Source of the DNA: an uncultured Pirellulales bacterium
GTDB taxonomy: Bacteria; Planctomycetota; Phycisphaerae; Sedimentisphaerales; SM23-30
Direction: 5' to 3'
NCBI GenBank assembly: GCA_964580995.1
Contig: CAZOMV010000007.1
Location: forward strand, 11,096-75,095
Length of the DNA stretch: 64,000 nucleotides
Shown one piece after another: positions 1 to 64,000 of this stretch (its first letter is position 1; the number at the start of each line of letters is the position of its first letter). Both the position numbers and the translations under genes were made by a program. The notes under the pieces are model-generated. The model did no database searches, was not told the DNA's origin, and worked only from the letters and a program-made list of their open reading frames with translations.

Positions 1-1
1 G

Positions 2-715
2 ATTGTCATTCCGACGTACAACGAGAGCCACAAGATCGGTCGCGATATTGCGGCGGCAGGTGCGTTTCTGGCGGAGCAGGGCTGGCGGGGGGAGATTATC
101 GTGGCCGATGACGGCAGCCGGGACGGGACGGTAGAAGCGGCGAAAGAGAAAAAGGAGCATCTGCCCGGCGGGGTGGAACTGCGGGTGATCGCGTTTGAGC
201 ATCGGGGGAAAGGATACGTGGTGCGGATGGGTATGCAGCAGACGAAGGGGGACTACATTATGTTTGCCGACAGCGGGATGTGTGTGCCGTACCGGGATGC
301 GCTGCGGGGGCTGGAGATGATCCGGAGCGGGCAATGCGAGGTTGCGCACGGGTCGCGGCGATTGTCGCAGACGAAAATCGACCGGCCGCAGAACTGGTAC
401 CGGAAGGTTTGCTCGCGGACCTTCCGCTGGGTGGCGCACCGGTTTATGCAGATACCGGCGGAATTGAAGGATACGCAGTGCGGGTTCAAGATTTATCGCG
501 GGGATGCGGGGCGGGCGATTTATGGCCAGTGCATTACGGACGGGTTTATGTTTGATGTGGAGACGATTCTGCGGGCGAAGAAGCTGGGATATCGGATCGC
601 GGAGTTTGCGATCGAATGGACGTGCGACCGGGACAGCCGGATCACGCCGGCGCGGGATATCGGGCTGATTTTGGGGGAGCTGTCGCGGATTAAGAAGGAT
701 ATCGCGGCAGGTTGA
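2..715 (+). CDS. Family-2 glycosyltransferase (polyprenyl-phosphate sugar synthase-like), 5' end cut by window edge
   Basis: The frame is open from base 2 (IVIPTYNESHKIG...VADDGSRDGT...), showing the GT-A/GT2 N-terminal PxYNE and DD-type motifs. Stop is TGA at 713-715. The ORF track lists only the part from the internal GTG at 101. Confidence 0.85.
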   Translation: MVIPTYNESHKIGRDIAAAGAFLAEQGWRGEIIVADDGSRDGTVEAAKEKKEHLPGGVELRVIAFEHRGKGYVVRMGMQQTKGDYIMFADSGMCVPYRDALRGLEMIRSGQCEVAHGSRRLSQTKIDRPQNWYRKVCSRTFRWVAHRFMQIPAELKDTQCGFKIYRGDAGRAIYGQCITDGFMFDVETILRAKKLGYRIAEFAIEWTCDRDSRITPARDIGLILGELSRIKKDIAAG

Positions 716-721
716 TAGGAG

Positions 722-747
722 CACGGCCAAGATGGCCGTGGCACAAT
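722..747. repeat. 26-nt hairpin element, copy 1; probable bidirectional terminator
   Basis: CACGGCCA-AGA-TGGCCGTG forms an 8-bp perfect stem with a 3-nt loop at 722-740. It lies in the 37-nt gap between convergent stops at 715 (+) and 753 (-). The exact reverse complement of 722-747 recurs at 51573-51598. Confidence 0.6.
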
Positions 748-752
748 CAGGA

Positions 753-1739
753 TTATTTGAAAAATAGTGTATGGTTTTTCCAGGGGCCGAAGGGGAGGAT
801 TTTTTCTTTGTCGGTTTCGGTGGGCTGGATGAAGACCAGTGCCAGGGTTTCGAGGCGGCGGTCGCAATATGTTTTTACCTGATCGGGGGTCATCACCAGA
901 AAGGCCGTGGAGAGGGCATCGGCGGTAGCGCCGTCGGGGGCAGAGGCCCAGGCGGCGAAGCGGCCGGTGACGGGCTGGGCGGTGCGCGGATCGAGGATAT
1001 GCTGGCCCTGCTGGAGGCCGGAACCGCTGAAGGCCTGATCTTTCAAGTGGAGGCTGGCCAGTAGTTTTTGGGGATCGCGGGGATGGCTGATGGTGACGGG
1101 CCAGCCGGTGACGCCGCGGGGTGAGCCGACGGCCAGGGCGGTACTGTAACAGTGGAGCAGGGCCGCGGGGATGTTCCAGTCCCGCAGGAGGACGGCGAGT
1201 TGATCCAGGGCAAAACCTTTGCCGATCCCGCCCAGGTCAATTTGCAGATGATCGATGAGGACCTGCACGGTCAATTTATCTTTGTTGAGCTGGAGGAGGT
1301 TCAGGCCGGTGCGGCGGCGGGCGTAATCCAGTTCATCGGGTGGAATGTTTTGGCGGGGGGTTTTGTCCTTGTTCAGGAGGCAGTTCATCAGCAGGCCGAC
1401 GGTGACATCGAACGCGCCATCCGTTTCGGCGTAGAGACGGGCGCTGATTTCCAGGGCTTCGAAGGTTTGCTCGGACACAGTCAGCGACTGGCCGGGGGGC
1501 AGGTGATTGATGCGGGTGATGTCGCTGTTTTCGACGTAGCGGCTGAGTTTTTGTTCGAGGCGGTCCAGCTCGTTGAAGGCGTCGAGGGAAAACTGGCGGG
1601 CATAGTCTGGTTCCTCGTCGGCGATGATGATCTCAAAGGTGGTGGCCATGGCTTCGTGCTGGAAACGATGGAGGCGGGAGGTGATGTTTTCTTCCTGCGG
1701 GTTCAGATGGATTTGGGTTTTGGTTTCGGATTCAGTCAT
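753..1739 (-). CDS. apbE: FAD:protein FMN transferase (ApbE family)
   Basis: I trimmed the 525-aa ORF to ATG 1739 (MTESETK...), which forms an ATGA overlap with the upstream stop. ApbE-like blocks present: AMATTFEIII, DVTVG, IDLGGIGKGFALD, GSGLQQGQHILDPRTAQP. The upstream ~200 codons are Pro/Arg-rich shadow sequence overlapping the next gene. Confidence 0.85.
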   Translation of the reverse strand: MTESETKTQIHLNPQEENITSRLHRFQHEAMATTFEIIIADEEPDYARQFSLDAFNELDRLEQKLSRYVENSDITRINHLPPGQSLTVSEQTFEALEISARLYAETDGAFDVTVGLLMNCLLNKDKTPRQNIPPDELDYARRRTGLNLLQLNKDKLTVQVLIDHLQIDLGGIGKGFALDQLAVLLRDWNIPAALLHCYSTALAVGSPRGVTGWPVTISHPRDPQKLLASLHLKDQAFSGSGLQQGQHILDPRTAQPVTGRFAAWASAPDGATADALSTAFLVMTPDQVKTYCDRRLETLALVFIQPTETDKEKILPFGPWKNHTLFFK

Positions 1740-3349
1740 GGGGCGGTATCCGGTTTCTGCTGGGAGGCAATGAGACGCTGCTGGAGGTCGCTGGTGAGGT
1801 AGCCGCGGAGTTCGATGGCCGGCCGCAATTCCAGATAGGAATCGAACAGAGGCACATATAAATTTTTCTGGCCGGGGGGCGGGAGCTGGTAGAGTTTTTC
1901 GATAAGCTCGGATTCCAGCGAGGGGGAGGCAATCACCAGGTCGCAGCCGGCGATTTGATCCGTGACCCGGTCCAGCCAGCGGACATGGGGGAAAGAGCGG
2001 AGGTACCAGGGCAGGGGCCAATAGTCGTGGGCGGGGCAAATCACGGCGATGTTCGTGTCCCGGCCTTGCGGCGCGATTTGGACGACGGCCTCGATTCGAT
2101 CGACGATCGGGTAGATGTCGGGGGAAGTATGGCCATAGACGTAGGGATTGGCGGTATCGGCACAGTATTTGTAGTTGGCCTGATACCCCAGCCAGACCAG
2201 ATGGATGGCACCGGCCAGCAGGAGAATGCCAAAGACGATTTTCAAAGGTACAGCCTTGAGCATGGCGAACAGGACCACAATCGCCACCGCCGCCAGCAGG
2301 ATGAAGCCGTGCAGGAAGCCCAGCAGACACCAGGGGGTTTTATAGGGAATGGCGGAGTAGAGGATGGCCATGATGAGGGTGTAGAAGGCGAGGAAACGGA
2401 GCAGGGACAGGCTGATATTGGTTTGTGCGGCAAGGATCGCTTTGCCGCGGCGGGTAAAAATGGCAAGCAGGCCGAGGAGGGCCAGAATCACGATGAGGCT
2501 CTCAGTCCAGAGGGGGCGGTTGGGTTCGTGGTTATAAAGAAGCAGTTGGAGGTAGTAGTACCAGGGGTGGAGGTGAAAGTCATTCTGGCCGGCGCGGTCC
2601 AGATAGGTGGACCAGAAACGGAGGGAATCGAGCACACCGGGGATATGGGTGAAGAAGGAGGAATAAAAGGCGGCGGATACCAGAAACGCAGTGACTATCA
2701 TGAGAAAGACATGGAATATATTGATTTTCGGGCGGCCGGCGGCGAAGGATTTTTTATTGATAAGGTAAACCAGCAGGAGAGACAAAATCATCGAGCCAAA
2801 GGCGATGACGCAGGTCTCCTTGGTGGCGTGGGCCAGGCCGATGAACATGCCGGTCAGTAGAATCCAGATGAGTTTGCGGCTGCGGAGGTAGCGAAAACCG
2901 GCGGCGATGATGCCGAAAGTGAAGCAGACCAGGAGGATTTCCTGGATATAGTAGCGGCTGTAGTAAACCAGGGCGGGCGAAACAGCAACCAGAAATGCGC
3001 TACAGGCAACGATGCGGGTGCCCAGGGCGGGGATGAGCCAGAGATGGAGAACAATCAGCAGGACACCGAATAAAACGGGGACGATGCGGAGGAGAAATTC
3101 GTTGACCTGGGTAATCTTCTGAGCACCGCCCAGCCAGGCGGGGATGAGGGTGAAGTAGTTGAGAGTCGGGCCGTGATACTCGTTATAGTCGTAGATATAC
3201 TCATGAAATTCGAGAAGCCGCCCAAACTTGACAGCGTGGACGGCTTCATCGGTATGCATCGGGCGTAATTCCAATTCCGGCAGCCGCAGGCACAGGGCCA
3301 GCAGGGTCGCCGACAGAATGAGAATCAGGCCGGTTTCACTGGATTTCAT
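1736..3349 (-). CDS. GT-C fold membrane glycosyltransferase (ArnT/PMT-like, TIGR03663-like)
   Basis: 537 aa with 12 or more hydrophobic helices. The first loop is 'RPMHTDEAVHA', matching the GT-C Asp-Glu loop. ATGA-type overlaps occur at both ends (1736-1739 and 3346-3349). Confidence 0.75.
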   Translation of the reverse strand: MKSSETGLILILSATLLALCLRLPELELRPMHTDEAVHAVKFGRLLEFHEYIYDYNEYHGPTLNYFTLIPAWLGGAQKITQVNEFLLRIVPVLFGVLLIVLHLWLIPALGTRIVACSAFLVAVSPALVYYSRYYIQEILLVCFTFGIIAAGFRYLRSRKLIWILLTGMFIGLAHATKETCVIAFGSMILSLLLVYLINKKSFAAGRPKINIFHVFLMIVTAFLVSAAFYSSFFTHIPGVLDSLRFWSTYLDRAGQNDFHLHPWYYYLQLLLYNHEPNRPLWTESLIVILALLGLLAIFTRRGKAILAAQTNISLSLLRFLAFYTLIMAILYSAIPYKTPWCLLGFLHGFILLAAVAIVVLFAMLKAVPLKIVFGILLLAGAIHLVWLGYQANYKYCADTANPYVYGHTSPDIYPIVDRIEAVVQIAPQGRDTNIAVICPAHDYWPLPWYLRSFPHVRWLDRVTDQIAGCDLVIASPSLESELIEKLYQLPPPGQKNLYVPLFDSYLELRPAIELRGYLTSDLQQRLIASQQKPDTAP

Positions 3350-4122
3350 TCGACTGGTTTGCCGAAAACTTCCACTTCGACGTAATGGTTATATTCGTTG
3401 GCGTTGTTGCCTTTGCTGTAGAGGCGGACATAGCGGCCCTGCACTCCTTTGGCATCGATCAGCCGGCCTTCGGAGGTTTCGATGTAATTCATGTCTTTGC
3501 CGACGCCCATACCGCTGGAATTGTCATCATCGTTGTTGAAGATGGTGGCCACTTCGATGAAGTCGGGGTCTTTGGAGACCTGGACGATGACATCGGAGTA
3601 AACGCGGGCCTGCATGTGATAGTGCCAGACCAGGACGGCATAAATATCGTACACCTTTTCCAGGTCGATGGTGACATGCTGGACCATGGGGCCTAATTCG
3701 ACATAACTGCCGTCGGAGCCGGCCTTGTCACCATCGGTGATGTAACTGAGTTCGCCGATGATGGGGTTTTCGTCGGAACTGGTAATGGGTTTGCCGACGG
3801 CAACATTGGTGACACCTTTGGGGGCGAGCATCGGGGGCCGGGCCTTGCCGAGCGGTTTTTCCAGATTGTTCACTTTGATATTCTGGGGCGTGCCGACGAA
3901 CATGGCTGGGGGCAGCTCGATGGGCAGGGGGACCATATCCCCTTCCGCGGTTGGGGCCGGTGTGTCATTATTGGCAACCGGTTCGGGTGCGACAGGCTGG
4001 TTATTAGCAGGCAGCTTGGGGTCAGGACCCGGCTGCTCCTTCTTGCAGGAAACCAGAGCTAGGCTGGCAGAAAGCAAAACAACCGTAAGAAGCCAAACGT
4101 GGGAAGAAAGCAATTTTTTCAT
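3346..4122 (-). CDS. Lipoprotein with C-terminal discoidin (F5/8 type C)-like domain
   Basis: Signal peptide with lipobox (SLALVSC), followed by a Pro-rich linker. The C-terminal jelly-roll-like block ends ...GRYVRLYSKGNNANEYNHYVEVEVFG. Confidence 0.7.
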   Translation of the reverse strand: MKKLLSSHVWLLTVVLLSASLALVSCKKEQPGPDPKLPANNQPVAPEPVANNDTPAPTAEGDMVPLPIELPPAMFVGTPQNIKVNNLEKPLGKARPPMLAPKGVTNVAVGKPITSSDENPIIGELSYITDGDKAGSDGSYVELGPMVQHVTIDLEKVYDIYAVLVWHYHMQARVYSDVIVQVSKDPDFIEVATIFNNDDDNSSGMGVGKDMNYIETSEGRLIDAKGVQGRYVRLYSKGNNANEYNHYVEVEVFGKPVE

Positions 4123-4198
4123 TCTTTTATCAACCTCAAGAAAAACAAAACTTACCTAACTGCTTATGCAGTAACAAATTAATGATTACCAGACAATA

Positions 4199-4227
4199 AG
4201 TCTAACCTATTTTTTGGCGTTTGTCAA
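4199..4227 (-). promoter_or_regulatory. Candidate sigma70-type promoter (TTGACA-17-TAGACT)
   Basis: On the minus strand, TTGACA (4222-4227) is followed by a 17-nt spacer and TAGACT (4199-4204). This sits about 75 nt upstream of ATG 4122. Consensus match only. Confidence 0.3.
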
Positions 4228-4324
4228 GAATTAAGACGCCAACGTCAAAAGCTCTTCGATCCTTGTTATTGGGGAACCAGAGCCGTTTTTGGATGTCAAT
4301 ATCGACTTTTGGCGGTTCCGTCAA

Positions 4325-5662
4325 TTAAGCCTTTTTCCCGGGGGTAAGCTGAATGGCGGGCGGCTGAAGGCCGGCTTTGGCCAGCAGGGCGTATAAGATG
4401 AACCCGATGATGAAGGCGATGACGGGAGCGGGGTTAATCCAGCCGAATTTCGACGGGCTGACCGTGGGAAGAATTGCCACGATAAAACCGACGGCCCAGG
4501 CGATATAGCCGGCCATATTAATCCCTTTGCGCGGGCCGGCCCATTTGTTGCCGCTGAGGAGATAATCGGCCAGCATGGACCCGCAAATCGGGCCGAAGGA
4601 GGCGCCAATGATGGAGAACACACCTACCAGGTTCAAGGCGACGCCGGTGGCGGCCAGGATGATCGCAATGACCGCACCGATCAAGACCATTACCATCTTA
4701 TTGGCGGTGGGGAACATGGTGCCGATACTGTTGGCAGCGATCAAAGAACAGAAACAGGCTGGGGCAAAGCTGGCGATGGCAAAGAGGATAAACATCCATT
4801 GGGCCAGTTTGCCACCCTGGGACCGGATGACGGCATCGAAGGCGAAGGAATCGAGGGCGGGATTGGCGCCGTGGGCGCCAGCGATGGCGATGAGGGGCAG
4901 ACCACCGGCAAAAACGATGGCCAGGGCCACACCGACCAAACCACCCATTCTTACATCTTTTTCATTGCGGCTGCCCGTGCCAAAATCCACACCGGCGGCA
5001 CCGGCCGTAGCGAAGAAACCGACGACGATGCTAATCATGGTCAGGAATCCCGTGATGGGTTTGGCATTGGGGGCGACCTGAAAATCACCGGCGGTCCCGA
5101 CATTGGAAAAAAATACAAAAAGAATCATAACCAGGGGGACAATAGGAAGGAAGGTAGCGACTTTCGCGACGTATTTGATCCCCTTGACACCCATAAAGGC
5201 GGCAGCCAAACCCCAGATGATGGAGACAACAATAAACGGAGTAGTACCTGGAGTGCCATCTTGTCCCGCGGCCTGAAGGATGAAACTGCTCGCCACGGCG
5301 GTATTAACCGCCAGCCAGCCGAACTGAAGGAGGCCCATCAGCAGGCCGGGCATGAGAAAGCCGCCCAGGGTGCCGTAGGTGGAGGAACCGACGACATAGA
5401 GAGGGTAGCCGGTTTTCATGCCGAAAAGGCCGGGAACCAGATAGAAGAGGAAATGGCAGATCAGGGCGGCGGCGACCAGGCCCAGCAGGCTCAGGCCCAG
5501 GCCCGCCTGCGGCAGGGTGCCGTTGGCGATCTGCATATAAAAAACGACCCACAAAAAGATGCCCGCATAGGTGGGGGCGGTGTTTTTGTACCAGGGGGCC
5601 CGGTTTTCGGGCGGATTGGGTACGGCCATTTTCAGATAATTCGGAACCATTTCGTTACTCAT
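4325..5662 (-). CDS. NCS1 / cytosine-purine permease-like transporter (CodB-like)
   Basis: 445 aa with about 12 TM helices. Blocks align by eye to E. coli CodB (YGTLGGFLMPGLLMGLLQFGWLAVN; DFGTGSRNEKDVRMGGLVG). AAGGAG lies 8 nt before ATG 5662. Confidence 0.7.
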   Translation of the reverse strand: MSNEMVPNYLKMAVPNPPENRAPWYKNTAPTYAGIFLWVVFYMQIANGTLPQAGLGLSLLGLVAAALICHFLFYLVPGLFGMKTGYPLYVVGSSTYGTLGGFLMPGLLMGLLQFGWLAVNTAVASSFILQAAGQDGTPGTTPFIVVSIIWGLAAAFMGVKGIKYVAKVATFLPIVPLVMILFVFFSNVGTAGDFQVAPNAKPITGFLTMISIVVGFFATAGAAGVDFGTGSRNEKDVRMGGLVGVALAIVFAGGLPLIAIAGAHGANPALDSFAFDAVIRSQGGKLAQWMFILFAIASFAPACFCSLIAANSIGTMFPTANKMVMVLIGAVIAIILAATGVALNLVGVFSIIGASFGPICGSMLADYLLSGNKWAGPRKGINMAGYIAWAVGFIVAILPTVSPSKFGWINPAPVIAFIIGFILYALLAKAGLQPPAIQLTPGKKA

Positions 5663-5674
5663 AACAGATTCTCC

Positions 5675-8113
5675 TTATAAAAAACCTTTCGCGACGTTTT
5701 GTTTTTTGCTGGTCCCAGTCAGCGTCAAGAGGGTGTGGATGACGACGAGGACCGCCAGAGCTATCGTAGTGTACTGGTGCGTATGATAGAGGAAGAACTG
5801 GCCGGTGGTGCCGAAGAGGTTGAACATGCTCAGGACGCTGGAGAGCATGACGGGCAGGGCCAGCAGGCCGATCAGCCAGAAACAAAGTTTCCGGAGCGGA
5901 CAAACGGAGGTGGCGGCCAGGAACCGGCTGGGATGCGCTCCCAGCAGGATCAGCAGGGCCAGACAGATCATGAAGGGCGGGGCGATGGTGCAGTGGAGCA
6001 TGAGGAGATAGCCGGTCATGGGTTTGCCGGTAAGGAAGAAGGCATAGAAGCCGGTGCCGGCCAGGACCAGGAAGCAGAGGAGGCCGGCCAGATAGATCAG
6101 CTTCTTCAGGAAGCCGTACCAGCGGTTGGAGCTGGGGACGGCTGGTTCCGCCGCGGCCATTTTCGAACCGGCGGCCAGGGCGGCCGCGACGGTCAGGCCC
6201 CGGAGGCAGTAGAGCAGCAGAATGGCGGCGATCAGGGCCGAGGCGGCGAAGGCGACCGTTTTCAGCATGGGACGAAATACGAAGGAACTGTTGAAAAGGG
6301 AGACATAGGTTTCGTCCAGAGGAAGGAAGTGAATCATCCTCTTGAACAGGCCGCGGTCGGAAGGCAGGGGGCTGTCGATAGCCAGGGCGGCCTGGTAGAA
6401 GGGAGCGTCGTTGGTGTGGCAGTCGGGACAGCCGCGAACGCCCAGCGATTGCGAGGCCGGCCGGACATCGTGGGCCAGAGGCCAGAGATACGGCTGGGCC
6501 GCTTCGTTTTCCTGTGAAACCAAGGCTCCGGCGTCATCCAACTGGTACATTTTACCGCCGCAAATATACACGGCAGTGCCCTGTACGAACGGCTGGCCTT
6601 TCAGGGTGGTTAGTACCTGGGTAATCATATTTTTGAACCAGGCTTCCTTTTCGGCCGTTTCCGGTTTCGCTACCTCTCCGTCAGCGAGATTTTCTTCCGG
6701 CATTTCCGGCCAGGTAACCGAGGCAGGCAGTTCATAGCCATGTAAGAGAATTTGGCTGGCAACCTGTTTGACCTCTTCGGGAACCAGGGGAACGACCTGG
6801 CCCTCTTTAAGCTGCGCCCAGAAGGCGGGCCACAGCATTTTGTGAGGTGCGATTTTGCCGGGCGGGGAATTGGGATCCACCGGCGGCAGTTCCGCCAAAA
6901 CCGGAGAGAGAATATGGGGCAGGGCATCCGGAGCCTTGTTCACCGTTTGCAGACCCAGGCTGTGCGCCCGGGATGTTTTTACAAAGGCAGCGGCATCGGT
7001 GGGCCAGGGGCCGCTGTGACAGGCCGTGCAGGCGAGCTTTTCAAAATGGACCGTGGGGATACCCACGTGTGTAGGTTTGGGTGAACCGAGCCGGCCGGCA
7101 TCAGGATTCTGAGGTTCATCGCTGCCGAGATGACAGCCTTCGCAGGTCAGGGTGGTAATGGCGGAATTATTATCCGCTCGTTTTTCCCCTTCATACCCGT
7201 GATTGATATTGTGATCGACGGTATTGCGATGGCAATCCACGCAGGCCAGGCCGGCTTTCAGGTGGACATCTTCATCCACATCCGTCCGCTGAGCATGAGT
7301 CTGGCTGGTGGAATGACAGAAATAGCAGCGTTCATTGGGAATAGCACGGGTCAGATGCAACTGAACCTTGTTCTCGCTATTGAAGCGGCTGGCATCGTAC
7401 TGAACGACGGGATAATCCAGGGATCCATCTTCCGGCACCCAGTGATCGGGTAATTTTTTTACCGAGCCGGTCACCCAGGCAAAGCTGCTGGTGGCCGTGT
7501 TGGCCCAGCCGAAATTCTGTTCGGCCAATTGTATGGCACACTGGGCCTGATCGTGGAAGGGTTCGGCATCGTGACAGGCCAGGCAATTGATTTCCATCGT
7601 ACCGGAGACATTCCAGCGGCCGGCAATGGGATCAATCGTTTCGCCGGATGGATCCGCGACACTGCCGCCGGGGAAATGGCGGCTGAAGACCTGGGTGAAA
7701 TCCCAGTCGGACAGCCCTACCTGCTGGGGTTTGTAGGTTCCTTCCCAATTGCGATACGACAAAGGAATCTGGGTGGCGGCGGCACAATCCCAGTAAATCC
7801 AGGGTTCCCCTTTATGGCCGGGATCGATATTTTCCTCGGCCGCATTGAAGTGCCAGCCATGACTGATTTTATCATAATCATGACATCGCCCACAGGTCTG
7901 CTTGGTGGAAAAAGGCCGATCGGAATCAGGGAAAATGGTCCCCGCATCTTTGTCATAGATCTTAATCAGGTGGACCGGCTGAGACAGATTTCCATCACCG
8001 GTATCCCCGATCATGGAGGAAGCACTTTCCTGAGCCGGTAAAGGCAAGGTACAAGCTACAAGGCAGATCACGGCCAGTGCGGTGATCCGGGACACAATAT
8101 TACGTTTTATCAT
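5675..8113 (-). CDS. Heptahaem c-type cytochrome fused to a C-terminal polytopic (cytochrome b-like) membrane domain
   Basis: Seven CxxCH motifs: CGRCH, CLACH, CYFCH, CVDCH, CEGCH, CTACH, CPDCH. There is an N-terminal signal anchor. The last ~200 aa form about 5 hydrophobic helices containing His residues. I prefer ATG 8113 (GGGAG 7 nt upstream) over ATG 8134. Confidence 0.85.
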   Translation of the reverse strand: MIKRNIVSRITALAVICLVACTLPLPAQESASSMIGDTGDGNLSQPVHLIKIYDKDAGTIFPDSDRPFSTKQTCGRCHDYDKISHGWHFNAAEENIDPGHKGEPWIYWDCAAATQIPLSYRNWEGTYKPQQVGLSDWDFTQVFSRHFPGGSVADPSGETIDPIAGRWNVSGTMEINCLACHDAEPFHDQAQCAIQLAEQNFGWANTATSSFAWVTGSVKKLPDHWVPEDGSLDYPVVQYDASRFNSENKVQLHLTRAIPNERCYFCHSTSQTHAQRTDVDEDVHLKAGLACVDCHRNTVDHNINHGYEGEKRADNNSAITTLTCEGCHLGSDEPQNPDAGRLGSPKPTHVGIPTVHFEKLACTACHSGPWPTDAAAFVKTSRAHSLGLQTVNKAPDALPHILSPVLAELPPVDPNSPPGKIAPHKMLWPAFWAQLKEGQVVPLVPEEVKQVASQILLHGYELPASVTWPEMPEENLADGEVAKPETAEKEAWFKNMITQVLTTLKGQPFVQGTAVYICGGKMYQLDDAGALVSQENEAAQPYLWPLAHDVRPASQSLGVRGCPDCHTNDAPFYQAALAIDSPLPSDRGLFKRMIHFLPLDETYVSLFNSSFVFRPMLKTVAFAASALIAAILLLYCLRGLTVAAALAAGSKMAAAEPAVPSSNRWYGFLKKLIYLAGLLCFLVLAGTGFYAFFLTGKPMTGYLLMLHCTIAPPFMICLALLILLGAHPSRFLAATSVCPLRKLCFWLIGLLALPVMLSSVLSMFNLFGTTGQFFLYHTHQYTTIALAVLVVIHTLLTLTGTSKKQNVAKGFL

Positions 8114-8143
8114 GCGAATCTCCCGTATGAGCATATTATCCAG

Positions 8144-9517
8144 TTACACCAGAAAATCTTCCGGTTTGAAATCCAGCCGGCGGGCGGCTTCCACGGCTTC
8201 GTTGACTTTCAAGACCGCGACGGCGGTTTCGTAGCCGATTTCGCCGGGGCAGCTCAGTTTGGCCTTGCCGCGAACGGCATCGAAGAAATTTTGCAGGTGC
8301 GGCTGGTGAAACGGCTGATCCATTTCCACCAGCAGATTGTACTTGGGAGGTTTGGGAGAACTTCGCACATCCACCACGGATTTGCTGGGTTCGGGCTGGC
8401 CGATACCGGCGTCCCGTTTGATATACCGCTTCTTTTCCCACTGGTACCATTGTTCTTCCGTGACGCCCTTTTCGCGATAGACGGCATTCCGGGCGGCTTC
8501 TTCGGAAGTGGACAGGGAACCCTGATCGCCCATGAAGGTTTCAAAGTAGCCGTTGCTGCTGTTGGTGGTCAGGGTTTGATACGAGGCACGCACGACACCT
8601 TCTTTGGTTTCATATTCATAGATGGCGATTACATTGTCGTACCACTCGTGATCGGTCCAGTAATCGACGCCGCCGCTGGCCATGACGGAGCGGGGCTGGG
8701 TCTGAAGGAACCAGGTATAGATATCGATCTGATGGGAGCCGAGGTCCACAATCGGACCGCCGCCCAGGCCCTTGTACCAGCGCCAATTCCGGAACTGTTT
8801 CATGTCTTTGTAGCCATATTTATTCAGGGTGGCTTCATCGAGTTCGGTATTTTTGGCATATCCTAAATCTTCACAAGCGGCCCGGCTGCGGTTCCACTGG
8901 CCGTTGATGGTGGTGATGCGGCCCAGGATTTTGGCTTCCTGGATGAGTTTCTCGTAGCAGAAGATGTAACGGGGATTGCTGCGCCGCTGGTGGCCGATCT
9001 GCAGCAGTTTGCCGGTGGCTTTGGCGGCTTCCACCATCTTCCGGGCGTTTTCCAGGGTGTTGGACATTTCCTTTTCGCAATAGACATGGAGGCCCGCGTT
9101 CATGCCGGCGATGGCATGTTCGGCATGCCAGAAGTCGGGGGTGGCAACGATCAGGGCATCCAGGTCTTTCTCCTTATCCAGCATTTCTTTGTAATCGGTA
9201 TAAGGAGTACCCACATGGCCGAGCTGTTTCTGCCGGCTAAGCTGGCCGGAAACCCGTTTGAGATTCCAATTTTCCCAGATATCACAAACCGCTTTGAAGC
9301 AGATACCGGAATTTTCACCCATCTTCAGGCAGGCGTCCAGGAGTACCTGACCCTCGGCACCGGCACCCAGCAGGGCGACATTAATCTGATCGGGCTTACC
9401 AGTCAGCACGGTCTGCCCCTTGGCCAGGGGCGAGAACATCAGCCCCGCACCGGCGGCGGCGGTGGAACGCAGAAAGGTGCGTCGATTCATACCTTGATTC
9501 GTATTCACTTCAGTCAT
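8144..9517 (-). CDS. TAT-exported Gfo/Idh/MocA family oxidoreductase
   Basis: Twin-arginine signal MNRRTFLRSTAAAGAG, Rossmann motif ALLGAGAEG, and a Gfo/Idh/MocA-like core (ATPDFWHAEHA...YCEKEM). Confidence 0.9.
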   Translation of the reverse strand: MTEVNTNQGMNRRTFLRSTAAAGAGLMFSPLAKGQTVLTGKPDQINVALLGAGAEGQVLLDACLKMGENSGICFKAVCDIWENWNLKRVSGQLSRQKQLGHVGTPYTDYKEMLDKEKDLDALIVATPDFWHAEHAIAGMNAGLHVYCEKEMSNTLENARKMVEAAKATGKLLQIGHQRRSNPRYIFCYEKLIQEAKILGRITTINGQWNRSRAACEDLGYAKNTELDEATLNKYGYKDMKQFRNWRWYKGLGGGPIVDLGSHQIDIYTWFLQTQPRSVMASGGVDYWTDHEWYDNVIAIYEYETKEGVVRASYQTLTTNSSNGYFETFMGDQGSLSTSEEAARNAVYREKGVTEEQWYQWEKKRYIKRDAGIGQPEPSKSVVDVRSSPKPPKYNLLVEMDQPFHQPHLQNFFDAVRGKAKLSCPGEIGYETAVAVLKVNEAVEAARRLDFKPEDFLV

Positions 9518-9558
9518 TTGCTAAAAACTCCATAAAAAATCATTCAAACTATTTATAT

Positions 9559-12500
9559 TTATTCGCTAATTTGCACTTTGAGGCCTTCCAGCTTACTGCC
9601 GTCCAGAGCGCGGAAGCGGGCACAGGCGGTCCAGCTGGCACCACCCTGGGTTACCTTCATCAGCAGGGTATTCCAGCCCTGTTTCAAGGTGACTTCCACT
9701 TTGTCCTGGGCGGGTTCCAGTGCGCGGGAAACATTTGTACCATGAACGGCCTGGCCATTCAACCAGATTTTGATCCCGTCATCGCTGCCGGCCTCCAGCC
9801 GGACCTTCTGCTCCTTATCGGACCATACCTTGGTGCGAAGGTAGGCGGCCCGGTTGTCACCGCCGATGGCCTTGTCCAGTTCGGCCAACCAGGGACGGTT
9901 GGCATCGCTGGAGGGCGGCAGGACGGCCCATTTCACGTCCTGGGCATCCGGTTGTTCCGGGGCAAAGACGGTATCGAACAAGGCGATATTGTTCGCATTA
10001 TCCTTGGTGTAGGGGCCGGAATATTCCCAACTCACGATATAATCGTCGAACCGTTCGGCGGCGTTGATGATTTCGCGGGCCTGCTGGCGCAGGGTATCAT
10101 TTTGGGTCTGTTTTTCGATCTTCTGCATAACCGCTTTGGCCCGCTGGGGATCCGAACCCATCAGGGTCTGGGCAAGCTGGACGGCGGCCACTTCGGCTTC
10201 CTGCCGCAAAGCGTCGTTCTCCAGCAAAGATTCTGCCATGGCCAGGGCTTCCCAGGATTTGGCATTGGGCAGATTGGTGACCACCATTTTCTTTTCGTTC
10301 TCGTTGGCGGCCATATCCATCGCTTCCTGATAGCGTTTAAGCATATCCGCCGGCGAGAGGTCGCCAGCCAGCCCGATCAGCCGCACATAGCCGCGAAACG
10401 CCAAGGCCCGATGCGTCGCCTCTTTCGTGGATTGGACTACCTTGAGTAAATCCGCCATGGGTTTGGCGTTGGGCCATTCGCCCAAGGCCCGGATCGCGGC
10501 AATCTGCAGCTCCGCCTGATCGCTTTGCAAGGCTTCCGACAGGACGGGGAGGGCACTATCGGCCTGAATCCGGCCCAACAATTCCAGCAAAGAGGCTTTC
10601 ACGGACGAATCTTTCACGGAGGGATATACGGCCAGGACATCTTTGGCCCGCTGGTTTTCATCGGTGATCTTCAAGGCGACAGCGGCGGCAGTTTTGACTG
10701 CCTCGCCGCGCAGCCGTTCATCTTGGATCTGGATTAAAAGCTCCGTCAGTTTAGCCATATCATCAGGACCGGCGGCTGTCTTGAGCGTTTTCCAGGATTC
10801 CATCTGGATTTCCGGGTCGGAATGGGTTGCGGTTTTCAGCAACAGGGGAGCCGCCGATTTGATGTCCCGTTTTTCGATGCTTTTAATCAGTTCCACCGCC
10901 ATTTTGGCATCGGTTTTGGGTATCTGAGCGAGGATTTCCTTATCGATATCCGGGCCGCTCAGGGTGTAAAGACTGTCGCGGGCGGTTTGCTGTTCCGCGC
11001 CTTTGCGGACGGCGGCGGCCTCCGCCAGTACCAAAACAGAACTGGCATCGCCTACCTGGGCCATCGCGGTCAAGGCCGCTAGCCGAACCGATTCGAGATC
11101 GCTGTTGGCGGCTTTGACCACCGCCTCTTTGGCGGCGCCATCGCCGCGATCGGCCAGGGAAGCGAGCAACTGCACCTGACCGGCTTCGGGCAGGGCGGCC
11201 AGTTCCGCGGCAATCCGCTTGATATTCAGGCCGGGGGCTTCCCGCACCAGTTCATTGGCGACGGTTTGAATGTCGGGCTGTTCGTTTCGCAAGGCATCCA
11301 GAATTATTTTTTCGGAGTTTTTGGAATCCGCATAGACCATGCCTTTAAAGGCGGCCATGCGAATCGCGGGGGGATAGTCCTGGGCGAACATTTGTTTATA
11401 GATTTCCAAAGCTCTGGCATTTTTCTTTTTGCTGACCAGATCATCGCCGCAGCGCAGATACGCATCGCAGAACACCATTTGCTGATTCTCCGCGGCAGCG
11501 GGGACCGCCTTGGCCAGGAGGTCCGCGGCCTGCTCGCCGCCGATCTTACCGAGGGCGATAATAGCTGCCGAGGCAATATCCGCGGGGGTATTGCCGTCGC
11601 TGATCAGTTGGCCCAGCGGGGCAACCGCACTTTCCGCCCGCCGCTGGCCGAGGGTATTGATAATGCCGACTTTTACATTGCCGTCGGTCTGGTTCAGAAC
11701 CTGCAACAAAGCCTCATCCGCAGCCGGGGAAGAAATCCGTTCCAGGGCATAGCGGGCCATATCCGCAGTATCGGGATTTTTGACCATTTCGGCTAATACC
11801 GGGACCGACTGTTCGGTGCCCATGATGCTGAGCTGCTTGCAGACGAACTGTTTGGCAGCCAAGGTGGCGTTGGACTGCAAAAACTGCACTAGCGATTTTT
11901 CGATTTGCTTTAAGGCGTCGGGGGAACCGTAGGAGGCCTTGATGTAATCGTACAATTCCGTCAGGGGGATCCGATCCTGGCCGTATTCATAGGCAGTGCA
12001 GCTTGACAGCAAGGATTCCAGGCGGGAGGTATCCGGCTTCCAGGGCAGCGGGGTGGTATCGGCGGCCAGATCACCGAAGGCGAACTGGATGCCGTCCAGA
12101 TAATGCTGGAGGATCATGCGGTTCCAGAGAAGAGGGTGGTTGTGACCGAGCGAGCAGTAGAAAACCCGCCCTTTGCCGAAAGTACGTACCCAACTGACGG
12201 GATAATCCGTTTCGCCGGGGCGCAGATCCGCAACCTGGCTGGTGGCCGGGTCACTCATATCCAGGCTCATCAGAACGCGGGCATTTTCCCGCAGCTTCAT
12301 TTGTTTAATGCGATAGATTTCGTCGCTGATCTTGAAGCCTTTCCCCTCGAACGCCTGCATAATGGCGTGTTTGGGGTCGTCGATTTTGAAGGCCCAGGTG
12401 CCGCCGGCCGTCCACGGATGGCCGTCAAAGACGCCGCCCATCATTTCCGCCGCTTCGGGCCAGTTGTAAAAATTATCGGTGGCGGCATGAATCCCAATCA

Positions 12501-12906
12501 CACCTTTGCCGCCTTTGACAAAATCCATCAGGCTTTTGCGCAATTCGGGATCGTCAAAGGTCAGCCGCACAGTGTTGTTGAACAGCACCCCATCAAATTG
12601 ATTCAAGCTGTCCGGCCGGAACACGTTCATATCCGTGCTGGTGGTTACGGCAAAAGCGCCGGTCTTCTGGCCCATGACCTCCAGGGCCTTCTCCACATAG
12701 GGAATGGAGCTGTGCTGGAAGCCCAGGGTTAGGCTGAACACCAGCAGTTTGCGCGGCTGGGCCGGCTGGACGCGGGCCTTGTCCGGCGCGGCCTGCTCGA
12801 TCTGCTGGATTTCTTCCGGCGAAACGGCCCATCCGGCCTGGGGCAAAAAATACCAAACCAATAGAAGCATCAGGGAGGTTACAATATACTTTTTCCATCT
12901 ATTCAT
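9559..12906 (-). CDS. Secreted ThuA-domain / HEAT-repeat / C-terminal beta-sandwich protein (1115 aa)
   Basis: Signal peptide present. ThuA-like block: LLVFSLTLGFQHSSIP...GVIGIHAATDNF...VFYCSLGHN. The following ~600 aa are HEAT/PBS-lyase-like helical repeats. The C-terminal ~160 aa (…GSDDGIKIWLNGQAVH…LLMKV…) form a module shared with the protein encoded at 24955..27516. Confidence 0.85.
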   Translation of the reverse strand: MNRWKKYIVTSLMLLLVWYFLPQAGWAVSPEEIQQIEQAAPDKARVQPAQPRKLLVFSLTLGFQHSSIPYVEKALEVMGQKTGAFAVTTSTDMNVFRPDSLNQFDGVLFNNTVRLTFDDPELRKSLMDFVKGGKGVIGIHAATDNFYNWPEAAEMMGGVFDGHPWTAGGTWAFKIDDPKHAIMQAFEGKGFKISDEIYRIKQMKLRENARVLMSLDMSDPATSQVADLRPGETDYPVSWVRTFGKGRVFYCSLGHNHPLLWNRMILQHYLDGIQFAFGDLAADTTPLPWKPDTSRLESLLSSCTAYEYGQDRIPLTELYDYIKASYGSPDALKQIEKSLVQFLQSNATLAAKQFVCKQLSIMGTEQSVPVLAEMVKNPDTADMARYALERISSPAADEALLQVLNQTDGNVKVGIINTLGQRRAESAVAPLGQLISDGNTPADIASAAIIALGKIGGEQAADLLAKAVPAAAENQQMVFCDAYLRCGDDLVSKKKNARALEIYKQMFAQDYPPAIRMAAFKGMVYADSKNSEKIILDALRNEQPDIQTVANELVREAPGLNIKRIAAELAALPEAGQVQLLASLADRGDGAAKEAVVKAANSDLESVRLAALTAMAQVGDASSVLVLAEAAAVRKGAEQQTARDSLYTLSGPDIDKEILAQIPKTDAKMAVELIKSIEKRDIKSAAPLLLKTATHSDPEIQMESWKTLKTAAGPDDMAKLTELLIQIQDERLRGEAVKTAAAVALKITDENQRAKDVLAVYPSVKDSSVKASLLELLGRIQADSALPVLSEALQSDQAELQIAAIRALGEWPNAKPMADLLKVVQSTKEATHRALAFRGYVRLIGLAGDLSPADMLKRYQEAMDMAANENEKKMVVTNLPNAKSWEALAMAESLLENDALRQEAEVAAVQLAQTLMGSDPQRAKAVMQKIEKQTQNDTLRQQAREIINAAERFDDYIVSWEYSGPYTKDNANNIALFDTVFAPEQPDAQDVKWAVLPPSSDANRPWLAELDKAIGGDNRAAYLRTKVWSDKEQKVRLEAGSDDGIKIWLNGQAVHGTNVSRALEPAQDKVEVTLKQGWNTLLMKVTQGGASWTACARFRALDGSKLEGLKVQISE

Positions 12907-12951
12907 TTTATTACTCCAGATTGATAAAAATCAGTCCAATTTTCGGGGCCG

Positions 12952-14391
12952 TTACTGTTCCAACTGTTTGATGCGAATATTCCGGAACCAGATCGGGTGG
13001 CCGTGATACTGCAAGCCGATCAGCCCGTCCCGGGCCATATCCTTGTAGGCAATATTGAATTTATTGGGGGAGCCGTCGGGATTTTTGCCGGCCTGCGTCC
13101 ACTGGTTCAAATCCATATCGATGACCGGCACTTCATTCAGTACCACGTGAATCTTGTTATCCCGGCAGGTGATGATATAACGGTTCCACTGGCCGGCGGG
13201 TTTGACGGCATTCGCGCTGGGCGAAAGGCAATCGTAGATCGCGCCGCACTGGCCGTGCGGGGTGCCGTCGCCGGTTTCATGAATCTGCACTTCGATGGTG
13301 GTATTAATCCAGTCATTCAGGTCGGCACAACGTAAAAAGACACCGCTGTTGGCGTCTTTGGACAATTTGAATTCCAGATCCAGGATATAATTGCCGAACC
13401 GTTCCTTGGTCCAGATATCGCCGCCGCCGCGCGGGCTGAGCAAGCCGCCCTCTTCGACCACCCAACTGCCTTCGCTGGCCGCCCAGCCGGTCAGATCCAT
13501 ACCGTTGAAAAGCCAGCGCCAGGTGGGATAGCCCAATTTGGCACTTTCCTGGTCGAAATAGCGGATACACTGGATGATATCGGGGATGGAGTTATCCCAG
13601 TTGTATTCATATTCAATCGTAAAGACACCCTTGAAATTCTGGCGGTCCAGTTCGGCCAGCATCGCCTTGGCATCATTTTTGCCCGTTCCCCAGATAACAT
13701 CATGGGCATCGGGATTATTGAATTCGTTGACATCCTTGAAGTGCAGGGAAATGATGCGGCCGGAGAGTTTTTTCAAGGCCTCGACCGGATTGACGCCGGA
13801 ACGCATCCAGTGGCCGGTATCGGCACAGGCCCCGATGCGTTTGGAACGGCCCTGGCATACCTCCAGCACCTTGTCCGGATTCCAGTAGCCGGAAGGTTTG
13901 GGATGGTTGTGCAGGGCGACATTGATTTCATATTCATTGCAAAGGCGGTCCACCAGATCAAAGGCCTCGACCGGGGGTTCGGAGGTGATGGTTTCGATTC
14001 CCATCTCTTTGGCGAAATCGAAAACCTTGCGGCATTCCGCTTCGTCATTGGGCAATCCGACCACCCCGTAGCAAACCAGTTGAATGCCGGCGGCGGCCAG
14101 TTTTTCCCGGGCTGCCTTGCGGATTTCCGGGGTGGCCATATGGCCGAACGGGGCATCGGGCTTTTCCTTGCTGAAGGATTGGCCGGGGAAGGCTTCGATA
14201 TAGCTAAGGCCCATCAGTGCGGCATTATCCACCGCTTCGCAAAACGTGGCTTTATGGAAAGTCCAGGCCTGCACGGCCAGCCGCCAGTTTTCCGGGGCAT
14301 TCAAAACCGCATGTCCGGCCTGGGCCGGGGCCGCCAGAACTACAGAACCAATCATTCCCAAAAACATTAAAAATACATAACGCTTACTCAT
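12952..14391 (-). CDS. Secreted xylose-isomerase-like TIM-barrel (sugar phosphate isomerase/epimerase family) fused to DUF1080 (3-keto-disaccharide hydrolase-like) domain
   Basis: Signal peptide present. TIM-barrel blocks: IGACADTGHW, LHFKD, FTIEYE. DUF1080 blocks: LFNGMDLTGW...NSGVFLR...IEVQIHE...GAIYD...GLIGLQYHGHPIWFRNIRIKQL. Start is ATG 14391, with GGAG 9 nt upstream; the ORF-track start at 14400 is GTG. Confidence 0.85.
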   Translation of the reverse strand: MSKRYVFLMFLGMIGSVVLAAPAQAGHAVLNAPENWRLAVQAWTFHKATFCEAVDNAALMGLSYIEAFPGQSFSKEKPDAPFGHMATPEIRKAAREKLAAAGIQLVCYGVVGLPNDEAECRKVFDFAKEMGIETITSEPPVEAFDLVDRLCNEYEINVALHNHPKPSGYWNPDKVLEVCQGRSKRIGACADTGHWMRSGVNPVEALKKLSGRIISLHFKDVNEFNNPDAHDVIWGTGKNDAKAMLAELDRQNFKGVFTIEYEYNWDNSIPDIIQCIRYFDQESAKLGYPTWRWLFNGMDLTGWAASEGSWVVEEGGLLSPRGGGDIWTKERFGNYILDLEFKLSKDANSGVFLRCADLNDWINTTIEVQIHETGDGTPHGQCGAIYDCLSPSANAVKPAGQWNRYIITCRDNKIHVVLNEVPVIDMDLNQWTQAGKNPDGSPNKFNIAYKDMARDGLIGLQYHGHPIWFRNIRIKQLEQ

Positions 14392-14446
14392 TTTTTGCAC
14401 TCCATATAAAATTGAAAACGTATAAAACCTGTTTTACTCAATTACT

Positions 14447-15787
14447 CTATACATACCAGGGGCTGCGCGTGGACCGGGCCAAAAGCCGCTGGGCCTCGGG
14501 ATTGTTCAAAATTTCTTCTTTTTCGGGATCCCAGCGGATGGGGCTTTTGGTCAGCATGGCGATATTCAGCAAATGGCAGATGGTCGCGGTGCGATGACCG
14601 ATTTCCACGGAGGCCATCGGCTGATTGCGGGTTTTCACGGCATCGAGGAAATTCCGGTGGTGGCCGGGGCTGCGTCCCAGATGAACTTCCTCCGGCCGCA
14701 GTGTTTCCTGCAGCAGCGAGGCCGGCTCGGCCTCCAGCATTCCGCCGTGAATATGGATAAAGATCCAGCCGTCGCTGCCGATGAATTTCAGGCCGCGGGG
14801 ATCGACGCTGGCGCCGATCATTTTTACCCCGTTGGCATAGGTGCATTCGAAATCATACTTCATATAGGCATCGTACAGGCCGCTTTTGGGTGCCTCGCCT
14901 TCGGCCCGCAGCTCCACCGGACCGGTATGATCCGTACCGTTGCCCAACTGGCCGATATCGATAATGTGGGCGCCGCGGTCGGTCATCTCCCCGCCGCCGT
15001 AGTTGAAAATGAACCGCCACCAGAAATGGCAGCGCCGTTCGGTATAGGGAACCCAGGGAGTCGGCCCCAGCCACATGTCATAATCCAGACTCTCCGGAAC
15101 GGGCATATTGGGAAAGATATTTTCATTATTGATGATTTCCAGGTGATGCGGGTCGCTGTTGGGCATGTTAATCTGGATGGTATGCAGTTTGCCGATGCGG
15201 CCGTTGCGGACCAGTTCGCAGGCAAACCGGACGCTGTGCCGGGACCGCTCATGCGTACCGTTTTGCAGAATCCGCCCGTAACGCTGAACCGCCCGGCGTA
15301 CCGCGATCCCCTCGGCAATGGTATTGACCAGCGGTTTTTCACAATAGATATCCTTGCCGGACTCCGCCGCCGCAATCGTAATCAAGCCATGCCAGTGGTC
15401 CGGGGTGCCGATGGAAACCGCGTCGATATCCTGCCGGGCCGTTAGCTCGCGGAAATCGCGGTATTCCGCACAGCCGTCCCCGCCGCCGGACTTATCCTGC
15501 TGGGCGTAAAAATCCTGCACGATTTTTTTCGCCCGGGCCTTGTGATTGGCATCCACATCGCAGACCGCCACCACCTGGACTTCCGGCTGATTCAGAAACG
15601 CCTGCATGTTGCCGGTCCCCTGGCCGCCTACCCCGATACAGCCCATCACAACGCGGTTGCTGGGGGCCACCGCACCATCCAGGCCTAGGGCACGGCCGGG
15701 AATAATCGTGGGAAATCCGATGATGCCGCCGGCAGAGGCCAGGGCGGTACCTTTCAGAAATTGACGCCGGGAAATTTTTTTGGTCAT
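14447..15787 (-). CDS. TAT-exported Gfo/Idh/MocA oxidoreductase (paralogue 1 of tandem array)
   Basis: TAT signal SRRQFLKGTALASAGG, Rossmann motif GCIGVGGQG, and block IGTPDHWH...YCEKPL. Confidence 0.9.
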   Translation of the reverse strand: MTKKISRRQFLKGTALASAGGIIGFPTIIPGRALGLDGAVAPSNRVVMGCIGVGGQGTGNMQAFLNQPEVQVVAVCDVDANHKARAKKIVQDFYAQQDKSGGGDGCAEYRDFRELTARQDIDAVSIGTPDHWHGLITIAAAESGKDIYCEKPLVNTIAEGIAVRRAVQRYGRILQNGTHERSRHSVRFACELVRNGRIGKLHTIQINMPNSDPHHLEIINNENIFPNMPVPESLDYDMWLGPTPWVPYTERRCHFWWRFIFNYGGGEMTDRGAHIIDIGQLGNGTDHTGPVELRAEGEAPKSGLYDAYMKYDFECTYANGVKMIGASVDPRGLKFIGSDGWIFIHIHGGMLEAEPASLLQETLRPEEVHLGRSPGHHRNFLDAVKTRNQPMASVEIGHRTATICHLLNIAMLTKSPIRWDPEKEEILNNPEAQRLLARSTRSPWYV

Positions 15788-15816
15788 ACTTTACATCCTT
15801 TTATTTTTATTATTCC

Positions 15817-17130
15817 TTACAGCCGCCAGGGACTGCGCATCGCACTGCCGAGCATCTGGGAAGCGGCCGGGTCGCCGATAATCTCTTCGGTATCCGGATT
15901 GAAACGAATCTTTCTGCCCAGCAGCATCGAAATCTGACCCAGATGGCCGGGCGAGGCGGACCGATGCGCTACTTCACACGGGGTCAGGGTAGTGCTGCGG
16001 GTTTTAATGCAATCCAGGAAATTACGCTGGTGGCCGGGCGAACGGTACAGGTTAATCTCATTCGGGCTGAATTTTTCTTCCAGTAAACTTTTGGGTTCCG
16101 CTTCCAAAAAGCCGCGGTTCACCCAGACCCAGCCGTCTTCTCCAATCCATTTGGTCCCGTGGCCGATCTGGTCATAGCCGCCGGCCATAATCATCTCCAG
16201 GCCGCTGGCATATTTAACGGTCACATAATATTTGGTGGCGGCATTCCAGAGTCCGCTGGAGGGAAATTCTCCCTTGCCGTCCACTTCGACCGGGCCGGCA
16301 TAGTCCAATCCCAAACCCCAGTGCGCGATATCCACATGGTGGCCTACCCAGTCCATCAGTTGCCCACCGCCGTAATCCAGATGCCAGCGCCAGCTCGTAT
16401 GGAGCCGTGCGGGACAATATGGCTCATAGGGGGCCGGGCCTAACCAGAAATCATAGTCCAGCTCCGGGGGAGGCGGGCAGATGGTTTCCTGACCGGTATT
16501 ACCGAAATCAGAAAATCCGGATGGTAATCCCACTTCTACCCGCCGGACCTTGCCGATGCGGCCATTTAAAACCAGTTCACAGGCGAAACGGAAATTGCCC
16601 ACGGACCGCTGCCAACTGCCGGTCTGCCAGACCCGGCCATAGCGTTTCACCGCATTACACATGGCCCGGCCTTCCTCGAGAGTATGCGACAAGGGTTTTT
16701 CACTATAAATATCTTTGCCGGCCTTCGCGGCGGTGATCGCACAAATCGCATGCCAATGATCCGGTGTAGCGCAGGAAACGGCGTCAATGTCCCCCCGGGC
16801 CAGCAGGTCACGGAAATCATGGTAGGCTTTGCAATCCTGATTGCCATATACTTCATCAACCCGGTTTTTCGCCTTGTTGAGATGTTTCTGGTCCAGATCG
16901 CAGACCGCGACGACCTGACAATCTTTTTCATTCAGAAAGGCATTCATATTATCCCCGCCCATCCAGCCCACACCGATACAACCTAGTGTAATCCGATTAC
17001 TGGCTGCGACCGAACCATCACGTCCCAGGGCGGAAGAGGAAATCAAATAAGGAAAACTGACCGCACCGGCGGCGGCCAGCGAAGACTTCTTTAAAAATTG
17101 ACGTCTCGAGATGGTCTTTTTGTCTTTCAT
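15817..17130 (-). CDS. TAT-exported Gfo/Idh/MocA oxidoreductase (paralogue 2)
   Basis: TAT signal SRRQFLKKSSLAAAGA, Rossmann motif GCIGVGWMG, and block ATPDHWH...YSEKPL. Confidence 0.9.
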   Translation of the reverse strand: MKDKKTISRRQFLKKSSLAAAGAVSFPYLISSSALGRDGSVAASNRITLGCIGVGWMGGDNMNAFLNEKDCQVVAVCDLDQKHLNKAKNRVDEVYGNQDCKAYHDFRDLLARGDIDAVSCATPDHWHAICAITAAKAGKDIYSEKPLSHTLEEGRAMCNAVKRYGRVWQTGSWQRSVGNFRFACELVLNGRIGKVRRVEVGLPSGFSDFGNTGQETICPPPPELDYDFWLGPAPYEPYCPARLHTSWRWHLDYGGGQLMDWVGHHVDIAHWGLGLDYAGPVEVDGKGEFPSSGLWNAATKYYVTVKYASGLEMIMAGGYDQIGHGTKWIGEDGWVWVNRGFLEAEPKSLLEEKFSPNEINLYRSPGHQRNFLDCIKTRSTTLTPCEVAHRSASPGHLGQISMLLGRKIRFNPDTEEIIGDPAASQMLGSAMRSPWRL

Positions 17131-17157
17131 AATCGTATCCTGAAATATCCAGCTATC

Positions 17158-18519
17158 TTATATACGCCAGGGAGACCGCATGGGTCGAGCGACCATTCGG
17201 TCCATTTCTTCATCATTCACGACATGTTCGGTCACCGGGTCCCACTGCAAGGTCCGCTCGGTCTGGAGGGCAATATTCAGCAAATGGCAGATCGTGGCGG
17301 TCCGGTGGCCCACTTCCGCCGGTGCCATCGGCAGATTTCGGGACTTGATGGCCTCGAGAAAATTGCGATGGTGGCCGGGACTGCGGCCCAGATGGATTTC
17401 TTCCGGGCGGATGATTTCCTGCAAAAGGGAAGCCGGCTGGGCTTCCAGCCGCCCGCCGTGAATATGAATGAAGATCCAGCCGTCGGTACCCTCGAATTTC
17501 AGGCCGCGCGGCTGGTCGATACCACCCAGCATTCGCACGCCATTGGCATACTCACATTCAAAGGTATATTTATCGTAGGTATCAAACAAACCGTTGCGCG
17601 GAGCCGAACCCCGCGCGGAAATTTTGACCGGGCCGGAATCATCGGTATTATTGCCCAACTGGGCGATATCAATGATATGGGCGCCGCGGTCGGTCATCTC
17701 CCCCCCACCGCATTCCAGTATATAGCGCCAATAGAAATGGCCGCGCCGGCGGGTATAGGGATACCAGGTCGTCGGGCCTAGCCACATATCGTAATCCAGT
17801 CCCGGCGGGACCGGCATGGGCGGCTGGGGGCCGATGGCAATCTGATTATCCACGGGCATATTGATGCGAATCGTGTGCAATTTACCAAGGCGGCCATTGC
17901 GGACCAGTTCGCAGGCAAACCGGACACTGCTGCCGGAACGCTCGTGGCTGCCCGTTTGCAGAACTCGTTTGTATCGTTTTACCGCCTCGCAAACGGCCCG
18001 TCCTTCCGGGATGGAATTCACCAGCGGTTTCTCACAATAGATGTCTTTGCCGGCTTTGGCGGCGGCGATGGAAACCAGGCCGTGCCAATGGTCGGGCGTG
18101 CAAACCGTGACCGCATCGATATCCTCGCGGGCCAGCAATTCGCGGAAATCGTTATAGCCGGCGCAGCCTTTGTAGGTGCCGTCGGTTTTTTGCTGAGCAT
18201 AATATTTTTCTGCGCGCTGGCGGGCGGGATTCCGGCCGGCGGTCGTACTGCCTTCAAACTGATACAGTTTGTCATAATCGTCGCTGCCCTCGTTGACATC
18301 GCAAATCGCCGCTACCTGGACATCGGGTTGTTCCAGAAACGCCAGCATATTCCAGGTACCCTGCCCCCCGGCTCCGATGCAGCCCATCACAATCCGGTTG
18401 CTGGGGGCTACCGTGCCATCCAGTCCCAGTGCGGAAGAGGGAATGATATACGGAAAGCCTATCGCGCCGGCGGCGGCCAGCGAGGTTTTCTGCAAAAATT
18501 TTCGTCTGGATATTTTCAT
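17158..18519 (-). CDS. TAT-exported Gfo/Idh/MocA oxidoreductase (paralogue 3)
   Basis: TAT signal SRRKFLQKTSLAAAGA and Rossmann motif GCIGAGGQG. Closely resembles paralogue 1 (VRFACELVRNGR[IL]GKLHTI, ATICHLLNIA). I prefer ATG 18519; position 18537 is TTG. Confidence 0.9.
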   Translation of the reverse strand: MKISRRKFLQKTSLAAAGAIGFPYIIPSSALGLDGTVAPSNRIVMGCIGAGGQGTWNMLAFLEQPDVQVAAICDVNEGSDDYDKLYQFEGSTTAGRNPARQRAEKYYAQQKTDGTYKGCAGYNDFRELLAREDIDAVTVCTPDHWHGLVSIAAAKAGKDIYCEKPLVNSIPEGRAVCEAVKRYKRVLQTGSHERSGSSVRFACELVRNGRLGKLHTIRINMPVDNQIAIGPQPPMPVPPGLDYDMWLGPTTWYPYTRRRGHFYWRYILECGGGEMTDRGAHIIDIAQLGNNTDDSGPVKISARGSAPRNGLFDTYDKYTFECEYANGVRMLGGIDQPRGLKFEGTDGWIFIHIHGGRLEAQPASLLQEIIRPEEIHLGRSPGHHRNFLEAIKSRNLPMAPAEVGHRTATICHLLNIALQTERTLQWDPVTEHVVNDEEMDRMVARPMRSPWRI

Positions 18520-18561
18520 GGCTTGTCCCTTTTCCAAAGTCCTACCATGACTGGTGTATTG

Positions 18562-19860
18562 TCATATATTCCACGGGCTGCGGCGCGATCGGGAAAGCAA
18601 ACGATTGCCTTCTTCACAATTGGTGAACCGTTCCTGAACCGGATCCCAGTGCAGGGGCAGGCCCAGTTGATACGCCAGGTTGCCCAGGTGGCAAACAGTA
18701 ACGGACCGGCAGCCCGTCTCCACATCACAGATGGGTTTGCTGCGAGTGCGGATGGCCTGGAGCCAGTCGGCATAATGATTGTCACTTTCGTATAAGTGGA
18801 TCTCATTGGGGCCGATGACCTGCCGCATCAGGCTTTCGGGCCAGGTTTGCAGATAGCCCCGGTTTACTTCCACTTTTCCTTCGGTTCCGGTAAAGAGGGT
18901 ACCATTGGCCTCATCGCGGGTCATAGTCACACCATTGGCGTATTGGTAGGTCAGGACTTTATAGTCCTTACCATCCGGCGGGATGATCTCCACCGGCCCG
19001 CTCTCATCCATCCCCAGACCCCACTGGGCAATATCGAAATGATGGGCGCCCCAGTCCGTCATGCCGCCTCCGGAATAATCCCGATACCCCCGCCAGTTGG
19101 GATAGATATCGATGCTGATGTGAGGGGCCAATTCCGAATGGAAGGGCCGCCAGGGAGCCGGTCCCAGCCACCGGTCCCAGTCCAGGTAATCCGGCACCGG
19201 CTCAGCCGGCAGGAAACATTCTTCCGAGGGACCGCCGATATTCACGGTAACCGTTTTCAACTCTCCAATATAACCGTTCCGCACCAGCTCGCAGGCAAAC
19301 CGGAAACCCGACATGGAACGCTGCATGCTGCCAGTCTGAAACACCCGTCCATACCGCCGGACCGCCCGGGCCATCGAACGGGCCTCCGCTATGGTTAGGG
19401 ATAGAGGTTTTTCACAGTAGATATCTTTGCCAGCCTGGGCGGCTTCAATCACGGGTATCTCGTGCCAATGGTCAGGAGTCGCAATCACTACCGCATCAAT
19501 ATCGTCCCGTGCCAGCAGTTCCCGAAAATCCCGATAAGCGGCACATTCCATTTTATTGGATTGGCTGGCGTAATGGTTTTGGGTGATTTCCTTGGCACGA
19601 TTCAACTTCAGGTTATCTACATCACAGACCGCCAAAACCTGGGTGCCGGGCGTATTCAGAAAAGCGGACAAAAGTCCGGTTCCCTGTTTCCCCACCCCAA
19701 TAAAACCCAGGTTAATCCGGTCGTTAGGGGCGATAATACCCGTTCTGCCTAAGGCAGAGGAGGAAATTATGTGAGGAAAACTGATAGCACCTAACGCGGA
19801 GGCTATCGTATTTTTCAAAAAATCACGACGCGTTCCTTTCACCTTGCTTTTTTTCGGCAT
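18562..19860 (-). CDS. TAT-exported Gfo/Idh/MocA oxidoreductase (paralogue 4)
   Basis: TAT signal TRRDFLKNTIASALGA, Rossmann motif GFIGVGKQG, and block ATPDHWH...YCEKPL. Confidence 0.9.
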   Translation of the reverse strand: MPKKSKVKGTRRDFLKNTIASALGAISFPHIISSSALGRTGIIAPNDRINLGFIGVGKQGTGLLSAFLNTPGTQVLAVCDVDNLKLNRAKEITQNHYASQSNKMECAAYRDFRELLARDDIDAVVIATPDHWHEIPVIEAAQAGKDIYCEKPLSLTIAEARSMARAVRRYGRVFQTGSMQRSMSGFRFACELVRNGYIGELKTVTVNIGGPSEECFLPAEPVPDYLDWDRWLGPAPWRPFHSELAPHISIDIYPNWRGYRDYSGGGMTDWGAHHFDIAQWGLGMDESGPVEIIPPDGKDYKVLTYQYANGVTMTRDEANGTLFTGTEGKVEVNRGYLQTWPESLMRQVIGPNEIHLYESDNHYADWLQAIRTRSKPICDVETGCRSVTVCHLGNLAYQLGLPLHWDPVQERFTNCEEGNRLLSRSRRSPWNI

Positions 19861-19988
19861 TCGGGATTACTCCAAAACCTTGGGCAAGATCATTTAACAA
19901 AGACCATGCTTTCTATAATGATTCAAAACCGGGCATGACGTTAGGTCAAAACTTGGGTGAACACAAACTGGCTGGCCCAGGTTTCGAT

Positions 19989-20981
19989 TTATTCATCAAA
20001 CGAGGCGTCAAAGGCTCTTTTAGACGGTTCAAAATCGATGGAGCGGACAAATTCACAGGCTTCCAGGGCGCCGTGCTCGCGATCCATCCCGCTGTCTTCC
20101 CATTCGACAGAAAGAGGCCCGGCATAATTGGCACGGTTCAAGGCCCGAATGATTTCCTCAAAATCAACCCCGCCCCGTCCGAGCGATCGGAAAACCCAGC
20201 CTCTGCCGGGCTGACCAAAATTCAGATGGGAGGCCAGAATCCCGCTGCGACCATCCAATTGCAAAGCGGCATCTTTCATGTGCACATGATAAATCCGATT
20301 GGGAAATTCGTTGATAAAACAGGCCGGGTCAACCATTTGCCAATGTAAATGGCTGGGGTCAAAATTAAATCCGAAGGTCTGGCGATTTTTGACAGCTTCC
20401 ACAGCCCGTTTGGCCGTGATAATGTCGAAGGCGATCTCGGTGGGATGCACTTCCAGGGCGAACTTGACACCGCATTCATCAAAAACATCCAGAATCGGGT
20501 TCCACATCTTGGCAAAATAGGCAAACCCTTCCTCCACCATCTGGTCGGAGACGGGGGGGAAACTATATAACATATGCCAGATGGACGAGCCGGTAAAGCC
20601 GTTGACCACCTTGATCCCCAGATTTTTGGCGGCACGGGCGGAATCTTTCATTGCCTCGACGGCCCAGGCACGTTTCTTCTTGGCATTGCCGACACATTCC
20701 GCCGGTGCGAACATATCGGTACGCGAGTCATCATTCGGATCGCAAACCAACTGCCCAGCCAGGTGATTGCTGATGGCGAAAAGCTGGAGGTCATTTTTCT
20801 CCAGAATCGCTAACTGCTTTTTGCAATAAGCTTTATCTTTGGCGGCCTTGGCAACATCCATATGGTCGCCCCAGCAGGCCAGTTCCAGGCCGTCATAGCC
20901 CCAACCGGCTGCCTTTTCCGCTAAAACTTTCAATGGTAAATCCGCAAATTGTCCCGTGCAAAGTGTTACTGGTCTAGCCAT
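19989..20981 (-). CDS. Sugar phosphate isomerase/epimerase (xylose-isomerase-like TIM barrel), cytoplasmic
   Basis: Sequence [17 protein letters not shown]...[13 protein letters not shown]...[12 protein letters not shown]...YHVHMKD. No signal peptide. GGAG lies 8 nt upstream of the ATG. Confidence 0.85.
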
Positions 20982-21025
20982 AATTCTTCTCCAAATCGTA
21001 AGTTACGGTTATGTAATGGTTACAT

Positions 21026-22198
21026 TTAACGTTTCATTTTGGTCCATTTGGACTTGCTTTTGGCGCTGGTAAGCAGGGTATCGATAAACAACATGCCCCG
21101 CAGACCATCGTCCACCTTGGGAAAATCATTTTCCAGATCCGTCGGTTTGGTTTTGGCCAAATAGGCCCGCAGCGTATCGGCAAAATTGCAGTAGGTGTTG
21201 GCAAACGCCTCGATGAAGGCTTCCGCATGGCCCGAAGGCAGCCGGGTGCCCCGGGCGGCGGCTTTACTCTTGGCGGCGATATAGCCGTTGCCGCGCCGCC
21301 AAACCTGAAGCGGGGTATCCGCTTCTTTCACATATAAATAGTTGGGATGCTCCTGATGCCATTCCAGACTCTTGTTTTCACCATAAATCCATATGGCCAA
21401 ACCGTTTTCCTCACCGATGGAAATCTGGCTGGCGTGGAGAACACCCCTGGCGCCGTTATTGAAATGAAGCAGGCAGTTGCCGTCATCATCCAGGCGGCGC
21501 CCTTTTACGAATGTGGTCAAATCTGCACATATCTCGGTAATTTTCAGGCCGGTTATGTATTCCGAGAGATTTTCGGCATGGGTCCCGATATCGCCCATGC
21601 AGCCGGCCCCGCCGCTCTGTTTGGGATCGGTTCGCCAGGATGCCTGCATCTGGCCGGTCTTTTCAAGAGGGGTGGCCAGCCAGCCCTGCGGGTAAATCAC
21701 CACGATCTTCCGGATATTTCCCAAATCCCCCTGCCGCACCATATCCCGCGCCAGCTTGACCATCGGATAGCCGGTATAATTGTGCATCAGGCCGAAGACC
21801 TTGCCGGTTTTGGTGACGATTTTCTTCAGATCACGGGCTTCCTGCACATTCAGAGTCATCGGTTTTTCGCACATGACATGGAAACCAGCCTGTAACAGGT
21901 CCCGGGCGATGGGGAAATGCCAGTTATTGGGGGTCGTTACAGCCGCGAAATCAATTCGCTCTTCCGCGGGCAGTTTCAGTTCCTTTTCGATCATCTCGGC
22001 ATAAGTCGAGTACACCCGCTTGGCATCCAGGCATAATTCCTGACCCATCTGTTTGGATTTATCCGGATTGATATCGAAGGCACCGGCAACCAGTTCGATC
22101 CCGCCATCCAGCCGGGCGGCCTTCCGGTGAACCTCCCCGATAAAAGCGCCCGGTCCGCCCCCTACCATACCCATCCTCAGCTTGCGATTCAGTTTCAT
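21026..22198 (-). CDS. Gfo/Idh/MocA oxidoreductase, cytoplasmic
   Basis: Sequence MKLNRKLRMGMVGGGPGAFIGEVH..., with no TAT signal. I prefer ATG 22198 (AAGGAAAAA upstream) over the ORF-track start at 22231. Confidence 0.85.
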   Translation of the reverse strand: MKLNRKLRMGMVGGGPGAFIGEVHRKAARLDGGIELVAGAFDINPDKSKQMGQELCLDAKRVYSTYAEMIEKELKLPAEERIDFAAVTTPNNWHFPIARDLLQAGFHVMCEKPMTLNVQEARDLKKIVTKTGKVFGLMHNYTGYPMVKLARDMVRQGDLGNIRKIVVIYPQGWLATPLEKTGQMQASWRTDPKQSGGAGCMGDIGTHAENLSEYITGLKITEICADLTTFVKGRRLDDDGNCLLHFNNGARGVLHASQISIGEENGLAIWIYGENKSLEWHQEHPNYLYVKEADTPLQVWRRGNGYIAAKSKAAARGTRLPSGHAEAFIEAFANTYCNFADTLRAYLAKTKPTDLENDFPKVDDGLRGMLFIDTLLTSAKSKSKWTKMKR

Positions 22199-22532
22199 GT
22201 TTTTTTCCTTTCGCAAAAAATTCCCGGTCATTTACCTTAAATTATTATAAAATTATGTGAAATAGTGGTTTACGATTATTCCATTGCAGCCTGTCGCAGA
22301 TGCCATAACCTGATGAAACGACTAGTTTTAACTATTAGTGAATATATTTCAATAAAAATTCGCCTCCCTTTCCTCTTTTTCCCTGTTCTCTTCTATGTGA
22401 AACTTCTTCACCAGCATACATCCGTCGGTAGCTTAATTCTACTCTTTTTATTAATTTTGGTTGACAATACCCAAAAAAAACGGGTTAATCTACCAAAATT
22501 AGCCATTGGTAAATTTTATACAAAATTTTCCC

Positions 22533-23543
22533 ATGAAAAAAACATCCAAAGTACAGCCTGCGATTTTTTATGATGTGGACCGGACCTACCGTGCCGACTC
22601 GTGTGAACCGTTGCGGAAAGCCAAGGAAAGAGGGGAACTGGCCCATGCCGCCTTTGCCCGCCGGAGTTATCCGGGGTACAGGCTGCCGCCCAAAATCATG
22701 CCGGAACTCTGCGTGGCCTGTGTATGGGATGCCAAACAGGACCAGACCTGGGGGCTGCCGATGCACCGCAATGAAGGGATCGAATTAGGCTATCTGACCC
22801 GCGGGAAACTCGATTTCATCGTCGAAGAAAAGTTATATAAACTCAAGAGCGGCGCCCTGACCGTAACCCGTCCGTGGCAGCCCCACAAAGTAGGCGATCC
22901 GCTGGTCCATGCCAGCCGGATGCACTGGCTGATCCTGGATGTCGGGGTTCGCCGGCCCAATGAGGCGTGGAAATGGCCCAACTGGTTTACTTTTTCTCCC
23001 GGCGATTTGGCCCGCTTGACGGAACTGCTGCGCTATAACGAACAGCCGGTCTGGCAGGCGAACGAACGAATCGAACGTTGTTTCGAAAATATCGCCGAAT
23101 ATGTCGGCACCGGCCAGCCGGAACAGGTCCAGACGCGTTTGCAGCTCAATATCAACGAATTGTTTCTGGAAGTGTACGAGATGCTCCAGGAGCAGGACAT
23201 TCAGCTCGATTCCCATCTGGCCACCACCAAACGCAATGTCGAGATGTTTCTGGAAGCCCTGCCCAAACATATCGATTACCCCTGGACCCTGGAGTCCATG
23301 GCCAAACACTGTGACCTGGGCCGCTCCCGCTTTACCCACTACTGCCGGCAAATCACCAACATGTCCCCCACCGAATACCTGATCCATTGCCGGATCGAAG
23401 CGGCCAAAAACATCCTGAAATACCATCCCCACAAAAAAATAACGGAAATCGCCTTTTCCTGCGGATTTGAATCCAGCCAGTATTTCGCCAATGTCTTCAA
23501 ACGCTACGTCGGCTGCTCGCCCAAGCTGTTTCGCGCCGGGTAA
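22533..23543 (+). CDS. AraC-family transcriptional regulator
   Basis: Cupin-like N-terminal half plus a C-terminal AraC double HTH (…WTLESMAKHCDLGRSRFTHYCRQITNMSPTEYLIHCRIEAAKNIL…IAFSCGFESSQYFANVFKRYVGCSP). Divergent from the sugar cluster. I prefer ATG 22533; position 22506 is TTG. Confidence 0.9.
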   Translation: MKKTSKVQPAIFYDVDRTYRADSCEPLRKAKERGELAHAAFARRSYPGYRLPPKIMPELCVACVWDAKQDQTWGLPMHRNEGIELGYLTRGKLDFIVEEKLYKLKSGALTVTRPWQPHKVGDPLVHASRMHWLILDVGVRRPNEAWKWPNWFTFSPGDLARLTELLRYNEQPVWQANERIERCFENIAEYVGTGQPEQVQTRLQLNINELFLEVYEMLQEQDIQLDSHLATTKRNVEMFLEALPKHIDYPWTLESMAKHCDLGRSRFTHYCRQITNMSPTEYLIHCRIEAAKNILKYHPHKKITEIAFSCGFESSQYFANVFKRYVGCSPKLFRAG

Positions 23544-23555
23544 CTAAAAGGGACA

Positions 23556-24731
23556 TCAGGAAAGGCCGGATTCTTTCAGCACATCGTCCCTGGGTTCCGG
23601 TTCTTGATGGAAACGTTCCTTCCTTTTTGGGTTCGCCGGTTTTCCCTTACCGCCCTTTTTCGCCGGCTCTTTCCCTTCCCTGCCCGGGACCGATGGGCCG
23701 GGTTTCCTCTCCTCTGGTTGTACCTGCCGTTGATTCATCCATTCTTCCAGCTCCATTCGGGTTCTGGCCAGTTCCTGCTGGGCCGCATCCAGACTCTGCT
23801 GCATGGCCCGCTGTTCCGCCTGGATCTGTTCATATTCCTTCTGGTAATATTTTTGCTCATAGACACGGGCCTGCTGCTGCTCCTCCATTTTCCGGTTCGC
23901 CTCGGCTAACTGGTCCTTTAGTGCCTGGCATTTTTCCGACCAGTTTTCCTGCGTGTGCTGGAATTGCTCCCGCACCTGCTGAAGATCGTTATCGGTTTGC
24001 TGACAGCCGTCTTTCTGCTGCTGGATATCATTCTCCATCTGCTGACGTTCTTCTTTCCAGGCCAGGATTCGCTCTTCGAGCAGTTCATGCGCTTTGCTCC
24101 GGGACTCTTCTGCACGGAGAACCTGTTCTTTCTGCTGCTGCAATTCTTCCTCCATCCGCACCCGATCCGTTTGCCAGGCCTGTATTTTTTGTTCCAGCTC
24201 GCCCCTGATTTCCGCCAGAGCCGCTTCCAGAGCCTTCCGGCTCTGGTCCCATTCCTGGCTTTTCGTCTGCAGGGTATTCTGGATTTGATCGAAGTTTTTC
24301 CGTCCCAGGCGGTGCTGGGCGATTTCCCGCTGGAGCTGCGAATTCAGATTTGCCTTCTCCGCGGCCCATTGCTGGCTGATGTTTTGAAATTCCATTTGCC
24401 GCTGCTGTAAGGCCTTTTCCAACTCCTGGCACCGCCCTCTCTCCTGCTGCCATTGGGTGACAATTTTTTGCTGCTCACCGGCGAATACCCGTTTTTGTTC
24501 TTCGTATTTTTTCCGCATTTCCTCCAGCGCCTTCTCCGTATAACTCCGCGCCATCAGGGTGCTTTGTAAAAGGGCATCGGTATGAATAAGCTGGTTGATA
24601 CGGTACGCCAACTGCCCCTGCAGCTCCCCATGGATCCGGCGCAGGTTTTCTTCATTCTCACATCGTCGGGTCAGTTCCTCAATCAGCTTCTGCCATTCCA
24701 TACTCTCTCTGCCTCTCTGGATCGGATTCAT
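23556..24731 (-). CDS. Gln/Glu-rich coiled-coil protein with basic C-terminal tail (hypothetical)
   Basis: 391 aa, essentially continuous heptad-like E/Q/K/R-rich sequence. The tail is PAKKGGKGKPANPKRKERF. No family recognised, and the start is uncertain (ATG 24731 or 24701). Confidence 0.6.
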   Translation of the reverse strand: MNPIQRGRESMEWQKLIEELTRRCENEENLRRIHGELQGQLAYRINQLIHTDALLQSTLMARSYTEKALEEMRKKYEEQKRVFAGEQQKIVTQWQQERGRCQELEKALQQRQMEFQNISQQWAAEKANLNSQLQREIAQHRLGRKNFDQIQNTLQTKSQEWDQSRKALEAALAEIRGELEQKIQAWQTDRVRMEEELQQQKEQVLRAEESRSKAHELLEERILAWKEERQQMENDIQQQKDGCQQTDNDLQQVREQFQHTQENWSEKCQALKDQLAEANRKMEEQQQARVYEQKYYQKEYEQIQAEQRAMQQSLDAAQQELARTRMELEEWMNQRQVQPEERKPGPSVPGREGKEPAKKGGKGKPANPKRKERFHQEPEPRDDVLKESGLS

Positions 24732-24954
24732 ACATCTTGCTTATCGACAAAGAATGAAAGGCAATTCAATACCATTTCCGGAACCACACTGGATTATAGG
24801 ACCATTATTGCCATATTCGAATCCCTGCCTTTCATACCTGCGTAATTTTTTCCAGGTTGGCCGGCCAAATCCGGAAATACGTTCTGGATTAAAAAACGGA
24901 ACGGATTACAATATAAGACCGATATGCCTTTTTAAATACGTCTTGGAGATACAC

Positions 24955-27516
24955 ATGAAAGCCAAAACACGTTATTTTATGATGGGTCTTATTATATGCC
25001 TGGTCCAAACGTATGGATGCGCCGCTGCCGCCGGGGAACCGGTCGATACCGCTGTCTTATTGCGGAATCTGTACGATCTCGACCAGGTGGCGCTGTTGCG
25101 GGATAGTTCCTGTACGCAGTTTTCCAGCTATGACCGGTATGAAACCAATGCCGATGTCGGTAACTATCTGGCGATAGACGAGAATCGTACCGCCGTCCTG
25201 GCCGATATAAAGGGTCCGGGTGCCATTGTGCGAATCTGGACCCCCACCCCCCAGGGTACCCTTAAAATTTATCTCGACGACCAGCCGACACCGGTTATCG
25301 ATTGTCCCTTTGCCTCCTTTTTCGAGGATCCGCAATTTGCCCCGGTGCGAATACATATCTGCGGCGGCTATACCAGTTATTGGCCCATCCCCTACGCCAA
25401 ATCCTGCAAAGTAATCGTGGAAAAACCCGGCAATTACTTCTATTGGCAGATTACCTGCCAAACCTACCCAGCCGGTACGACGGTGGAAACCCATACGAAT
25501 GATCTTACACCTTCGGCTAAGGCTGAATTGGACAAAGTCTTGCAAGCCTGGCGAAATCCCGCTGATTTTGCCTTGCCCAGAACCAGTAAGTTAGGCGATT
25601 TTGACGGGATTGACCAGACAAACCAGTCGTTGGCACTGGCTCCGGGCGAAAACAGTACGGTCTTTTCCTCCTCTGCTCCCGGCTGCATCGATTCCATACT
25701 TATAAAAACCAGCGCCAGTATCACCGATCTGAAAAAAACTGTCATCCGGGCGTATTGGGACCAGGAAAAGAATCCCAGCATCGAATCCCCTATCCCCGAC
25801 TTTTTCGGTTCCGGTTACGCCAACATGGATCTTGCTTCCCTGCCGATGGTTATGAAACGGGGCGACTACTGCCTCTGCCGGTTTCCCATGCCGTTTGCTA
25901 AATCTGCGAACATTCAAATCGAAAATGGTTCCGAAAATCCCCTGCCAATGGAAGTGATAATTGAAAATCGCAAGATGAAGAATCTCGCACCCAATACGGC
26001 CTATTTCCATGCCCGCTGGCATCGGGAGATAACCCAAAATGGGATTCCTTTCACGATTCTGACTGCCAGGGGCCAGGGCCGGTTCGTCGGCTGTACCCTG
26101 ACCATGCAGGGCGGTGACCGGGGTGCCAGCTATCAGGAAGGCGACGAATTGATTTTTGTGGATGGAGAAAAAACGCCCTCTCTGCATGGAACCGGCACGG
26201 AAGACTATTTCAACTGCGGTTACTATTTCGCCGGTGGTCCCGCTCCTATGCCGCTTTACGGGGCGACTCAATCCAGCTTCGATGGGGTATTTCATTACAC
26301 CTCTGCCTATCGGTTCCATGTGCCGGATGCCATTCCTTTCACCCGGGAAATCGCCGTCCAACTCGAGCACGGCTTTGACCTGCTGGGCTACGACTGGACC
26401 CTGCCCGACAAACCCAAAACCGATAAGTGGTGTTTTCCCGGCTTGCCCTATTCCTGCACCACCTATTATTATCAAAAGAGTCCGCAAAGCGGCAAATCCA
26501 ATATTCCATCTGCAAGAAACCTTGAATATTTCCGCACCCTTGGTGCTCCAGCCCGTGATGCCGTCGAAGCGGAAGACTGGAATCCCCAGGCAACCGGCGG
26601 CCAGTTGCAAATGAAAAAATGGGATGATTTGACCGACGATATTCGCGGCACGATAGTCCCCACCCTGATCCCCGAAACAGCGGATGCGGCCCTGCATTTC
26701 ACCATCCCCGTGAAATATCGGGATCGCTATGAAATCATCGCCTTCCTGGCTAAAGGGAAAGACTATGGAAAATTCACCTGCATGGTCGGCGGCCAGACCA
26801 TCGGCCAGCCGGACCTGTACGCGGATGTTTCGACGATACCTTCCGGCCCGATTTCTCTGGGAGTGGCGGTCCTGGAACCAAGCGATAATTCGCTTACCCT
26901 GAAAATCAGCGGCCCCAATCCGCAGGGCCGCTTACCGAAAATCGGCGTGGACCGGTTTTTACTGCAAAGCCATTCCCCCTGGATTCTCGATTGGCAGGTC
27001 ATCGGACCGTTCGATAACAAAGGCTTTGACATTGCCCTCCCGCCGGGTGCGTCACCTTATGTCTTCAATTTTACCGGCATCGACGAGGTCTTCCCGCCGG
27101 AAACCGATGGTTTCATCGCCAGCAATGGGTATCAGGGCAAAGCCGCGGAAGTCACCTGGAAACGAGTCGCGGCCGAAGGCAACGGCCATGTTGATCTTGC
27201 TAAACATCTGGGTCTGGCTGGCGAAAGCAATACCGGCTATCTCTTCACCCGTATCTTTAGCCCCGCCGAGATGGACACCGAAATGAATGTCGCCCCCAGC
27301 GACAGCCTAAAAGTTTGGCTGAATAACCGGGAAATCTTCCGCTGCGAACTGGTCCGGGATCAAAACCCCGGCTACGGCTGCTGGATGCCCATCCACCTGC
27401 AAAAGGGTGAGAATCTCCTGCTCCTGAAAGTGACCCATTCCCTGGCTGCCTTCTGGGGCTGCTTTACCCGGATCCGGGATGCAGAAAACACCATCCGCTA
27501 TGACGCCGCTCCCTAA
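24955..27516 (+). CDS. Secreted DUF2961 / GH172-like glycoside hydrolase with C-terminal beta-sandwich modules
   Basis: Start is ATG 24955 (GGAG 7 nt upstream), followed by signal peptide MKAKTRYFMMGLIICLVQTYGCAAA. DUF2961 blocks: FHARWHRE, GQGRFVGC, EGDELIFVDGEKTPSLHGTGTEDYFNCGYYF. The ORF-track extension 24595-24954 is rejected. Confidence 0.85.
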   Translation: MKAKTRYFMMGLIICLVQTYGCAAAAGEPVDTAVLLRNLYDLDQVALLRDSSCTQFSSYDRYETNADVGNYLAIDENRTAVLADIKGPGAIVRIWTPTPQGTLKIYLDDQPTPVIDCPFASFFEDPQFAPVRIHICGGYTSYWPIPYAKSCKVIVEKPGNYFYWQITCQTYPAGTTVETHTNDLTPSAKAELDKVLQAWRNPADFALPRTSKLGDFDGIDQTNQSLALAPGENSTVFSSSAPGCIDSILIKTSASITDLKKTVIRAYWDQEKNPSIESPIPDFFGSGYANMDLASLPMVMKRGDYCLCRFPMPFAKSANIQIENGSENPLPMEVIIENRKMKNLAPNTAYFHARWHREITQNGIPFTILTARGQGRFVGCTLTMQGGDRGASYQEGDELIFVDGEKTPSLHGTGTEDYFNCGYYFAGGPAPMPLYGATQSSFDGVFHYTSAYRFHVPDAIPFTREIAVQLEHGFDLLGYDWTLPDKPKTDKWCFPGLPYSCTTYYYQKSPQSGKSNIPSARNLEYFRTLGAPARDAVEAEDWNPQATGGQLQMKKWDDLTDDIRGTIVPTLIPETADAALHFTIPVKYRDRYEIIAFLAKGKDYGKFTCMVGGQTIGQPDLYADVSTIPSGPISLGVAVLEPSDNSLTLKISGPNPQGRLPKIGVDRFLLQSHSPWILDWQVIGPFDNKGFDIALPPGASPYVFNFTGIDEVFPPETDGFIASNGYQGKAAEVTWKRVAAEGNGHVDLAKHLGLAGESNTGYLFTRIFSPAEMDTEMNVAPSDSLKVWLNNREIFRCELVRDQNPGYGCWMPIHLQKGENLLLLKVTHSLAAFWGCFTRIRDAENTIRYDAAP

Positions 27517-28736
27517 TACCAGTATTCATAGCTGTCATAGGTGACATAATAATCTGTGTAGTAATAGTCCGTGTAATAGGGATCGGTATAGTAGTAATCC
27601 GTGTAGTAATAGTCATCGTAGTATGAATCATAGTAGTCAACGTAGTAATAATCATCATAGTAATAATCAACATAGTAGTAGTCATCTGTGTAGTAATAGT
27701 AGTCATCATAGTAATAGTCATCGTAGTAATACTCATCCACATAGACCACTTCGGTGTAAACCGGCCAGTACCACACATCTTCCTCTATGATGTAAACGTC
27801 ATAGCTGGGCGGCGTATAGGCATCGAGGTAGATATGATCGATATCCCCATCGGTCTCAATGGTCGTATCCGAAATATTGTAAGCCCAAATAGTCCCGATC
27901 CCTGCCGGGCCGGCCAGAATATCACTCTCTTCGATCCAGTTCCAGACATCCAGCCAATCCAGGTAACCACCCGTCTCCACGATGGTTCCTGCCATACCGC
28001 CGTCCACATAAATCTCCCAAATCGCCAGTTGCGCGTAGATGTCCGAATCCAGCACATCCAGGCCGACCTCCAGCAGGTTCAGCTCTTCATTGGTGGCGAT
28101 GGTGGAATTTTCCAGATACCCGTCAATGGTTATGGTGCCGATGGTTTCGCTGGCATCAATCAGCGAATTGGCGGTCACATCGCCCCATACCTCCATCTTT
28201 TTCAATTCCCCGTCCACCAGCAGGCTCGCTTCCGTAACACTGCCTTCAATGGTTACTTTCTTCAAATCGCCGTTGACCACCAGGGCCGCATAGTCCAGGT
28301 TGCCCGCCAGCGTAAGATCCTTCAACCCGCTATTGATATACCATTCCACCTGGCTGCCGTCCAGATTCGCCGTGCTATACAGGCTGATCTTCTCGACCGA
28401 ATCCACCGTCAGATTCCCCAGATTACCATCGACCTTAATCTCTTTGAGGTCTTCCCCGGTCGCATCAATAACACCGATATCCACATAGCCGTCGCCCCCC
28501 GACTTCTTCGAGGCGGTAATCGTCAGCTTGCTCTTACTGCTGGTTCCCCAAACCGTAATCGTCTCGATCTGCTCACCATACCCGCTGTCGAACGTATCGA
28601 TGTCCATCTCCCCCCGCCCGGAAAGCTTCACCGTCACGCTATCCCCGTCGATATCGACACCTTTCCACAAACCGGACAGCAGACATCTCGGTTCCAGTGT
28701 TTCAACCTTCAGCATATGTGTTTTTTGAGCTTTCAT
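27513..28736 (-). CDS. Secreted repeat (beta-helix-like) protein with 'LEPRCLLS' N-terminus and 75-aa Tyr/Asp-rich C-terminal tail
   Basis: AGGAG lies 9 nt before ATG 28736. The N-terminus is MKAQKTHMLKVETLEPRCLLSG. The middle carries ~20-aa G[DN]L..[LV]T[VI]-type repeats. Of the last 75 residues, 40 are Tyr and 19 are Asp (my count). The stop overlaps the convergent stop of the GH172-like gene. Confidence 0.75.
   Translation of the reverse strand: MKAQKTHMLKVETLEPRCLLSGLWKGVDIDGDSVTVKLSGRGEMDIDTFDSGYGEQIETITVWGTSSKSKLTITASKKSGGDGYVDIGVIDATGEDLKEIKVDGNLGNLTVDSVEKISLYSTANLDGSQVEWYINSGLKDLTLAGNLDYAALVVNGDLKKVTIEGSVTEASLLVDGELKKMEVWGDVTANSLIDASETIGTITIDGYLENSTIATNEELNLLEVGLDVLDSDIYAQLAIWEIYVDGGMAGTIVETGGYLDWLDVWNWIEESDILAGPAGIGTIWAYNISDTTIETDGDIDHIYLDAYTPPSYDVYIIEEDVWYWPVYTEVVYVDEYYYDDYYYDDYYYYTDDYYYVDYYYDDYYYVDYYDSYYDDYYYTDYYYTDPYYTDYYYTDYYVTYDSYEYWY
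27516..27740 (-). repeat. Degenerate in-frame tandem repeat encoding (D/T/V)DYYY units
   Basis: On the plus strand this is a run of gtagtaata(g/a)tc-like units. It translates on the minus strand to VDEYYYDDYYYDDYYYYTDDYYYVDYYYDDYYYVDYYDSYYDDYYYTDYYYTDPYYTDYYYTDYYVTYDSYEYWY. Confidence 0.85.
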
Positions 28737-28840
28737 GGCCTTTGCTCCTTTCTTATTCTATCAGACCCGCCTTACCCCCGCCAGGTTAGAAAAATACCCC
28801 CCCACCAGCAAAATCCAGGATTTTCCTCTCCTCGCGCAAT

Positions 28841-28881
28841 AAAAAAGGGCATCGCCCTTACTGGTTGCGATGCCCTTTTAT
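28841..28881 (-). terminator. Rho-independent terminator downstream of the porin gene (hairpin flanked by A/T runs on both sides)
   Basis: GGGCATCGC (28847-28855) pairs with GCGATGCCC (28867-28875), giving a 9-bp stem and an 11-nt loop. The A6 run at 28841-28846 reads as a T-run on the minus strand. TTTTATTATTT follows on the plus strand. Confidence 0.75.
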
Positions 28882-28942
28882 TATTTGTCCCGGCGGTGCG
28901 GTGCCTCCTCATCCGAAGGAACCGCCGGACATACCATTCAAA

Positions 28943-30424
28943 TTAGAACTGGAACTGCAACTGCGTGCGCAGCAGGAGTAGGGAATTGTTCTGAATCCCA
29001 TGGAAGTTTTCGCTGCTGGCGACGATGGGCAGGTCATCAATATAGCTCAGATCCATACTGAGTTTAAGATCATTGCCCGAAAGATACCAGTTCCAGCCGC
29101 CGGCATACTCGTAGCTGTCATTGCTGCCGTCGGGATGCACACCGCCAACGCGGCTGGTCAATTCAAACGCCTTGGGCACGATGAAGTAACCGGACTGCGC
29201 GTGCCAGCCGTAATTGTCCAGGGCATCGCTCATGATACCTGTACGAACACCGTTGCCGAAATCAGCGGCATCAAATACTTCACCGCTGTCCACATCCACA
29301 TGTTGGTAGAAGCCTTCCAGATTGATAGCCAGGCCGCTATATTTTAAGGAGGCATCGGCGCCGATCATGTTGGTTTCGCCGCCCAGTTCGAAGACATCCG
29401 TTTTGCCATCCACGGCACTCTTGCCCAGGAACTTGTAGCTGTCGTTATTGCCGCCCAGGAAATGATCTTCACATTGATCATTGGCATAGGCATAGCTGGT
29501 TCCGATCATCGCTACCGGGTTTTCATGGAATTCGATGTCGGATTCGGCGTCGAAATCAGCACTCGAAGAACCCATCAGCGGGAACATCAAACGGCCGGCC
29601 ACACCGGGGCTGTTGTCCGTATCGCTGTACATGGCATCGTTGTTGTTCCGGAAACCATTGAAAACCGCTACGCGATATTCCGGTTTGACATCGCCCATAT
29701 CAAACATCCCAAAGCCTTCCACACCGGAGACCCGGTCAATGTTGAAGACCTTGTCTGCCAGGGAACGGCCCACCATCTGCAGTTTAGCGGTCGAACCGGG
29801 TTCCTGTTTGCCGAAGGGGCCTTTGAAACGCCCGGCCTTCACACCCAGTTCCGGCATAAAGGAATAGCTCAACTCATAGGTGTAGAGATACGCATCGCCC
29901 TGTTTGGTGTTATCACCCGAATCATCATCCATTTCCAGGGTGATGTTGTATTTGAGATCTTTGAGGACATGGCCCATTAACATCAAACGGGAGGTCTCTA
30001 CCTCGAAGCCCGAAGCGCTGGAATCGGCGCCATCGCCGCCCGCCGCCCGGGTACCGTCGGTATTGAGATTCCGGTTGCCGTCATCGGTGTACATATAGGT
30101 GTGACGGAACTGCAGCAAGGTATCAAATTCCAGTTTGAACTGATCGTCGCTGCTCTTGATAAAGAACCGTTTGTCATAACCGGCCGTTACCCCGGTATCC
30201 TGGGCCATACCATGCGGATCATTGGCCATCTCATTCATCAACTGTTTAACCAGCTCCGCATTCCGCTGCTCCACACTTTGATCGCTCTGCTGGGCCTCCA
30301 GCTCCGCGACCCGGTTTTGCAATGCCTGTATCTGCGCCTGCAGCTCGGCATCGCCGGCGGCCCACGCTGTCGAGCAGCCGATCAGCACGATTACCGCCAT
30401 AGCAAACTTCATACCATGTTTCAT
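28943..30424 (-). CDS. Outer-membrane porin (OprO/P-like beta-barrel) with N-terminal coiled coil
   Basis: Start is ATG 30424 (AAGGAAAAG upstream), followed by signal peptide MKHGMKFAMAVIVLIGCSTAWA. A coiled-coil segment ELQAQIQALQNRVAELEAQQ comes next. The rest is alternating beta-strand sequence ending ...LRTQLQFQF, with a terminal Phe. Confidence 0.75.
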   Translation of the reverse strand: MKHGMKFAMAVIVLIGCSTAWAAGDAELQAQIQALQNRVAELEAQQSDQSVEQRNAELVKQLMNEMANDPHGMAQDTGVTAGYDKRFFIKSSDDQFKLEFDTLLQFRHTYMYTDDGNRNLNTDGTRAAGGDGADSSASGFEVETSRLMLMGHVLKDLKYNITLEMDDDSGDNTKQGDAYLYTYELSYSFMPELGVKAGRFKGPFGKQEPGSTAKLQMVGRSLADKVFNIDRVSGVEGFGMFDMGDVKPEYRVAVFNGFRNNNDAMYSDTDNSPGVAGRLMFPLMGSSSADFDAESDIEFHENPVAMIGTSYAYANDQCEDHFLGGNNDSYKFLGKSAVDGKTDVFELGGETNMIGADASLKYSGLAINLEGFYQHVDVDSGEVFDAADFGNGVRTGIMSDALDNYGWHAQSGYFIVPKAFELTSRVGGVHPDGSNDSYEYAGGWNWYLSGNDLKLSMDLSYIDDLPIVASSENFHGIQNNSLLLLRTQLQFQF

Positions 30425-30866
30425 AATCTTTTCCTTTCGCTTAAAACAACAATAAAATTTCGCTACCTGTTCCACCGCAGAACAGTATCATTACAAAGAT
30501 TCTCCTATTTCAGGAATCAGGTCCGTCTTTTTCCTAATCGTCAAAATCGAAAAAACCACTTAAAATTATACAAATTTTATCTTCCTTCGCCGGAAATACA
30601 AAAACTCGTACCAATGCTGAGAAATGGCTTTTTTATACGCTCACCAAAATTTTTCGCGATTCGATAAATAATGCTAAAATTCCTGACGATCCGATCGGTT
30701 CCAGGTTGAACATCACGGTAAACCTTGATAACCTCTTAACGATTAGAAACATTAATAGTGCTTTAAAATTGTTTTGCAAGAAAAATTTATATTTTTATTA
30801 TAAATCAATCCAAACTCAAAAAAAGATAAATTCTTTTTCCACAGGATGTTATAAAACGGAGCCTCT

Positions 30867-31565
30867 ATGCTGCGGATGGTAATTTTTGATTTCGACGGAG
30901 TAATCGCCGACAGTGAACCGGCCCATTTTGAGATGCTCCGCCGGGTCCTCAAGCCCCACCAGATCGATTTATCCTGGGATTCCTACTGCCGAAAATATCT
31001 CGGCTATGACGACAACGAATGCGTCCAGCATATCCTGGAAGATCATGCCCAACCGGCGGCATCAGCACTGATAAAAGAGATCGTGGCCGAAAAACAGCGC
31101 CATTTCGCCGATTATATCCGGGAAAACTGCCTCATTTTACCCGGCGTCCCCGAACTACTGGCCGACCTGAAACAAAATCAGATCCTCTGTTCCATCCATT
31201 CCGGCGCCATTCGCACCGAAATTGAAACCATTCTCCACCAGGCTCGGCTCCGCGATTACTTCCGCCAAATCGTATCAACCGATGAGGTTACCCGCTCCAA
31301 ACCCGATCCCGAAGGCTATACCCTCTGCCTCAACAAGGTCAATCGTACTCTAGCGTCCGATAACCAAATCCTGCCCTGCCAGTGCCTGGCCATCGAGGAC
31401 AGCCTCTGGGGCATCCAGTCCGCCAAGGCCGCCGGCATGTTCTGCCTGGCCACCGAAACCAGCTACCCAGCCGCTCAACTGCCCCTGGCCGACAAAATCG
31501 TCAAAGACCTGACCGGCCTCCATACCGCCGACCTCCAGCAAATCCTCAACCACACCCCAAAGTAG
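30867..31565 (+). CDS. HAD-superfamily hydrolase (beta-phosphoglucomutase-like subfamily)
   Basis: Motif I is VIFDFDGVIADSE. Later blocks are ...SKPDPEGY... and LAIEDSLWGIQSAKAAG. GGAG lies 6 nt upstream of the ATG. Confidence 0.85.
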   Translation: MLRMVIFDFDGVIADSEPAHFEMLRRVLKPHQIDLSWDSYCRKYLGYDDNECVQHILEDHAQPAASALIKEIVAEKQRHFADYIRENCLILPGVPELLADLKQNQILCSIHSGAIRTEIETILHQARLRDYFRQIVSTDEVTRSKPDPEGYTLCLNKVNRTLASDNQILPCQCLAIEDSLWGIQSAKAAGMFCLATETSYPAAQLPLADKIVKDLTGLHTADLQQILNHTPK

Positions 31566-31571
31566 CGGCCG

Positions 31572-31925
31572 TTACATCCCGGCGTAGGTCTGGGCTTCCG
31601 CCAGACTGATACAGTTGTCATTGTTGCTGTCGCAGAGGGTCAGGGCGTCATTGTAGCAGGCGGATTCGGATAATTTGGTGCTGGTGTTGGTCGCCATGAT
31701 GAAGGGAATCACAACCACTTCGTGTTCCTGATCCTGGCTTTGGCAGGAGCAGAGACTGGCATGGTACTTATTATGGAACAACTGGGAGGCCTCGGCCGTT
31801 TCGAACTGTACCTGCCGTTTGGCCTCGTTTTTCCGGATTACCTTGTCGCCGGTGTACACGAACAGACAACCGGCTGACAAGCTGAACAGAAATGCAAACA
31901 TGGATACCACCATCGCTCGCCACAT
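31572..31925 (-). CDS. Small lipoprotein (hypothetical)
   Basis: Start is ATG 31925, with GGAGG 9 nt upstream. Signal and lipobox: MWRAMVVSMFAFLFSLSAGC. No family recognised. Confidence 0.55.
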   Translation of the reverse strand: MWRAMVVSMFAFLFSLSAGCLFVYTGDKVIRKNEAKRQVQFETAEASQLFHNKYHASLCSCQSQDQEHEVVVIPFIMATNTSTKLSESACYNDALTLCDSNNDNCISLAEAQTYAGM

Positions 31926-32433
31926 AATCGATACCTCCGTATTGTACCTGATTTTTGTAAAATTTCCCGTACATGGATCCACAATATATATAGATAGATG
32001 CAAAAAATAGAGAAAGGTTACAAAAAATCTTCTTTTTTCGTGTTTTTTTCAGTTTGACGGGTGCAGTTTTTCTTTTAGAAATTGTCCCGTAAAGCTTTGC
32101 GCCATCCGGCTGATTTCCTCCGGGCTGCCCGAAACGCCAGCTCCCCCATCCAGCCGCCTCCCCGTTTCCCTACCCCCGTCACCCTTTTTCACCCTTCCCG
32201 CCTGATCATTCCCCACCCTTTAGCCAGTACTGTAAGAAATGCAGGACATCCGCTCACCACGCTTTTGCCACTCCCGTGTCGCACTTATGAGTTGAATCCG
32301 CCGGTGTTTGATTCCTTTAATTCTTAAGAAAATGACAGACGGGCATGGAAATGATATATTTGGGACATTATTATAAACCGCGTGTGCAATTCCGGGAAAT
32401 ACCGGAATCGCACTCCCTACCCGGCTCGACCGG

Positions 32434-34701
32434 TTATGAACCACCAGGTTCCAACAGCCAGTACCGGGCCAGCTCGGAAAAGTCAAAGAGGTCCACGAGA
32501 CCGTCATGATTGAGGTCGCCGCCCTGGCAGAAGTTGTTGGATTCGTCGCAGGAAGTGTTGAGCCATTGGGCGGAGAAGTCGGTCAATTCCGGCAGATCGA
32601 TGGAACAGTCCGCGGTGAGGGGGTTGGAGTTAAGATCGCAATATATATATATCCCAGGATTATTCACCAAGATCAGGGGCAGCATAGTACAATAAAACTG
32701 TGTATTAAACTGATTATCTTCCAGATATAGCCACCCCAGATTAGTCAGATTTATGATTTCCGGTGGCAGGTTTATCAGATGGTTAGTGGATAAATATAGA
32801 TTAGACAAACTGGTCAGATTACAAATCTCTTGTGGTAGACTGGTCAGTCGGTTATTGGACAAGTATAGCATTTTCAAACTGGTCAAATTGCCAATTTCCG
32901 ACGTCAGGCTGGTTAATTGATTTCCTTCCAGATAGAGATATTGGATGTTGGACAGATTCGTAATCTCAGTCGGCAGGCTAGTCAGATGGTTATTATTCAA
33001 ATACAGTCTCGTCAGATTAATCAGATTACCGATCTCTGGCGGCAGACTGGCCAATCGGTTTTCACTCAGATACAATTCGGTCAGATTGGTCAGATTACAG
33101 ATTTCGGACGGTAGATTAGTCAGTTGATTACCATTTAAATACAGCCACATCAAACTGTTTAGATTGCCGATCTCTGGCGGCAGGCTGGTTAATTGGTTTG
33201 ATTCCAGAGACAGCCAAACCAAATTGGTCAGCATCCAAATTACTGCCGGCACATTGGTCAGCTGGTTATCGGACAGATTAAGCTGTACCAGATTACTCAG
33301 ATTACCAATCTCCTGAGGCAGGCTGGTTATTTGGTTAGACTCCAGAAACAGATTAGTCAGATTACTTAGATTGCCAATCTCTGGGGGTAAGCCGATCAGT
33401 TGATTATCTTGCAAATAGAGATATTGCAGATTAGTGAGATTGGTGATCTCTACCGGCAGGCTAACCAATTGGTTACTCCCCAATTCTAGCCTTGTCAAAC
33501 TAGACAGATTCCCAATTTCTGCAGGAAAGCTGGTAAAATGGTTAGAGTCCAAAGACAAATATGTCAGATTGGTCAGGCTACCTATCTCTGAAGGCAGACC
33601 AGTCAGTTGATTAGAGTATAAGGATAATCCCTTCAGACTTGTTAGATTTCCAATTGCCGGGGGCAGACTGGTCAGTTGGTTAGAGTATAGATACAAATAC
33701 GTCAGATGGGTTAGATTGCCGATCTCCGGCGGCAGGCTTGTTAGTTGGTTATCATATACAAGCAGATGTGTCAAGCTAGTCAAATTTCCGATCCCTGATG
33801 GCAGACTAGTCAGATGATTGTAGTATAGAGGCAGTTCGGTTAGATGAGTCAAATTACCGATTTCCGGTGGCAAGCTGGTTAACTGGTTACCATACAGAGA
33901 TAGTTTCGTCAGACGGATCAGATTACCGATTTCCGGCGGGAGGCTGGTCAATTGGTTCCATTCTAAATTCAATGAGGTCAGACGGATCAAATTTCCAAGT
34001 TCCGGTGGGAGGCTGATCAAATGGTTCATGCTCAAATCCAGCAATCTCAGATGTGTCAGATTCCCGATCGACGTCGGGAAGTTGGTTAGTCCGCTATGCC
34101 GCAAATATAAATTTGCCAGACTGGTCAGATTATCCATCTCAAGCGGGAGGCTAGTCAACTGGTTATAGCTCAGGAACAAAGATGTCAGACTGGTTAGGCC
34201 GGTAATTTCCGGTGGCAAGCTGGTCAGTTGGTTAGAACCCAGAGACAGATATGTAAGCTTTGTTAGATTTCCAATCTCCGGCGGCAGGCTGGTCAGTTGG
34301 TTCCAGCCCAGAGACAAGTTTGTCAGGCTAGTCAGAGTACCAAGCTCGGCTGGAAAGCTGGTCAGATGATTTTCACTCAGAGACAGGACCGTCAGACTGG
34401 TCAGATTCCCGATCTCGGGTGACAGACTGGTTAGCTGATTCCCGTGCAAATACAATGTCTTTAGATTGGCAGCATAGCCGAGGCCGGTAAGGTTGGTGAT
34501 ACCTTGATAACTTGCATCCAATTCATACAAATTGAGCATGTCGTCGGTATCGGGGTCGGTGATGCCCAGGGCCCGTTCGACGGCGGCTTTGAGATTGGGG
34601 TCGGGGAAATAGACCGGCTCGGCGGCAGGGGCGGGCCGGGCAGAAAACAGGAGAGTCAGGAAAACCGGAATCGATACCCAAATAAAGGTTTTTGCTTTCA
34701 T
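32434..34701 (-). CDS. Secreted leucine-rich-repeat protein (~25 x 23-aa LRR) with C-terminal dockerin-like Ca-binding motif
   Basis: Start is ATG 34701 (GGAGG 6 nt upstream), followed by a signal peptide. The repeat consensus is NQLTSLPPEIGNLT.LT.L.L. The C-terminus is GGDLNHDGLVDLFDFSELARYWL. Confidence 0.9.
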   Translation of the reverse strand: MKAKTFIWVSIPVFLTLLFSARPAPAAEPVYFPDPNLKAAVERALGITDPDTDDMLNLYELDASYQGITNLTGLGYAANLKTLYLHGNQLTSLSPEIGNLTSLTVLSLSENHLTSFPAELGTLTSLTNLSLGWNQLTSLPPEIGNLTKLTYLSLGSNQLTSLPPEITGLTSLTSLFLSYNQLTSLPLEMDNLTSLANLYLRHSGLTNFPTSIGNLTHLRLLDLSMNHLISLPPELGNLIRLTSLNLEWNQLTSLPPEIGNLIRLTKLSLYGNQLTSLPPEIGNLTHLTELPLYYNHLTSLPSGIGNLTSLTHLLVYDNQLTSLPPEIGNLTHLTYLYLYSNQLTSLPPAIGNLTSLKGLSLYSNQLTGLPSEIGSLTNLTYLSLDSNHFTSFPAEIGNLSSLTRLELGSNQLVSLPVEITNLTNLQYLYLQDNQLIGLPPEIGNLSNLTNLFLESNQITSLPQEIGNLSNLVQLNLSDNQLTNVPAVIWMLTNLVWLSLESNQLTSLPPEIGNLNSLMWLYLNGNQLTNLPSEICNLTNLTELYLSENRLASLPPEIGNLINLTRLYLNNNHLTSLPTEITNLSNIQYLYLEGNQLTSLTSEIGNLTSLKMLYLSNNRLTSLPQEICNLTSLSNLYLSTNHLINLPPEIINLTNLGWLYLEDNQFNTQFYCTMLPLILVNNPGIYIYCDLNSNPLTADCSIDLPELTDFSAQWLNTSCDESNNFCQGGDLNHDGLVDLFDFSELARYWLLEPGGS
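32712..34500 (-). repeat. 69-bp periodic coding repeat (LRR array)
   Basis: About 25-26 consecutive 23-codon units with conserved L/N positions. Unit boundaries are approximate. Confidence 0.85.
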
Positions 34702-34832
34702 TTTTGCCTCCAAACAGAAAGAATACTGCCAACCATAATTATGTCCTGTCAATAAACCTGGAACCAGCCAACGTTTTGCTTATATCACAGGGGCCAGAAA
34801 CGGGGTCGGACCTCTTCAATTTCTTCCTCATT

Positions 34833-35288
34833 TTATTTTCCGGGTAATTTTTTGGTGGATGGCGAGGGTAAATAATTTTCACTGGAGATGACGGATTTGC
34901 CGGTTTTTTGTTCCAGTTCGAGGCGGGCTTTTTTGGCGATGCCGCCGCCTTTTCTGCCGGCGACCTCGTTTTCAGGCAATCCCCGGGCCTCCATGCTTTC
35001 GGCGATCTGAATCAGCCGCAGGAGGGTTTCGACGTCGGCGGCATCGGTAAGGTACTTTTTCCCGTCCGCCGCTTCCATTTTCAGTCGGTGACAATTTGTC
35101 ACCGACTCACTGCCTTCTTTTTTCAACCGTTCTTTCAGTTTATTCCAATACTTTCTGGTAGTCTGGAAATCGGGCTGCTGGAGCAGGACCCGGATGATAT
35201 CCACCACGGAGAAGAACCAGGTTTCGGTTTTTTCGTCGTAATGGCGGCGAATCTGGTACCCTTCGAACAAAGCCAAGGAATGATTCAT
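34833..35288 (-). CDS. Bro-N domain protein (phage antirepressor / DinD-like), apparently short form
   Basis: Start is ATG 35288, with GAGAGGAA upstream. The sequence is FEGYQIRRHYDEKTETWFFSVVDIIRVL...YWNKLKERLKKEGSE...DGKKYLTDAADVETLLRLIQ. It ends with ...GGGIAKKARLELEQKTGKSVIS. Confidence 0.7.
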   Translation of the reverse strand: MNHSLALFEGYQIRRHYDEKTETWFFSVVDIIRVLLQQPDFQTTRKYWNKLKERLKKEGSESVTNCHRLKMEAADGKKYLTDAADVETLLRLIQIAESMEARGLPENEVAGRKGGGIAKKARLELEQKTGKSVISSENYLPSPSTKKLPGK

Positions 35289-35325
35289 GGTATTCCTCTC
35301 TAAACCAACCATTTAATCCAATATC

Positions 35326-35350
35326 AACCAGTTACAAATTGTAACCGGTT
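35326..35350. promoter_or_regulatory. 25-nt near-perfect palindrome, candidate operator
   Basis: AACCAGTTACA-AAT-TGTAACCGGTT has 11-nt arms with one mismatch and a perfect core GTTACA-N3-TGTAAC. It lies 38-62 nt upstream of the Bro-N ATG, in the divergent region shared with uvrA. Confidence 0.4.
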
Positions 35351-35667
35351 CACGTTTCACCTATCATGCTAAGCAGCTAGAAAAATCCCTGGTGGCATGA
35401 ATAGTTAGCCACCCGTTGGGGATAGGGTACGAGCTGGCGGGTGAAAAGTCAAAGAGAAAACCAGTTTTATGGCCACGGAATCAAACCCCAGGTTCCGTAA
35501 GAGCATGACTGGCATGAAGTTAGGGAGTTCCCACCCAACCGTTTTGCTTTTGGGCTTGTGGGGTTGGCTGGGATGGGGTACAATAACCGGAATGTATTGA
35601 CGGCAGTGAAAAGAAAGGGCTATCCGGGATAGGGCGGGGCGGATGGCAGGAAAGATACGCGGAAGGT

Positions 35668-38505
35668 ATGACGGAACATTATATACAGATACGCGGGGCG
35701 AAAGAGCACAATCTCAAGTCGGTGGATGTGGCGATCCCGCGCGATCAACTGGTGGTGATTACGGGCCTGAGCGGCTCGGGCAAGAGTTCGCTGGCCTTCG
35801 ATACGATCTACGCGGAGGGCCAGCGGAAGTATGTGGAGTCGCTGTCGGCGTATGCCCGCCAGTTTCTGGAGCAGATGCAGAAGCCCGACATCGAAAGCAT
35901 CGAAGGGCTGCCGCCCACCATTGCCATCGATCAGCGCGGCGGCGGCCACAATCCCCGCTCGACGGTGGCGACCACGACGGAGATTTACGATTACCTGCGG
36001 CTGCTGTTTGCCCGGGTCGGCAAGCCGCACTGCTGCATTTGCGGCAAGCCGATCCAGACCCAGCACGCCGGGCAGATTACCGATGCCCTGCTGGCGGAGC
36101 CGGAAGGGACGCGGGTGCAGATCTGTGCCCCGCTGATTCGCGGCCAGAAGGGCGAGCACAGCGACGTTCTCAAACGGATACAGCGGGAGGGATTTATCCG
36201 CGCGCGGGTGGACGGCCAGTTGTACGATGTGAAGGATATCCCCGCGCTGGACCGCAAGCGGGCGCATAGCATCGAGGCGGTGGTGGACCGGCTGGTTTTG
36301 AAGCCGGCGATCCGGCCGCGGCTGGCGGATTCGGTGGAGATTGCCCTGAAGCTGGGCGAGGGGCTGCTGCTGGTGCTGAAGGAGGCTAAGGCGGGTGTCT
36401 GGGAGGAGGTCTATTACAGTGAAAATTATGTCTGTCTGGATCATCCGGAAGTATCCATGCCGGAGCTCTCGCCGCGCTGTTTCAGCTTCAACAGTCCCTA
36501 CGGGGCCTGCCGCAGTTGCGACGGGCTGGGGACGATCCTGGAATTTGACCCGGATTTGATTGTGCCGGATCCGAATGTCTCGCTGACGGAAGGGGCCATC
36601 GACGCCTGGCGCAAGGGCGGCAAACGGATGAACATCTTTTACAATCGCCTGATTCGCCGTTTCTGCCGGGAGTATGATATCAGCCCGGATACGCCGTTTA
36701 AGAATATCCCGGCGGCGGTCCGCAAAATTCTGCTCTACGGCAGCGGGGAGGGTGAGGACGGTGTGGGTTTTGAAGGGGTCATTCCGAATCTGACCCGGCG
36801 TTTTCAGAACACCGACAGCGAGTTCGTCAAGGCCCGACTGCACGGGTTTTTGTCGGAGCATCCCTGCCGGGACTGCAACGGGGCGCGGCTGCGGCCGGAA
36901 TCGCTGGCGGTGCTGATTAACGGCAAGAATATTTGGGATATTACCCAGATGAGCATCACCGAAGCCCATGCGTTTTTTGCGAATATCGAATTATCCCCGC
37001 AGGATCAGGAGATTGCCCGGCTGATTTTGAAGGAAGTGCGGCATCGGCTGGAGTTCATGCTGAATGTGGGCCTGGACTATCTGACGCTCAACCGGATCAG
37101 CGGCACGCTCTCCGGCGGCGAGGCCCAGCGGATTCGGCTGGCGACGCAGGTGGGTTCCGCGCTGGTGGGGGTGTGCTACGTGCTGGATGAACCCTCCATC
37201 GGGCTGCATCACCGCGACAATCAGCGGCTGATCCGGACCATGCGGCATTTGACGGACCTGGGCAATACGGTGGTGGTGGTCGAGCATGACGAGGATACCA
37301 TCCGCGCCGCCGATCATGTGATCGACATGGGGCCGGGGGCCGGCGTGCACGGCGGCGAAATTGTGGCCCAGGGGAAAATCGAGGATATTCTCGCCGAACC
37401 CCGCTCACTGACCGGACGCTATTTTTCCGGGGAGCGGCAGATACCACTGCCCGAGAAACGCCGGAAGGTGAATCTCAGCTACTGCCTGCAGGTGGCCGGC
37501 GCCCAGCAGAACAATCTGAAAGACATTGACGTGAAGTTTCCGCTGGGAGTGTTTGTGTGTGTGACGGGGGTGAGCGGTTCGGGCAAGAGTTCGCTGGTGA
37601 ATCAGGTGCTGCTGCCGGCGGTGCGGCGGAAACTGTATAACGGGCGGGAAAAGCAGGGCAAATTCCAGAAGCTGCTGGGGACCAGCCGCATCGACAAGGT
37701 CATCCAGATCGACCAGAGCCCCATCGGCCGCACGCCCCGCTCCAACCCGGCCACCTATACCGGGGTCTTCGATCTGATCCGCCAACTGTTCAGCAAGACC
37801 CGCGAGGCGAAGATCCGCGGCTACACGCCCGGCCGCTTCAGCTTTAACGTAAAAGGGGGACGGTGTGAATATTGCCAGGGCCAGGGAACGCGCAAAATCG
37901 AGATGCACTTTTTGCCCGATGTGTATGTGGTGTGCGATCAGTGCAAGGGAACCCGCTACAACCGCGAAACGCTGGAGATCAAATACCGCGGCAAAAACAT
38001 CGCCGATGTGCTGGACATGCACGTCGAAGAATCGCTGAGCTTCTTCGAAAATTTCCCCAAAATAAAACAGATGCTGCGGACCCTCTACGACGTGGGGCTG
38101 GGGTACATGACGCTGGGGCAGGCCTCCACCACCCTCAGCGGCGGCGAGGCCCAGCGGGTCAAACTGGCCACCGAACTGGGCAAGGCCAGCACCGGCCATA
38201 CCCTCTACGTGCTGGATGAGCCGACCACCGGCCTGCATATCGCCGACATTCACAACCTGCTCACGGTCCTGAACCAACTGGTCGAGATGGGCAATACCGT
38301 CATCGTCATCGAGCACAATCTGGACGTGATTAAAATGGCCGATTATATCATCGACCTGGGACCCGAAGGCGGCGAGGGCGGCGGGCAGATCGTCGCCGCC
38401 GGCAGCCCGGAAGAAATCAGCCGGATGGCGCAAAGCTTTACGGGACAGTTTTTAATAAGCAAACTCCGGCCTGAAGACCGGGAAAAAACGAAAAAAAATA
38501 AATGA
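35668..38505 (+). CDS. uvrA: Excinuclease ABC subunit A
   Basis: 945 aa beginning IQIRGAKEHNLKSVDVAIPRDQLVVITGLSGSGKSSLAFDTIYAEGQRKYVESLSAYARQFL. It has two ABC modules (LSGGEAQR twice), zinc-finger Cys clusters, and YVLDEPTTGLH. Confidence 0.98.
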   Translation: MTEHYIQIRGAKEHNLKSVDVAIPRDQLVVITGLSGSGKSSLAFDTIYAEGQRKYVESLSAYARQFLEQMQKPDIESIEGLPPTIAIDQRGGGHNPRSTVATTTEIYDYLRLLFARVGKPHCCICGKPIQTQHAGQITDALLAEPEGTRVQICAPLIRGQKGEHSDVLKRIQREGFIRARVDGQLYDVKDIPALDRKRAHSIEAVVDRLVLKPAIRPRLADSVEIALKLGEGLLLVLKEAKAGVWEEVYYSENYVCLDHPEVSMPELSPRCFSFNSPYGACRSCDGLGTILEFDPDLIVPDPNVSLTEGAIDAWRKGGKRMNIFYNRLIRRFCREYDISPDTPFKNIPAAVRKILLYGSGEGEDGVGFEGVIPNLTRRFQNTDSEFVKARLHGFLSEHPCRDCNGARLRPESLAVLINGKNIWDITQMSITEAHAFFANIELSPQDQEIARLILKEVRHRLEFMLNVGLDYLTLNRISGTLSGGEAQRIRLATQVGSALVGVCYVLDEPSIGLHHRDNQRLIRTMRHLTDLGNTVVVVEHDEDTIRAADHVIDMGPGAGVHGGEIVAQGKIEDILAEPRSLTGRYFSGERQIPLPEKRRKVNLSYCLQVAGAQQNNLKDIDVKFPLGVFVCVTGVSGSGKSSLVNQVLLPAVRRKLYNGREKQGKFQKLLGTSRIDKVIQIDQSPIGRTPRSNPATYTGVFDLIRQLFSKTREAKIRGYTPGRFSFNVKGGRCEYCQGQGTRKIEMHFLPDVYVVCDQCKGTRYNRETLEIKYRGKNIADVLDMHVEESLSFFENFPKIKQMLRTLYDVGLGYMTLGQASTTLSGGEAQRVKLATELGKASTGHTLYVLDEPTTGLHIADIHNLLTVLNQLVEMGNTVIVIEHNLDVIKMADYIIDLGPEGGEGGGQIVAAGSPEEISRMAQSFTGQFLISKLRPEDREKTKKNK

Positions 38506-38587
38506 TCGCCAAATTTATTTGTGCGATTGCGTTTTCTTCCTTACTGGTAAATCGGTGAATCAAAGGCAAGAGGCTCTTTTCTTACTC

Positions 38588-39379
38588 CTATTTTAGCGCC
38601 TCCTTCATCCTGCCGATAAACCGCGCCAGCTCCCCCCGCCCGTGATCCGCCGCCGCCAGATTCTCCTCGATAATCTTCACCACCGCCGAGCCGACAATCA
38701 CCCCGTCCGCCCCCGCCGCCGCCAGCTCCCGGCCATGCTCCGGCTTGCTCACCCCGAACCCCACGCACACCGGCACCGCCGTCATCCCCTTCAGCGACCG
38801 GATCAGCGGCACCACCGCGCTGCCCAGCTCGCTCCGCGCCCCCGTCACTCCCATCGTCGAAACCGTATAAATAAACCCGCTGCACAGCTCCGCGATCCGC
38901 TTCTTCCGCCCCTGGCTGGTATTGGGTGTCACCATATACACCGAGTCCAAGCCATTCGCCTGCCGCAACCCCTCCACCTCCTCCGCGTCATCAATGCACA
39001 AATCCGCCACCAGCACGCTGTTCACCCCCGCCTGCGCCGCCGCCCGGTAAAACCGCTCCCGCCCGTACTTGCAGATCAGGTTATAATACATCAGCAGCCC
39101 CACCGGAATATCCCGGTACGCCTTCACCCGCCCGATCAGCTCGAACGCCTTATCGCAATTCATCCCCGCCTCCAGCGCCCGGATATCCGCCTTCTGAATC
39201 GTCGGCCCGTCCGCGATCGGATCGCTGAACGGGATCCCCAGCTCCAGCACATCCGCCCCCGCGTCTATCGCCGCCTTCATCAGCTCCAGCGAAACCTCCG
39301 CCGTCGGGTCCCCCAGCACAAAAAACGGAATCAGCGCCGCTCCCTGCTTCGCCGCAAACACCTCGCGATAACTCTTCAT
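38588..39379 (-). CDS. trpA: Tryptophan synthase alpha chain
   Basis: Sequence [11 protein letters not shown]...[22 protein letters not shown]...VGFGVS. Overlaps the trpB stop (39376-39379). Confidence 0.95.
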
Positions 39380-40569
39380 CGGGCACCTCCTTCAATCGAC
39401 TCCGGCCGGTACTTGATAAACGCATCCACATCCTTGTCCCCGCGCCCGCTCAGGTTAATCACAATCACATCATCCTTCTTAAACTTCCCCGCCTGACTCA
39501 CCACCCATGCCACCGCGTGCGTACTCTCGAACGCCGGGATAATCCCCTCCTTCCGCGTCAAAAACAAAAACACCTCCAGCACCTCCTCATCCGTCGCCCC
39601 CACATACTCCGCCCGCCCGCTATCCTTCAGCATACTATGCTCCGGCCCCACCCCCGGATAATCCAGCCCCGCGCTCACCGAATGCGACTCGATCACCTGC
39701 CCATTCTCGTCCTGCAAAAGATACGACCGCGCCCCGTGCAGCACCCCCACACTGCCCTTCTGCAGCGTCGCCGCGTGCTTGCCCGTCTCCAGCCCATACC
39801 CCGCCGCCTCCACCCCCACCAGCCGCACCCCCTGATCCTCAATAAACCCCGCAAACATCCCAATCGCATTGCTCCCCCCGCCCACGCACGCCGTCACCAC
39901 GCTCGGCAGCCGCCCCAGCTTCTCCAGACACTGCCGCCGCGTCTCATCCCCGATCACCCGCTGAAAATGCCGCACGATCATCGGATACGGATGCGGACCC
40001 GCCGCCGTCCCGAACAGATAAAACGTATCATCCACATGCGCTGTCCAATACCGCAGCGCATCATTAATCGCGTCCTTCAGCGTCCCGCTGGCCCCCGTTA
40101 CCGGCACCACCTCCGCCCCCAGCAGCTTCATCTTCTGCACATTCGGCCGCTGCCGCTCGATATCCGTCACCCCCATGAAAATCTTCACCTCCATCCCCAT
40201 CTTGGCCCCGATCGTCGCCGTCGCCAGCCCGTGCTGCCCCGCCCCCGTCCCGGCGATCAGCTTCTGCTTGCCCATATACTTCGCCAGCAGCCCCTGCCCC
40301 CGCGTATTGTTCCGCTTATGCCCACCCCCGTGCATCAAAACCTCCCGCTTCAAATACCCCTCCGCCCCCACCCGCTCGCTCAGCGCCCCGCTGCGATACA
40401 GCGGCGTCGGCCGGCCCGCATAGTCCGTCAGCAGCTCCCCCAGCTCCCGGCAAAATCCCGCATCCCCGCGATACCGCTCAAACGCCGCCTCCATCTCTTC
40501 CAACGCCGGCATCAGCACCTCCGGCACATAATAACCCCCATACTCACCATATCTTCCTTTACTCTTCAT
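39376..40569 (-). CDS. trpB: Tryptophan synthase beta chain
   Basis: Sequence [13 protein letters not shown]...GRPTPLY...HGGGHKRNN (PLP lysine context)...AGTGAGQHG...GGGSNAIG...[27 protein letters not shown] lies upstream. Confidence 0.95.
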
Positions 40570-40596
40570 AATTTTTCACCTTTCCTGCCTTCACGC

Positions 40597-40636
40597 AAAA
40601 AAAAACCGCCGCCTAACTCTCCATCAGGCCGCGGTT
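40597..40636 (-). terminator. Intrinsic terminator inside the trpB leader (attenuator)
   Basis: Minus-strand RNA reads AACCGCGGCC-UGAUGGAGAGUUA-GGCGGCGGUU. Nine of ten stem pairs form. It runs into a U-tract (9 T in total, plus-strand A-run 40597-40605) that ends 27 nt before the trpB ATG. Confidence 0.7.
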
Positions 40637-40663
40637 ATCTATCTTCTCAATACAAAATGGCTC

Positions 40664-40729
40664 CTATTCCCCGGACCTTTCTGGCCGCTGACCTCGCCAC
40701 CACCACTTCGTATTTCTCACTATTTTCAT
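40664..40729 (-). CDS. trp leader peptide (21 aa, MKIVRNTKWWWRGQRPERSGE) with three consecutive Trp codons
   Basis: My own translation of the minus strand: ATG 40729, TGG TGG TGG at 40697-40705, TAG at 40664-40666. It lies between the promoter and the terminator hairpin. Too short to appear in the ORF track. Confidence 0.65.
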   Translation of the reverse strand: MKIVRNTKWWWRGQRPERSGE

Positions 40730-40765
40730 CTCACCGAATACCTTAAAATACCATTATTTACACCC

Positions 40766-40794
40766 ATTTAACCATATCCCCTCCCCTTTGTCAA
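40766..40794 (-). promoter_or_regulatory. sigma70-type promoter of the trp leader/trpBA (TTGACA-17-TTAAAT)
   Basis: On the minus strand, TTGACA (40789-40794) is followed by a 17-nt spacer and TTAAAT (40766-40771). This sits about 35 nt upstream of the leader ATG. Confidence 0.5.
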
Positions 40795-40933
40795 ATAAAT
40801 TTCATCATTATGCTAATACATTCTGTTTCGTTAAAGCGTTAACTCCAAAATACTTAAATCAAGATAATATCTGCTATTCACCGATTTTTTAGATAACAAC
40901 CAAAGATAATAAATTCAGAATTATATAGGATCT

Positions 40934-41590
40934 CTATTCTTGCCAGGGGAAAGGTTTAATAGTTTCTTGCTTTAAATTTGAGTACTCATCAAACTCTTCC
41001 TTAGTTAATGTATACCATTCATCATAAGGATAACGTCTAAAAAACTGAGCCATTGTTTCTCTAAAATGTTCCGTAGCCATATCATTAAGGCGGCACACAC
41101 GATGTTTTTTCAACGACTCCAAATCAACACGTTTGATACGCAAGATAATACGAAAATCAACTGCTCTCCTATCATTAAAAGAAAATTGTGAATCGGCAGG
41201 CAAATAGAACAATCGCAAGTTGTCATGAGAATGTTTTGTAATTAATGACTGCCACTTTTTGGGTGTACTAGGTGGATCTATACCTAATACATCCAAATAG
41301 TTATCTATTTGACAAAGACAAATATATTCACCTCTCATATTGTCACAATTTTGTGTGATGACAATCGCATCAACCGATTTCATTGGTAAAACTGCTGTAA
41401 CTGCGGTGGAATCCCCGTTCTCGACAAGTAAATCTCGCCACGTTGTTTTACGCAGCAGATCATTTTCATCAATAATAGCCATTGATGAAAGCGAAAAATC
41501 TACACGAGGTACCCCTCGAAAGATATGCCCTTGCCTAATTGGGATTTCAATGTCGATCTTTTCGTAAATCATATTACCCCTAATTATCAT
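40934..41590 (-). CDS. Hypothetical protein (218 aa), third gene of the AT-rich cassette
   Basis: AT-rich ORF that overlaps the upstream gene by 11 nt. The alternative start ATG 41572 has AGGGG 5 nt upstream. Notable motifs are PIRQGHIFRGVP and AIVITQNCDN. No family recognised. Confidence 0.65.
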   Translation of the reverse strand: MIIRGNMIYEKIDIEIPIRQGHIFRGVPRVDFSLSSMAIIDENDLLRKTTWRDLLVENGDSTAVTAVLPMKSVDAIVITQNCDNMRGEYICLCQIDNYLDVLGIDPPSTPKKWQSLITKHSHDNLRLFYLPADSQFSFNDRRAVDFRIILRIKRVDLESLKKHRVCRLNDMATEHFRETMAQFFRRYPYDEWYTLTKEEFDEYSNLKQETIKPFPWQE

Positions 41591-41999
41591 TTTCCCAGAG
41601 GCTTATTAGATATTTGGTTTCCGCATTACGTTCTTCTCTCAATCGTTTTTCAGTTTCAGTCAAAATTCGCAGGGCAAGTGCTCGGGCCTGAGCTAGGCTA
41701 ATAGGTATTCCACTTTGTTTTCGTATTGACCAAACTAAGGATGAAGCCCCGGATCGTCTAAGTTCACTGCGAGGATCAATATAACCAAGAGGAATTGTTG
41801 AAACGGTAATAGCTAAAACCCACTTTCCGATATTCCCACACAAACGAGAGAGTGTAGATTGCGATAAAGCAGTATAATCAACCTTAGGAGATATATCAGA
41901 ATGCATCTCGATTATCGTCTTCTTATCTATATCATTTGTTGTTGCTGTATACGACGTTGAGAACTCATATCTGATTTTGCTATATGTTTGATTATCCAT
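41580..41999 (-). CDS. Hypothetical small protein (139 aa), second gene of the AT-rich cassette
   Basis: ATG 41999 overlaps the upstream stop by 8 nt (ATGGATAA). There is one moderately hydrophobic stretch, GKWVLAITVSTIPLGYI. The C-terminal helix is Arg/Glu-rich. No family recognised. Confidence 0.6.
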   Translation of the reverse strand: MDNQTYSKIRYEFSTSYTATTNDIDKKTIIEMHSDISPKVDYTALSQSTLSRLCGNIGKWVLAITVSTIPLGYIDPRSELRRSGASSLVWSIRKQSGIPISLAQARALALRILTETEKRLREERNAETKYLISLWENDN

Positions 42000-42795
42000 T
42001 TTTTTCCCTAAATGATTCTAAAAGTTCGCCTTTACATAATGTAAAAAACCATTTTTCTGCAATTTCGTGAGCAGATGATATCCATCCATCAAAATCTTTC
42101 TCTTTATTTGGCGTATCATTTTCTTTTGATGATATAGTTGTTTCAAAAATAATTGCTGGTTTGTCCTCTTGGTATCCATTGGCGAAATTTATAATTCCCA
42201 CACCCTTAGGATTTGACAAAGGAATCGTTAAGTTAAGCATTAAACCCGAGGGAACGTTATCCTTTTCAAAATCACCAAAAAGGTCATAATCTATAGACAC
42301 TTTTGTATGCAAATATTTATCCAGAAATGTTATTGGATCAGTCTTTTCTCTATCATACAGTACCGCATTAATGTATCTAAGCTTAACCTCTACTGGCTTG
42401 AAGAGATGAATGTCAGATGGATACGATTCATATATTGCGTGTATCGCTATTTGAATATGTTTTTTAAAAGTGTCCCATTTATAATCTTGAGTTTCATTCA
42501 CTGTAAGAATACCTGGTCCAAGTTGTGATAGTGGCCATCGATCAAAATCTCTACGAAATTGATGTCTTACAACATTTGCGGTCAGTTCTTCTGGAACACG
42601 TGCTGAAGGGAGATCTATTATTTTAGGGTATTTTTCGCGAACATGGTCATAGTAACGCCCTAATGCAATTCGAAATCCAGGATCATGTGGAGGGAGATTA
42701 GGAGATTGTTCCAGTTCCCAATGGAGTTCAAATATGGCTTCAACCAAAGGCTTATTATTAAGTTCACAAGGGGTAGGAATATTATCGCTTAGCAT
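41992..42795 (-). CDS. TIGR04255-like uncharacterised protein (267 aa), first gene of the AT-rich cassette
   Basis: The N-terminus ...ELNNKPLVEAIFELHWE... and the ~270-aa length match my recollection of the TIGR04255 family; this is not verified. GGAG lies 10 nt before ATG 42795. Confidence 0.65.
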   Translation of the reverse strand: MLSDNIPTPCELNNKPLVEAIFELHWELEQSPNLPPHDPGFRIALGRYYDHVREKYPKIIDLPSARVPEELTANVVRHQFRRDFDRWPLSQLGPGILTVNETQDYKWDTFKKHIQIAIHAIYESYPSDIHLFKPVEVKLRYINAVLYDREKTDPITFLDKYLHTKVSIDYDLFGDFEKDNVPSGLMLNLTIPLSNPKGVGIINFANGYQEDKPAIIFETTISSKENDTPNKEKDFDGWISSAHEIAEKWFFTLCKGELLESFREKNG

Positions 42796-43153
42796 ATTCG
42801 AAACTCCAGATTCAATCTATTTCTAGCTGATAATCACTATCATGATTAATAATCGGTCAGACCAGAATATTAAAAACCCAAATTATTATTTATCTTATCA
42901 AACAAACAACTGAATCACCTAATTATTTACACAAAACCTTCGGATATTTTCAGAAACTCAGAAACCATGGAGACAAACCTATAAATTTTAAGTTTAACCG
43001 GATTGTAACCATTTTTCAAACATAATTTTACAGAAAATTTTATCTTTAATTGATAAAGTTCATGCAAATCCCTTATAATAGATATAAATGGAAATTTTCT
43101 TGGTCAATATGATCCCTTCATATAACACCATCTCGTCATTGAAAGCGTCAACC

Positions 43154-43196
43154 ACGGGGGAAACCGGTGTTCCATGCGCCCGAGCCGAACCTGCCT
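43154..43196. repeat. Partial copy (core only) of the ~175-nt intergenic repeat
   Basis: The sequence cacgggggaaaccggtgttccatgcgcccgagccgaacct matches the cores at 45880-45920 and 46455-46495. Confidence 0.7.
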
Positions 43197-43232
43197 GCAA
43201 ATCACAGATTCCTAACAACCAAAAGAGAGCAG

Positions 43233-44132
43233 TTAAGACTGCGAATCAGGCAGAATGGACTCTACGCCTCCGGAAGGCACTTCCGCTTTGGCGGTCCAGA
43301 GGATCGCATTCAGCATCATCCGGCGCAGATCGTCCAACTGCCAATTGCTGTGAAAATGCCCGCCGGTAAAGGCAAAGCCGCGCCCCCCATCCGCACGCTG
43401 CACCGCCCAGGCCACCGTTTGCATATCCGGCTCACCCGGAATTGGCGTGGCAAGAATCGCAGTCACGCGAGGATCATCCGGCAGGAACCGGATATTATAG
43501 TAATATTCCTCTTCGAGTTCGAAGGGCGCCAGCCCCCGCGCGATGGGATGATCCGGTGACGGCAACTGAGTCATGGTTCGGGCAAATTGAATCTTGGAGT
43601 ACCAATTTTTGGGGCCGGTACCATTTTCGTAGTCAAAATAGCCGCCCACCCAGTCCAAAAATTGAGGACCGGCGGTCTGGCTGGGAACAATGATGGAATA
43701 ATGGATCACGACCAGTCCGCAGCCGCGCCGCATCTGTTTTGCGATGCACTGCATCCGGTCATCGACCAGAAACGGATGCCTGGTTAGTTCCCCGTCACTG
43801 CCGTCACTGAACAGGACTATCGTATCAGCATCATTGAGGGTGGCGGCGTCCTCCGGCCAGCCATTGGTATATAGCTCTGTTTTGATGTTACCGGCCTCGG
43901 GCATCCTCTCCAGGCAGGACTGAAAAAGACGCAGGCCTTTTTCATATTCGTGGTCTCCGGGGCCGTGACTTTTTTCTCCCGCCAGAAAGACGACCTTTAC
44001 GGGTTGGTTCATGAGACCGGATTTTGAGCAGCCACAACCGCAAACCACGATCACCGCCCCCCAAAACAGCAACCGTGCGAGATGTCGAATGGAAGTCATC
44101 TGCTGAGGATCCTTTCTGACTACAATTCCCAT
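43233..44132 (-). CDS. ThuA-domain lipoprotein (trehalose-utilisation protein A-like)
   Basis: Lipobox AVIVVCGCGCS. ThuA-like blocks: VVFLAGEKSHGPGDHEY, DADTIVLFSDG, GLVVIHYS, FAFTGGHFHSNW. The start is ATG 44132 (13-nt overlap with the upstream gene) or ATG 44099. Confidence 0.8.
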   Translation of the reverse strand: MGIVVRKDPQQMTSIRHLARLLFWGAVIVVCGCGCSKSGLMNQPVKVVFLAGEKSHGPGDHEYEKGLRLFQSCLERMPEAGNIKTELYTNGWPEDAATLNDADTIVLFSDGSDGELTRHPFLVDDRMQCIAKQMRRGCGLVVIHYSIIVPSQTAGPQFLDWVGGYFDYENGTGPKNWYSKIQFARTMTQLPSPDHPIARGLAPFELEEEYYYNIRFLPDDPRVTAILATPIPGEPDMQTVAWAVQRADGGRGFAFTGGHFHSNWQLDDLRRMMLNAILWTAKAEVPSGGVESILPDSQS

Positions 44133-45556
44133 CCCTGGCGATACTCTGTGTGAAGATACTGATTCGCTTCGGGAACGTTGGTAACCTTCATATTTTTGAC
44201 ATCATAGTGCAACTCAATATTTCTGCCGGTACGGATCGCCACATTGCCCATCTGGCAGATTTCCACATAAGGCCCCGCATAGGCGAAATCATCGCCGGTA
44301 GGAGTCCCATGCTTGCAGGCCTCAATCCACTCCTGGATATGGCCGATGGAACGGGGCAACGTGGGGACCGGGCGTTTATATTCCTGCATTCTGGCTTCCG
44401 GGATCAGGCGCGGGCTGGTACTCCAGCCGCCCACCAGCAATTTTCCCTTGTCCCCAACAAAGAGCACCCCATTCTCTCCCAGGTTGCGGCCCGGCTCCAG
44501 TTCTTCCGACCGCGGCGGCAGCAGGCCGCCATCGTACCAGTGTACTTTGACCGGCGGCATATCTGCCCGCGCGGGAAAGGCATAGTGAATCATGGTCGCA
44601 TGGGGGTACGTTTCGGGATACATTTTACTGTAGCTTGCGGAAACCGTGAAGGACTCACATTGGCCGAGTTTTAAAGACCAATAGACGCAATCCATGTTGT
44701 GAACCATCATGTCGCCGGGAGAGCCGGAGCCAAAATCAAACCAGGGCCGCCAGGCACAGCCCGGCAGGTAGATGGGGTGGAAGGGCCGAGAGGGAGCCGG
44801 TCCCAGCCACAAATCCCAGTCAATGTCATCCGGCACCGGCGGGGTATCCTCCGGGCGAACAGTGGCTTTATACCAGCTATTTTCAAAGAGTAACGGCCGG
44901 TCGGTCCAGACATGCGCCTCCCGCACCGGACCGATCGCTCCATCCCAGATCCATTCATTAATCAAATGGGCATCCTCGCTCGAGTGCCCCTCGGTTCCCA
45001 TTTGCGTGGCCACCTTCGCTACGCGGGCCGCCTCGGTGATCTTCCGCGCCTCGTACACGGTATGGGTCAGCGGTTTTTCGCAGTACACATGTTTGCCCAT
45101 CTTCAGGGCCATCATGGTAATCACCGCGTGGGTATGGTCCGGGGTGGCTATCACCACGGCATCGATATTCTTGTCTTCCTTTTCGAGCATCTTGCGGAAA
45201 TCTTTGTATTTTTTTGCCTGGGGATACTGGGCAAAGGCCAGTGCGGGACTTTCCGAGCCATAATACGTTTCCCCGCGGGCCACCGCATAGTTGGCGGTGG
45301 AGTCGCCGTGTACCACATCGCATAAAGCCACAATATTACCCATGTTTCCCAGCCCCTTGCCCAGCAGTTCACTGCCCCGGCCGCCGATCCCGATGATAGC
45401 GAGATTGGGTTTTTCACTGGGGGGTACCTGGCCGTCACCCCCCAGCACATGCCGGGGAATTATAGTAAACAACGATATCCCCGCCGCACCGCTGCGAATG
45501 AATTGACGCCGGGAAATCTGATGATCCGCGTCCCGTTTGGTTTCACTTGATTCCAT
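44120..45556 (-). CDS. TAT-exported Gfo/Idh/MocA oxidoreductase (ThuB-like partner)
   Basis: TAT signal SRRQFIRSGAAGISLF, Rossmann motif AIIGIGGRG, and block ATPDHTHA...YCEKPL. I prefer ATG 45556 (GGAG 10 nt upstream); position 45571 is TTG. Confidence 0.88.
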   Translation of the reverse strand: MESSETKRDADHQISRRQFIRSGAAGISLFTIIPRHVLGGDGQVPPSEKPNLAIIGIGGRGSELLGKGLGNMGNIVALCDVVHGDSTANYAVARGETYYGSESPALAFAQYPQAKKYKDFRKMLEKEDKNIDAVVIATPDHTHAVITMMALKMGKHVYCEKPLTHTVYEARKITEAARVAKVATQMGTEGHSSEDAHLINEWIWDGAIGPVREAHVWTDRPLLFENSWYKATVRPEDTPPVPDDIDWDLWLGPAPSRPFHPIYLPGCAWRPWFDFGSGSPGDMMVHNMDCVYWSLKLGQCESFTVSASYSKMYPETYPHATMIHYAFPARADMPPVKVHWYDGGLLPPRSEELEPGRNLGENGVLFVGDKGKLLVGGWSTSPRLIPEARMQEYKRPVPTLPRSIGHIQEWIEACKHGTPTGDDFAYAGPYVEICQMGNVAIRTGRNIELHYDVKNMKVTNVPEANQYLHTEYRQGWEL

Positions 45557-45813
45557 AATTACTATCTCCAATAAAGTAAATCAAGCCGATTATCTATATG
45601 TGTATTTCTTCAAATCGCTTAGCAAACCAATCTCTCATGGGCACCAGCCCTGCCGGCTGCCCACTATGCCGATCCTGTTTCGCTGGAACACCTATTTTCC
45701 TCTTTGTGGCTCGCAATGTAAAGACCAAAATAGACAATGGCATAGGCATAATTTGTCCCTCCAGGTTTCCTGCGCAAAGCCCCGTTTTCCCTATATCTCG
45801 CCATCCCTTCGCC

Positions 45814-45987
45814 CTTGCCCAATAACGCAAAAACCGGCGGGATCGCTCCTGCCAGGCAATTCCCGCCTCTTCTCTTTACGGGGGGAAACCGGTGTTCCAT
45901 GCGCCCGAGCCGACCTTCCCATAAACCGTAGAATCCCCCAGCCACCACGAGGCGGTGGGCCTTTATTGACAATCTGAACCATGCACC
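45814..45987. repeat. ~175-nt intergenic repeat, copy A
   Basis: Aligns by eye at roughly 85-90% identity with 46388-46564. Shared blocks: gcccaataacgca, ggcgg.atcgctcctgccaggcaattcccgcc, ggggggaaaccggtgttccatgcgcccga, ccaccacgaggcggtgggcc, gaaccatg.acc. Confidence 0.8.
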
Positions 45988-46162
45988 CCCCATACGTGTA
46001 TCAATAAACATACATACTTTTGCTTGGATTCGGATAACCCAAAAAGGTGTTTTTAACACTGGCATTCCTTTAGAAAACACGATATAATTTATAAATCAGA
46101 TTTTCAAATAGTAAAGTTTTAAATACCTATCGGCGGATAACAGATATTCGACAGGATATAAA

Positions 46163-46399
46163 ATGGACACAAAAAAACTGATTACCATCGCGGAATTTAA
46201 TGAGCCGGTGGTGGCCCATATGGCCCTGGCCAAACTGGAGGCGAACGACATCCCCTGTTATCTGGCCAACGAAAATTTTGCAGCTACTTATCCGCTCTAC
46301 GCAGGTTCGTTTAGCGGAGTCCTATTGCAGGTGGAGCAGGCCGATGTGGAGCGGGCACTGGCGATATTAAACGAAAAAACCGAAGACCCTGCCCAATAA
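46163..46399 (+). CDS. DUF2007-like small protein (putative signal-transducing protein fold)
   Basis: 78 aa: ...ITIAEFNEPVVAHMALAKLEANDIPCYLANE...LLQVEQADVERALAIL. The stop codon lies inside repeat copy B. Confidence 0.65.
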   Translation: MDTKKLITIAEFNEPVVAHMALAKLEANDIPCYLANENFAATYPLYAGSFSGVLLQVEQADVERALAILNEKTEDPAQ

Positions 46400-46564
46400 C
46401 GCAGAAACCGGCGGAATCGCTCCTGCCAGGCAATTCCCGCCTCTTTTCTTCACGGGGGGAAACCGGTGTTCCATGCGCCCGAACCGAACCTTCCTATAAT
46501 CCGTAGAATCCCCCCCTCCACCACGAGGCGGTGGGCCTATTTTAGTCCATCGGAACCATGAACC
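46388..46564. repeat. ~175-nt intergenic repeat, copy B
   Basis: See copy A; same orientation. It sits between the convergent stops of the DUF2007-like gene and the GH78 gene. Confidence 0.8.
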
Positions 46565-46613
46565 GCCCGCCAGGGCCTCCCTGGACATGATTCAGAACCT
46601 TATATTCCTCTTT

Positions 46614-49600
46614 TCATTTTCCGGAATCGCGCACGCGGAAGCTGTATCGCCCCGACGCCACTTCAAACACGGCCATCTCACCATCCATGCGAGCAAATTT
46701 CACCCCCTCCGCCTCGCCAGCCGGCCGGCCGCCTTCCGTAACCATCTCCGCGCTCTCCGCCGGTACATACACCGTCGCCGTGGTATTGGCGGGAACCGTG
46801 ACATCCAACTGGAATTGCCCGTCCGCCATCTTCCACTCACTGCCAATCACTCCGTGGATCGAATCATAACGCGCCTTAACCCATTCCAGCCCCGCGCCAG
46901 GTCGCGGCCGAATCACAAAATGCTTATACCCCGGCTGCTCCTCATCCGGATTGATCCCCGCCAGCTCCCGCCAGACCCATTCGCCCACGGAACCAAACGC
47001 CCAGTGGTTGAAGCAGTTCATGCCGGGATCCTGGAATCCGCGGCCTTTCACATAGCCGTCCCACCTTTCCCAAATCGTGGTCGCGCCCATCTCGACCATG
47101 TATCCCCAGGACGGCACGGTCCGCAGGTTGATCAGCCGCCCCGCCTCATCGTGCCGGCCGTTACGGCTCAACTCCAGCATCATGCGGTGCGTCGTCTGAA
47201 TCCCCGTCGAGGGATGATCCATAAACTTCCGGATACCTTCCACCAGGTGTTCCGTCGCTTTCGGCCGCAAGGCTTCTTCCAGCAGATTGAAGTGTAATGC
47301 CAGGGCATAGCCCGATTGGGTGTCACCCTGGATTCGCCCGTCCGGCAACACATACGCCTGGTTAAACGCCGCCTTGATATCGTCGAACAGCTTGCCGTAC
47401 TCCGCGGCCTCCTCCTTTCGCTCCAGCACGCCGGCCATCTTCGCCACAATCTCGGTCGAATGGGCAAAAAAGGCCGTCGCGAAAATCTCGTTCGGAATGG
47501 CGCTGATGCCGCGGGGATAGCCTTCCAGCACCAGCGTGTCGCCGTTGAGCCAGTCGTTGTAGTCGTTCCCGCGATTCTTCTGCCAGAGTAAGTTCGGGTT
47601 GTTGTTGCGAATAAACTCCACCCAGCGCCGCGCCGACTCGAAATGCTGTTCAACCATCCGCCGGTCGGCATAATTCAGATACATCCGCCAGGGCACAATC
47701 GTGCCCGCATCCCCCCAGGCCGGCACACCCGAGAAGCTCTCATTCGGGTTAGCCACATGCGGAGCAACATCGGGATAGCGGCCGTCATCCGCCTGCGACT
47801 CGCGAATATCGGTCACCCATTTGGTGAAAAAACCGGCCATGTCGCGCTGGAAGAAAGCCGTTTGCGAGAATGCCTGGATGTCGCCCAGCCAGCCCTCGCG
47901 CTCGGTACGTTGGGGGCAATCGGTGGGCACGCTGTGCATGTTGCCCCGCTGCACCCACTCCACACAGTGCATAATCTGGTTGATGAGTTCATTGGAACAG
48001 GAAAACGAGCCGGCCTCCGGCGCCGCGGAATGGAACACCCGGCCGAGGATGGCATCAACGCCCGGTCGGCCAGGCAAACCCGTCACTTCCACGTAGCGGA
48101 AACCATGATAGGTAAAGTGCGGCTCTCTTTCCGCCTCCCCCCCGCCCCAGGTATATTCGTTGACCTGGTCAGCCCCGCGCAGATTGTCGGTGTAAATCGT
48201 GCCGTCGTCATTGAGCATCTCGGCATGACGCACGGTAATTTTGGTGCCCGCCGGCGCATCCGCCTTGAGCCGGCACCACCCCACCATATTCTGCCCCATA
48301 TCGAAAACATAGACACCCGGCTTCGGCTCAGTCATCTTCACGGGCCGCAGCTCCTTCACCACGCGAATCGGCTCGTTACTCTGTGCCACCAGAATCGCCT
48401 TCTCAGCCTCCTCCGGATACGGCAATACCTCAGCAGGCCGCCACCCGGCATCGGCAAAACCCGGCTGGTCCCAGCCGTCTATCTCCTTCGTAGCATCGTA
48501 CGTTTCGCCGAAGTAAATCCCGGCCCGGCGGATCGGCCCATCGGTCGTCGCCTGCCACGACGGATCGGTCACGACCGTCTGCTTCGAACCGTCCGCCAAC
48601 TCAATATCCAGCCGCATCAGCAGACAAAACCGCGGATCCTTCATCGCCGGCTTGGCCATCAGCGGCCCCGTCCACCACCCGCCGCCCAACTGCGCCCCCA
48701 CGGCATTCTTGCCGCTGCCCAGCAAATCAGTAACATCGTAGCTCTGGTACTGAATCCGCCGGCTGTACCGGGTCCACTCCGGCGCCAGTATCCGATCACC
48801 GACTTTCTGGCCATTGATCCGCAGCTCATACAACCCCAAACCGGTCACCGACACCACAGCCCGCTGAATCGGTTGGGCCGCGTCAAATTCCTTACGCAGC
48901 ATGGTCGCCGGCCGCTGACTGCCATCGTCCGCGCCGCCGCCTTCGGCCAGCACCCGGTCATCAACGAGCTTGCCCTTCGCCCAGCCGCCCGACTCAATGG
49001 CATCCAACGCAGTCACCACCGCCCCCTTGGTTACATTCTCCTCACCCGCCAGCACCTGCATCTCCGCCAACGCAAATCCATAGTTCTCCCCGTCGCGATG
49101 GCCCAGCCGATTCACGCTCAGACGCACATACCGCGCCTCCATCGCTTCAAAACGGTAAACCGGCGCCGAAAGGCCCGGATTCGGTACATCCGCGTTAGTC
49201 TGGTCCACAACGGTCTTCGCATCCGAGAAGTCAGCCTTTTGCCCGGCCTCAATCTTATACCGCACGGGAAACAGGAACCCGGGCGTGTCCGGTGCATAAT
49301 CATACGGACGCGCCGGGTAAAGCCCCACACCGTCGATCCTGCGTTCCGCGCCCAGATCAACCGCTACCCATTTGACCGCATCCGCTGACGTCGCCAGCTC
49401 GCTGTGATACCCGTTGTGCGGCGTTAGCGGGGCTTCAGCCGGCGCCGCAATCCACTCAGCCTGCCAATCCGTCGGCTTCAACAACCCCATCGACCAGAAG
49501 GCCGGTTCGCTCGATTCGGATATATTCCCATCCTTGTCCCACACCTGCACCTTCCAGAAACACTCCATCCGGCTTTCCAGCGGCCTGCCCTGATAAACCA

Positions 49601-49901
49601 CATGAATCGTCTGATCGCCCGCCACCTTCCCGCTGTCCCAAAGGTCCGCCTCCCCCACCGCCAGCTTCGCCGCACTGCTGGCCGCCACCACCCGATACGC
49701 CGTCTGCCTCTGCCCGCGCCCCTCCGACCGCAACACCCACGACAGCCGCGGCGCCAGCACATCGATCCCCACCGGATTCTCCAGGTATTCGCACCGCAGC
49801 CGCCCCACCTCGATGTCCCCGTCCCCCTTCGCCGCCTGGCTAAACACCGATAACGCCGCCGCCAGCCCCATCACACCTGCCCAAAGAAATGACTTAGCCA
49901 T
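46614..49901 (-). CDS. Secreted alpha-L-rhamnosidase (GH78) with inserted discoidin-like domain
   Basis: GH78 N-terminal signature: LRCEYLENPVGIDVLAPRLSWVL...RQTAYRVVAASS...LWDSGKV...CFWKVQVWD. The insert includes DAVKWVAVDLG...YVRLSVNRL. The six-hairpin region includes DCPQRTEREGWLGD. I prefer ATG 49901, with AGGAG 9 nt upstream. Confidence 0.9.
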   Translation of the reverse strand: MAKSFLWAGVMGLAAALSVFSQAAKGDGDIEVGRLRCEYLENPVGIDVLAPRLSWVLRSEGRGQRQTAYRVVAASSAAKLAVGEADLWDSGKVAGDQTIHVVYQGRPLESRMECFWKVQVWDKDGNISESSEPAFWSMGLLKPTDWQAEWIAAPAEAPLTPHNGYHSELATSADAVKWVAVDLGAERRIDGVGLYPARPYDYAPDTPGFLFPVRYKIEAGQKADFSDAKTVVDQTNADVPNPGLSAPVYRFEAMEARYVRLSVNRLGHRDGENYGFALAEMQVLAGEENVTKGAVVTALDAIESGGWAKGKLVDDRVLAEGGGADDGSQRPATMLRKEFDAAQPIQRAVVSVTGLGLYELRINGQKVGDRILAPEWTRYSRRIQYQSYDVTDLLGSGKNAVGAQLGGGWWTGPLMAKPAMKDPRFCLLMRLDIELADGSKQTVVTDPSWQATTDGPIRRAGIYFGETYDATKEIDGWDQPGFADAGWRPAEVLPYPEEAEKAILVAQSNEPIRVVKELRPVKMTEPKPGVYVFDMGQNMVGWCRLKADAPAGTKITVRHAEMLNDDGTIYTDNLRGADQVNEYTWGGGEAEREPHFTYHGFRYVEVTGLPGRPGVDAILGRVFHSAAPEAGSFSCSNELINQIMHCVEWVQRGNMHSVPTDCPQRTEREGWLGDIQAFSQTAFFQRDMAGFFTKWVTDIRESQADDGRYPDVAPHVANPNESFSGVPAWGDAGTIVPWRMYLNYADRRMVEQHFESARRWVEFIRNNNPNLLWQKNRGNDYNDWLNGDTLVLEGYPRGISAIPNEIFATAFFAHSTEIVAKMAGVLERKEEAAEYGKLFDDIKAAFNQAYVLPDGRIQGDTQSGYALALHFNLLEEALRPKATEHLVEGIRKFMDHPSTGIQTTHRMMLELSRNGRHDEAGRLINLRTVPSWGYMVEMGATTIWERWDGYVKGRGFQDPGMNCFNHWAFGSVGEWVWRELAGINPDEEQPGYKHFVIRPRPGAGLEWVKARYDSIHGVIGSEWKMADGQFQLDVTVPANTTATVYVPAESAEMVTEGGRPAGEAEGVKFARMDGEMAVFEVASGRYSFRVRDSGK

Positions 49902-50021
49902 AAATAGCTTCTCCTGAACCATAGAAAAGGATTTTCGCTCTCGTATCCTGTGCTTATAAGGCGGAGTTCTGAAACACGGTTTTCGCTCTCCCTCGCTTGC
50001 CGCGGAACGCGCCCATTCCCA

Positions 50022-51461
50022 TTAATCCCCCGCCGCCCCCAGCGGCTGCAAACCCGGACGCGACCGGATCAGACCCTTGCACTGCTTCAGCCCCTGCGCC
50101 AACTGCCCGTCCAGCTCCAGCAGCCGCTCCGCCAGCGCCTTCTTCGCCACCGCCTCCTCCGCCTTGTTCTTGTCCCCTGTTTCCGCTCCTGCCTTCTCCG
50201 CCTCCGCCTTCTCCTGGGCCGTCGGCTGCACCGTCAGCTCCTCCAGCAGATCCCGCAGCTCCTCAAACTTCTTCGGGTCCAGCTTCTCCTCCACATCCGG
50301 GTCCACCCCCCACGTGTCGCTGCCCGGCAGCCGGTGCACGCACCGACCCTTCGGCAGATAATAATAATCCGTCGTGATCTTCACCGCGTCCCCCGAATCC
50401 GGCAGCCGGAAAATCCGCTGCACCGACCCCTTCCCCCACGACCGCTGCCCCACAATCACCGCCCGCCCGTGATCCTGCAGCGCCCCCGAAACAATCTCCG
50501 CCGCACTGGCCGACCCCTGATCGATCAGGATCACCAGGTGAAACCGCGGATACGTCCCCTGCGCCTGCGCCGTCTGCTCCTGCGGCGCCGTATGCGCCCC
50601 GCGCGTGGACACAATCACCCCGTGGTCGATCATCCGGTCCACCACCTCCACCGCCGCCGACATCAGCCCCCCCGGATTCGACCGCAAATCCAGGATCAGC
50701 GCCTCCATCTTCTGCTGCTGCAATTTCTCCATCGCCGCGTCCAGCTCCGCCGCCGTCTCCTCCACAAACTGGCTCAGCCGCACATACCCCACCTTCGACT
50801 CCTCGTCCAGCATATAATCCCACCCCCCAGCCGCCTCCCGCCGCCACCCCTTGATCGTCGGCACCTGGATCCGCTCCCGCACAATCACAATCTCCTCCTC
50901 CTCCCCGTCCGCATGACGCACCTTGATCTTCACCTCCGAACCCGCCTCCCCCGTCATCTCCTTCACCGCCTTCGTATTGCTCCACCCCTTGGTCTCCTGC
51001 CCGTTCACCTCCAAAATCACATCCCCCGCTTGCACCCCCGACTTATACGCCGGCGAATCCTCAAACGGACTAATCACGATCAGATTCCCCTCCTTGCTGT
51101 CAATCCCGATCCCGATCCCCTCATAACTGCCGCTGGTCTGCTTCTGAAACGCCTCCACCTCCGGCGCTGGGATATACTCGCTGTAAAAATCCAGCTCATG
51201 CAGCATCCCGTTGATCGCCCCCGTCACCAGCTCCTTATCATCCGTCACCGTCACATAGTTCCTGTGGATCAGATCGCACACATCCACCAGCGGATCAAAT
51301 ATCCGGTAATCCCCCGCCACCCCCTGCTGCGGCCCCGCCTTTTCCTCCGCCGCCGGCCCGCCCTCCTCCTGCCCCGCCGCCACCGCCGCCAGCCCCGCCC
51401 ACACCATCACCATCGCCACCCGCATCATCCGCCGCATCCAATCCGCTCTCTTCACAGCCAT
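50022..51461 (-). CDS. ctpA: S41 carboxy-terminal processing peptidase with PDZ domain
   Basis: PDZ block GIGIGIDSKEGNLIVISPFEDSPAYKSGVQAGDVILEVNG. Peptidase blocks LILDLRSNPGGL and LIDQGSASAAEIVSGALQD...GKGSVQ. The start is uncertain (GTG 51488, ATG 51461 or ATG 51437). The promoter position argues against 51488. Confidence 0.88.
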   Translation of the reverse strand: MAVKRADWMRRMMRVAMVMVWAGLAAVAAGQEEGGPAAEEKAGPQQGVAGDYRIFDPLVDVCDLIHRNYVTVTDDKELVTGAINGMLHELDFYSEYIPAPEVEAFQKQTSGSYEGIGIGIDSKEGNLIVISPFEDSPAYKSGVQAGDVILEVNGQETKGWSNTKAVKEMTGEAGSEVKIKVRHADGEEEEIVIVRERIQVPTIKGWRREAAGGWDYMLDEESKVGYVRLSQFVEETAAELDAAMEKLQQQKMEALILDLRSNPGGLMSAAVEVVDRMIDHGVIVSTRGAHTAPQEQTAQAQGTYPRFHLVILIDQGSASAAEIVSGALQDHGRAVIVGQRSWGKGSVQRIFRLPDSGDAVKITTDYYYLPKGRCVHRLPGSDTWGVDPDVEEKLDPKKFEELRDLLEELTVQPTAQEKAEAEKAGAETGDKNKAEEAVAKKALAERLLELDGQLAQGLKQCKGLIRSRPGLQPLGAAGD

Positions 51462-51499
51462 ATCTCCAAAAATTTCCAATTCCAACACCCCACCCCCTC

Positions 51500-51528
51500 A
51501 TTCTACCCGCCCATAACCCCCCTGTCAA
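51500..51528 (-). promoter_or_regulatory. sigma70-type promoter (TTGACA-17-TAGAAT) for the S41 peptidase gene
   Basis: On the minus strand, TTGACA (51523-51528) is followed by a 17-nt spacer and TAGAAT (51500-51505). Confidence 0.5.
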
Positions 51529-51572
51529 CCAAACGAATCCCCCATCTAATCTGCGTATATCATCTTACTCTA

Positions 51573-51598
51573 ATTGTGCCACGGCCATCTTGGCCGTG
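51573..51598. repeat. 26-nt hairpin element, copy 2 (inverted relative to copy 1)
   Basis: attgtgccacggccatcttggccgtg is the exact reverse complement of 722-747. It lies downstream of the minus-strand gene 51773..52072, which is consistent with a terminator role. Confidence 0.6.
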
Positions 51599-51772
51599 TC
51601 TTCTCTTTTCATTCCCCGTTCTCTTTTCTATCCCTATTCTAATCCCGTAAACCATCTCCCGCCAAATAATCTTTCAAATGGACCCGCCGCTCCCCAACAA
51701 AAATGGGTGGCACCTTCCCGCCGCAGGTGGGGAGGTGTTCTTCTCCGAAGGGTATATTTCCCCGCTGAATTA

Positions 51773-52072
51773 TCAATCGTCATAATAGGCTTCAACCACC
51801 TTACCCTCCGTATCAAAATGAACCGTAAAGGAATTCCATTGAAACCAGTGACCATAAACCCATACTTCCCCTCCCGCATTTCCACTATATTTTTGGTATG
51901 GCTCACCAAGCATTTCTTGGACATCTTCTCTTGCCAATCCCGCCACTACTTTTTGTGCGATTTCCGGCGCCACCGGCTTACTATTCATGCTCCAGCAAAA
52001 CAAACCCAGCAAAGCCGCCATCAAAAACACCACGCCGCACACCCCCCATACCACGCCTCTTGTCTTATTCAT
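51773..52072 (-). CDS. Small membrane-anchored protein (99 aa, SmpA/OmlA-like fold guess)
   Basis: N-terminal hydrophobic anchor GVVWGVCGVVFLMAALLGLFCW. C-terminal block REDVQEMLGEPYQ...VWVYGHW...VHFDTEGKVV. The family call is tentative. Confidence 0.55.
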   Translation of the reverse strand: MNKTRGVVWGVCGVVFLMAALLGLFCWSMNSKPVAPEIAQKVVAGLAREDVQEMLGEPYQKYSGNAGGEVWVYGHWFQWNSFTVHFDTEGKVVEAYYDD

Positions 52073-52099
52073 CTCACCATCCTCTCTGCCATCCCTTTC

Positions 52100-52555
52100 T
52101 TCACAGGCCCCGCCGGGGCCGTAAGTTTCTTAGCCGGAGGCGCAAGCCTCCGGACCACGAACATCCACCCCCACCCCAGCCCCGAAGGGGCGAAAGTTTC
52201 AACCACAGGCAATACATCACCTGGTAACTCACGACCCTTTTGGGTCCGATTGGTTCGTCCCGCTATCCATCGGGTCGCTGGCGCAATACCTTGCCATCTA
52301 TGTATACTATAACACATAACATAATATCGCCCGCTACTCAATTCACGCAAGCCCCCAACTTTATGTTGGGGGTTCAAATCCACCGTCCATGTCCCGCCTC
52401 TCGTTTTCGTTAAAAAGCAGGAATCCAGAGTTTTATTCACCCCCGTATTGTCTGACGCAGCGACTAACAGGAGCGCCAACTTGCCAACCAGGCTCGCGGC
52501 GTAGTGGTGCAGGCTAGCCTGCCATTCCCGTTCTGAGTTCAACCTTCAGGTTGTC
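52100..52555. other. Hairpin-dense non-coding segment (candidate structured RNA or REP cluster), strand unresolved
   Basis: At least 7 perfect short GC hairpins:
- 52106-52120
- 52134-52153, with 8-bp stem and GCAA loop
- 52179-52191, which reads GCCCCUUCGGGGC on the minus strand
- 52233-52246
- 52352-52372, with 8-bp stem
- 52509-52522
- 52541-52552
No convincing ORF is present. Confidence 0.3.
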
Positions 52556-52880
52556 TTTCTTCTTGTTCGGAATCCAACCTGTAACCATTCTTGCTAATTC
52601 GTACCTTTTTCTTGCCGATAACGGATAACTATCATGTAATTCGGAATCCATAACTCGTAATTTCTTATACGGGAATCCATCTTCCATTTATTTTTTTATC
52701 GGCGTTTATCGGCGGATAATATTCTTTCTATTCCCGTCACCATTAATATATTCTCTTTCCTCCGTACCCCTCGGTGCCCTCTGTGGTAAAATATATTTTC
52801 TTCTCTTCGCACCTCCGCACCCCGGCGGGATGCCTTCTCGTGTATCTCCCCCACCGCCTTTTCCAATCGTTCCACATCCC

Positions 52881-54680
52881 TCATTGTTCCTTTGCACCAT
52901 TTTCCTGCAAAAGTTTAATTATTTCATTACTCTCGTTATATATTTTTGCTTTTTGTAAAGGAGTGAATCCATTGTTATCGCGTGCATTAAGATCGATATC
53001 CTTGCCCAAAGTAACAAGCAGCTTCACTAGTTCATAGGAATTCTCATTAGTATAGTTCAAAACCACATGAATCGGCGCGTCACCTTCACGGTCTTTTGCA
53101 TTTACATTGGCATTTTTAAGCAGAAGTATTTTGGTAATCTCTACATTTGCCATTTCAATCGCCAGATGCAAAGGGGTATCACCATTATAACCTTGGGCAT
53201 TAACATCCGCTCCTTTGTCGATAAGGAGCGTGGCTATGGCTGTTTGATTTTCCAATGCTTGCCCTTCTGTCAATTTCCCGCCGTATATAAATGGAAGTGG
53301 GTTTAATACCCACAATAAAGGAGTCTGGTTATTATAGTTATCTCTTGGATCTATGTCAGCTCCACTATTCAAAATAATCTCAACCAGTTCTGTCTTACCA
53401 GTTTGCACTGCATATAAGAGAGGAGTGTACCCGGACGTATCTGGTGCGTTGATATCAACTCCACGTTTAACAATATCCTTGACTTGATCAACATCCTTTT
53501 TAAGTAACGCGGTTTGTAAATCATCTGAGAAATTATATTTTGGGGTCGGTACAATACTTTTGGGCAATCCTGTTTTTCCCCAATCCTCCTTTACCAGCCA
53601 GCCCATACCGGCAGTTCCAACATATTTTTCCGGCCATTTACGATATTCTTTATTTTTCAAATCAAAAAGAACCATATTCCAGGGTGGTCCCGGGCGATAC
53701 GCCGGAGAATGGAAAAAAGAGAGAAAGGTTCTGTCATGGCTTACTACTAAAGGCACAATTTCGTTCTCCACGCTCGTAAATTCTTTTGTCTCACAATACA
53801 CTGCTTCCCGCTTGCTGCCGTCGGATTTACATCGCCATAATTGCGTGGTGCCTACCCGGAAATAAATGAAATCATCAGCCCCCCATACCGCCATGGATCC
53901 CTCCGTGATTTCCGTTATTTTTTCCGTGTTGAGATCCACCTTAACGATTTTTTCATTTTGCCGACTGCAATCCTGAGACAGCAATAAACCACGGTTTTTA
54001 TCATAATCTGCAAAAAAATAACTTCCCCAGGATTTAACCTCTGTTTTTTGGGTATTGAAATCAAAAACCTGGATTAGGGAACCAGGTATATAAACTTTTC
54101 GATTCTCAGCATCAACGGCCCAATATTCACCCAGTATGGCAGAACTGATGCTTCTTGTTTCTGGAGGAAGTTCGGGTTTCCACTCCATAATAAAAGTTTC
54201 CAACCCCAAGGTCCCATCCGTTTTTGGATTTCTTTTCAGTACGGTAAACCACACAAGAGTATTTGATGCAAAAGCATGTCCGGAAAAGTACGCTTCCTCT
54301 TTTGGAAACCCAAATTCTTCGGCAGCTATCTGTCGCAAACAATGGGCTTCACCGTCAAATTCCAGAATTTTATCCCTGGCACACATATAAAAACCAGATC
54401 CATCCGGACGAACGGCAAATTCCACACCAAATATAGGTGTCTGATTTCCAAAAAAATTATCACCATATCGAAAAGCTTGATCCAGAGAAGGGTACATATA
54501 TTTTATTTCTGGATCATAGGTCAGAAATAGCGAGTGCCTGCGGAATAGCGATACTTCTTTAAATAGGGAGCTGGAAATATCCTTTGCTGCTGTTGTTGGC
54601 GCAACCTCCCCATTCATCGAACCAATAACTACTGCGAATAAACAAACCATGCCGATCGCCGTTATGAACAAGTTTTTCAT
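52881..54680 (-). CDS. Secreted protein with C-terminal ankyrin repeats (N-terminal beta-propeller-like region)
   Basis: RBS GAGGTGA precedes ATG 54680, followed by a signal peptide. At least four ANK-like units are present (GYTPLLYAVQTGKTELVEIILNSGADID; GDTPLHLAIEMANVEITKILLLKNANVNAKD; GDAPIHVVL...; GFTPLQKA...). GC content is lower than the flanks. Confidence 0.85.
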   Translation of the reverse strand: MKNLFITAIGMVCLFAVVIGSMNGEVAPTTAAKDISSSLFKEVSLFRRHSLFLTYDPEIKYMYPSLDQAFRYGDNFFGNQTPIFGVEFAVRPDGSGFYMCARDKILEFDGEAHCLRQIAAEEFGFPKEEAYFSGHAFASNTLVWFTVLKRNPKTDGTLGLETFIMEWKPELPPETRSISSAILGEYWAVDAENRKVYIPGSLIQVFDFNTQKTEVKSWGSYFFADYDKNRGLLLSQDCSRQNEKIVKVDLNTEKITEITEGSMAVWGADDFIYFRVGTTQLWRCKSDGSKREAVYCETKEFTSVENEIVPLVVSHDRTFLSFFHSPAYRPGPPWNMVLFDLKNKEYRKWPEKYVGTAGMGWLVKEDWGKTGLPKSIVPTPKYNFSDDLQTALLKKDVDQVKDIVKRGVDINAPDTSGYTPLLYAVQTGKTELVEIILNSGADIDPRDNYNNQTPLLWVLNPLPFIYGGKLTEGQALENQTAIATLLIDKGADVNAQGYNGDTPLHLAIEMANVEITKILLLKNANVNAKDREGDAPIHVVLNYTNENSYELVKLLVTLGKDIDLNARDNNGFTPLQKAKIYNESNEIIKLLQENGAKEQ

Positions 54681-54920
54681 TATCTCACCTCTTAACCCGT
54701 TATGTGCCTCTTATCGCACAAGCTTTTCCCATTTATTTATACCATGTCTGCGTATTGCGAATTGCGTAACCACCGTCATTAAACAAGTACCATATAACAC
54801 ACCTGATCCTTACCTGCCGCCCCCATTCTACCTTCCCCCCTCAAACCCCGCCAGCCAATTCCCCACCCAACTTCTTACCCAGCCTCCTCATCCGTACCGC
54901 ATCCCTTCCATCCCTTATTT

Positions 54921-55054
54921 TTCTGCCTGCTTATGAATCGCCGTTACTTACAAATTCCTTTTTCATGAAATGTTACAGTTTGTTTTGAACATTCATTTTC
55001 TAGTGCTTTGTATTTGTTTAGAATTTAGAAATTAGTGCTTAGAATTTGTTTGCA
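54921..55054. repeat. ~134-nt direct repeat unit X1 in long non-coding region
   Basis: Shares blocks with 55159-55292: ttctgc.tgcttatgaat, atgtt.cagtttgtttt.aa, atttgtttagaatttaga and ttagaattt. Confidence 0.65.
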
Positions 55055-55158
55055 CCCAACCGCCCCGACTCCACTTCCCCTCCCAAATACAACCAAAACC
55101 CTAACTCCTTATCTAACAATAATTTAATCCGTACTACAATCCTTCATCTTCTTGTTTT

Positions 55159-55292
55159 TTCTGCTTGCTTATGAATGGATGTTACTGATAAACTCCTTGT
55201 TCGCAAGATGTTGCAGTTTGTTTTAAAAATTCAATATTTGCCGATTTTGAATTTGTTTAGAATTTAGAGTTTAGAATTTAGGATTTGGTTGC
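55159..55292. repeat. ~134-nt direct repeat unit X2
   Basis: See X1. The two copies are 238 nt apart start to start. X2 is followed by a GC hairpin, gcggcccagggccgc. Confidence 0.65.
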
Positions 55293-56031
55293 GGCCCAGG
55301 GCCGCGCCAAGCCATCCGTGTAATCCATGGTTGGTTTCTTTCCATTATCCCGCTCCCTCAATTATACCCCATATTTCTTAAATGTCAAATATAATTTTTA
55401 TTTTGTTTATATAATAACATAATTTTTTCTTCTTCCTCTTATTACTCGTAATTTGTAATTCGTAATTTCCCCCATTCCGCCCCCGTACCGCTGGCTTCAA
55501 GTCGGCCTCTTCTCTTCCCCCCTTGGCGCCTTTGCGTCTTGGCGGGACACCTTCGGACTCTCTCCCTTTCTCGCCCACCCCGCAGCGCCCAGCGGAAGCG
55601 TCATATTGCCTTCCATCCCGCGTCGTATTCGCCGTAGGCCGTGCCTACCCCCTTCCCTGCCTTCGTTATCTTTTGTTCAAATTTCCCCTCTTCACTGATA
55701 ACTAATAACCAATAACTGATAACTATTTTTTGCCACGTGTAAATACCATTCACTTTTACCTATGCTTTACTCAGGTTCTCACCTGTCTTACCCATGTTTT
55801 ATATCATTTTCTTCATCTTTTATTATACTTTCTTCAACATTTACCAACTCAACTTAACCGTTACAAATTACCAAATTTCTTACCCATCTTACCAAAAATC
55901 TTACCCAACCGTTACAATCGTTATAATCGCTACTTTATTATCGGGCTATCGATTTCCAAGTAAAATAAAGACTTACAGCCATTTTTTCGTGTCCCTTTGA
56001 TTTTACCCCATTACCCTGCTTTTCTGCTCTC

Positions 56032-56059
56032 TTGCAATCTCGACCAAATACGATACAAT
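56032..56059 (+). promoter_or_regulatory. Candidate promoter (TTGCAA-16-TACAAT) of the LPS-kinase/heptosyltransferase operon
   Basis: TTGCAA at 56032-56037 and TACAAT at 56054-56059, 45 nt upstream of ATG 56105. Consensus match only. Confidence 0.3.
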
Positions 56060-56104
56060 ACACTCCCAGTATAATTTTTAAGGCCTTTTTGTGAAAGTAT
56101 TTAT

Positions 56105-57904
56105 ATGAACTTCGGTCTGCGCCGCGATAAAAAGGACTCCCGCCTGCTCCCCCACAGCTCCACCATGCACACCTTCCTCGACGGCCTGCACTGGACCTGC
56201 CTCAGCGGCTACCACACCCGCCTCTTTTTCGACCAAACCATTAAATGGCAAGACCTTACAAACCATCCCCACGCCCGCCTCATCAAAGAAAACCCGCTCC
56301 GCCGCATCTTTCAGATAACCATCGACCAGCTCGAACTTTACGTCAAAATATACCAGCCCCAAAATATCCGCGACCGCCTCAAATGGTCTTTCCGCCCCTG
56401 GCCCAGCCAGACCGAATTCTACAACCTCCAACTCGCCCAGGCCCGCTCCCTTTCCGTATCTAAGCCTATTGCATGGGCTTACGGCTATTACCACTACCAA
56501 CCCATCGCCATCCTCATCACTGAATCCATCGGCCCCAGCTCCTCCCTCGAAAATATGCTATGGGACGATCAACTCCCCGCCGATCAACTGGACTATGCCC
56601 TCTCCGCAGCCGCAAGTATTGTCGCCAAAATGCATTGCGCCGGGATCCTCAACCACGACCTGCACGCCGGCAATATCCTTCTGGCCCCCGACCACTCCAG
56701 CGCCGCCGCTAAATTCCGTCCCTATATGATGGACCTCCAAAAAATCGCCACCGAACAGCGCTCCGGCCACGCCTCCGCCGACCCCTGGCTTGCCGCCCGC
56801 CAAAAAAATCTCGCCAAACTATTTGCCGGTCTGCGTTTGCGCACCACCCCCCCGCAGCAGGAAATGTTCATTCGCGCCTACCTCCGTGCCATCCAGCCCC
56901 ATCGCAACTGGACCGAATACGAAATCAAAAAATACCTGGCCCAGGCCCACACCCTAGCCGACCGGCACCTCCAATATATCTGGGCCAAGCATGACCGCCG
57001 GTCTCTGCGCAACTCCCGCTATGCCTGCAAGATACAACTTTCCCGCAGCCAGTTTGCCCATATCTTCCTCCAGCACAAACATCCACCGGCCTGGTCCGCC
57101 GCCGCCCAGCACCGCTTCACACCCCAGCAATGGTCCGCCGCCCTAGCCGATACCGACTCCCTCCTTCAGCCCGGCGAATTCCTCAAACAAGGCCATCGCA
57201 ATACCGTTATGGCCAAAGAACTTACCGTCGGCCCCCATAAACTGGCCGTCGTCATCAAACACTCCCGCCTATCCCAAGGCTTCCGCGGTTTCATCCAGTC
57301 GCTTTACCGGTCCCGCGCCACCCGCCAATGGTTCCGGGCTTATATGCTCATCTCCCGCGACATCCCCACCGCCTGGCCCCTGGCTGCCATCGACCGGGAA
57401 CATCACCTCCTCCTCAAAGACAGCATCCTCATCTGCGAAAAAATCCCCAATAGCTGCAACCTCAGACAATTCATCCTCGACGGCAATCTCGATAAACTCT
57501 TATACCGCAAACGGATAGAGTTGGCTGAACAAACCGGCTCCTTACTCGCCCAACTCCAGCGCCAAGGCCTGCGCCACCGCGATTGCAAGGCCACCAATAT
57601 CCTGGTTCTGCTCCAACCCGACCAACCCAACCAATCCCCCTCTTTCCGGCTGTTCCTGGTAGATCTGGATGGCCTGCGCGCCAAGCTGCCCTTTGAAATC
57701 TGGCCCAGCCATGAAGCCCTCATCCGGCTGGCCGCCTCTACCCTTTCCCTGCCGGGCTTGACGATTCGAGATATGATTCGGGTATTTCATAAATATCTGA
57801 AAATAACAGGCTTACCAGAATATAATAACCGCCTGTCCCGCCGCCGCCTCTGGAAACAATTATCCCTAAGCGCCATGCAAAAGGCCAAAAACCAAAAACC
57901 ATAA
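56105..57904 (+). CDS. Protein with two lipopolysaccharide-kinase (Kdo/WaaP/InaA, RIO-like) domains
   Basis: There are two kinase catalytic-loop motifs, NHDLHAGNILL (~56650-56680) and HRDCKATNILV (~57570-57605). Each follows a beta-rich N-lobe-like segment. Confidence 0.75.
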   Translation: MNFGLRRDKKDSRLLPHSSTMHTFLDGLHWTCLSGYHTRLFFDQTIKWQDLTNHPHARLIKENPLRRIFQITIDQLELYVKIYQPQNIRDRLKWSFRPWPSQTEFYNLQLAQARSLSVSKPIAWAYGYYHYQPIAILITESIGPSSSLENMLWDDQLPADQLDYALSAAASIVAKMHCAGILNHDLHAGNILLAPDHSSAAAKFRPYMMDLQKIATEQRSGHASADPWLAARQKNLAKLFAGLRLRTTPPQQEMFIRAYLRAIQPHRNWTEYEIKKYLAQAHTLADRHLQYIWAKHDRRSLRNSRYACKIQLSRSQFAHIFLQHKHPPAWSAAAQHRFTPQQWSAALADTDSLLQPGEFLKQGHRNTVMAKELTVGPHKLAVVIKHSRLSQGFRGFIQSLYRSRATRQWFRAYMLISRDIPTAWPLAAIDREHHLLLKDSILICEKIPNSCNLRQFILDGNLDKLLYRKRIELAEQTGSLLAQLQRQGLRHRDCKATNILVLLQPDQPNQSPSFRLFLVDLDGLRAKLPFEIWPSHEALIRLAASTLSLPGLTIRDMIRVFHKYLKITGLPEYNNRLSRRRLWKQLSLSAMQKAKNQKP

Positions 57905-57915
57905 GAGGTTTTTTC

Positions 57916-58989
57916 GTGCCTGAGTCCTTAAAAGACAGAAACTTCTCCAATATTCTCATCATCAAACCCAGCAGTCTGGGCGACGTCGTCCGCTGCCTCC
58001 CGATCCTGGCCGCCCTGCGTCAGCGTTACCCCCAAGCCCATATAAGCTGGCTGGTCCGGCCCGACTGCGCCGCCATCCTGACCCACATCCCCGAACTGGA
58101 CGAAATCATCGAATTCGACCGCAAAAAATTCGGAAAAATGGCCGCCAGTTTCTCAGCCCTCCGCGATTTCATCACCTTTTTACGGCACTTACGCCGAAAA
58201 AAATTCGATCTCATTCTCGATCTCCAGGGCCTCTTTCGCAGCGGTTTCCTCGCCTTTGCATCTGGCGCCCCAATCCGGATCGGTTTCGCCCACGCCCGCG
58301 AATTGGCCCCCTTGTTCTATACCCACCGGATTAAAATACCTCAAGAGCGGGAACACGTGGTCATAAGCAACTGGCGTTTCATGGATTATCTCGGCCTCGG
58401 CCAGCTCGAAAATCGCTACCCGTTGCCCGTCGATCCCGCCGCCGCCCAATCCGCTCAACTTATCTTCCGGGAAAACGGTCTGCCCCCTGACCACCCCTAT
58501 ATCGTTATGCTCATCGGCGGTACCGAACCGCGGAAACGCTGGCCCGCAAAATCTTTCGCCGACCTTGCCCAATCGATCCAAATAAAGTATGATATCCCCT
58601 CGATTCTGCTTGGGGCAGGATCCGAGGAACTGGCCATTGCCAACCAAATTATTGATTTGTCGAAAGTTAAGATCCTTAATCTGGTCAGCCGGACCAGCTT
58701 GCAGCAGTTGATCGCCATCGTGAAAAAGGCCCGGCTGGTGGTGGGCAACGATTCCGGCCCTTTGCATGTGGCCGCCGCCGCCGAAGTTCCGGTGATCGGC
58801 TTATACGGCCCGACCAACCCCGCTGTAGTCGGACCTTATGGCCATCTGTCTGATGTGATCCAGGCAGGCGATTCTCATCCCGGAACGGTCCGTTACAGCT
58901 ATGAGCCGCAGCACCGGATCGAAAACATTACCGTCCAGCAGGTGCTGGACAAAATCACGCAAAAACTGAAAGCCATTACTGAAAAATAA
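57916..58989 (+). CDS. Family-9 glycosyltransferase (ADP-heptose:LPS heptosyltransferase-like)
   Basis: Sequence ILIIKPSSLGDVVRCLPILAALRQRYPQAHISWLV...GNDSGPLHVAAA. Start is GTG. Confidence 0.88.
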   Translation: MPESLKDRNFSNILIIKPSSLGDVVRCLPILAALRQRYPQAHISWLVRPDCAAILTHIPELDEIIEFDRKKFGKMAASFSALRDFITFLRHLRRKKFDLILDLQGLFRSGFLAFASGAPIRIGFAHARELAPLFYTHRIKIPQEREHVVISNWRFMDYLGLGQLENRYPLPVDPAAAQSAQLIFRENGLPPDHPYIVMLIGGTEPRKRWPAKSFADLAQSIQIKYDIPSILLGAGSEELAIANQIIDLSKVKILNLVSRTSLQQLIAIVKKARLVVGNDSGPLHVAAAAEVPVIGLYGPTNPAVVGPYGHLSDVIQAGDSHPGTVRYSYEPQHRIENITVQQVLDKITQKLKAITEK

Positions 58990-58991
58990 CA

Positions 58992-59579
58992 GTGTTTTCC
59001 ATAAAAAACATCATAAAAAAGACCGAAAACTTTATTGTTTATCGAGTTCTTCACATCGATGATACCCCTCATCGCATTGCGCTGGGCATCGGCCTGGGTT
59101 TTTTCGTCGCCTGGACCCCGACCATCGGTTTTCAGATGGCGATTGTGCTGCTATTGGCGACCATTTTTAAGGCCAACCGGATTGTAGGGCTGCCGATTAT
59201 CTGGCTCTCGAATCCCTTAACCATCGCGCCGGTTTATTTTCCCAACTACTGGATCGGCCACAAACTGCTTTCCCTCTTCGGGCAGCGCCCGGAAATGACC
59301 TATGCCCAACTGAAAGAAATTTTCTCCACTCTGCACGGCCCGGGGTATATTGTCCACCATTTTTGGGAGGCGGAAACCTGGCGAAATCTCTGGCAAATCA
59401 TACTGGAATTTCTCAATATCAGTCTGGACCTTTGGGTGGGCAGTATCCTGGTCGGCGGTTTTCTGGGGGTACTATTCTATACTATTACCTATAAACTCAT
59501 TGTCTGGTATCGAACCCACCATCCGCGCGGACGGCGGTTCATGCTGAAATTGCAGCGAAAGAAACAAACACAGGAATGA
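58992..59579 (+). CDS. DUF2062-like membrane protein
   Basis: Sequence TPHRIALGIGLGFFVAWTPTIGFQMAIVLLLATIF...LSNPLTIAPVYF. Start is GTG, 2 nt after the upstream stop. Confidence 0.7.
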   Translation: MFSIKNIIKKTENFIVYRVLHIDDTPHRIALGIGLGFFVAWTPTIGFQMAIVLLLATIFKANRIVGLPIIWLSNPLTIAPVYFPNYWIGHKLLSLFGQRPEMTYAQLKEIFSTLHGPGYIVHHFWEAETWRNLWQIILEFLNISLDLWVGSILVGGFLGVLFYTITYKLIVWYRTHHPRGRRFMLKLQRKKQTQE

Positions 59580-61030
59580 ACCCTCCCGAAAATATTCAAC
59601 CCGATAAAAATGCCAAACCGGTGGCCTCCCTGGACTACCATCATCCCCTGGAAAAATGGCTTCGCCATGACTGGCTGCGCTGGATCCTGCGAAAACTGAC
59701 CGCCGATCGGCCCGGTTCCGCCCAGCCGCATCTGGAACGGGCCTTGCGAACCTATGCCGATCCCCAGGCCCCGCTGTCCGAAAAAATGCTGTACTGGCCC
59801 ATCCATATGGCATTGGACCGGATGCGCGGTTCGCTTACCCCCCAGCAGCTCCGGGGCAAGCTGGCCGGCCACCCCCCGACCTTGCGCGGGATCATCGCCA
59901 CTACCCGCAGCGTCGCCCATTTCGGCCTGACCACCCCCCAGCGATGGCTCCATCCGCTCTTTGTGGTCTGGAATTTTACCAATCGCTGCAACCTGCGCTG
60001 CAATCATTGTTATCAAAATTCCACCAACCAGGCGGCCGACGGCGAGTTGACCCTGGAACAAAAACTGCAACTGGTCGATCAATTCGGCAAACATTACATC
60101 CCAATGGTCGCTCTGGCCGGCGGGGAACCGACCCTGAGCAGCGACCTGGAACCGGTCCTGGCCCGCTGCCGGGAATACGGCATTCACACCACCATCGCCA
60201 CGCATGGCGGACTCCTCACACCCGAACGCTGCCGCCGGCTGGCCGATCAGGGTCTGCGGTATGTCGAAGTCTCGCTGGACTCGATTCATCCCGAGGTCCA
60301 CGACCGCTTCCGCGGGGTACCGGGCATGTGGCAGCAATCGATTGAAGGAATTAAAAATGTAATCGCCACCGACGGCCTGCGGGCCGGCATTGCCATGTGC
60401 GTCCATCAGGACAACTTTAACGAAGTGGAACCGATGATCGAACTGGCCGTCAAGCTGGGGGTAAGCTGTTTCGCCCATTTCAATTTCATCCCTGTCGGCC
60501 GGGGCAAGGAGATGGCCGCCAAAGACCTCACGCCCCATCAGCGGGAAGAACTTCTCCATCTCCTCCACCACTGGATGCAGAAAAAAACCATCGGCATCAT
60601 CAGCACCGCCCCCCAGTTCGGCCGGATTTCCCTGGCCAATGCTGACGAAGAGGGGATTATCTCATGCAGTCATGCCGGCAATGGTCCGGGCACCAAGGCC
60701 CGGGTGGTCGCCAAATACCTGGGCGGCTGCGGCGCCGGCCGCACCTATGCCTGTCTCCAGCCCAACGGCGATGTCACCCCTTGTGTCTATATGCCCAACC
60801 GGATCATGGGGAACGTCAAAGAAAAATCCTTCAGCGAAATTTTCCAGCAAAGCCCCTGGTGGGATCTGTTCTGCAACCGCCAGGAACGCGAAGGCAGTTG
60901 CGCCACCTGTGACTACCGCAACTTCTGCGGCGGCTGCCGCGCCCGCGCCGACGCCTATTTCGGCCGCATCGACGAAGCCGACCCCGGCTGCCTGGCCAAT
61001 CTGGAAGACTGGAAACGTATCACCGGCTAA
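59576..61030 (+). CDS. Radical SAM / SPASM-domain enzyme with ~130-aa N-terminal extension
   Basis: The CxxxCxxC motif sits in FTNRCNLRCNHCYQ. The SPASM Cys cluster is GGCGAGRTYACLQPNGDVTPCVY...CATCDYRNFCGGCRARA. An ATGA overlap joins it to the upstream gene. Confidence 0.85.
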   Translation: MNPPENIQPDKNAKPVASLDYHHPLEKWLRHDWLRWILRKLTADRPGSAQPHLERALRTYADPQAPLSEKMLYWPIHMALDRMRGSLTPQQLRGKLAGHPPTLRGIIATTRSVAHFGLTTPQRWLHPLFVVWNFTNRCNLRCNHCYQNSTNQAADGELTLEQKLQLVDQFGKHYIPMVALAGGEPTLSSDLEPVLARCREYGIHTTIATHGGLLTPERCRRLADQGLRYVEVSLDSIHPEVHDRFRGVPGMWQQSIEGIKNVIATDGLRAGIAMCVHQDNFNEVEPMIELAVKLGVSCFAHFNFIPVGRGKEMAAKDLTPHQREELLHLLHHWMQKKTIGIISTAPQFGRISLANADEEGIISCSHAGNGPGTKARVVAKYLGGCGAGRTYACLQPNGDVTPCVYMPNRIMGNVKEKSFSEIFQQSPWWDLFCNRQEREGSCATCDYRNFCGGCRARADAYFGRIDEADPGCLANLEDWKRITG

Positions 61031-61051
61031 GGCCTCAAAATTACGATGCCG

Positions 61052-62494
61052 CTATAAACTGGCAATATTCGGATTGCGTGCCGCCGCCGTCTCATCCAGA
61101 CGGCCTACCGGGGTGGTTACCGGGGCAGTCTTGAGTTTTTCTGGGTCGGTTTGAGCCAATTCGGCAATCTCGATCATCGCCGCGACAAATGTATCGATGG
61201 TTTCCTTGCTCTCCGTTTCCGTCGGTTCGATCATCAGGGCTTCCTTGACAATCAGCGGGAAATATATCGTCGGCGGATGATAACCCATATCGATCAAGCC
61301 CTTGGCGATATCGAGGGCGTGAATCCCGTGCTCCAACTGCTTCTCCGCGCTGAATACGCATTCATGCTTGCAGAGTCCCGGATAGGGCAGCTCGTAATGG
61401 CCTTCCAGCTTCTTGCGGATGTAATTGGCGTTGAGCACCGCATTCTCCGCCACCCGCTCCAGCCCTTCCCGCCCCAGCATCAGAATATACACATATGCCC
61501 GCAGAATGATCGCAAAGTTACCGTAGAAGGGGGCGATGTAGCCGATGGATTTCGGGCGGGCATATTCCAAGGCAAAGGTCCCGTCCTCCCGCTTGACCAC
61601 CAGCGAGACGGGCAGATAGTCCAGCAGCTTTTTCACCACACCTACCGGCCCGGCGCCCGGACCGCCGCCGCCGTGCGGCGTGGCGAAGGCCTTGTGCAGG
61701 TTCAAATGCACCAGATCAAAGCCCAGGTCACCCGGCCGTACCTTGCCGACGATGGCGTTGAGGTTGGCCCCGTCATAATACACCAGCCCGTCCACCCCAT
61801 GAATGATTTCGCAAATCTCCTGGATGCTCGCATTAAACAGCCCCAGCGTATTCGGGCTGGTTAGCATCAGGCCCGCCACCTGGTCATCCACCATACTGCG
61901 CAGCGCCTCAATATCCATCCGCCCGTTCTTGCTGGGAACCGTTTCCACTGTATAACCGGCTATCGCCGCACTGGCCGGATTGGTCCCGTGGGCGCTGTCG
62001 GGAATCAGGACTTTGGTTTTGCGGTTGCCTTTATCCCGGTGATAGGCGGCCATAATCATAATCCCGGTCAGCTCCCCATGCGCCCCAGCCATCGGCTGCA
62101 TCGTAAAACCGGCCATTCCGGTGATCTCCCGCAGGAAAATATCCATCTCGTACAGCACCTGCAGCGCCCCCTGCGTCAGCATCCCGCCCCGCCGCAACTG
62201 CGGCAGCAGCGGATGCAAATGGGCAAAACCCGGATAGGCCGCAATGCGTTCCGTCACCTTGGGATTGTATTTCATCGTGCAGGAGCCTAGCGGATAAAAA
62301 TTCGTATCCACCCCGAAGTTCCGCCGCGACAATTCCGTAAAATGACGCACCACATCCAGCTCGCTCAATTCCGGCAGCCGGGCGTCGCTGTCACGCAGCA
62401 GCCGCTTGTTGATATTCACCGTAGCCGGTACATCCCGCCGACTGCACCGGATCCCCCGCCGCCCCGCCACACTTTTTTCAAATATCAGTTTCAT
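61052..62494 (-). CDS. gcvPB: Glycine dehydrogenase (aminomethyl-transferring) subunit 2
   Basis: Begins MKLIFEKSVAGRRG... Blocks LGSCTMKYNP and HLNLHKAFATPHGGGGPG (PLP lysine context). ATG 62494 overlaps the gcvPA stop as ATGA. The ORF-track extension to 62695 is rejected. Confidence 0.95.
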   Translation of the reverse strand: MKLIFEKSVAGRRGIRCSRRDVPATVNINKRLLRDSDARLPELSELDVVRHFTELSRRNFGVDTNFYPLGSCTMKYNPKVTERIAAYPGFAHLHPLLPQLRRGGMLTQGALQVLYEMDIFLREITGMAGFTMQPMAGAHGELTGIMIMAAYHRDKGNRKTKVLIPDSAHGTNPASAAIAGYTVETVPSKNGRMDIEALRSMVDDQVAGLMLTSPNTLGLFNASIQEICEIIHGVDGLVYYDGANLNAIVGKVRPGDLGFDLVHLNLHKAFATPHGGGGPGAGPVGVVKKLLDYLPVSLVVKREDGTFALEYARPKSIGYIAPFYGNFAIILRAYVYILMLGREGLERVAENAVLNANYIRKKLEGHYELPYPGLCKHECVFSAEKQLEHGIHALDIAKGLIDMGYHPPTIYFPLIVKEALMIEPTETESKETIDTFVAAMIEIAELAQTDPEKLKTAPVTTPVGRLDETAAARNPNIASL

Positions 62495-63822
62495 AGAACC
62501 GCCTCCAGCGCCTCGGCCAGCATACCGATTTCCTGTTTCGTCCGTTTCTCCGTCACCGCCACGAGTATCGAATTCTCCATCCCCTTGTAATACCGGCTCA
62601 GCGGAAATCCGGCGGCAAATCCTTTCTCGATCAGCCGGCCAATCACATCCGTCGCCTCGCAGGGCAGATCCAGCACAAACTCGTTGTAAAACCACTGGGC
62701 CTTAAAATGCGGCTTTACCCCGGGAATCGCCGTCAGCCGCTGAAAGGCATAGCTGGCCTTGTCCGCGCAAAGCTGAGACGTTTCCTTGAAGCCCTCCTTG
62801 CCCAGCAGCGAAAGATAAATCAGCGATGTCATCGCACACAGCGCCTCGTTGGAACAGATATTGGAAGTGGCCTTCTCCCGCCGGATATGCTGTTCCCGCG
62901 CCTGCAGCGTCAATACATACCCGCGGCGGTTCTGCCCGTCCCGGGCCTCCCCCACAATCCGCCCCGGCATCTTCCGCACATATTTCATCCTGGTCGCCAT
63001 AAAGCCCAGATACGGCCCGCCGAACGACATCGGAATTCCCAGGCTTTGCCCCTCCCCGGTGGCAATATCCACACCCATCGCCCCGGGCGTCTGCAAAATC
63101 CCCAGCGAAATCGGATAACACGACGAAATCAGCATCGCCCCCTTTTCGTGCACCTTCTCCGCCAGATCCGAAAAATCGTCGATACACCCGAAGAAATTCG
63201 GATTCTGCACGATCACCGCCGCCGTCTGCTCGTCCAGACATTCATAAATCGCCTGCCGGTTGGCCAGCCCGTCCTGGGCATGCGTCTGCTTCAAATCAAT
63301 CTGCAAATTCCGCGTATAGGACTCGATCATCACCCGGTAAATCGGATTGACGCTGTCATCAATGATAATCTTGTTTCGTCCCGTAATCCGCAGCGCCATC
63401 ATCATCGCCTCATACAGCGCCGTCCCGCCGTCATACAGCGAGGCATTGGACGCCTCCATGTCCGTCAGCCGGCAGATCATCGACTGATATTCATAGATCG
63501 CCTGCAGCGTCCCCTGCGATATCTCCGGCTGGTAGGGCGTATAAGCGGTATAAAATTCGCTCCGGCCGGTTAACGCATACACCGCCGCCGGGATAAAATG
63601 GTCGTAAAATCCGCCGCCCAGAAAACAGGTCAGATGCGTCGAGTTCTTCGCCGCCAGCTCCGCCAGCCGCCCGCGTACCTCCTGCTCGCTCAGACCCTCC
63701 GCCAGCTTCAGGGGGCCGCTGCGCATCCGCGCCGGAATATCGCCGAACAAATCCTCCAGGCTCAGCCCCAGCTCCCCCAGCATTTCCCGCCGCTGCTCGT
63801 CCGTATTGGCTATAAATGGCAT
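62491..63822 (-). CDS. gcvPA: Glycine dehydrogenase (aminomethyl-transferring) subunit 1
   Basis: Sequence MPFIANTDEQRREMLGELGL...FLGGGFYDHFIPAAV...YTAYTPYQPEISQGTLQAIYEYQ. Confidence 0.95.
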   Translation of the reverse strand: MPFIANTDEQRREMLGELGLSLEDLFGDIPARMRSGPLKLAEGLSEQEVRGRLAELAAKNSTHLTCFLGGGFYDHFIPAAVYALTGRSEFYTAYTPYQPEISQGTLQAIYEYQSMICRLTDMEASNASLYDGGTALYEAMMMALRITGRNKIIIDDSVNPIYRVMIESYTRNLQIDLKQTHAQDGLANRQAIYECLDEQTAAVIVQNPNFFGCIDDFSDLAEKVHEKGAMLISSCYPISLGILQTPGAMGVDIATGEGQSLGIPMSFGGPYLGFMATRMKYVRKMPGRIVGEARDGQNRRGYVLTLQAREQHIRREKATSNICSNEALCAMTSLIYLSLLGKEGFKETSQLCADKASYAFQRLTAIPGVKPHFKAQWFYNEFVLDLPCEATDVIGRLIEKGFAAGFPLSRYYKGMENSILVAVTEKRTKQEIGMLAEALEAVL

Positions 63823-64000
63823 TATTCCAGTCCTTCCAGATATTTCTCATACGCCGGGGCGTCCATAATCTCCTTCACCTGGCCCGCGTCGCTCATCGCC
63901 AGCTTGCAGATCCACCCCTGGCCGTAGCAGTCCTGATTTACCAGCTCCGGCTGGGATTCCAGATCGCCGTTCACTTCCGTCACCTTACCGGCCACTGGCG
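63822..64000 (-). CDS. gcvH: Glycine cleavage system H protein, C-terminal part (5' end beyond window)
   Basis: My translation of the minus strand gives ...PVAGKVTEVNGDLESQPELVNQDCYGQGWICKLAMSDAGQVKEIMDAPAYEKYLEGLE*. A TAATG overlap joins it to the gcvPA start. Confidence 0.85.
   Translation of the reverse strand, partial: PVAGKVTEVNGDLESQPELVNQDCYGQGWICKLAMSDAGQVKEIMDAPAYEKYLEGLE

Follow-up and report, generated by a model that had tools for sequence, protein, structure and literature searches.

An Exported Gfo/Idh/MocA Dehydrogenase Is Conserved Beside a Heptahaem Cytochrome in a Putative 3-Keto-Glycoside Cleavage Locus

Organization of the Locus

Do sugar dehydrogenases that are exported with a nicotinamide cofactor pass their electrons to a neighboring cytochrome, and if so, which of them do? 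The question is raised by a 64,000-nucleotide stretch of DNA from an uncultured Pirellulales bacterium (the window), where five genes for twin-arginine (TAT)-exported Gfo/Idh/MocA oxidoreductases share one array with a multihaem cytochrome gene. An original prediction, made from the sequence alone, placed here a periplasmic 3-keto-glycoside pathway whose many dehydrogenases could be served by the cytochrome; it is now partly supported.

The array comprises eleven co-directional minus-strand genes, G1–G11 (4325–22231 in the list of open reading frames of the window), separated by 9–128 nt depending on the start codons (Table 1). Domain calls are from Pfam, family-level calls also from NCBIfam/TIGR models, and fold matches from Foldseek. 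For the eleven genes, the open reading frames and the Pfam and motif searches bear out the prediction as to position, domain content, twin-arginine signals and the number of CXXCH motifs (seven), and the AraC gene is divergent from them as predicted. The boundaries first drawn (4325–22198) are, however, too narrow: on the left, the unit adds genes for a lipoprotein, an Agl23-like protein and ApbE, which begin 202 nt beyond G11 and are chained by 4-nt overlaps, and a convergent GT2 gene. About 150 loci retrieved from further genomes and from metagenomes show the arrangement again, which speaks against chance.

The reading that we prefer, and to which we give an even chance, is that this presumably co-transcribed array is composed of two modules, each conserved, that serve the oxidative (3-keto) cleavage of glycosides in the periplasm, with a G9–G10 complex central to the second. 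Module A would include the AraC regulator, G1, G2, G3–G6, and G8, and module B would include G7, G9, G10, G11, the lipoprotein, the Agl23-like protein, ApbE, and GT2.

Table 1. Genes and domains of the locus, with positions in the window.
Feature	Position	Strand	Evidence and remarks
AraC-family regulator	22506..23543	+	divergent from G1; ATG 22533; HTH_AraC, HTH_18, Cupin_2, AraC_binding (Pfam)
G1, cytoplasmic Gfo/Idh/MocA oxidoreductase	21026..22231 (ATG 22198)	-	GFO_IDH_MocA; no signal peptide; PDB 3V5N E 2e-109
G2, cytoplasmic xylose-isomerase-like TIM barrel	19989..20981	-	PF01261 (AP_endonuc_2) 138 bits; PDB 8RO4, 2ZDS
G3, TAT-signal Gfo/Idh/MocA, C2-type C-terminal domain, BT2158-like	18562..19860	-	PF01408 + PF19051; TRRDFL
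G4, TAT-signal Gfo/Idh/MocA, G3 paralogue	17158..18537	-	GFO_IDH_MocA; twin-arginine motif
G5, TAT-signal Gfo/Idh/MocA, G3 paralogue	15817..17130	-	GFO_IDH_MocA; twin-arginine motif
G6, TAT-signal Gfo/Idh/MocA, G3 paralogue	14447..15787	-	GFO_IDH_MocA; twin-arginine motif
G7, secreted TIM barrel + DUF1080 fusion	12952..14400	-	PF01261 + PF06439; Sec signal
G8, secreted giant: ThuA, HEAT repeats, C-terminal beta-sandwich domain	9559..12906	-	PF06283 150 bits; HEAT_2; Sec-type signal
G9, TAT-signal Gfo/Idh/MocA, separate family	8144..9517	-	PF01408, PF22725, PF02894, TAT_signal; NRRTFL
G10c, Sec-type signal, heptahaem cytochrome c domain, one transmembrane helix	6155..8134	-	seven CXXCH; Cytochrome_C7 34 bits
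G10b, cytochrome b561-type four-helix membrane domain, fused to G10c	5675..6154	-	PF01292 E 2.9e-4
G11, 12-helix permease, distant NCS1 (CodB/Mhp1-like) relative	4325..5662	-	Foldseek vs CodB 7QOA
F5/8-type-C (discoidin) lipoprotein, Pro-rich linker	3346..4122	-	F5_F8_type_C; lipobox LVSC
Agl23-like GT-C-type membrane protein, DE motif	1736..3349	-	TIGR03663 189.9 bits; PMT/PMT_2
ApbE-family FAD:protein FMN transferase, no signal peptide	753..1739	-	PF02424 167 bits
GT2 glycosyltransferase, polyprenyl-phosphate hexose synthase-like	2..715	+	Glycos_transf_2 E 3e-11; truncated by the left edge of the window

Enzymes of the Putative 3-Keto-Glycoside Pathway

The paralogues G3–G6 carry twin-arginine motifs of the [ST]RRxFL type and keep a D-x3-H motif; G4 is 64% identical to G6 and 45–47% identical to G3 and G5. 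Their best NCBIfam model is BT_2158_fam (glycoside 3-dehydrogenase), and their best solved relatives are the 8TDF/8TDH dehydrogenases. G3 matches 8TDF with E 2e-28 and BT_2158_fam with E 7e-50 (170 bits), while the exported paralogues range from 74 to 170 bits against this model, all below its cut-off of 750. By homology, G3–G6 resemble BT2158-type glycoside 3-dehydrogenases, which in module A are accompanied by the secreted ThuA–HEAT protein G8 with its carbohydrate-binding-like domain. The C-terminal 165 aa of G8 are similar to the C-terminus of a DUF2961 protein (E 8e-13), and G8 orthologues adjoin G3-type paralogues in three loci (L166, L167, and L001).

The finishing steps of module A would take place in the cytoplasm; a signal peptide was sought in G1 and G2 and is absent from both. 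G2, which matches PDB entries 8RO4 (‘2-hydroxy-3-keto-glucal hydratase’, E 2e-53) and 2ZDS (E 1e-109), is a candidate 2-hydroxy-3-keto-glucal hydratase, and G1 is a candidate NAD(P)H-dependent 3-keto-sugar reductase, the counterpart of the Gfo oxidoreductase in the Agrobacterium operon.

In G7, a TIM barrel (residues ~40–285) that matches PDB 3P6L (E 9e-77) is followed by a DUF1080 domain (3keto-disac_hyd, residues ~294–480, 165 bits) that matches 3IMM (E 1e-33) and 8TDA/8TDE, deposited as ‘probable secreted glycosyl hydrolase’ (E 2e-12). The protein is a candidate 3-keto-glycoside lyase/hydratase. For G11, no match was found in Pfam, nor by sequence in the PDB; its structure model matches two NCS1 transporters, CodB for cytosine and Mhp1 for hydantoin (Foldseek probability 1.0, TM 0.63–0.68); G11 homologues are labeled ‘cytosine permease’ by JGI and NCBI. 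Keto-sugars might enter the cytoplasm through this NCS1-like permease, with hydration and reduction to follow there.

Comparison with Known Systems

The locus can be compared with the 3-keto-glycoside pathway of Bacteroides thetaiotaomicron (BT2156–BT2160) and Alistipes (AL1–AL5) (Liu et al. 2021, PMC8121099; Nasseri et al. 2024 preprint, 10.1101/2024.03.25.586180). Common to both are a TAT-exported Gfo/Idh/MocA glycoside 3-dehydrogenase, which there holds NAD tightly bound, a secreted TIM-barrel lyase, a DUF1080 lyase/hydratase, and a further cytoplasmic Gfo enzyme, as well as the cleavage of glycosides in the periplasm via oxidation, elimination, and hydration, which is predicted here. In contrast, the Bacteroides/Alistipes loci have no cytochrome, ThuA, ApbE, or Agl23-like protein and a regulator of the SusR type or DUF6377, whereas in the window TIM barrel and DUF1080 are fused in one gene and the exported paralogues number five. 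Moreover, the stretches of AL3 that apparently hold the substrate-binding R192 and W195 (the numbering offset is our own) are not conserved in G3.

FAD-dependent glucoside 3-dehydrogenases are represented by Caulobacter LacABC and by Rhizobium/Agrobacterium GlycDH with its TAT partner, AtOGE, AtHYD, and a Gfo reductase (PMC10628242, PMC8121099), and have been called cytochrome c-dependent (PMC8121099). In these systems, too, C3 of the glycoside is oxidized in the periplasm, as predicted here, followed by the action of a beta-eliminase, a 2-hydroxy-3-keto-glucal hydratase (homologous to G2), and an NADH-dependent Gfo reductase with a G1-like role; G1 and G2 mirror the Agrobacterium pair of Gfo 3-ketoglucose reductase and AtHYD hydratase. 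Their dehydrogenase is, however, a GMC flavoprotein, whereas the window has a nicotinamide-type Rossmann enzyme and, as the presumed acceptor, a heptahaem c domain fused to a cytochrome b. The cytochrome of the FAD-type systems is small.

The rhizobial ThuAB system likewise has a ThuA-family gene next to ThuB-like genes of the Gfo/Idh/MocA type in a 3-keto-disaccharide setting, but it follows an ABC importer and is regarded as cytoplasmic, whereas G8 is a secreted protein of 1115 aa in which HEAT repeats and a beta-sandwich domain are joined to the ThuA part. Two other kinds of Gfo/Idh/MocA protein, Zymomonas glucose-fructose oxidoreductase and the GH109 enzymes, are also TAT-exported and have non-dissociable nicotinamide; they restore the cofactor in the course of catalysis itself or by means of a second sugar substrate, and neither is known to have a cytochrome partner. 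Taken together, the matches of G2 (8RO4) and G3–G6 (8TDF/8TDH, BT_2158_fam), the G7 fusion, and the Agrobacterium-like pair G1/G2 give homology backing to the predicted periplasmic 3-keto-glycoside pathway.

The Cytochrome Is Tied to G9

G9 is only 24–28% identical to G3–G6, and its solved relatives align to the Rossmann half only, which counts against the role that we prefer for it; for Zymomonas glucose-fructose oxidoreductase and the GH109 enzymes, the similarity in this half has E 1e-13 to 1e-7. In all 68 of the 68 loci with enough DNA beside the cytochrome, the gene immediately upstream of it is a G9 orthologue (50–72% identity). Loci with this pair occur in Planctomycetota, Acidobacteriota, Calditrichota, KSB1, Omnitrophota, and Bacteroidota-labeled MAGs, and the neighborhood survives a permuted gene order (L134–136, L146, and L147). 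When the search is run reciprocally with G9, about 62 of 70 loci have the cytochrome downstream of it, and synteny conserved in both search directions supports the functional dehydrogenase–cytochrome link originally predicted. Such adjacency holds across phyla although the genes have been reordered and the c and b parts split or joined, and it would be hard to account for unless co-expression is selected for. A DUF1080 match is found in the 4.5 kb upstream of the cytochrome in 30 of 55 loci.

The conserved partner of the cytochrome is G9 alone, not all of the exported dehydrogenases. It is distinctly unlikely that the cytochrome is the common re-oxidation partner of all five exported paralogues, as first proposed, even though all five share one co-directional array with it, 33 of 43 loci have G3-type paralogues in the 10 kb before the cytochrome, and AL3/BT2158 in vitro are stuck in the reduced form unless an oxidant is added. 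Only for G9 is the adjacency invariable, the minimal loci L009, L037, and L079 contain no G3-type gene, and at the identity of G9 to G3–G6 a shared docking surface is not expected. The divergent pairing of the AraC gene with a G1-like gene is shared by Anaerohalosphaera lusitana and a MAG of the Phycisphaerae; in A. lusitana, the AraC-linked module (G1, G2, G3-type, and ThuA–HEAT genes) has no cytochrome within 10 kb, and in the MAG, whose locus stops within the ThuA gene, there is none in the 10 kb fetched on one side.

The premise that an exported dehydrogenase needs a re-oxidation partner is also weakened. The published Bacteroides/Alistipes pathway is redox-neutral, with bound NAD recycled when 3-ketoglucose is reduced, and can in principle do without a cytochrome. 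Its authors had named cytochromes as a possible re-oxidant, and the idea is not wholly new; we found no description of the unit itself in the literature. In the window, since G1 and G2 lack signal peptides, the keto-sugar would leave the periplasm, and an outside electron acceptor would be needed. G3–G6 could recycle their bound cofactor through keto-sugar reduction, which has been demonstrated for AL3/BT2158, or be relieved indirectly by G9.

The redox-neutral model leaves a slim chance that the neighborhood has no mechanistic meaning, the cytochrome, Agl23-like protein, and ApbE being an unrelated membrane system inherited beside G9. Consistent with this, some G9 orthologues (about 10%) are solitary, and no G9–cytochrome fusion was found among the relatives; such a history would nevertheless have to account for adjacency in 68 of 68 loci of several phyla, kept through reordering and through c/b splitting or fusion. 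Against our preferred reading of a G9–G10 complex count, besides the solitary orthologues, locus L087, where G9, the lipoprotein, the Agl23-like protein, and ApbE occur without a cytochrome, and the EK[PE] motif, whose catalytic Lys is substituted in two lineages; so do the A. lusitana module with no cytochrome nearby and the redox-neutrality of the published pathway. One long protein, P0093, was considered as a candidate for a G9–cytochrome fusion and found not to be one.

The Heptahaem Cytochrome and the Direction of Electron Flow

The seven CXXCH motifs of G10 (at residues 81, 184, 270, 298, 331, 369, and 569) are all kept in an alignment of 60 sequences. Their Cys are invariant throughout, as are their His apart from H274, which is kept in at least 90% of the sequences, and seven additional His are invariant. 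No solved relative of the c part was found, by sequence or by fold. While the heptahaem assignment made originally holds, it missed the C-terminal cytochrome b561-like membrane domain of four to five helices, which is a separate gene in most relatives and fused to the c part in the window. Against PF01292, the G10b domain scores 21 bits, under the Pfam cut-off of 30, which counts against our reading; its helices have high pLDDT in the model. However, because 14 of 19 members of the G10b family match PF01292 (best E 1.2e-11) and two His are invariant, the domain suggests a link between the heptahaem c part and the quinone pool.

A similar principle is known from formate dehydrogenase-N (FdnGHI) and hydrogenase-1 (HyaABC), where a TAT-exported dehydrogenase, an electron-transfer module, and a PF01292 four-helix b-haem subunit together reduce quinone. 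There, an iron-sulfur wire and a Mo or NiFe cofactor are used; here, heptahaem c and, as predicted, NAD(P), with a PF01292 score of the window's own domain below the cut-off. The center of module B would be a membrane-bound dehydrogenase complex. G9, exported in the folded state with its nicotinamide cofactor, would oxidize a sugar hydroxyl, most likely at C3 of a glycoside, and its product would go to the adjacent TIM–DUF1080 lyase/hydratase G7, while the electrons would pass from G9 through the heptahaem c part of G10 and its b561-type membrane domain to menaquinone. The widely conserved and apparently undescribed G9–cytochrome unit thus suggests that sugars oxidized outside the cytoplasm feed electrons into respiration.

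The closest relatives of the locus belong to anaerobes (Sedimentisphaerales and anaerobic-digester MAGs), which counts against this route and is in line with the opposite one, in which menaquinol would supply electrons via b561 and the seven haems to G9 as a periplasmic reductase of keto-sugars or other carbonyls. A fermenting anaerobe might use this reductase to dispose of electrons, or it might return 3-keto-sugars to usable sugars. Gfo/Idh/MocA enzymes of the 3-keto pathway do reduce 3-keto-sugars, and two of the 19 G10b family members match a Ferric_reduct/MsrQ-type b-haem module; the electrons that MsrQ takes from quinol go outwards, to an enzyme exported by TAT. We consider this direction unlikely, as the transfer from menaquinol (~-74 mV) to bound NAD(P)+/NAD(P)H (~-320 mV) would be uphill, PF01292 proteins beside TAT-exported dehydrogenases (FdnI, HyaC) take electrons from the periplasm, and a cytoplasmic reductase, G1, is already there.

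The Left-Hand Genes

Without a flavin, electrons do not pass readily from bound nicotinamide to haem. ApbE, kept in 36 of 45 loci and still present in L037 and L079, which are minimal loci of four genes, could supply a flavin between NAD(P)H and haem: an FMN covalently attached by ApbE would probably convert the two-electron hydride transfer into single-electron steps. A conserved [ST]GA[ST]-type flavinylation motif is absent from G9, G10, G11, the lipoprotein, and the Agl23-like protein, which counts against the flavin step. A signal peptide is lacking in the ApbE protein of the window and in the 46 unfused orthologues listed, which also counts against the proposed route. The start codon of the ApbE gene lies within an ATGA overlap.

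The Agl23-like gene overlaps both neighbors by 4 nt; its product, above the TIGR03663 cut-off of 126 bits, is kept in 32 of 45 loci and forms a single protein with ApbE in L042, L051, and L076. The lipoprotein (F5_F8_type_C, E 2.6e-6, 28.0 bits against a Pfam cut-off of 28.2) accompanies the cytochrome in 39 of 50 loci with 49–70% identity. The GT2 gene lies close behind ApbE, immediately behind it in most loci, and is convergent in 31 of 32; its identity is 44–58%, with the close relative L052 set aside. A polyprenyl-phosphate hexose synthase-like GT2 paired with a GT-C-like membrane protein is also known from haloarchaeal Agl22/Agl23 and actinobacterial Ppm1/Pmt, neither of which is known to be linked to a dehydrogenase, cytochrome, or ApbE.

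These genes raise the alternative that the system modifies an envelope glycoconjugate instead of degrading glycosides. GT2 would make a polyprenyl-phosphate hexose, the Agl23-like protein would flip or transfer it, and G9 with the cytochrome would oxidize the lipid-linked or newly attached sugar, passing electrons to menaquinone, like DprE1 acting on decaprenyl-phospho-ribose; the F5/8C lipoprotein would be an acceptor or adaptor. That GT2, the Agl23-like protein, ApbE, and the lipoprotein are conserved together with the G9–cytochrome pair, whichever way the genes are ordered, fits this view, as does the nature of Agl23, a putative hexose-P-dolichol flippase; in many loci, moreover, the cytochrome is directly followed by another, distant Gfo gene, which could be a matching reductase. 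This extra gene is missing from the window, however, the minimal loci L037 and L079 have no GT2, Agl23-like, or lipoprotein gene within 10 kb, and the DUF1080 match upstream of the cytochrome and the G11 homologue downstream of it (31 of 53 loci) are catabolic features, so that we regard envelope modification as improbable.

The co-conservation of ApbE, overlooked in the original prediction, may offer an answer to the problem of electron transfer from nicotinamide to haem.

Organization of the Gene Cluster

Eleven co-directional minus-strand ORFs, numbered G1–G11 in transcription order, occupy positions 4325-22231, with gaps of 9-128 nt depending on the start codon chosen. The ORF listing, Pfam searches and a motif scan bore out the original prediction throughout as regards genes, domains, signals, haem motifs and the AraC gene. 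The product of the latter combines a C-terminal double HTH with an N-terminal cupin ligand-binding domain, as in AraC/XylS regulators. The array runs on to the left of the interval originally described, where a 202-nt gap is followed by three genes joined by 4-nt overlaps, which encode a lipoprotein, an Agl23-like membrane protein and an ApbE-family FMN transferase. A promoter/terminator scan, which is uninformative for a planctomycete and gave site counts not above those in shuffled sequence, placed one sigma-70-like site in the gap ahead of the lipoprotein gene and no minus-strand terminator-like sites in the intergenic gaps. We infer all functional assignments given here from homology and synteny.

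Table. Positions and assignments of the features discussed
Feature	Position	Strand	Assignment and signals
GT2 glycosyltransferase	2-715	+	Converges on ApbE; cut by left window edge
ApbE-family FMN transferase	753-1739	-	PF02424
Agl23-like GT-C-like membrane protein	1736-3349	-	TIGR03663 'flippase activity-associated protein Agl23'
F5/8-type-C lipoprotein	3346-4122	-	Pro-rich linker
G11	4325-5662	-	Permease; no Pfam match, NCS1-like model
G10	5675-8134	-	Cytochrome c7-type match (Pfam); Sec-type signal; seven CXXCH
G9	8144-9517	-	GFO_IDH_MocA (Pfam); TAT motif NRRTFL
G8	9559-12906	-	ThuA and HEAT repeats (Pfam); Sec-type signal
G7	12952-14400	-	First half TIM barrel, second half DUF1080/3keto-disac_hyd (Pfam); Sec-type signal
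G6	14447-15787	-	GFO_IDH_MocA (Pfam); TAT motif SRRQFL
G5	15817-17130	-	GFO_IDH_MocA (Pfam); TAT motif SRRQFL
G4	17158-18537	-	GFO_IDH_MocA (Pfam); TAT motif SRRKFL
G3	18562-19860	-	GFO_IDH_MocA (Pfam); TAT motif TRRDFL
G2	19989-20981	-	Xylose-isomerase-like TIM barrel (Pfam); without signal peptide
G1	21026-22198/22231	-	GFO_IDH_MocA (Pfam); without signal peptide
AraC-type regulator	22506/22533-23543	+	Divergent from cluster; HTH_AraC, HTH_18, Cupin_2, AraC_binding (Pfam)
Gln/Glu-rich protein	23556-24731	-	391 aa, probably coiled-coil; no Pfam match; between AraC and DUF2961 genes
DUF2961 protein	24595-27516	+	PF11175, E 4e-75
Leucine-rich-repeat protein	32434-34752		772 aa
Sixth paralogue	44120-45571	-	GFO_IDH_MocA_C2-type
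GH78 alpha-L-rhamnosidase	46614-49922	-	Inserted F5/8-type-C domain
Ankyrin-repeat protein	52881-54680		599 aa

Predicted Exported Dehydrogenases and Candidate Pathway Enzymes

Periplasmic oxidation-elimination has gained recognition as a major alternative pathway for degrading glycans. Glycosides are cleaved in this compartment by the Bacteroides BT2156-BT2160 and Alistipes AL1-AL5 systems. There, oxidation at C3 is the task of a Gfo enzyme that is exported through TAT and binds NAD tightly, while the subsequent elimination and hydration fall to a TIM-barrel lyase and a DUF1080 lyase/hydratase; recycling of the bound NADH is thought to occur by 3-ketoglucose reduction. In Agrobacterium, 3-oxidation is carried out by a dehydrogenase called cytochrome c-dependent (PMC8121099), and the pathway is finished by a hydratase and a Gfo reductase, to which G2 and G1 correspond.

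G2 is a candidate 2-hydroxy-3-keto-glucal hydratase with an AtHYD-type TIM barrel, its residues 18-325 aligning with residues 25-331 of the solved hydratase 8RO4 (E 2e-53), and G1 matches 3V5N of a widespread cytoplasmic Gfo subfamily (E 2e-109). G7 is a fusion of both lyase/hydratase folds of the Bacteroides-type pathway, the TIM barrel and DUF1080: residues 294-478 match PF06439 with 165.3 bits (cut-off 26.8), and this half is also similar to the PDB entries 8TDA/8TDE (E 2e-12), which bear the deposited name 'probable secreted glycosyl hydrolase'. Residues 53-276 of G8 match ThuA (PF06283; 149.8 bits, cut-off 33.4).

PF01408, the NAD(P)-binding Rossmann domain at the N-terminus, and one of the C-terminal alpha/beta domains PF19051, PF22725 and PF02894 are matched above the Pfam cut-offs by G1, G3–G6 and G9. 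The N-terminal motif [ST]RRxFL, in front of a hydrophobic stretch, is present in G3–G6, while the twin arginine and the phenylalanine of the G9 variant are invariant among G9 orthologues; G5, G6 and G9 match Pfam or TIGR TAT models, and G3–G6 and G9 are predicted to be TAT-exported. By analogy with GFOR and AL3/BT2158, the exported members would carry a tightly bound nicotinamide cofactor. G3–G6 are 45-64% identical to one another, whereas G9 shares only 24-28% identity with them. The closest solved relatives of G3–G6 are the dehydrogenases 8TDF/8TDH. In a comparison with the catalytic Asp/His pair and the sugar-binding Arg/Trp described for AL3, the D-x3-H motif is kept (TDWGAH vs GDMACH); G3 lacks conservation at the stretch aligned to RPIW of 8TDF, apparently a sugar-binding stretch in AL3 as located by a deduced numbering offset. 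The best NCBIfam model of G3–G6 is BT_2158_fam (NF058561, an equivalog model for glycoside 3-dehydrogenase), with scores far below its 750-bit cut-off (G3 170, G5 162, G6 144, G4 141 and G9 74 bits) and matches spanning only profile positions 1-264 of 487; judged by these scores, the five proteins are homologues of this family and not equivalogs.

Because G1, G2, G3–G6 and G7 are homologous to known pathway enzymes, the periplasmic 3-keto-glycoside pathway originally proposed is well supported by homology, with the match of G2 to 8RO4, the fold fusion in G7 and the relation of G3–G6 to 8TDF/8TDH all in its favor. Two assignments considered for G9, a GH109-type glycosidase and close kinship with the C-glycoside oxidoreductase DgpA, were rejected, the alignments being limited to the Rossmann half. 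In the G9 orthologues of two lineages (L009 and L037), the Gfo/Idh/MocA motif EK[PE] reads EAP or ECM, so the usual catalytic lysine is not universal in this family.

The last ~160 residues of the DUF2961 protein resemble the C-terminal beta-sandwich domain of G8 (blastp E 8e-13, 26% identity), which makes the beta-sandwich module common to two secreted carbohydrate-related proteins. In the ThuA-HEAT orthologue of Anaerohalosphaera lusitana (CP019791.1, 3138-6281; locus L166), an F5/8-type-C end replaces it, and the ThuA-HEAT giants seem to end in a carbohydrate-binding-like module that can be exchanged. The sixth Gfo paralogue lies ~1 kb from the rhamnosidase gene, and further oxidative glycoside loci may exist elsewhere in the genome.

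The Cytochrome, the Permease and the Leftward Genes

G10 has the features of a multihaem c-type cytochrome, i.e., several CXXCH motifs, histidines that may serve as distal ligands and a predicted Sec-type signal. Across 60 aligned sequences, the CXXCH motifs show no variation in any cysteine or in six of the seven histidines (the seventh, H274, is kept in at least 90%); another seven histidines, one possible distal ligand per haem, do not vary either. The Cytochrome_C7 match reaches 34.4 bits (cut-off 24.8). The original prediction overlooked that the last ~165 residues, after the first anchor helix, form four more membrane helices. This part, G10b, scores 21.1 bits against PF01292 (Ni_hydr_CYTB, prokaryotic cytochrome b561), below the cut-off of 30.1 (E 2.9e-4) and over profile positions 15-173 of 179, and 14 of 19 relatives match the same family with a best E of 1.2e-11. 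Only two histidines are invariant in the G10b family, sufficient for one haem. Most relatives encode the b part on its own, in a gene of ~170-220 aa that immediately follows a c-type gene of ~630 aa. A PDB sequence search gave no useful relatives of G10, and Foldseek with its AF2 model (pLDDT 72.6, the haem-rich stretch 300-374 being of low confidence) gave no match below E 0.7, so that no structural analogy is drawn. One protein of 1108 aa (P0093) was considered as a G9-cytochrome fusion and rejected, as it has no Gfo domain.

For G11, neither Pfam (the NCS1 family PF02133 included) nor a PDB sequence search gave a match. Its model matches the NCS1 transporters CodB/Mhp1 (Foldseek probability 1.0, TM 0.59-0.68, 15-20% identity), and its homologues are labelled 'cytosine permease' by JGI and NCBI.

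The Agl23-like protein scores 189.9 bits against TIGR03663 (NCBIfam cut-off 126.25), with conserved DE and HGP motifs and no PDB sequence relatives. Together with GT2 it resembles the haloarchaeal Agl22/Agl23 pair; judging by sequence, the two are similar to a lipid-linked hexose glycosylation pair, for which the lipoprotein with its Pro-rich linker is a possible acceptor. ApbE matches PF02424 with 166.7 bits (cut-off 25.6) and lacks a signal peptide, both in the window and in the 46 unfused orthologues listed; in three loci (L042, L051, L076), the Agl23-like protein carries it as a C-terminal fusion. The strict flavinylation motif [ST]GA[ST] is absent from every cluster protein, and in the alignments of the unit families, no column has a loosened form of it in at least 50% of sequences.

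Conservation of the G9–Cytochrome Unit

Searching species-representative genomes with the cytochrome alignment revealed at least 544 places encoding a relative, and clustering at 50% identity divides the family (E <=1e-30) into 344 clusters. Eighty loci were fetched with flanks of 6-10 kb, and their ORFs were classified by BLAST against the window's own proteins, which detects only neighbours resembling these. The loci belong mostly to Planctomycetota (Phycisphaerae, Sedimentisphaerales); others come from MAGs labelled, as deposited, Bryobacterales/Acidobacteriota, Calditrichota, KSB1, Omnitrophota and Cytophagia. A G9 orthologue stands directly upstream of the cytochrome in 68/68 loci that extend far enough upstream; a strict distance rule accounts for 63 of them and inspection for the other five. 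Identity to the window proteins is 50-72% for G9 and 38-51% for the cytochrome.

The b561-type part is present in 72/75 loci, ApbE in 36/45, the lipoprotein in 39/50, the Agl23-like protein in 32/45 and the permease in 31/53. DUF1080 is found within 4.5 kb upstream of the cytochrome in 30/55 loci, G3-type paralogues within 10 kb in 33/43 and ThuA in 15/43. GT2 lies close behind ApbE in 32 loci, in most of them immediately, and is convergent in 31 of the 32. Minimal loci (L037, L079) consist of G9, the two cytochrome parts (c and b) and ApbE alone. The reciprocal search from G9 in metagenome contigs gave 80 loci, and in ~62 of the 70 that reach far enough downstream the cytochrome comes after G9; five loci have the order lipoprotein, Agl23-like protein, ApbE, G9, cytochrome. 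Seven G9 orthologues are solitary, and the one inspected (L163) has unrelated neighbours; another locus (L087) contains G9, the lipoprotein, the Agl23-like protein and ApbE without a cytochrome.

A neighbourhood kept despite permutation and gene fusion or splitting is the usual signature of functional coupling. It is therefore very unlikely that G9 and the cytochrome are mere neighbours with no mechanism linking them, since their arrangement is kept through just such rearrangements.

Many related loci (L006-L008, L012-L014, L017, L020, L022 and others) contain an extra Gfo-like gene right after the cytochrome b gene and before the permease; it is very distant (22-27% identical to G5) and absent from the window.

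Two Joined Modules and the Proposed Partner of the Cytochrome

The AraC gene has a homologue 99% identical in 'Planctomycetes bacterium ADurb.Bin412'. Homologues were also traced in A. lusitana, a cultured anaerobe, and in a Phycisphaerae MAG; in both, the set divergent from the regulator again comprises a Gfo gene of the G1 type, a TIM-barrel gene, G3-type paralogues and a ThuA-HEAT gene. No cytochrome was found within the 10 kb fetched from A. lusitana, nor was one seen in the MAG locus, which ends inside the ThuA gene. Since the AraC-linked set occurs with no cytochrome in the stretches covered, the window joins an AraC-linked module (G1–G6, G8) to a cytochrome module, which is composed of G7, G9, G10, G11, the lipoprotein, the Agl23-like protein, ApbE and GT2. 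According to the original prediction, the co-transcribed cytochrome could re-oxidise many exported dehydrogenases; the A. lusitana module, with no cytochrome within 10 kb, together with the incomplete MAG locus, counts against this, and a cytochrome common to all exported paralogues is now considered quite unlikely.

Proposed Electron Route

G9 would be the dehydrogenase subunit of a membrane-bound complex, in which electrons would pass to the seven c-haems, the b-haem domain and menaquinone. Such a route parallels TAT-exported periplasmic dehydrogenases with a PF01292 anchor. Since a bound nicotinamide can give up electrons only in pairs, the route should include a flavin ahead of the haems. 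ApbE, conserved alongside, could be the source of this flavin and, having no signal peptide, could act in the cytoplasm on a TAT substrate that is yet to be exported; the proposal is weakened by the finding that none of the unit families conserves a [ST]GA[ST]-like site. As G2 and G1 are predicted to be cytoplasmic, the keto-sugar probably leaves the periplasm via G11, and its exit would remove the oxidant of the redox-neutral model, so that, as we propose, an outside acceptor would be needed. G3–G6 may still recycle their cofactor on keto-sugars.

We tentatively suggest, as a possibility less likely than not, that G9, the cytochrome c/b and ApbE constitute an unrecognised class of respiratory dehydrogenase, in which an extracytoplasmic enzyme with a nicotinamide cofactor feeds a b-haem quinone site by way of a covalent flavin and the seven c-haems, the signal-less ApbE flavinylates the TAT substrate before export at a non-canonical site, and GT2 with the Agl23-like protein matures or anchors the complex via the F5/8-type-C lipoprotein. 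The same chain of carriers might run in reverse, with G9 as a quinol-driven reductase, which seems unlikely; there is also a slim chance that the unit acts in the manner of DprE1, oxidising a sugar that is lipid-linked or part of the envelope.

That periplasmic sugar dehydrogenases can be coupled to cytochromes is known in general, and so are the components of the proposed respiratory dehydrogenase; the particular wiring from Gfo enzyme to heptahaem c to cytochrome b is not known to have been described. In a literature search, no paper pairing a Gfo/Idh/MocA enzyme with a multihaem cytochrome, ApbE or an Agl23-like protein came up, and searches on ThuA/ThuB and on ApbE-associated clusters gave no description of the unit either. 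One question left by the authors of the pathway is by what means the exported dehydrogenases, whose NAD is non-exchangeable, have it re-oxidised in vivo, and a dedicated Gfo-heptahaem c-cytochrome b partnership would make it directly testable. If such a partnership exists, glycan-degrading Planctomycetota and several other phyla would be able to draw respiratory electrons, and possibly also proton-motive force, directly from sugars outside the cytoplasm. The unit further points to an orphan ApbE whose substrate would lack the known motif, and it associates a dehydrogenase-cytochrome pair by gene neighbourhood with a putative Agl22/Agl23-like glycosylation pair.

Composition of the Window

Low-G+C islands are located at 32000-34800, 40000-44000 and 52000-56000 (G+C 0.41-0.45 vs 0.55-0.62 elsewhere), and the leucine-rich-repeat and ankyrin-repeat proteins are each encoded inside one of them. 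The local GC skew is unusually strong, reaching +0.29 and -0.42.

What the first reader, a model, noticed from the sequence alone, without database searches (positions are those of the whole stretch)
5675..8113. Heptahaem cytochrome c fused to a His-containing polytopic membrane domain, embedded in a sugar-oxidoreductase operon
**Seen.**
- Seven CxxCH motifs are spread over ~600 periplasm-facing residues.
- About five hydrophobic helices follow, several carrying His residues (MLHCTIAPP, LLGAH, LYHTHQYTT, VVIHTLL).
- The gene starts 30 nt after a TAT-Gfo/Idh/MocA gene and ends 12 nt before a permease gene.

**From knowledge.** Membrane di-haem cytochrome b subunits use paired His residues in TM helices to connect periplasmic redox modules to the quinone pool.

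**Inference.** A single polypeptide could wire periplasmic dehydrogenases to quinone, acting as an electron sink for cofactor-bound exported oxidoreductases. I do not recognise the haem-domain family (not NrfA/NrfB/MtrA-like by eye).
Basis: partly seen in the sequence, partly recalled or inferred. Interest (0 to 1): 0.6.

Follow-up and report, generated by a model that had tools for sequence, protein, structure and literature searches.

The report
Heptahaem cytochrome fused to FdnI-type cytochrome b
This gene encodes a periplasmic seven-haem cytochrome c fused to a formate-dehydrogenase-type membrane cytochrome b, and because it sits next to an exported sugar dehydrogenase in hundreds of species, it is probably the wire that carries electrons from periplasmic sugar oxidation into the membrane quinone pool.

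Summary
It has seven CxxCH motifs (0.03 expected by chance), a signal peptide and five C-terminal helices.

**Membrane part.** It is one anchor helix plus a four-helix cytochrome b. A profile of this domain matches E. coli FdnI (1KQF_C, E = 1.7e-8). H714 and H786 correspond to the FdnI periplasmic-side haem ligands and are 82/83 conserved. H800 corresponds to the cytoplasmic-side ligand H169. The fourth ligand is a co-varying Tyr (Y681).

**Fusion.** In about 90% of 84 related loci the cytochrome c and cytochrome b are adjacent separate genes. Fusions recur in scattered lineages.

**Context.** A TAT-exported Gfo/Idh/MocA gene lies directly upstream in 68/70 loci. At least 574 species genomes, mainly Planctomycetota, carry a relative. 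The gene order mirrors fdnGHI.

**Haem domain.** It matches no Pfam family over most of its length and no PDB sequence or fold.

**Best reading (inferred).** A periplasmic sugar dehydrogenase:menaquinone oxidoreductase. Electron direction, the 2e-/1e- converter and the substrate are unknown. I found no description of it in the papers searched.

The parts
5675..8113 (-). Coding sequence of the heptahaem cytochrome c / cytochrome b fusion. The ORF extends to the ATG at 8134 (819 aa); the likely start is the ATG at 8113 (812 aa). Residue numbers in this report use the 819-aa ORF.
   Evidence: P0001 start
8030..8113 (-). N-terminal signal peptide or signal anchor (residues 8-35).
   Evidence: hydropathy; helix 2-29 in the AF2 model
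6275..8029 (-). Periplasmic heptahaem domain (residues 36-620). CxxCH codons lie at 7880-7894, 7571-7585, 7313-7327, 7229-7243, 7130-7144, 7016-7030 and 6416-6430. A haem-free alpha/beta subdomain spans about residues 408-545.
   Evidence: Pfam matches only residues 286-374 (Cytochrome_C7, c3_2)
6173..6274 (-). Transmembrane anchor helix of the haem c part (residues 621-654), preceded by the conserved FVFRPxLK motif. In unfused homologues the haem c subunit ends just after this helix.
5678..6124 (-). FdnI-like (PF01292) four-helix cytochrome b domain (residues 671-819).
5993..5995 (-). H714 codon. Equivalent to FdnI His57, a ligand of the periplasmic-side haem b. Present in 82/83 homologues.
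5777..5779 (-). H786 codon. Equivalent to FdnI His155, the second ligand of the periplasmic-side haem b. Present in 82/83 homologues.
5735..5737 (-). H800 codon. Equivalent to FdnI His169, which ligates the cytoplasmic-side haem b and contacts the quinone site. Present in 59/83 homologues.
6092..6094 (-). Y681 codon. Occupies the position of FdnI His18. Present in 70/83 homologues and co-varies with H800.
8144..9517 (-). TAT-exported Gfo/Idh/MocA oxidoreductase, the proposed catalytic partner. Its orthologue lies directly upstream in 68/70 loci.
4325..5662 (-). 445-aa polytopic membrane protein with no Pfam or PDB match, a putative transporter. Present downstream in 31/54 loci; an MFS_1 gene occupies this position in the two loci checked (L004, L005).
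9559..22231 (-). Upstream part of the same tightly spaced operon: ThuA+HEAT (9559-12906), xylose-isomerase-like TIM barrel + 3-keto-disaccharide hydrolase (12952-14400), four further ORFs with RRxFLK-type N-termini of which the one scanned is a GFO_IDH_MocA_C2-type enzyme with a TAT signal (14447-19860), and a TIM-barrel protein plus Gfo/Idh/MocA enzyme with no N-terminal signal sequence (19989-22231).
753..4122 (-). Conserved downstream block: F5/8-type-C lipoprotein (3346-4122), PMT/PMT_2 glycosyltransferase (1736-3349) and ApbE flavin transferase (753-1742). The genes overlap by 4 and 7 nt.
101..715 (+). Glycosyltransferase family 2 gene on the opposite strand. It lies on the opposite strand beyond ApbE in most related loci (33/54 have a GT2 within 8 kb downstream).
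22506..23543 (+). AraC-family regulator transcribed divergently from the operon.

Best explanation
The gene encodes the electron-transfer and membrane parts of a three-component, periplasm-facing dehydrogenase:menaquinone oxidoreductase. Its layout matches formate dehydrogenase-N (FdnGHI).

**Proposed path.**
1. The TAT-exported Gfo/Idh/MocA enzyme encoded 30 nt upstream takes the place of FdnG. It oxidises a sugar or glycoside in the periplasm, most likely at C3.
2. The electrons enter the seven haems, which are probably all bis-His. This domain takes the place of FdnH and, like FdnH, ends in a single C-terminal membrane helix.
3. They pass to the periplasmic-side haem b, ligated by H714 and H786.
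4. In the window protein they probably continue to a cytoplasmic-side site formed by H800 and Y681.
5. They end on menaquinone.

If menaquinone is reduced at the cytoplasmic face, as in FdnI, the module is the electrogenic half of a redox loop.

**Shown here.** Haem motifs and conserved distal His; homology of the b domain to FdnI and the ligand equivalences; gene fusion versus separate genes; conserved synteny.

**Inferred.** Physical docking of the Gfo/Idh/MocA enzyme; direction of electron flow; menaquinone as the partner; the second haem b; the substrate.
For: **Haem c domain.**
- Seven CxxCH motifs; all Cys invariant, one motif His replaced in one sequence. Seven further invariant His (H95, H291, H308, H356, H363, H391, H555) across 119 homologues, enough for seven bis-His haems.
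- A signal peptide is present. K+R counts are 10 on the predicted cytoplasmic loops against 1 (+2) on the periplasmic side, which fits a haem-c-outside topology.

**Cytochrome b domain.**
- The C-terminal domain is 46% and 42% identical (E = 1e-41 and 3e-34) to the separate PF01292 genes that follow unfused homologues.
- 19/21 family members hit PF01292, best E = 2.8e-22.
- The family profile hits E. coli FdnI (1kqf_C) at E = 1.7e-8. In that alignment H714 = His57, H786 = His155, H800 = His169, Y681 = His18, and K749/F752/W753 = K114/F117/W118.
- Public annotators name the separate genes 'formate dehydrogenase subunit gamma'.

**Conservation in 83 non-redundant b domains.**
- H714 82/83, H786 82/83, H800 59/83, Y681 70/83.
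- Y681 and H800 co-occur in 58/83 (Fisher p = 5.6e-8, not corrected for phylogeny).

**Fusion and synteny.**
- Across 86 loci (84 non-duplicate): 75 have a separate cytochrome b gene directly downstream, 9 are fused and 2 have none detected. Fused forms fall at five or more scattered places in a tree of the haem domains.
- A Gfo/Idh/MocA orthologue with an RR motif lies directly upstream on the same strand in 68/70 loci (RR motif in 52/52 tested). Cytochrome b is present in 78/79.
- 3-keto-disaccharide-hydrolase and TIM-barrel genes lie within 8 kb upstream in 38/47 loci.
- At least 574 species genomes carry a relative.

**Catalytic partner.**
- The closest solved relatives of the upstream enzyme are glycoside and C-glycoside 3-oxidoreductases and the periplasmic glucose-fructose oxidoreductase (DgpA, GFOR, glucuronide-3-dehydrogenase).
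- Liu et al. 2021 (PMC8121099) state that the acceptor for the TAT-exported Gfo-type 3-dehydrogenase BT2158 is unknown.
Against: - There is no biochemical evidence, and sequence cannot give the direction of electron flow.
- The architecturally closest characterised protein, Geobacter CbcL, works in the opposite direction (menaquinol to periplasm).
- A bound NAD(P)H is a two-electron hydride donor and haems are one-electron acceptors. No flavin or other converter is evident. An ApbE flavin transferase is conserved in the cluster, but no operon protein carries the canonical [ST]GA[ST] flavinylation motif.
- The window copy scores below the PF01292 gathering cut-off.
- The fourth FdnI haem ligand is Tyr, not His. 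The FdnI quinone-site Gly-Gln is Leu-Arg in the window protein. A second haem b and a cytoplasmic-face quinone site are therefore uncertain.
- The low haem density (about 83 residues per haem) and the large haem-free subdomain leave room for a function beyond wiring.
- Many hosts are presumed anaerobes (from my own knowledge, not tested here). The fate of the resulting menaquinol was not examined.
Confidence: 0.6

Rival explanations
1. Reverse direction. The module is a menaquinol dehydrogenase, like CbcL or CymA, that takes electrons from the quinone pool into the periplasm. There the Gfo/Idh/MocA enzyme(s) would use them reductively, for example to reduce 3-keto-sugars back to sugars, or pass them to other acceptors.
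For: - It has the same domain logic as CbcL, a menaquinol oxidase with a periplasmic multihaem c domain on a dihaem b domain.
- Bis-His multihaem chains are reversible wires.
- 3-Keto-sugar pathways need a reduction step (discussed in PMC8121099).
- Relatives are common in MAGs labelled Sedimentisphaerales, a group I recall as anaerobic (not tested here).
Against: - The b domain aligns with FdnI, which reduces quinone.
- The gene order copies a quinone-reducing dehydrogenase, fdnGHI.
- The operon is catabolic, with hydrolase or lyase-type TIM barrels, 3-keto-disaccharide hydrolase and a transporter.
- Reducing a ketone (around -0.2 V) from menaquinol (-0.07 V) is thermodynamically uphill (general knowledge).
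Confidence: 0.2
2. Redox-poising module. The periplasmic Gfo/Idh/MocA enzymes normally run redox-neutral ping-pong cycles on their tightly bound NAD(P). The cytochrome only resets cofactors trapped in the wrong redox state, exchanging electrons with the quinone pool in either direction.
For: - Redox-neutral cycles are the proposed mode for GFOR and BT2158 (PMC8121099).
- One cytochrome module accompanies several exported Gfo/Idh/MocA genes per operon: at least two confirmed by Pfam, and five ORFs with RRxFLK-type N-termini, in the window.
Against: - One specific Gfo/Idh/MocA orthologue group keeps a strict one-to-one adjacency with the cytochrome (68/70), which suggests a dedicated partner rather than a general service.
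- No direct evidence exists.
Confidence: 0.12
3. The haem domain is itself a catalytic multihaem enzyme, a reductase or oxidase of a small inorganic or organic substrate, fed by the cytochrome b. Its adjacency to sugar genes would be only regulatory or incidental.
For: - Haem density is low and there are large non-haem subdomains.
- It matches no known electron-transfer cytochrome family or fold.
- There is a weak local resemblance to NrfA haem motifs (E = 0.007).
Against: - Every haem has a candidate invariant distal His, and there is no CxxCK or other variant motif.
- Synteny with the Gfo/Idh/MocA gene holds in 68/70 loci across phyla, which is hard to call incidental.
Confidence: 0.06

Closest known systems
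E. coli formate dehydrogenase-N, FdnGHI (PDB 1KQF)
   Same: - The b domain is homologous to FdnI (profile E = 1.7e-8), and three of the four haem-ligand His are in register.
- The gene order matches: a TAT-exported catalytic subunit, then an electron-transfer subunit with a single C-terminal membrane helix, then a four-helix cytochrome b.
- By analogy, electrons flow from the periplasm to a quinone site.
   Different: - The catalytic subunit is a Gfo/Idh/MocA nicotinamide enzyme, not a molybdoenzyme.
- The wire is seven c-type haems instead of four FeS clusters.
- FdnI His18 is replaced by Tyr.
- In the window, the wire and the cytochrome b are a single polypeptide.
Geobacter sulfurreducens CbcL
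   Same: A single polypeptide joins a periplasmic all-bis-His multihaem c domain to a membrane b-type cytochrome domain that talks to menaquinone (PMC9129911).
   Different: - CbcL has nine haems c and six helices, against seven haems and five helices here.
- Its c domain is compact (about 29 kDa for nine haems), against about 585 residues for seven here.
- It works as a menaquinol oxidase for extracellular electron transfer.
- It has no dehydrogenase partner gene.
- Sequence relatedness of the c domains was not tested.
Flavoprotein-cytochrome c sugar dehydrogenases (glucoside 3-dehydrogenase LacABC, Burkholderia FAD-GDH, acetic-acid-bacteria fructose or gluconate dehydrogenases)
   Same: These are periplasm-facing sugar dehydrogenases, exported by TAT, that hand electrons to a multihaem cytochrome c subunit and on to the respiratory chain. 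LacABC makes 3-keto-glycosides (PMC8121099; PMC6719666 listed).
   Different: - They use an FAD (+3Fe-4S) catalytic subunit, which solves the two-electron to one-electron step.
- They have a three-haem c subunit and no cytochrome b (general knowledge, not tested here).
- Here the catalytic partner is a nicotinamide-type Gfo/Idh/MocA protein and the membrane part is FdnI-like.
Periplasmic TAT-exported Gfo/Idh/MocA enzymes (Zymomonas GFOR, Bacteroides BT2158 glycoside 3-dehydrogenase, DgpA)
   Same: The upstream partner gene belongs to this group. It has a TAT signal and a Rossmann GxGxxG motif, and its closest solved relatives are DgpA, GFOR and glucuronide-3-dehydrogenase. The operon also carries the 3-keto-disaccharide hydrolase and TIM-barrel genes of that pathway.
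   Different: Those enzymes are thought to recycle their bound cofactor with a second sugar substrate, and no cytochrome partner is described for them. Here a cytochrome c/b module is genetically welded to one orthologue group.

Membership tests
Multihaem c-type cytochrome | Several CxxCH haem-attachment motifs, conserved among homologues. | tested here: met
   Seven motifs; all Cys invariant in 119 sequences; chance expectation 0.03.
Multihaem c-type cytochrome | Export signal, so that the motifs face the periplasm where haem is attached. | tested here: met
   N-terminal hydrophobic signal at residues about 8-35. Loop charges fit this topology. No dedicated signal-peptide predictor was available.
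Multihaem c-type cytochrome | Covalently bound haem is actually present. | not testable with these tools
   Needs haem staining or mass spectrometry.
PF01292 / FdnI-type prokaryotic cytochrome b | Score above the Pfam gathering cut-off. | tested here: inconclusive
   The window copy scores 18.2-21.5 bits against a cut-off of 30.1. Homologues at 42-46% identity score 37-39 bits, and 19/21 family members match. Membership therefore rests on transitive homology.
PF01292 / FdnI-type prokaryotic cytochrome b | Homology to a structurally defined member. | tested here: met
   The family profile matches E. coli FdnI (1kqf_C) at E = 1.7e-8 over profile positions 9-160 and FdnI residues 10-174.
PF01292 / FdnI-type prokaryotic cytochrome b | Four-helix bundle. 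| tested here: met
   Helices 671-702, 708-733, 746-768 and 776-818 at pLDDT about 75-97. A fifth helix (620-654) belongs to the haem c part.
PF01292 / FdnI-type prokaryotic cytochrome b | Four His ligands for two haems b (FdnI His18, His57, His155, His169). | tested here: not met
   Three of four are present (H714, H786, H800). The His18 position is Tyr in 70/83 homologues, including the window. The periplasmic-side haem site is complete; the cytoplasmic-side site is non-canonical.
CbcL-type bc fusion cytochrome | Periplasmic multihaem c domain and b-type cytochrome domain in one polypeptide. | tested here: met
CbcL-type bc fusion cytochrome | Nine haems c, six helices, and sequence relatedness to CbcL. 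| tested here: not met
   Seven haems and five helices here, against CbcL as described in PMC9129911. Direct sequence comparison with CbcL was not possible because its sequence was not held.
NapC/NirT/NrfH/CymA quinol dehydrogenases | Tetrahaem domain (PF03264) on an N-terminal membrane anchor. | tested here: not met
   The window protein has no PF03264 hit. Only weak local hits occur in some homologues. The anchor here is C-terminal.
Catalytic multihaem enzymes (NrfA, HAO, octahaem reductases) | Family HMM match, and an active-site haem with a non-His or absent distal ligand (for example CxxCK). | tested here: not met
   No such Pfam or NCBIfam hit. No variant motif. Seven invariant distal His candidates. 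The PDB sequence match to NrfA is limited to haem motifs (E = 0.007).
FdnGHI-type three-subunit periplasmic dehydrogenase | Gene order: TAT catalytic subunit, then C-terminally anchored electron-transfer subunit, then cytochrome b. | tested here: met
   68/70 loci have the TAT Gfo/Idh/MocA gene upstream and 78/79 have cytochrome b downstream or fused. The anchor helix at the C-terminus of unfused haem subunits is shown.
FdnGHI-type three-subunit periplasmic dehydrogenase | Molybdopterin catalytic subunit and 4x[4Fe-4S] FdnH subunit. | tested here: not met
   These are replaced by a Gfo/Idh/MocA protein and a heptahaem cytochrome. The resemblance is in how it works, not in family membership.

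The most novel reading that the evidence does not exclude
A widespread, undescribed respiratory enzyme class. A TAT-exported, nicotinamide-bound Gfo/Idh/MocA sugar dehydrogenase is hard-wired to menaquinone through a new heptahaem cytochrome fold and an FdnI-like cytochrome b with a His/Tyr cytoplasmic-side site. Periplasmic glycoside oxidation by the 3-keto pathway would then be directly energy-conserving as one half of a redox loop. This would answer how the large families of exported Gfo/Idh/MocA enzymes in Planctomycetota and Acidobacteriota dispose of their electrons. The conserved ApbE may supply a covalent flavin, on a non-canonical target, as the missing two-electron to one-electron converter.
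Probability: 0.4. Interest if true: 0.75.

Novelty: new variant of a known kind. Interest (0 to 1): 0.62.

Why it matters
**An open question becomes testable.** Exported Gfo/Idh/MocA oxidoreductases carry a tightly bound NAD(P) into the periplasm, where there is no free nicotinamide pool. How they get rid of electrons is unresolved; Liu et al. 2021 had to postulate an unidentified second sugar for BT2158.

**A concrete candidate.** At least 574 species genomes carry a relative, and in the loci examined it sits in a conserved three-part gene module with the same layout as formate dehydrogenase-N. This offers a specific answer: electrons go to the quinone pool through a dedicated cytochrome c/b wire.

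**Consequences if true.**
- Periplasmic sugar oxidation in these polysaccharide-degrading bacteria would be respiratory and possibly proton-motive.
- Energy-yield estimates for them in sediments, digesters and soils would change.
- A new multihaem fold and a new partner type would be added to the FdnI family.
- A natural sugar-to-haem direct electron-transfer system would be available for biosensor and bioelectrochemical use.

Tried and rejected
full of stops.
- **First AF2 run with 23 sequences:** haem core below pLDDT 50 and not usable. It was repeated with 119 sequences, giving pLDDT 80.
- **PDB sequence search with the full-length profile:** only haem-motif-level hits to NrfA.
- **Single-sequence search with the C-terminal domain:** two hits only, because of the word-index limit. 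It was replaced by locus mining and a profile.
- **Flavinylation motif [ST]GA[ST]:** absent from all operon proteins. The only hit in the window is in the PALP-domain ORF next to trpA, probably tryptophan synthase beta.
- **Literature:** nine searches found no description of a Gfo/Idh/MocA + multihaem + cytochrome b module. The eLife flavinylation survey mentions none of the cluster's families.
- **Promoter and terminator scan around the gene:** counts no higher than in shuffled sequence.
- **Rejected readings:** NapC/NrfH-type, NrfA/HAO-type and chance occurrence (see the membership tests).
Full report
**1. Observation.**

The coordinates are right but the gene is on the minus strand. The + strand frame is full of stops. 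The ORF is 5675..8134 (-), 819 aa.

It has a GGGAG Shine-Dalgarno sequence 6 nt upstream, and the 93%-identical homologue P0001 starts there. It is therefore the likelier start. I number residues from the 819-aa ORF.

There are seven CxxCH motifs, at residues 81, 184, 270, 298, 331, 369 and 569. Composition predicts 0.03. No other ORF in the window has more than one.

Hydropathy and a confident AF2 model (pLDDT 80.1, pTM 0.79) give an N-terminal signal helix and five C-terminal helices at 620-654, 671-702, 708-733, 746-768 and 776-818. K+R counts are 10 on the predicted cytoplasmic loops against 1 (+2) on the periplasmic side, which fits a haem-c-outside topology.

**2. The membrane part is an anchor helix plus an FdnI-type cytochrome b.**

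Pfam detects only residues 286-374 of the protein (Cytochrome_C7, c3_2) and nothing in the C-terminus at default settings. Run alone, the C-terminal 201 residues hit PF01292 (prokaryotic cytochrome b561 / Ni-hydrogenase cytochrome b) below the cut-off: 18.2 bits against 30.1.

Homologues settle the question.
- A database search returned at least 1973 relatives in two size classes, about 620-650 aa and about 780-815 aa.
- In loci with the short form, the next gene is a 170-215-aa protein that passes PF01292 (39.4 and 37.2 bits). It is 46% and 42% identical to the window's C-terminal domain (E = 1e-41 and 3e-34).
- The short haem proteins still end in the first helix (consensus ...SFVFRPxLK + helix).

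The window protein is therefore a fusion of a C-terminally anchored heptahaem subunit with a four-helix cytochrome b subunit. A profile of 21 b domains finds E. coli FdnI (PDB 1KQF chain C) at E = 1.7e-8, over profile positions 9-160 and FdnI residues 10-174. 19 of those 21 hit PF01292. JGI and NCBI pipelines label the separate genes 'formate dehydrogenase subunit gamma'.

**3. Haem b ligands.**

The FdnI ligand numbering below is from my recollection of the 1KQF structure paper; the alignment is.

| Window residue | FdnI equivalent | Role in FdnI |
|---|---|---|
| H714 | His57 | periplasmic-side haem b |
| H786 | His155 | periplasmic-side haem b |
| H800 | His169 | cytoplasmic-side haem b; contacts the quinone-site inhibitor |
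| Y681 | His18 | cytoplasmic-side haem b |

In 83 non-redundant b domains mined from 86 loci, the counts are H714 82/83, H786 82/83, H800 59/83 and Y681 70/83.

Y681 and H800 occur together in 58 sequences. Of the 59 sequences with H800, 58 have Tyr and one has His at position 681. Of the 24 without H800, only 11 keep the Tyr (Fisher p = 5.6e-8, not corrected for shared ancestry).

FdnI's G112-Q113-K114...F117-W118, at the cytoplasmic end of helix III, corresponds to the family's G(33/83)-Q(49/83)-K(75/83)...F(81/83)-W(83/83). The window has L-R-K...F-W.

Conclusion: a periplasmic-side haem b site is universal. A cytoplasmic-side site built from His and Tyr exists in about 70% of members, including the window. 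Whether that site holds a second haem or only quinone cannot be decided here.

**4. Haem c domain.**

Across 119 homologues all Cys of the seven motifs are invariant, and one sequence has Gln for the third motif's His. Seven further His are invariant (H95, H291, H308, H356, H363, H391, H555), enough for seven bis-His haems. H55, H407 and H543 are nearly invariant. There is no CxxCK or other variant motif.

The domain is large for its haem count, about 83 residues per haem. It contains a well-predicted haem-free alpha/beta subdomain at about residues 408-545.

**5. Genomic context.**

In the window the gene sits inside a 14-gene minus-strand operon (22231 to 753), with gaps mostly of 9-46 nt. 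An AraC-family regulator is transcribed divergently from it. The gene order, from first to last, is:
1. A Gfo/Idh/MocA enzyme and a TIM-barrel protein, both with no N-terminal signal sequence (by reading the translations).
2. Four ORFs with RRxFLK-type N-termini. The one scanned (14447-15787) is a GFO_IDH_MocA_C2-type enzyme with a TAT signal; the other three are assigned by reading their translations.
3. A TIM-barrel + 3-keto-disaccharide hydrolase.
4. ThuA+HEAT.
5. A distinct TAT Gfo/Idh/MocA enzyme.
6. The cytochrome.
7. A 445-aa membrane protein.
8. An F5/8-type-C lipoprotein.
9. A PMT-type glycosyltransferase.
10. ApbE.

They are mostly Planctomycetota (Sedimentisphaerales, Phycisphaerae, 'Pirellulales'). 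Bryobacterales/Acidobacteriota, Calditrichota and Omnitrophota are also represented.

I compared the window's proteins against all ORFs of 84 non-duplicate loci.

| Feature | Loci with it / loci with enough flank |
|---|---|
| Orthologue of the adjacent Gfo/Idh/MocA gene directly upstream, same strand | 68/70 (RR motif in 52/52 tested) |
| Cytochrome b fused or next downstream | 78/79 |
| ApbE within 8 kb downstream | 44/54 |
| F5/8-type-C within 8 kb downstream | 43/54 |
| PMT within 8 kb downstream | 41/54 |
| TIM-barrel/3-keto-disaccharide hydrolase within 8 kb upstream | 38/47 |

Of the 86 loci, 75 have separate genes, 9 are fused and 2 have no cytochrome b detected. On a neighbour-joining tree of the haem domains, the fused forms sit in at least five separate places, including Acidobacteriota. 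This indicates repeated fusion or fission, the classic signature of subunits of one complex.

**6. Mechanism.**

The three-gene core (TAT-exported catalytic subunit, then an electron-transfer subunit with one C-terminal helix, then an FdnI-type cytochrome b) has the same order and topology as fdnGHI. The molybdoenzyme is replaced by a Gfo/Idh/MocA protein and the FeS subunit by seven haems.

The adjacent enzyme keeps the Rossmann GxGxxG motif and the family's catalytic-region motifs in 74 orthologues. Its nearest solved relatives are the C-glycoside 3-oxidoreductase DgpA, 1,5-anhydrofructose reductase, periplasmic glucose-fructose oxidoreductase and glucuronide-3-dehydrogenase.

I therefore propose this path: periplasmic sugar or glycoside oxidation, then the haem chain, then the periplasmic-side haem b (H714/H786), then possibly the H800/Y681 site, then menaquinone. 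If the quinone site is at the cytoplasmic face as in FdnI, the process is electrogenic.

This reading fits the question left open by Liu et al. 2021 (PMC8121099). They proposed that the TAT-exported Gfo-type 3-dehydrogenase BT2158 must reduce 'another as yet unidentified sugar', because no acceptor is known.

Confidence is about 0.85 that this is a c/b electron-transfer module linking a periplasmic enzyme to the quinone pool. It is about 0.6 for the specific direction from sugar to menaquinone.

**7. Weak points.**

- Direction cannot be read from sequence, and CbcL, the nearest single-polypeptide analogue, runs the other way (PMC9129911).
- A bound NAD(P)H donates a hydride, whereas haems take single electrons, and no flavin carrier is evident. 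The conserved ApbE hints at one, but no operon protein has the canonical flavinylation motif. The main survey of flavinylation systems mentions none of these families.
- The Tyr at the FdnI His18 position and the L-R in place of G-Q in the window make the cytoplasmic-side site uncertain.

**8. Novelty.**

The parts are of known kinds: a multihaem cytochrome c, an FdnI-like cytochrome b and a periplasmic Gfo/Idh/MocA enzyme. c/b fusions exist (CbcL), and cytochrome-c-linked sugar dehydrogenases exist (LacABC, FAD-GDH). What is new:
- the combination itself;
- the haem-domain family, which has no Pfam model over most of its length and no structural match;
- the His-to-Tyr change in the cytochrome b;
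- the breadth of the conserved module.

Nine full-text searches found no description of it. I rate it a new variant of a known kind, with interest 0.62.

Noticed in passing
window 101-4122; also L003 14726-17311, L004 14205-18122, L006 15616-19855: A block of F5/8-type-C lipoprotein, PMT/PMT_2 (GT-C) glycosyltransferase and ApbE flavin transferase, with an opposite-strand GT2 gene, follows the cytochrome module in most loci (41-44 of 54). PMT and ApbE are one ORF in L003, and apparently in L046, L056 and L084. No cluster protein has the canonical [ST]GA[ST] flavinylation motif, so the targets of ApbE and of the glycosyltransferase pair are unknown.
   Followed up: partly
window 4325-5662 (-): A 445-aa polytopic membrane protein with no Pfam, NCBIfam or PDB match. 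It is strongly conserved, especially at the N-terminus (MSN..P.Y...PNP..NR.PWYK.TAP.YAGIFL), in 39 loci. An MFS_1 gene takes its position in L004 and L005. It may be a new transporter family for the pathway's substrate or product.
   Followed up: partly
window 9559-12906 (-): A 1115-aa ThuA + HEAT-repeat protein with a signal peptide and no CxxCH motif. It sits directly upstream of the Gfo/Idh/MocA-cytochrome pair here and in L001, but is present within 8 kb in only 20/47 loci.
   Followed up: partly
window 43233-45571 (-): A second ThuA + Gfo/Idh/MocA (C2-type) gene pair lies elsewhere in the window with no cytochrome next to it.
   Followed up: no
window 6644-6712 (-), residues about 475-497: An acidic insertion (PEENLADGEVAKPETAEKEAWFKN) in the haem-free subdomain is found only in the window protein and its 93% relative P0001. 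It partly overlaps low model confidence (pLDDT below 50 at 482-485).
   Followed up: no
L052 (Sedimentisphaerales MAG, JBELAN010000019.1), cytochrome b gene downstream of 10001-12485: One family member out of 83 keeps a His at the Y681 position, together with H800. This is the full FdnI-type four-His pattern and may be the ancestral state.
   Followed up: partly
L004 11905-12552: The stand-alone cytochrome b gene, as called, has an extra N-terminal hydrophobic segment (MFRIVSVIVFLVVLGGICIHCIILAAA) ahead of the four-helix core. Either it is a fifth helix or the start codon is miscalled.
   Followed up: no
window 4199-4227 (-): A sigma-70-like match (TTGACA, 17 nt, TAGACT; 10 of 12) lies in the 202-nt gap upstream of the F5/8-type-C gene. 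It could be an internal promoter for the F5/8C-PMT-ApbE sub-operon, but the number of such sites in the region is no higher than in shuffled sequence.
   Followed up: no
window 32434-34752 (-) and 52881-54680 (-): A 772-aa leucine-rich-repeat protein and a 599-aa ankyrin-repeat protein, both eukaryote-like repeat proteins, are encoded in the same window.
   Followed up: no
window 24595-27516 (+) and 46614-49922 (-): A DUF2961 protein (973 aa) and an alpha-L-rhamnosidase with an F5/8-type-C domain (1102 aa). Both fit a glycan-degrading lifestyle for the host, which is closest to Planctomycetes bacterium ADurb.Bin412 and UR.bin216 (84-86% identity for the cytochrome).
   Followed up: no

Follow-up and report, generated by a model that had tools for sequence, protein, structure and literature searches.

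A tyrosine/aspartate-rich tail on a beta-solenoid protein of Sedimentisphaerales, a candidate cation-dependent attachment module

Overview

The window analysed here, a 64-kb stretch of DNA from an uncultured member of the Sedimentisphaerales, encodes on its minus strand a protein of 407 amino acids that ends in a 75-residue tail dominated by tyrosine and aspartate. The protein has five parts, from N- to C-terminus – an LEPRxLLS-type motif, a DxDGD beta-sandwich, a beta-solenoid, a WYWP junction and the Tyr/Asp tail. The tail has the look of a sticky module for attachment, dependent on cations and of a kind hitherto undescribed. Our tentative reading (probability about 0.4) is a surface stalk presenting a multivalent, cation-bridged tail that is adhesive or self-associating. 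The features of the locus are:

28841..28875, minus strand: terminator-like hairpin and T-run, 3' of the upstream porin-like gene (sequence; terminator-scan hit 28859-28845)
28745..28749, minus strand: AGGAG ribosome-binding site, 8 nt 5' of the ATG (read from sequence)
27513..28736, minus strand: complete coding sequence of the Tyr/Asp gene, 407 aa plus stop (ORF listing, sequence)
28671..28712, minus strand: planctomycete 'extracellular'/LEPR-XLL-type motif, aa 9-22, LKVETLEPRCLLSG (HMM scores sub-threshold)
28509..28673, minus strand: predicted beta-sandwich, aa 22-76, with invariant W-x-G-x-D-x-D-G-D, a candidate Ca2+ loop (AlphaFold2)
27822..28484, minus strand: predicted long hairpin and beta-solenoid of ca. 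9 rungs, ca. 20 aa per rung, aa 85-305 (AlphaFold2)
27741..27821, minus strand: conserved junction, aa 306-332, E-E-D-x-W-Y-W-P-V-Y...Y-V (tail alignment)
27516..27740, minus strand: Tyr/Asp tail, aa 333-407, degenerate Y-Y-Y-x-D pentads ending ...YEYWY (composition, period 5)

The protein begins MKAQKTHMLKVETLEPRCLLSG and has a mass of ca. 46.6 kDa, a computed net charge of ca. −62 and a very low pI. The ribosome-binding site was recognized in an earlier note on this DNA and is present. The hairpin and T-run mark the gene as a separate transcription unit. At the orthologous locus L003, nucleotide similarity upstream of the gene reaches only ca. 60 nt 5' of the start.

Composition and repeat structure of the tail

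Translation of the last 75 codons gave 40 Tyr, 19 Asp, 6 Thr, 4 Val, 2 Glu, 2 Ser, 1 Pro and 1 Trp, exactly the Tyr and Asp counts of the earlier note, and no Lys, Arg or His. The next-richest locus in the 64 kb has 11 Tyr per stop-free 75-residue segment, and the mean is 2.0 (33,806 segments in six frames). Tandem Repeats Finder detected degenerate arrays in the tail DNA with a period of 15 nt (9 copies, 68% matches) and further periods of 12, 24, 33 and 66 nt, which bears out the in-frame tandem units described earlier. At the protein level Tyr and Asp autocorrelate at a lag of five residues (0.51 and 0.45, respectively), so the unit is best described as a degenerate Y-Y-Y-x-D pentad. Codon usage is mixed (TAT 18, TAC 22, GAT 12, GAC 7), and therefore the tail DNA is not a pure microsatellite. 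No described counterpart was found among the family models, solved structures and literature searched, in agreement with the first impression that no such domain was known.

Conservation of the family

Sequence searches found 16 homologues at E <= 1e-77, a profile search added two more with Tyr/Asp tails (P0017 and P0021), and further members came from metagenome-assembled genome (MAG) loci L003–L006. In independent metagenomes and in MAGs of Phycisphaerae/Sedimentisphaerales, approximately 20 homologues combine this conserved body with a C-terminal Tyr/Asp tail; the family has so far been seen mainly in these sources, with one partial match in a Pirellulales MAG. Tails across the family are 36–123 aa long, with 33–51% Tyr and 17–25% Asp. 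Twelve of 14 have no Lys or Arg, and the remaining two have a single one.

Near-identical alleles of 387, 406, 407 and 408 aa differ by in-frame indels in the tail only; those of 387, 406 and 408 aa fall in one 90% cluster, all in frame. Compared with an orthologue of 90% identity, 11 codons of the tail differ synonymously and 5 non-synonymously, and two indels, of 4 and 3 codons, separate the sequences. Because independent assemblies keep the frame and synonymous changes are in excess, the tail cannot be put down to faulty assembly or a frameshift, which answers a worry raised in the earlier note. Sequence comparison shows the gene to be genuine, conserved and under selection. What appears to be conserved in the tail is its composition; its length drifts through in-frame gain and loss of repeats.

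In all, 1,413 proteins contain the body module, and many of these are multidomain giants that also carry FG-GAP, Big_9 or cyclophilin domains. The module is common in the giant surface proteins of planctomycetes, but among the homologues found only a small subfamily has the Tyr/Asp tail. In a sister subgroup (P0005, P0018 and P0019), the linker equivalent to the tail is rich in His and Asp, and the C-terminal end is an F-rich, two-strand element (FFFVSFGG..LRIGFGFSF) without Tyr richness.

Short Tyr/Asp inserts also occur in other envelope proteins, for example in an outer-membrane-protein loop at loci L022 and L110.

N-terminal motif and export

The LE.R.LLS sequence, associated earlier with large secreted planctomycete proteins, is the known N-terminal 'extracellular' motif of that phylum (PF07595/NF012209; PMC8567305), here below the thresholds: NF012209 scored 12.8 bits against the window protein, with a cut-off of 17. 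Across the family NF012209 matched 8 of 17 members and PF07595 5 of 17, none more strongly than E = 2.7e-4 and 3.3e-3, respectively. L9, E12, L14, E15, R17, L19 and S21 are invariant in the family alignment of the motif.

No Sec or Tat signal was found in the window protein, and the N-terminus has no Sec-type hydrophobic core (hydropathy maximum 1.17). The one feature behind the earlier label 'secreted' is thus the LE.R.LLS motif. Proteins carrying the motif are taken as surface proteins; in Tuwongella immobilis, proteomics detected such proteins, with 8 of 20 confined to the SDS-soluble fraction, and an export role for the motif itself was proposed as a hypothesis only (PMC8567305). Export of the window protein, to the cell surface or into the medium, is inferred from a motif whose scores stay under both curated thresholds. 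The link to the surface is drawn because the motif matches, though weak, are recurrent, and because the body module is found in giant multidomain proteins.

Predicted structure

AlphaFold2 predicted a beta-sandwich with strands at residues 22-28, 33-39, 43-50, 55-63 and 70-76 (block-mean pLDDT 78–94). Its motif residues W24, G26, D28, D30, G31 and D32 are invariant in the family, and the 'DVDGD' start recurs in hundreds of distant relatives. In the predicted solenoid, strand pairs begin at residues 130, 150, 171, 192, 212, 232, 252, 272 and 291, and block-mean pLDDT is mostly 93–98, falling to 84–85 towards the C-terminal end. The ca. 20-residue central repeats, read earlier as a beta-helix, thus correspond to a modelled beta-solenoid with a strand pair every ca. 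20 residues. Structure comparison against the PDB gave generic beta-helix matches only, none significant, and a PDB sequence search with the window protein gave no match.

The junction has the consensus xWDDLxIxxEDxWYWPVYDxxYID, with W15 nearly invariant and P16 invariant by the numbering of the tail alignment, and was modelled with low confidence. No secondary structure was predicted in the tail, full-length or alone. The tail is predicted to be disordered, with a block-mean pLDDT of 24–32 in the full-length model and a mean of 44 when modelled alone, though with an input alignment of 17 sequences a low score does not prove disorder. The proximal tail shows position-specific conservation, with YYDPYYWDTYYYDD in many members, which hints at a defined binding site or fold there rather than a purely compositional region.

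Gene neighbours

The gene had been placed next to a porin and a GH172-like enzyme. The latter assignment holds (PF11175 DUF2961, E = 3.7e-75), but the 'porin' had no family or solved-structure match, and it resembles an outer-membrane protein only in its signal peptide and ...QFQF end. No neighbouring gene was shared across ten genomic contexts, so these two neighbours are incidental and say nothing of function. Sulfotransferases, peroxidases, tyrosinases and laccases were absent from the Pfam-annotated neighbours on homologue contigs and from the scanned window genes; neighbours at L003–L006 were judged from ORFs only. A kinase and a radical-SAM gene lie upstream of one homologue, a pair seen only once.

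Possible functions of the tail

Adhesive or cation-binding roles for the tail are plausible on physico-chemical grounds. After export to the surface or the medium, the solenoid would serve as a stalk for the tail, a multivalent 'sticky end' without enzymatic activity. While Ca2+ is low, as in the cytoplasm, the negative charge (ca. −22 on the tail, ca. −62 on the whole protein) would prevent the protein from folding and keep it in solution. Once it is outside, the Asp carboxylates would be neutralised and bridged by Ca2+, Mg2+ or surface metal cations, after which the crowded Tyr rings could stack and form hydrogen bonds, either among themselves, building a matrix by self-association, or with a mineral, a polymer, the envelope of the same cell or another substratum. 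Valency would be set by the number of pentads. A role for cations is proposed because the DxDGD motif is invariant, the pI is extreme, and the linker of the sister subgroup abounds in His and Asp, two residues that classically bind metals.

The tail might instead anchor the protein to its own envelope, leaving the solenoid as the working part; this we consider unlikely. Either divalent cations would tie the acidic linker to LPS or the cell wall, or the C-terminus, as an aromatic strand or hairpin, would insert into an outer-membrane component or pack against it. A conserved G-x-Y-[VI]-D-[VF]-[YW]-W terminates many members, the last residue is Trp in 8 of 20 full-length members despite a Trp content of only a few percent in tails, and the F-rich end is kept in the sister subgroup without Tyr richness, so the C-terminal end may be an ancestral functional element. 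However, the window protein and its close alleles end in ...SYEYWY or ...SYDVWY, lacking the G-x-Y-V-D-V-Y-W end; with ca. 50% aromatic residues in the tail, chance nearly accounts for an aromatic at the last position; AlphaFold2 predicted no beta-barrel; and no conserved partner gene was found in the homologue contexts. A further step down in probability is a C-terminal secretion region like that of type 1 cargo: it would be acidic, stay unfolded as long as Ca2+ is low and carry an uncleaved signal at its very end, with the tail in place of RTX repeats and the LEPR motif serving retention or processing. T1SS proteases end in an acidic residue followed by hydrophobic residues, which the D-[VIF]-[YW]-W ends resemble, and the very low pI and the missing Sec signal also fit. 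In RTX cargo a non-cleavable C-terminal signal adjoins Gly/Asp-rich GG repeats (PMC8277102). Against this, the window protein has no GGxGxDxUx repeats and no Pfam match at E <= 1, none of 8 planctomycete relatives scanned has RTX repeats, no ABC, MFP or TolC genes occur in the Pfam-annotated homologue contexts or scanned window genes, and the C-termini of distant relatives that share the N-terminal module are quite unlike this one.

Improbable too, and slightly more so, is covalent chemistry on tyrosine – oxidative cross-linking through dityrosine or DOPA that would yield an insoluble matrix, a mechanism proposed for CotC and CotU of spore coats, or O-sulfation or phosphorylation in an acidic context. 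Tyr density is extreme, with each Tyr adjoining acidic residues, and the kinase and radical-SAM genes near one homologue could be so read. The Tyr-rich CotC and CotU assemble into high-mass forms, and spore coats contain dityrosine links (PMC7944565). However, none of the oxidative or sulfating enzymes named above occurs among the Pfam-annotated neighbours or the scanned window genes, and the His and Phe that replace Tyr in the sister subgroup would suit metal or aromatic contacts better. The protein family lies in the Sedimentisphaerales, an order whose families bear anaerobe names, which argues against oxidative cross-linking; MAGs of this order derive from anoxic sediment, a setting poor in the oxidants that dityrosine formation needs. 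The sulfotyrosine and dityrosine chemistry suggested earlier found no support. Least probable of all is a folded repeat, x-D-Y-Y-Y in a pentapeptide-repeat-like or other beta-solenoid that would extend the stalk, perhaps only with Ca2+ bound. The period of five is clear, Thr/Val at i-2, Asp at i-1 and an aromatic at i recall the pentapeptide consensus A(D/N)(L/F)xx, and the proximal tail is positionally conserved, but the Pentapeptide Pfam model matched none of 17 members at E <= 1, the AlphaFold2 tail has no secondary structure, and indels are frequent and do not come in steps of 20 residues, which would disrupt a coil with four sides.

Comparison with known systems

The closest known proteins are those with the planctomycete 'extracellular' motif (PF07595 Planc_extracel; NF012209 LEPR-XLL). 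The window protein shares L-x-x-E-x-L-E-x-R-x-L-L-S/A within its first ca. 25 residues, and directly after this motif it has the D-V-D-G-D sandwich and solenoid module found in hundreds of planctomycete proteins. It differs in scoring below both curated thresholds, in its small size where many relatives are giant and multidomain, and in ending in a low-complexity Tyr/Asp tail rather than in further domains or the common ...GDFxxREV-type end.

RTX type 1 cargo and adhesins are likewise very acidic, without a Sec signal, and have a beta-solenoid body and Asp-rich repeats near the C-terminus that would be unfolded without cations. One giant Vibrio protein has both an LEPR-XLL motif and RTX domains. 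RTX repeats, however, are Gly-dominated GGxGxDxUx nonapeptides of period 9, whereas the window tail is Tyr-dominated with period 5, and no T1SS genes lie nearby among the window genes scanned.

CotC and CotU of the Bacillus subtilis outer spore coat are short, Lys-rich and also Asp-rich. Like the window protein as interpreted here, they are bacterial extracellular structural proteins of very high Tyr content, and they multimerise (PMC7944565). There is no sequence homology; the window tail lacks Lys and Arg and is appended to a folded solenoid, and its lineage is non-sporulating and apparently anaerobic. Pentapeptide-repeat proteins (PF00805) share the five-residue period and Asp before an aromatic or hydrophobic residue, but the window protein has no HMM match to them and no predicted quadrilateral helix, and three consecutive Tyr per unit are unlike the consensus of that family.

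Tyr/Asp gene and composition of the tail

The gene studied here is the following:

27513–28736, minus strand: Tyr/Asp gene, encoding a protein of 407 residues

The final 75 residues of the protein (333–407, the tail) include 40 Tyr and 19 Asp and lack basic residues altogether; the Tyr and Asp counts are those reported in the earlier note. The richest stop-free 75-residue window elsewhere in the 64 kb, in all six frames, has 11 Tyr. Net charge is about -62 for the whole protein (pI 4.05 or below) and about -22 for the tail alone. Tandem Repeats Finder arrays with periods of 15, 12, 24, 33 and 66 nt confirmed the degenerate tandem units described in the earlier note. Lag-5 autocorrelation within the tail is 0.51 for Tyr and 0.45 for Asp, and the repeat unit is therefore a degenerate Y-Y-Y-x-D pentad. 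The codons are mixed (TAT 18, TAC 22, GAT 12, GAC 7), so the repeat, rather than being a recent DNA microsatellite, is maintained at the protein level.

An AGGAG ribosome-binding site, as previously described, lies 8 nt upstream of the ATG. The upstream gene is followed by a terminator-like hairpin, so the Tyr/Asp gene appears to be monocistronic. At its 3’ end it is convergent with a GH172-like gene on the plus strand, and the two stop codons overlap by 4 nt (27513–27516); a terminator scan found no terminator-like hairpin between these two genes.

Conservation and translation of the tail

Among 5.8 billion proteins searched, 16 homologues were found, 282–409 aa long and with 42–89% identity. 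Homologues with an intact C-terminus have the same body followed by an aromatic/acidic tail or, in two proteins (P0005 and P0011), by a variant tail. In a genome scan the family also turned up in MAGs of Sedimentisphaerales and Phycisphaerae, and one Planctomycetota MAG has a 90%-identical orthologue on a contig (locus L003). Within the tail, the window and L003 genes differ by 11 synonymous and 5 non-synonymous codon changes and by indels of 4 and 3 codons. In one 90% cluster there are alleles of 408, 408, 406 and 387 aa, compared to 407 aa in the window – every difference is confined to the tail, and the frame is kept throughout. The concern that the repeat might reflect assembly collapse or a frameshift is answered by these in-frame alleles from independent assemblies and by the synonymous excess relative to L003; with the in-frame indels and the mixed codons, they led to the rejection of an assembly artefact, a wrong frame or a neutral microsatellite. 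The Tyr/Asp gene is real and under selection. Its tail is odd, robustly real and conserved, with a composition that is conserved and a length that is free to vary.

Predicted structure

AlphaFold2, run with a 17-sequence alignment, gave a model with a pTM of 0.72. The model has a beta-sandwich (residues 22–76) bearing the invariant W-x-G-x-D-x-D-G-D, a long hairpin, and a beta-solenoid with about 9 rungs, each of ~20 aa, that extends to residue ~305, as had been suggested from the central repeats. Solenoid pLDDT is mostly 93–98, falling to about 85 at the C-terminal end, and at the fold level the regular parallel-strand coils of a right-handed beta-solenoid ‘stalk’ are confidently predicted. 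Foldseek against the PDB gave beta-helix neighbours, none of them significant (E ≥ 0.05, TM ≤ 0.27); the best of these non-significant matches were the HxuA TPS domain, putative adhesins and MpAFP. The only overlap in a PDB sequence search with the family profile, Der p 1, was discarded as a spurious, Tyr-rich match.

Past residue 318 the pLDDT is below 50, with means of 24–32 for blocks of the tail. When the tail was modelled by itself in a further AlphaFold2 run, the mean pLDDT was 44 and no secondary structure was predicted, leaving the idea of a pentapeptide helix unsupported. The tail is polyanionic, aromatic, length-variable and predicted to be disordered.

N-terminal motif

The LE.R.LLS motif mentioned in the earlier note is the planctomycete ‘extracellular’ motif RRLxxExLExRxLLA (PF07595). 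Residues 11–21 of the window protein (V-E-T-L-E-P-R-C-L-L-S) fit ExLExRxLL(S/A) within the first ~30 residues, and L9, E12, L14, E15, R17, L19 and S21 are invariant in the alignment of 17 sequences. Scores against the curated models are low. The window protein has 12.8 bits with NF012209 (LEPR-XLL), below the cut-off of 17, and no match to PF07595 (Planc_extracel) in Pfam at E ≤ 1; weak matches are found in 8 of the 17 family members for NF012209 (best E = 2.7e-4) and in 5 of the 17 for PF07595 (best E = 3.3e-3). Hydropathy analysis showed no Sec-type hydrophobic core in the N-terminus of the window protein. It has been suggested that the motif is a new kind of export signal, and in Tuwongella immobilis proteomics detected 20 of 52 motif proteins, 8 of them solely in the SDS-soluble fraction (PMC8567305). 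These T. immobilis data are indirect evidence that the window protein may be exported via this motif.

Family and tail variants

At E ≤ 1e-3, a profile search of 1.84 billion representatives found 1,413 proteins. The sandwich-plus-solenoid module is shared by many proteins, usually behind an N-terminus with LEPRxLLS or LESRIAPA. The longest of these proteins has 7,545 aa, and some add FG-GAP, Big_9 or cyclophilin domains. Tyr-rich tails are restricted to the closest group among these relatives:

P0001–P0004, P0006–P0010, P0012, P0014, P0015 and P0017: 17–23 Tyr in the best 40-aa window
P0021: 13 Tyr in the best 40-aa window
L004–L006 (contig loci of the same Tyr-rich group): tails 35–47% Tyr
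all other relatives: 8 Tyr or fewer in the best 40-aa window

This distribution indicates that, in this one subfamily, the tail has taken the place of the C-terminal ‘business end’. Tyr/Asp tails are 36–123 aa long, with 33–51% Tyr and 17–25% Asp; Lys and Arg are absent from 12 of 14 tails, and the other two have one such residue. The proximal part can be aligned (E-D-x-W-Y-W-P-V-Y-D-x-x-Y-I-D, then YYDPYYWDTYYYDD in many members), and in many members the C-terminus reads G-x-Y-[VI]-D-[VF]-[YW]-W.

A sister subgroup of five proteins has the same body and a different tail. The linker is Asp/His(/Tyr) in P0005, P0018 and P0019 (e.g. HHHDD, DEDHDDGYHHGKHHQDD) and Asp/Glu/Gly in P0011 and P0022, and all five then end in two F-rich strands, FFFVSFGG..LRIGFGFSF. 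The linkers with His and Asp resemble a metal-binding version of the Tyr/Asp-tail design. The common denominator across the tail types is an acidic, ligand-rich linker with an aromatic terminus.

Many of the more distant relatives (P0047–P0160) are larger and share the N-terminal module, but have another well-conserved C-terminal motif, ...DHFGFVAEEIGSxKIGGxxxxLTAGxxNDxxxLxxxGDVxxREV. This appears to be a further C-terminal domain of planctomycetes, likewise uncharacterised.

Tyr-rich runs in other proteins

The family models, solved structures and literature that were searched describe no Tyr/Asp pentad tail, in keeping with the earlier statement that no described domain resembles it. A tail-only search of 5.8 billion sequences gave 22 word candidates, none of them scored; low complexity defeats the word index and the HMMER bias correction, making this search uninformative on rarity. 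The DNA pattern for YYYxDYYY in metagenome contigs, which gives a sample and not a census, listed mostly (TAT/TAC)n simple repeats and few real coding matches:

L022, 5514–7163, plus strand: outer-membrane-type protein, presumably FadL-like from its sequence, with WYSDYYYDYYYDDYYYDDYY in an apparent loop
L110, 433–6057, minus strand: 1,874-aa envelope-type protein with a signal-peptide-like N-terminus, which we take to be alpha-2-macroglobulin-like from its sequence, with DYDYYYDDYYYYEDY
L057, 634–2763, plus strand: Y/N-rich protein that combines Cys-rich GDGxCD...WDGGDCC repeats with about 200 aa of Tyr/Asn sequence
L036: fragment, a coding example among the matches listed

Short Tyr/Asp or Tyr/Asn runs are also seen in unrelated envelope or extracellular proteins (L022, L110 and L057). 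The L057 protein looks eukaryotic.

Genomic neighborhood

Ten contexts of the family (the window, L001, the P0012 and P0014 contigs, L003–L006 and L128–L132) have no neighbor in common. Neighbors include GH36, EngA, radical SAM and kinase, ADH and PFK, NAGPA, M14 peptidase and FecCD ABC transporter genes, and, from reading of ORF sequences alone, HemB-like and LptF/G-like genes in L003 and L004. Operon or partner roles for the porin, GH172, radical SAM, kinase and FecCD transporter were rejected, as each is confined to one context. Window 27514–28795 and L003 5065–6348 have 87.7% nucleotide similarity, which covers only the gene and about 60 nt upstream, with no relation between the flanks. 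The two genes may therefore be paralogues, or the gene may have moved as a self-contained unit. The earlier note had pointed to a porin and a GH172-like enzyme next to the gene. The identity of the latter holds (PF11175). The porin-like and GH172 neighbors are not conserved, and given the lack of any shared neighbor and the limited similarity to L003, they are considered incidental.

Among 20 other window proteins analysed with Pfam are enzymes of sugar oxidation, a multihaem cytochrome, a GH78 rhamnosidase, an AraC regulator, an ankyrin-repeat protein and a Kdo kinase, as well as a radical SAM/SPASM protein 31 kb from the Tyr/Asp gene. Other features of the window are:

5675–22231, minus strand, and also 43233–45571: long gene run with at least 6 Gfo/Idh/MocA oxidoreductases, several with TAT signals
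5675–8134: multihaem cytochrome c
9559–12906: ThuA-HEAT protein
12952–14400: 3-keto-disaccharide hydrolase fused to a xylose-isomerase-like domain
23556–24731, minus strand: 391-aa Gln/Glu-rich protein of coiled-coil appearance, with no family match, between the AraC regulator and GH172 genes
32434–34752, minus strand: 772-aa protein that has a signal peptide, consists almost wholly of leucine-rich repeats (LRR_14, E = 1e-93) and weakly resembles dockerin at its C-terminus
43233–44132: second ThuA protein

The long gene run, which includes the multihaem cytochrome c, the ThuA-HEAT protein, the hydrolase fusion and the second ThuA protein, looks like a locus for periplasmic oxidative (3-keto) glycoside breakdown, not a classical hydrolytic one. 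The leucine-rich repeat protein lies 4 kb from the Tyr/Asp gene and is likewise a putative surface protein. The GH172 ORF, which the 5’ end of the 23556–24731 gene overlaps, is over-long with its TTG start; the real start is probably at the signal peptide MKAKTRYFMMGLIICL... near 24955.

Possible functions of the tail

The preferred reading, with a probability of roughly 40%, is that the protein is exported via the planctomycete motif and that the tail is a sticky end, multivalent and non-enzymatic. Ca2+, Mg2+ or surface metal cations would neutralise or bridge its Asp residues, and the Tyr rings would then make stacking and hydrogen-bond contacts, to one another or to a substratum. A bolder version, which is unlikely, makes the tail an undescribed cation-switched ‘tyrosine-zipper’ module, a functional analogue of RTX repeats. 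The tail would be charged and unfolded inside the cell, keeping the protein export-competent, and would collapse to a glue, multivalently adhesive or self-assembling, on meeting Ca2+, Mg2+ or surfaces that bear metals. Its valency would be tuned by in-frame gain or loss of repeats, and oxygen-dependent cross-linking would not be needed in these planctomycetes of anaerobic sediment.

Among rival roles, anchoring of the protein to the envelope through the aromatic C-terminus is the most probable, though still unlikely; the protein ends in Tyr and has Trp at -2, and no outer-membrane beta-barrel is predicted by AlphaFold2, in which the confident fold is the sandwich and solenoid. That the tail is a type 1 secretion system (T1SS)-like C-terminal secretion region is quite unlikely. 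This possibility was prompted by a Vibrio giant protein that combines LEPR-XLL and RTX (PMC10868602) and by general RTX logic (PMC8277102), and the C-termini do read as acidic, then hydrophobic residues. However, cognate ABC, MFP and OMF genes were found neither among the 20 window proteins nor in the Pfam-annotated homologue contexts, with L003–L006 judged from ORFs only. T1SS genes can be unlinked to their cargo, and their absence nearby weighs little. Covalent Tyr chemistry, which has been proposed for the spore-coat proteins CotC and CotU (PMC7944565), is very unlikely here, whether as cross-linking or as sulfation. The acidic context of the tail Tyr would suit sulfation, but no sulfotransferase was found in the Pfam-annotated neighborhoods examined, nor was a tyrosinase, peroxidase, sulfotransferase or T1SS component among the 20 window proteins. 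The dityrosine cross-links raised in the earlier note are disfavored by the lack of a linked oxidase and by the placement of the family in Sedimentisphaerales, an order that includes Anaerohalosphaeraceae and Anaerobacaceae; Sedimentisphaerales MAGs derive from anoxic sediments. Least probable of all is a folded period-5 solenoid, since the tail is structureless in AlphaFold2 and PF00805 is not matched.

Bacterial proteins contain little tyrosine, a costly residue. A conserved tail of variable length with Tyr at about half of its positions, in organisms from anoxic sediments, points to Tyr-based adhesion or assembly without oxidative cross-linking, which would be of interest for biofilm and attachment biology and for bio-inspired adhesives. 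Should the tail turn out to be no more than a low-complexity expansion that is tolerated, it would be just a curiosity. LEPR-type planctomycete surface proteins are numerous and almost entirely uncharacterised, and the window protein, with its compact, confidently modelled stalk and one extreme appendage, offers a tractable model for their export and for the role of their ends.

Comparison with known systems

The window protein differs from RTX cargo (GGxGxDxUx, HemolysinCabind) in having no Pfam match at E ≤ 1, with the RTX family found in 0 of 17 members, and in a tail period of 5 rather than a nonapeptide repeat. Pentapeptide-repeat proteins (PF00805) differ as well – there is no Pfam match, and their four-sided right-handed beta-helix is not predicted for the tail. 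With a motif-HMM score under the curated threshold and no RTX repeats, the protein is filed in neither the motif-bearing nor the RTX group. It is most like a small planctomycete motif-bearing surface protein, with a physico-chemical logic like that of RTX cargo.
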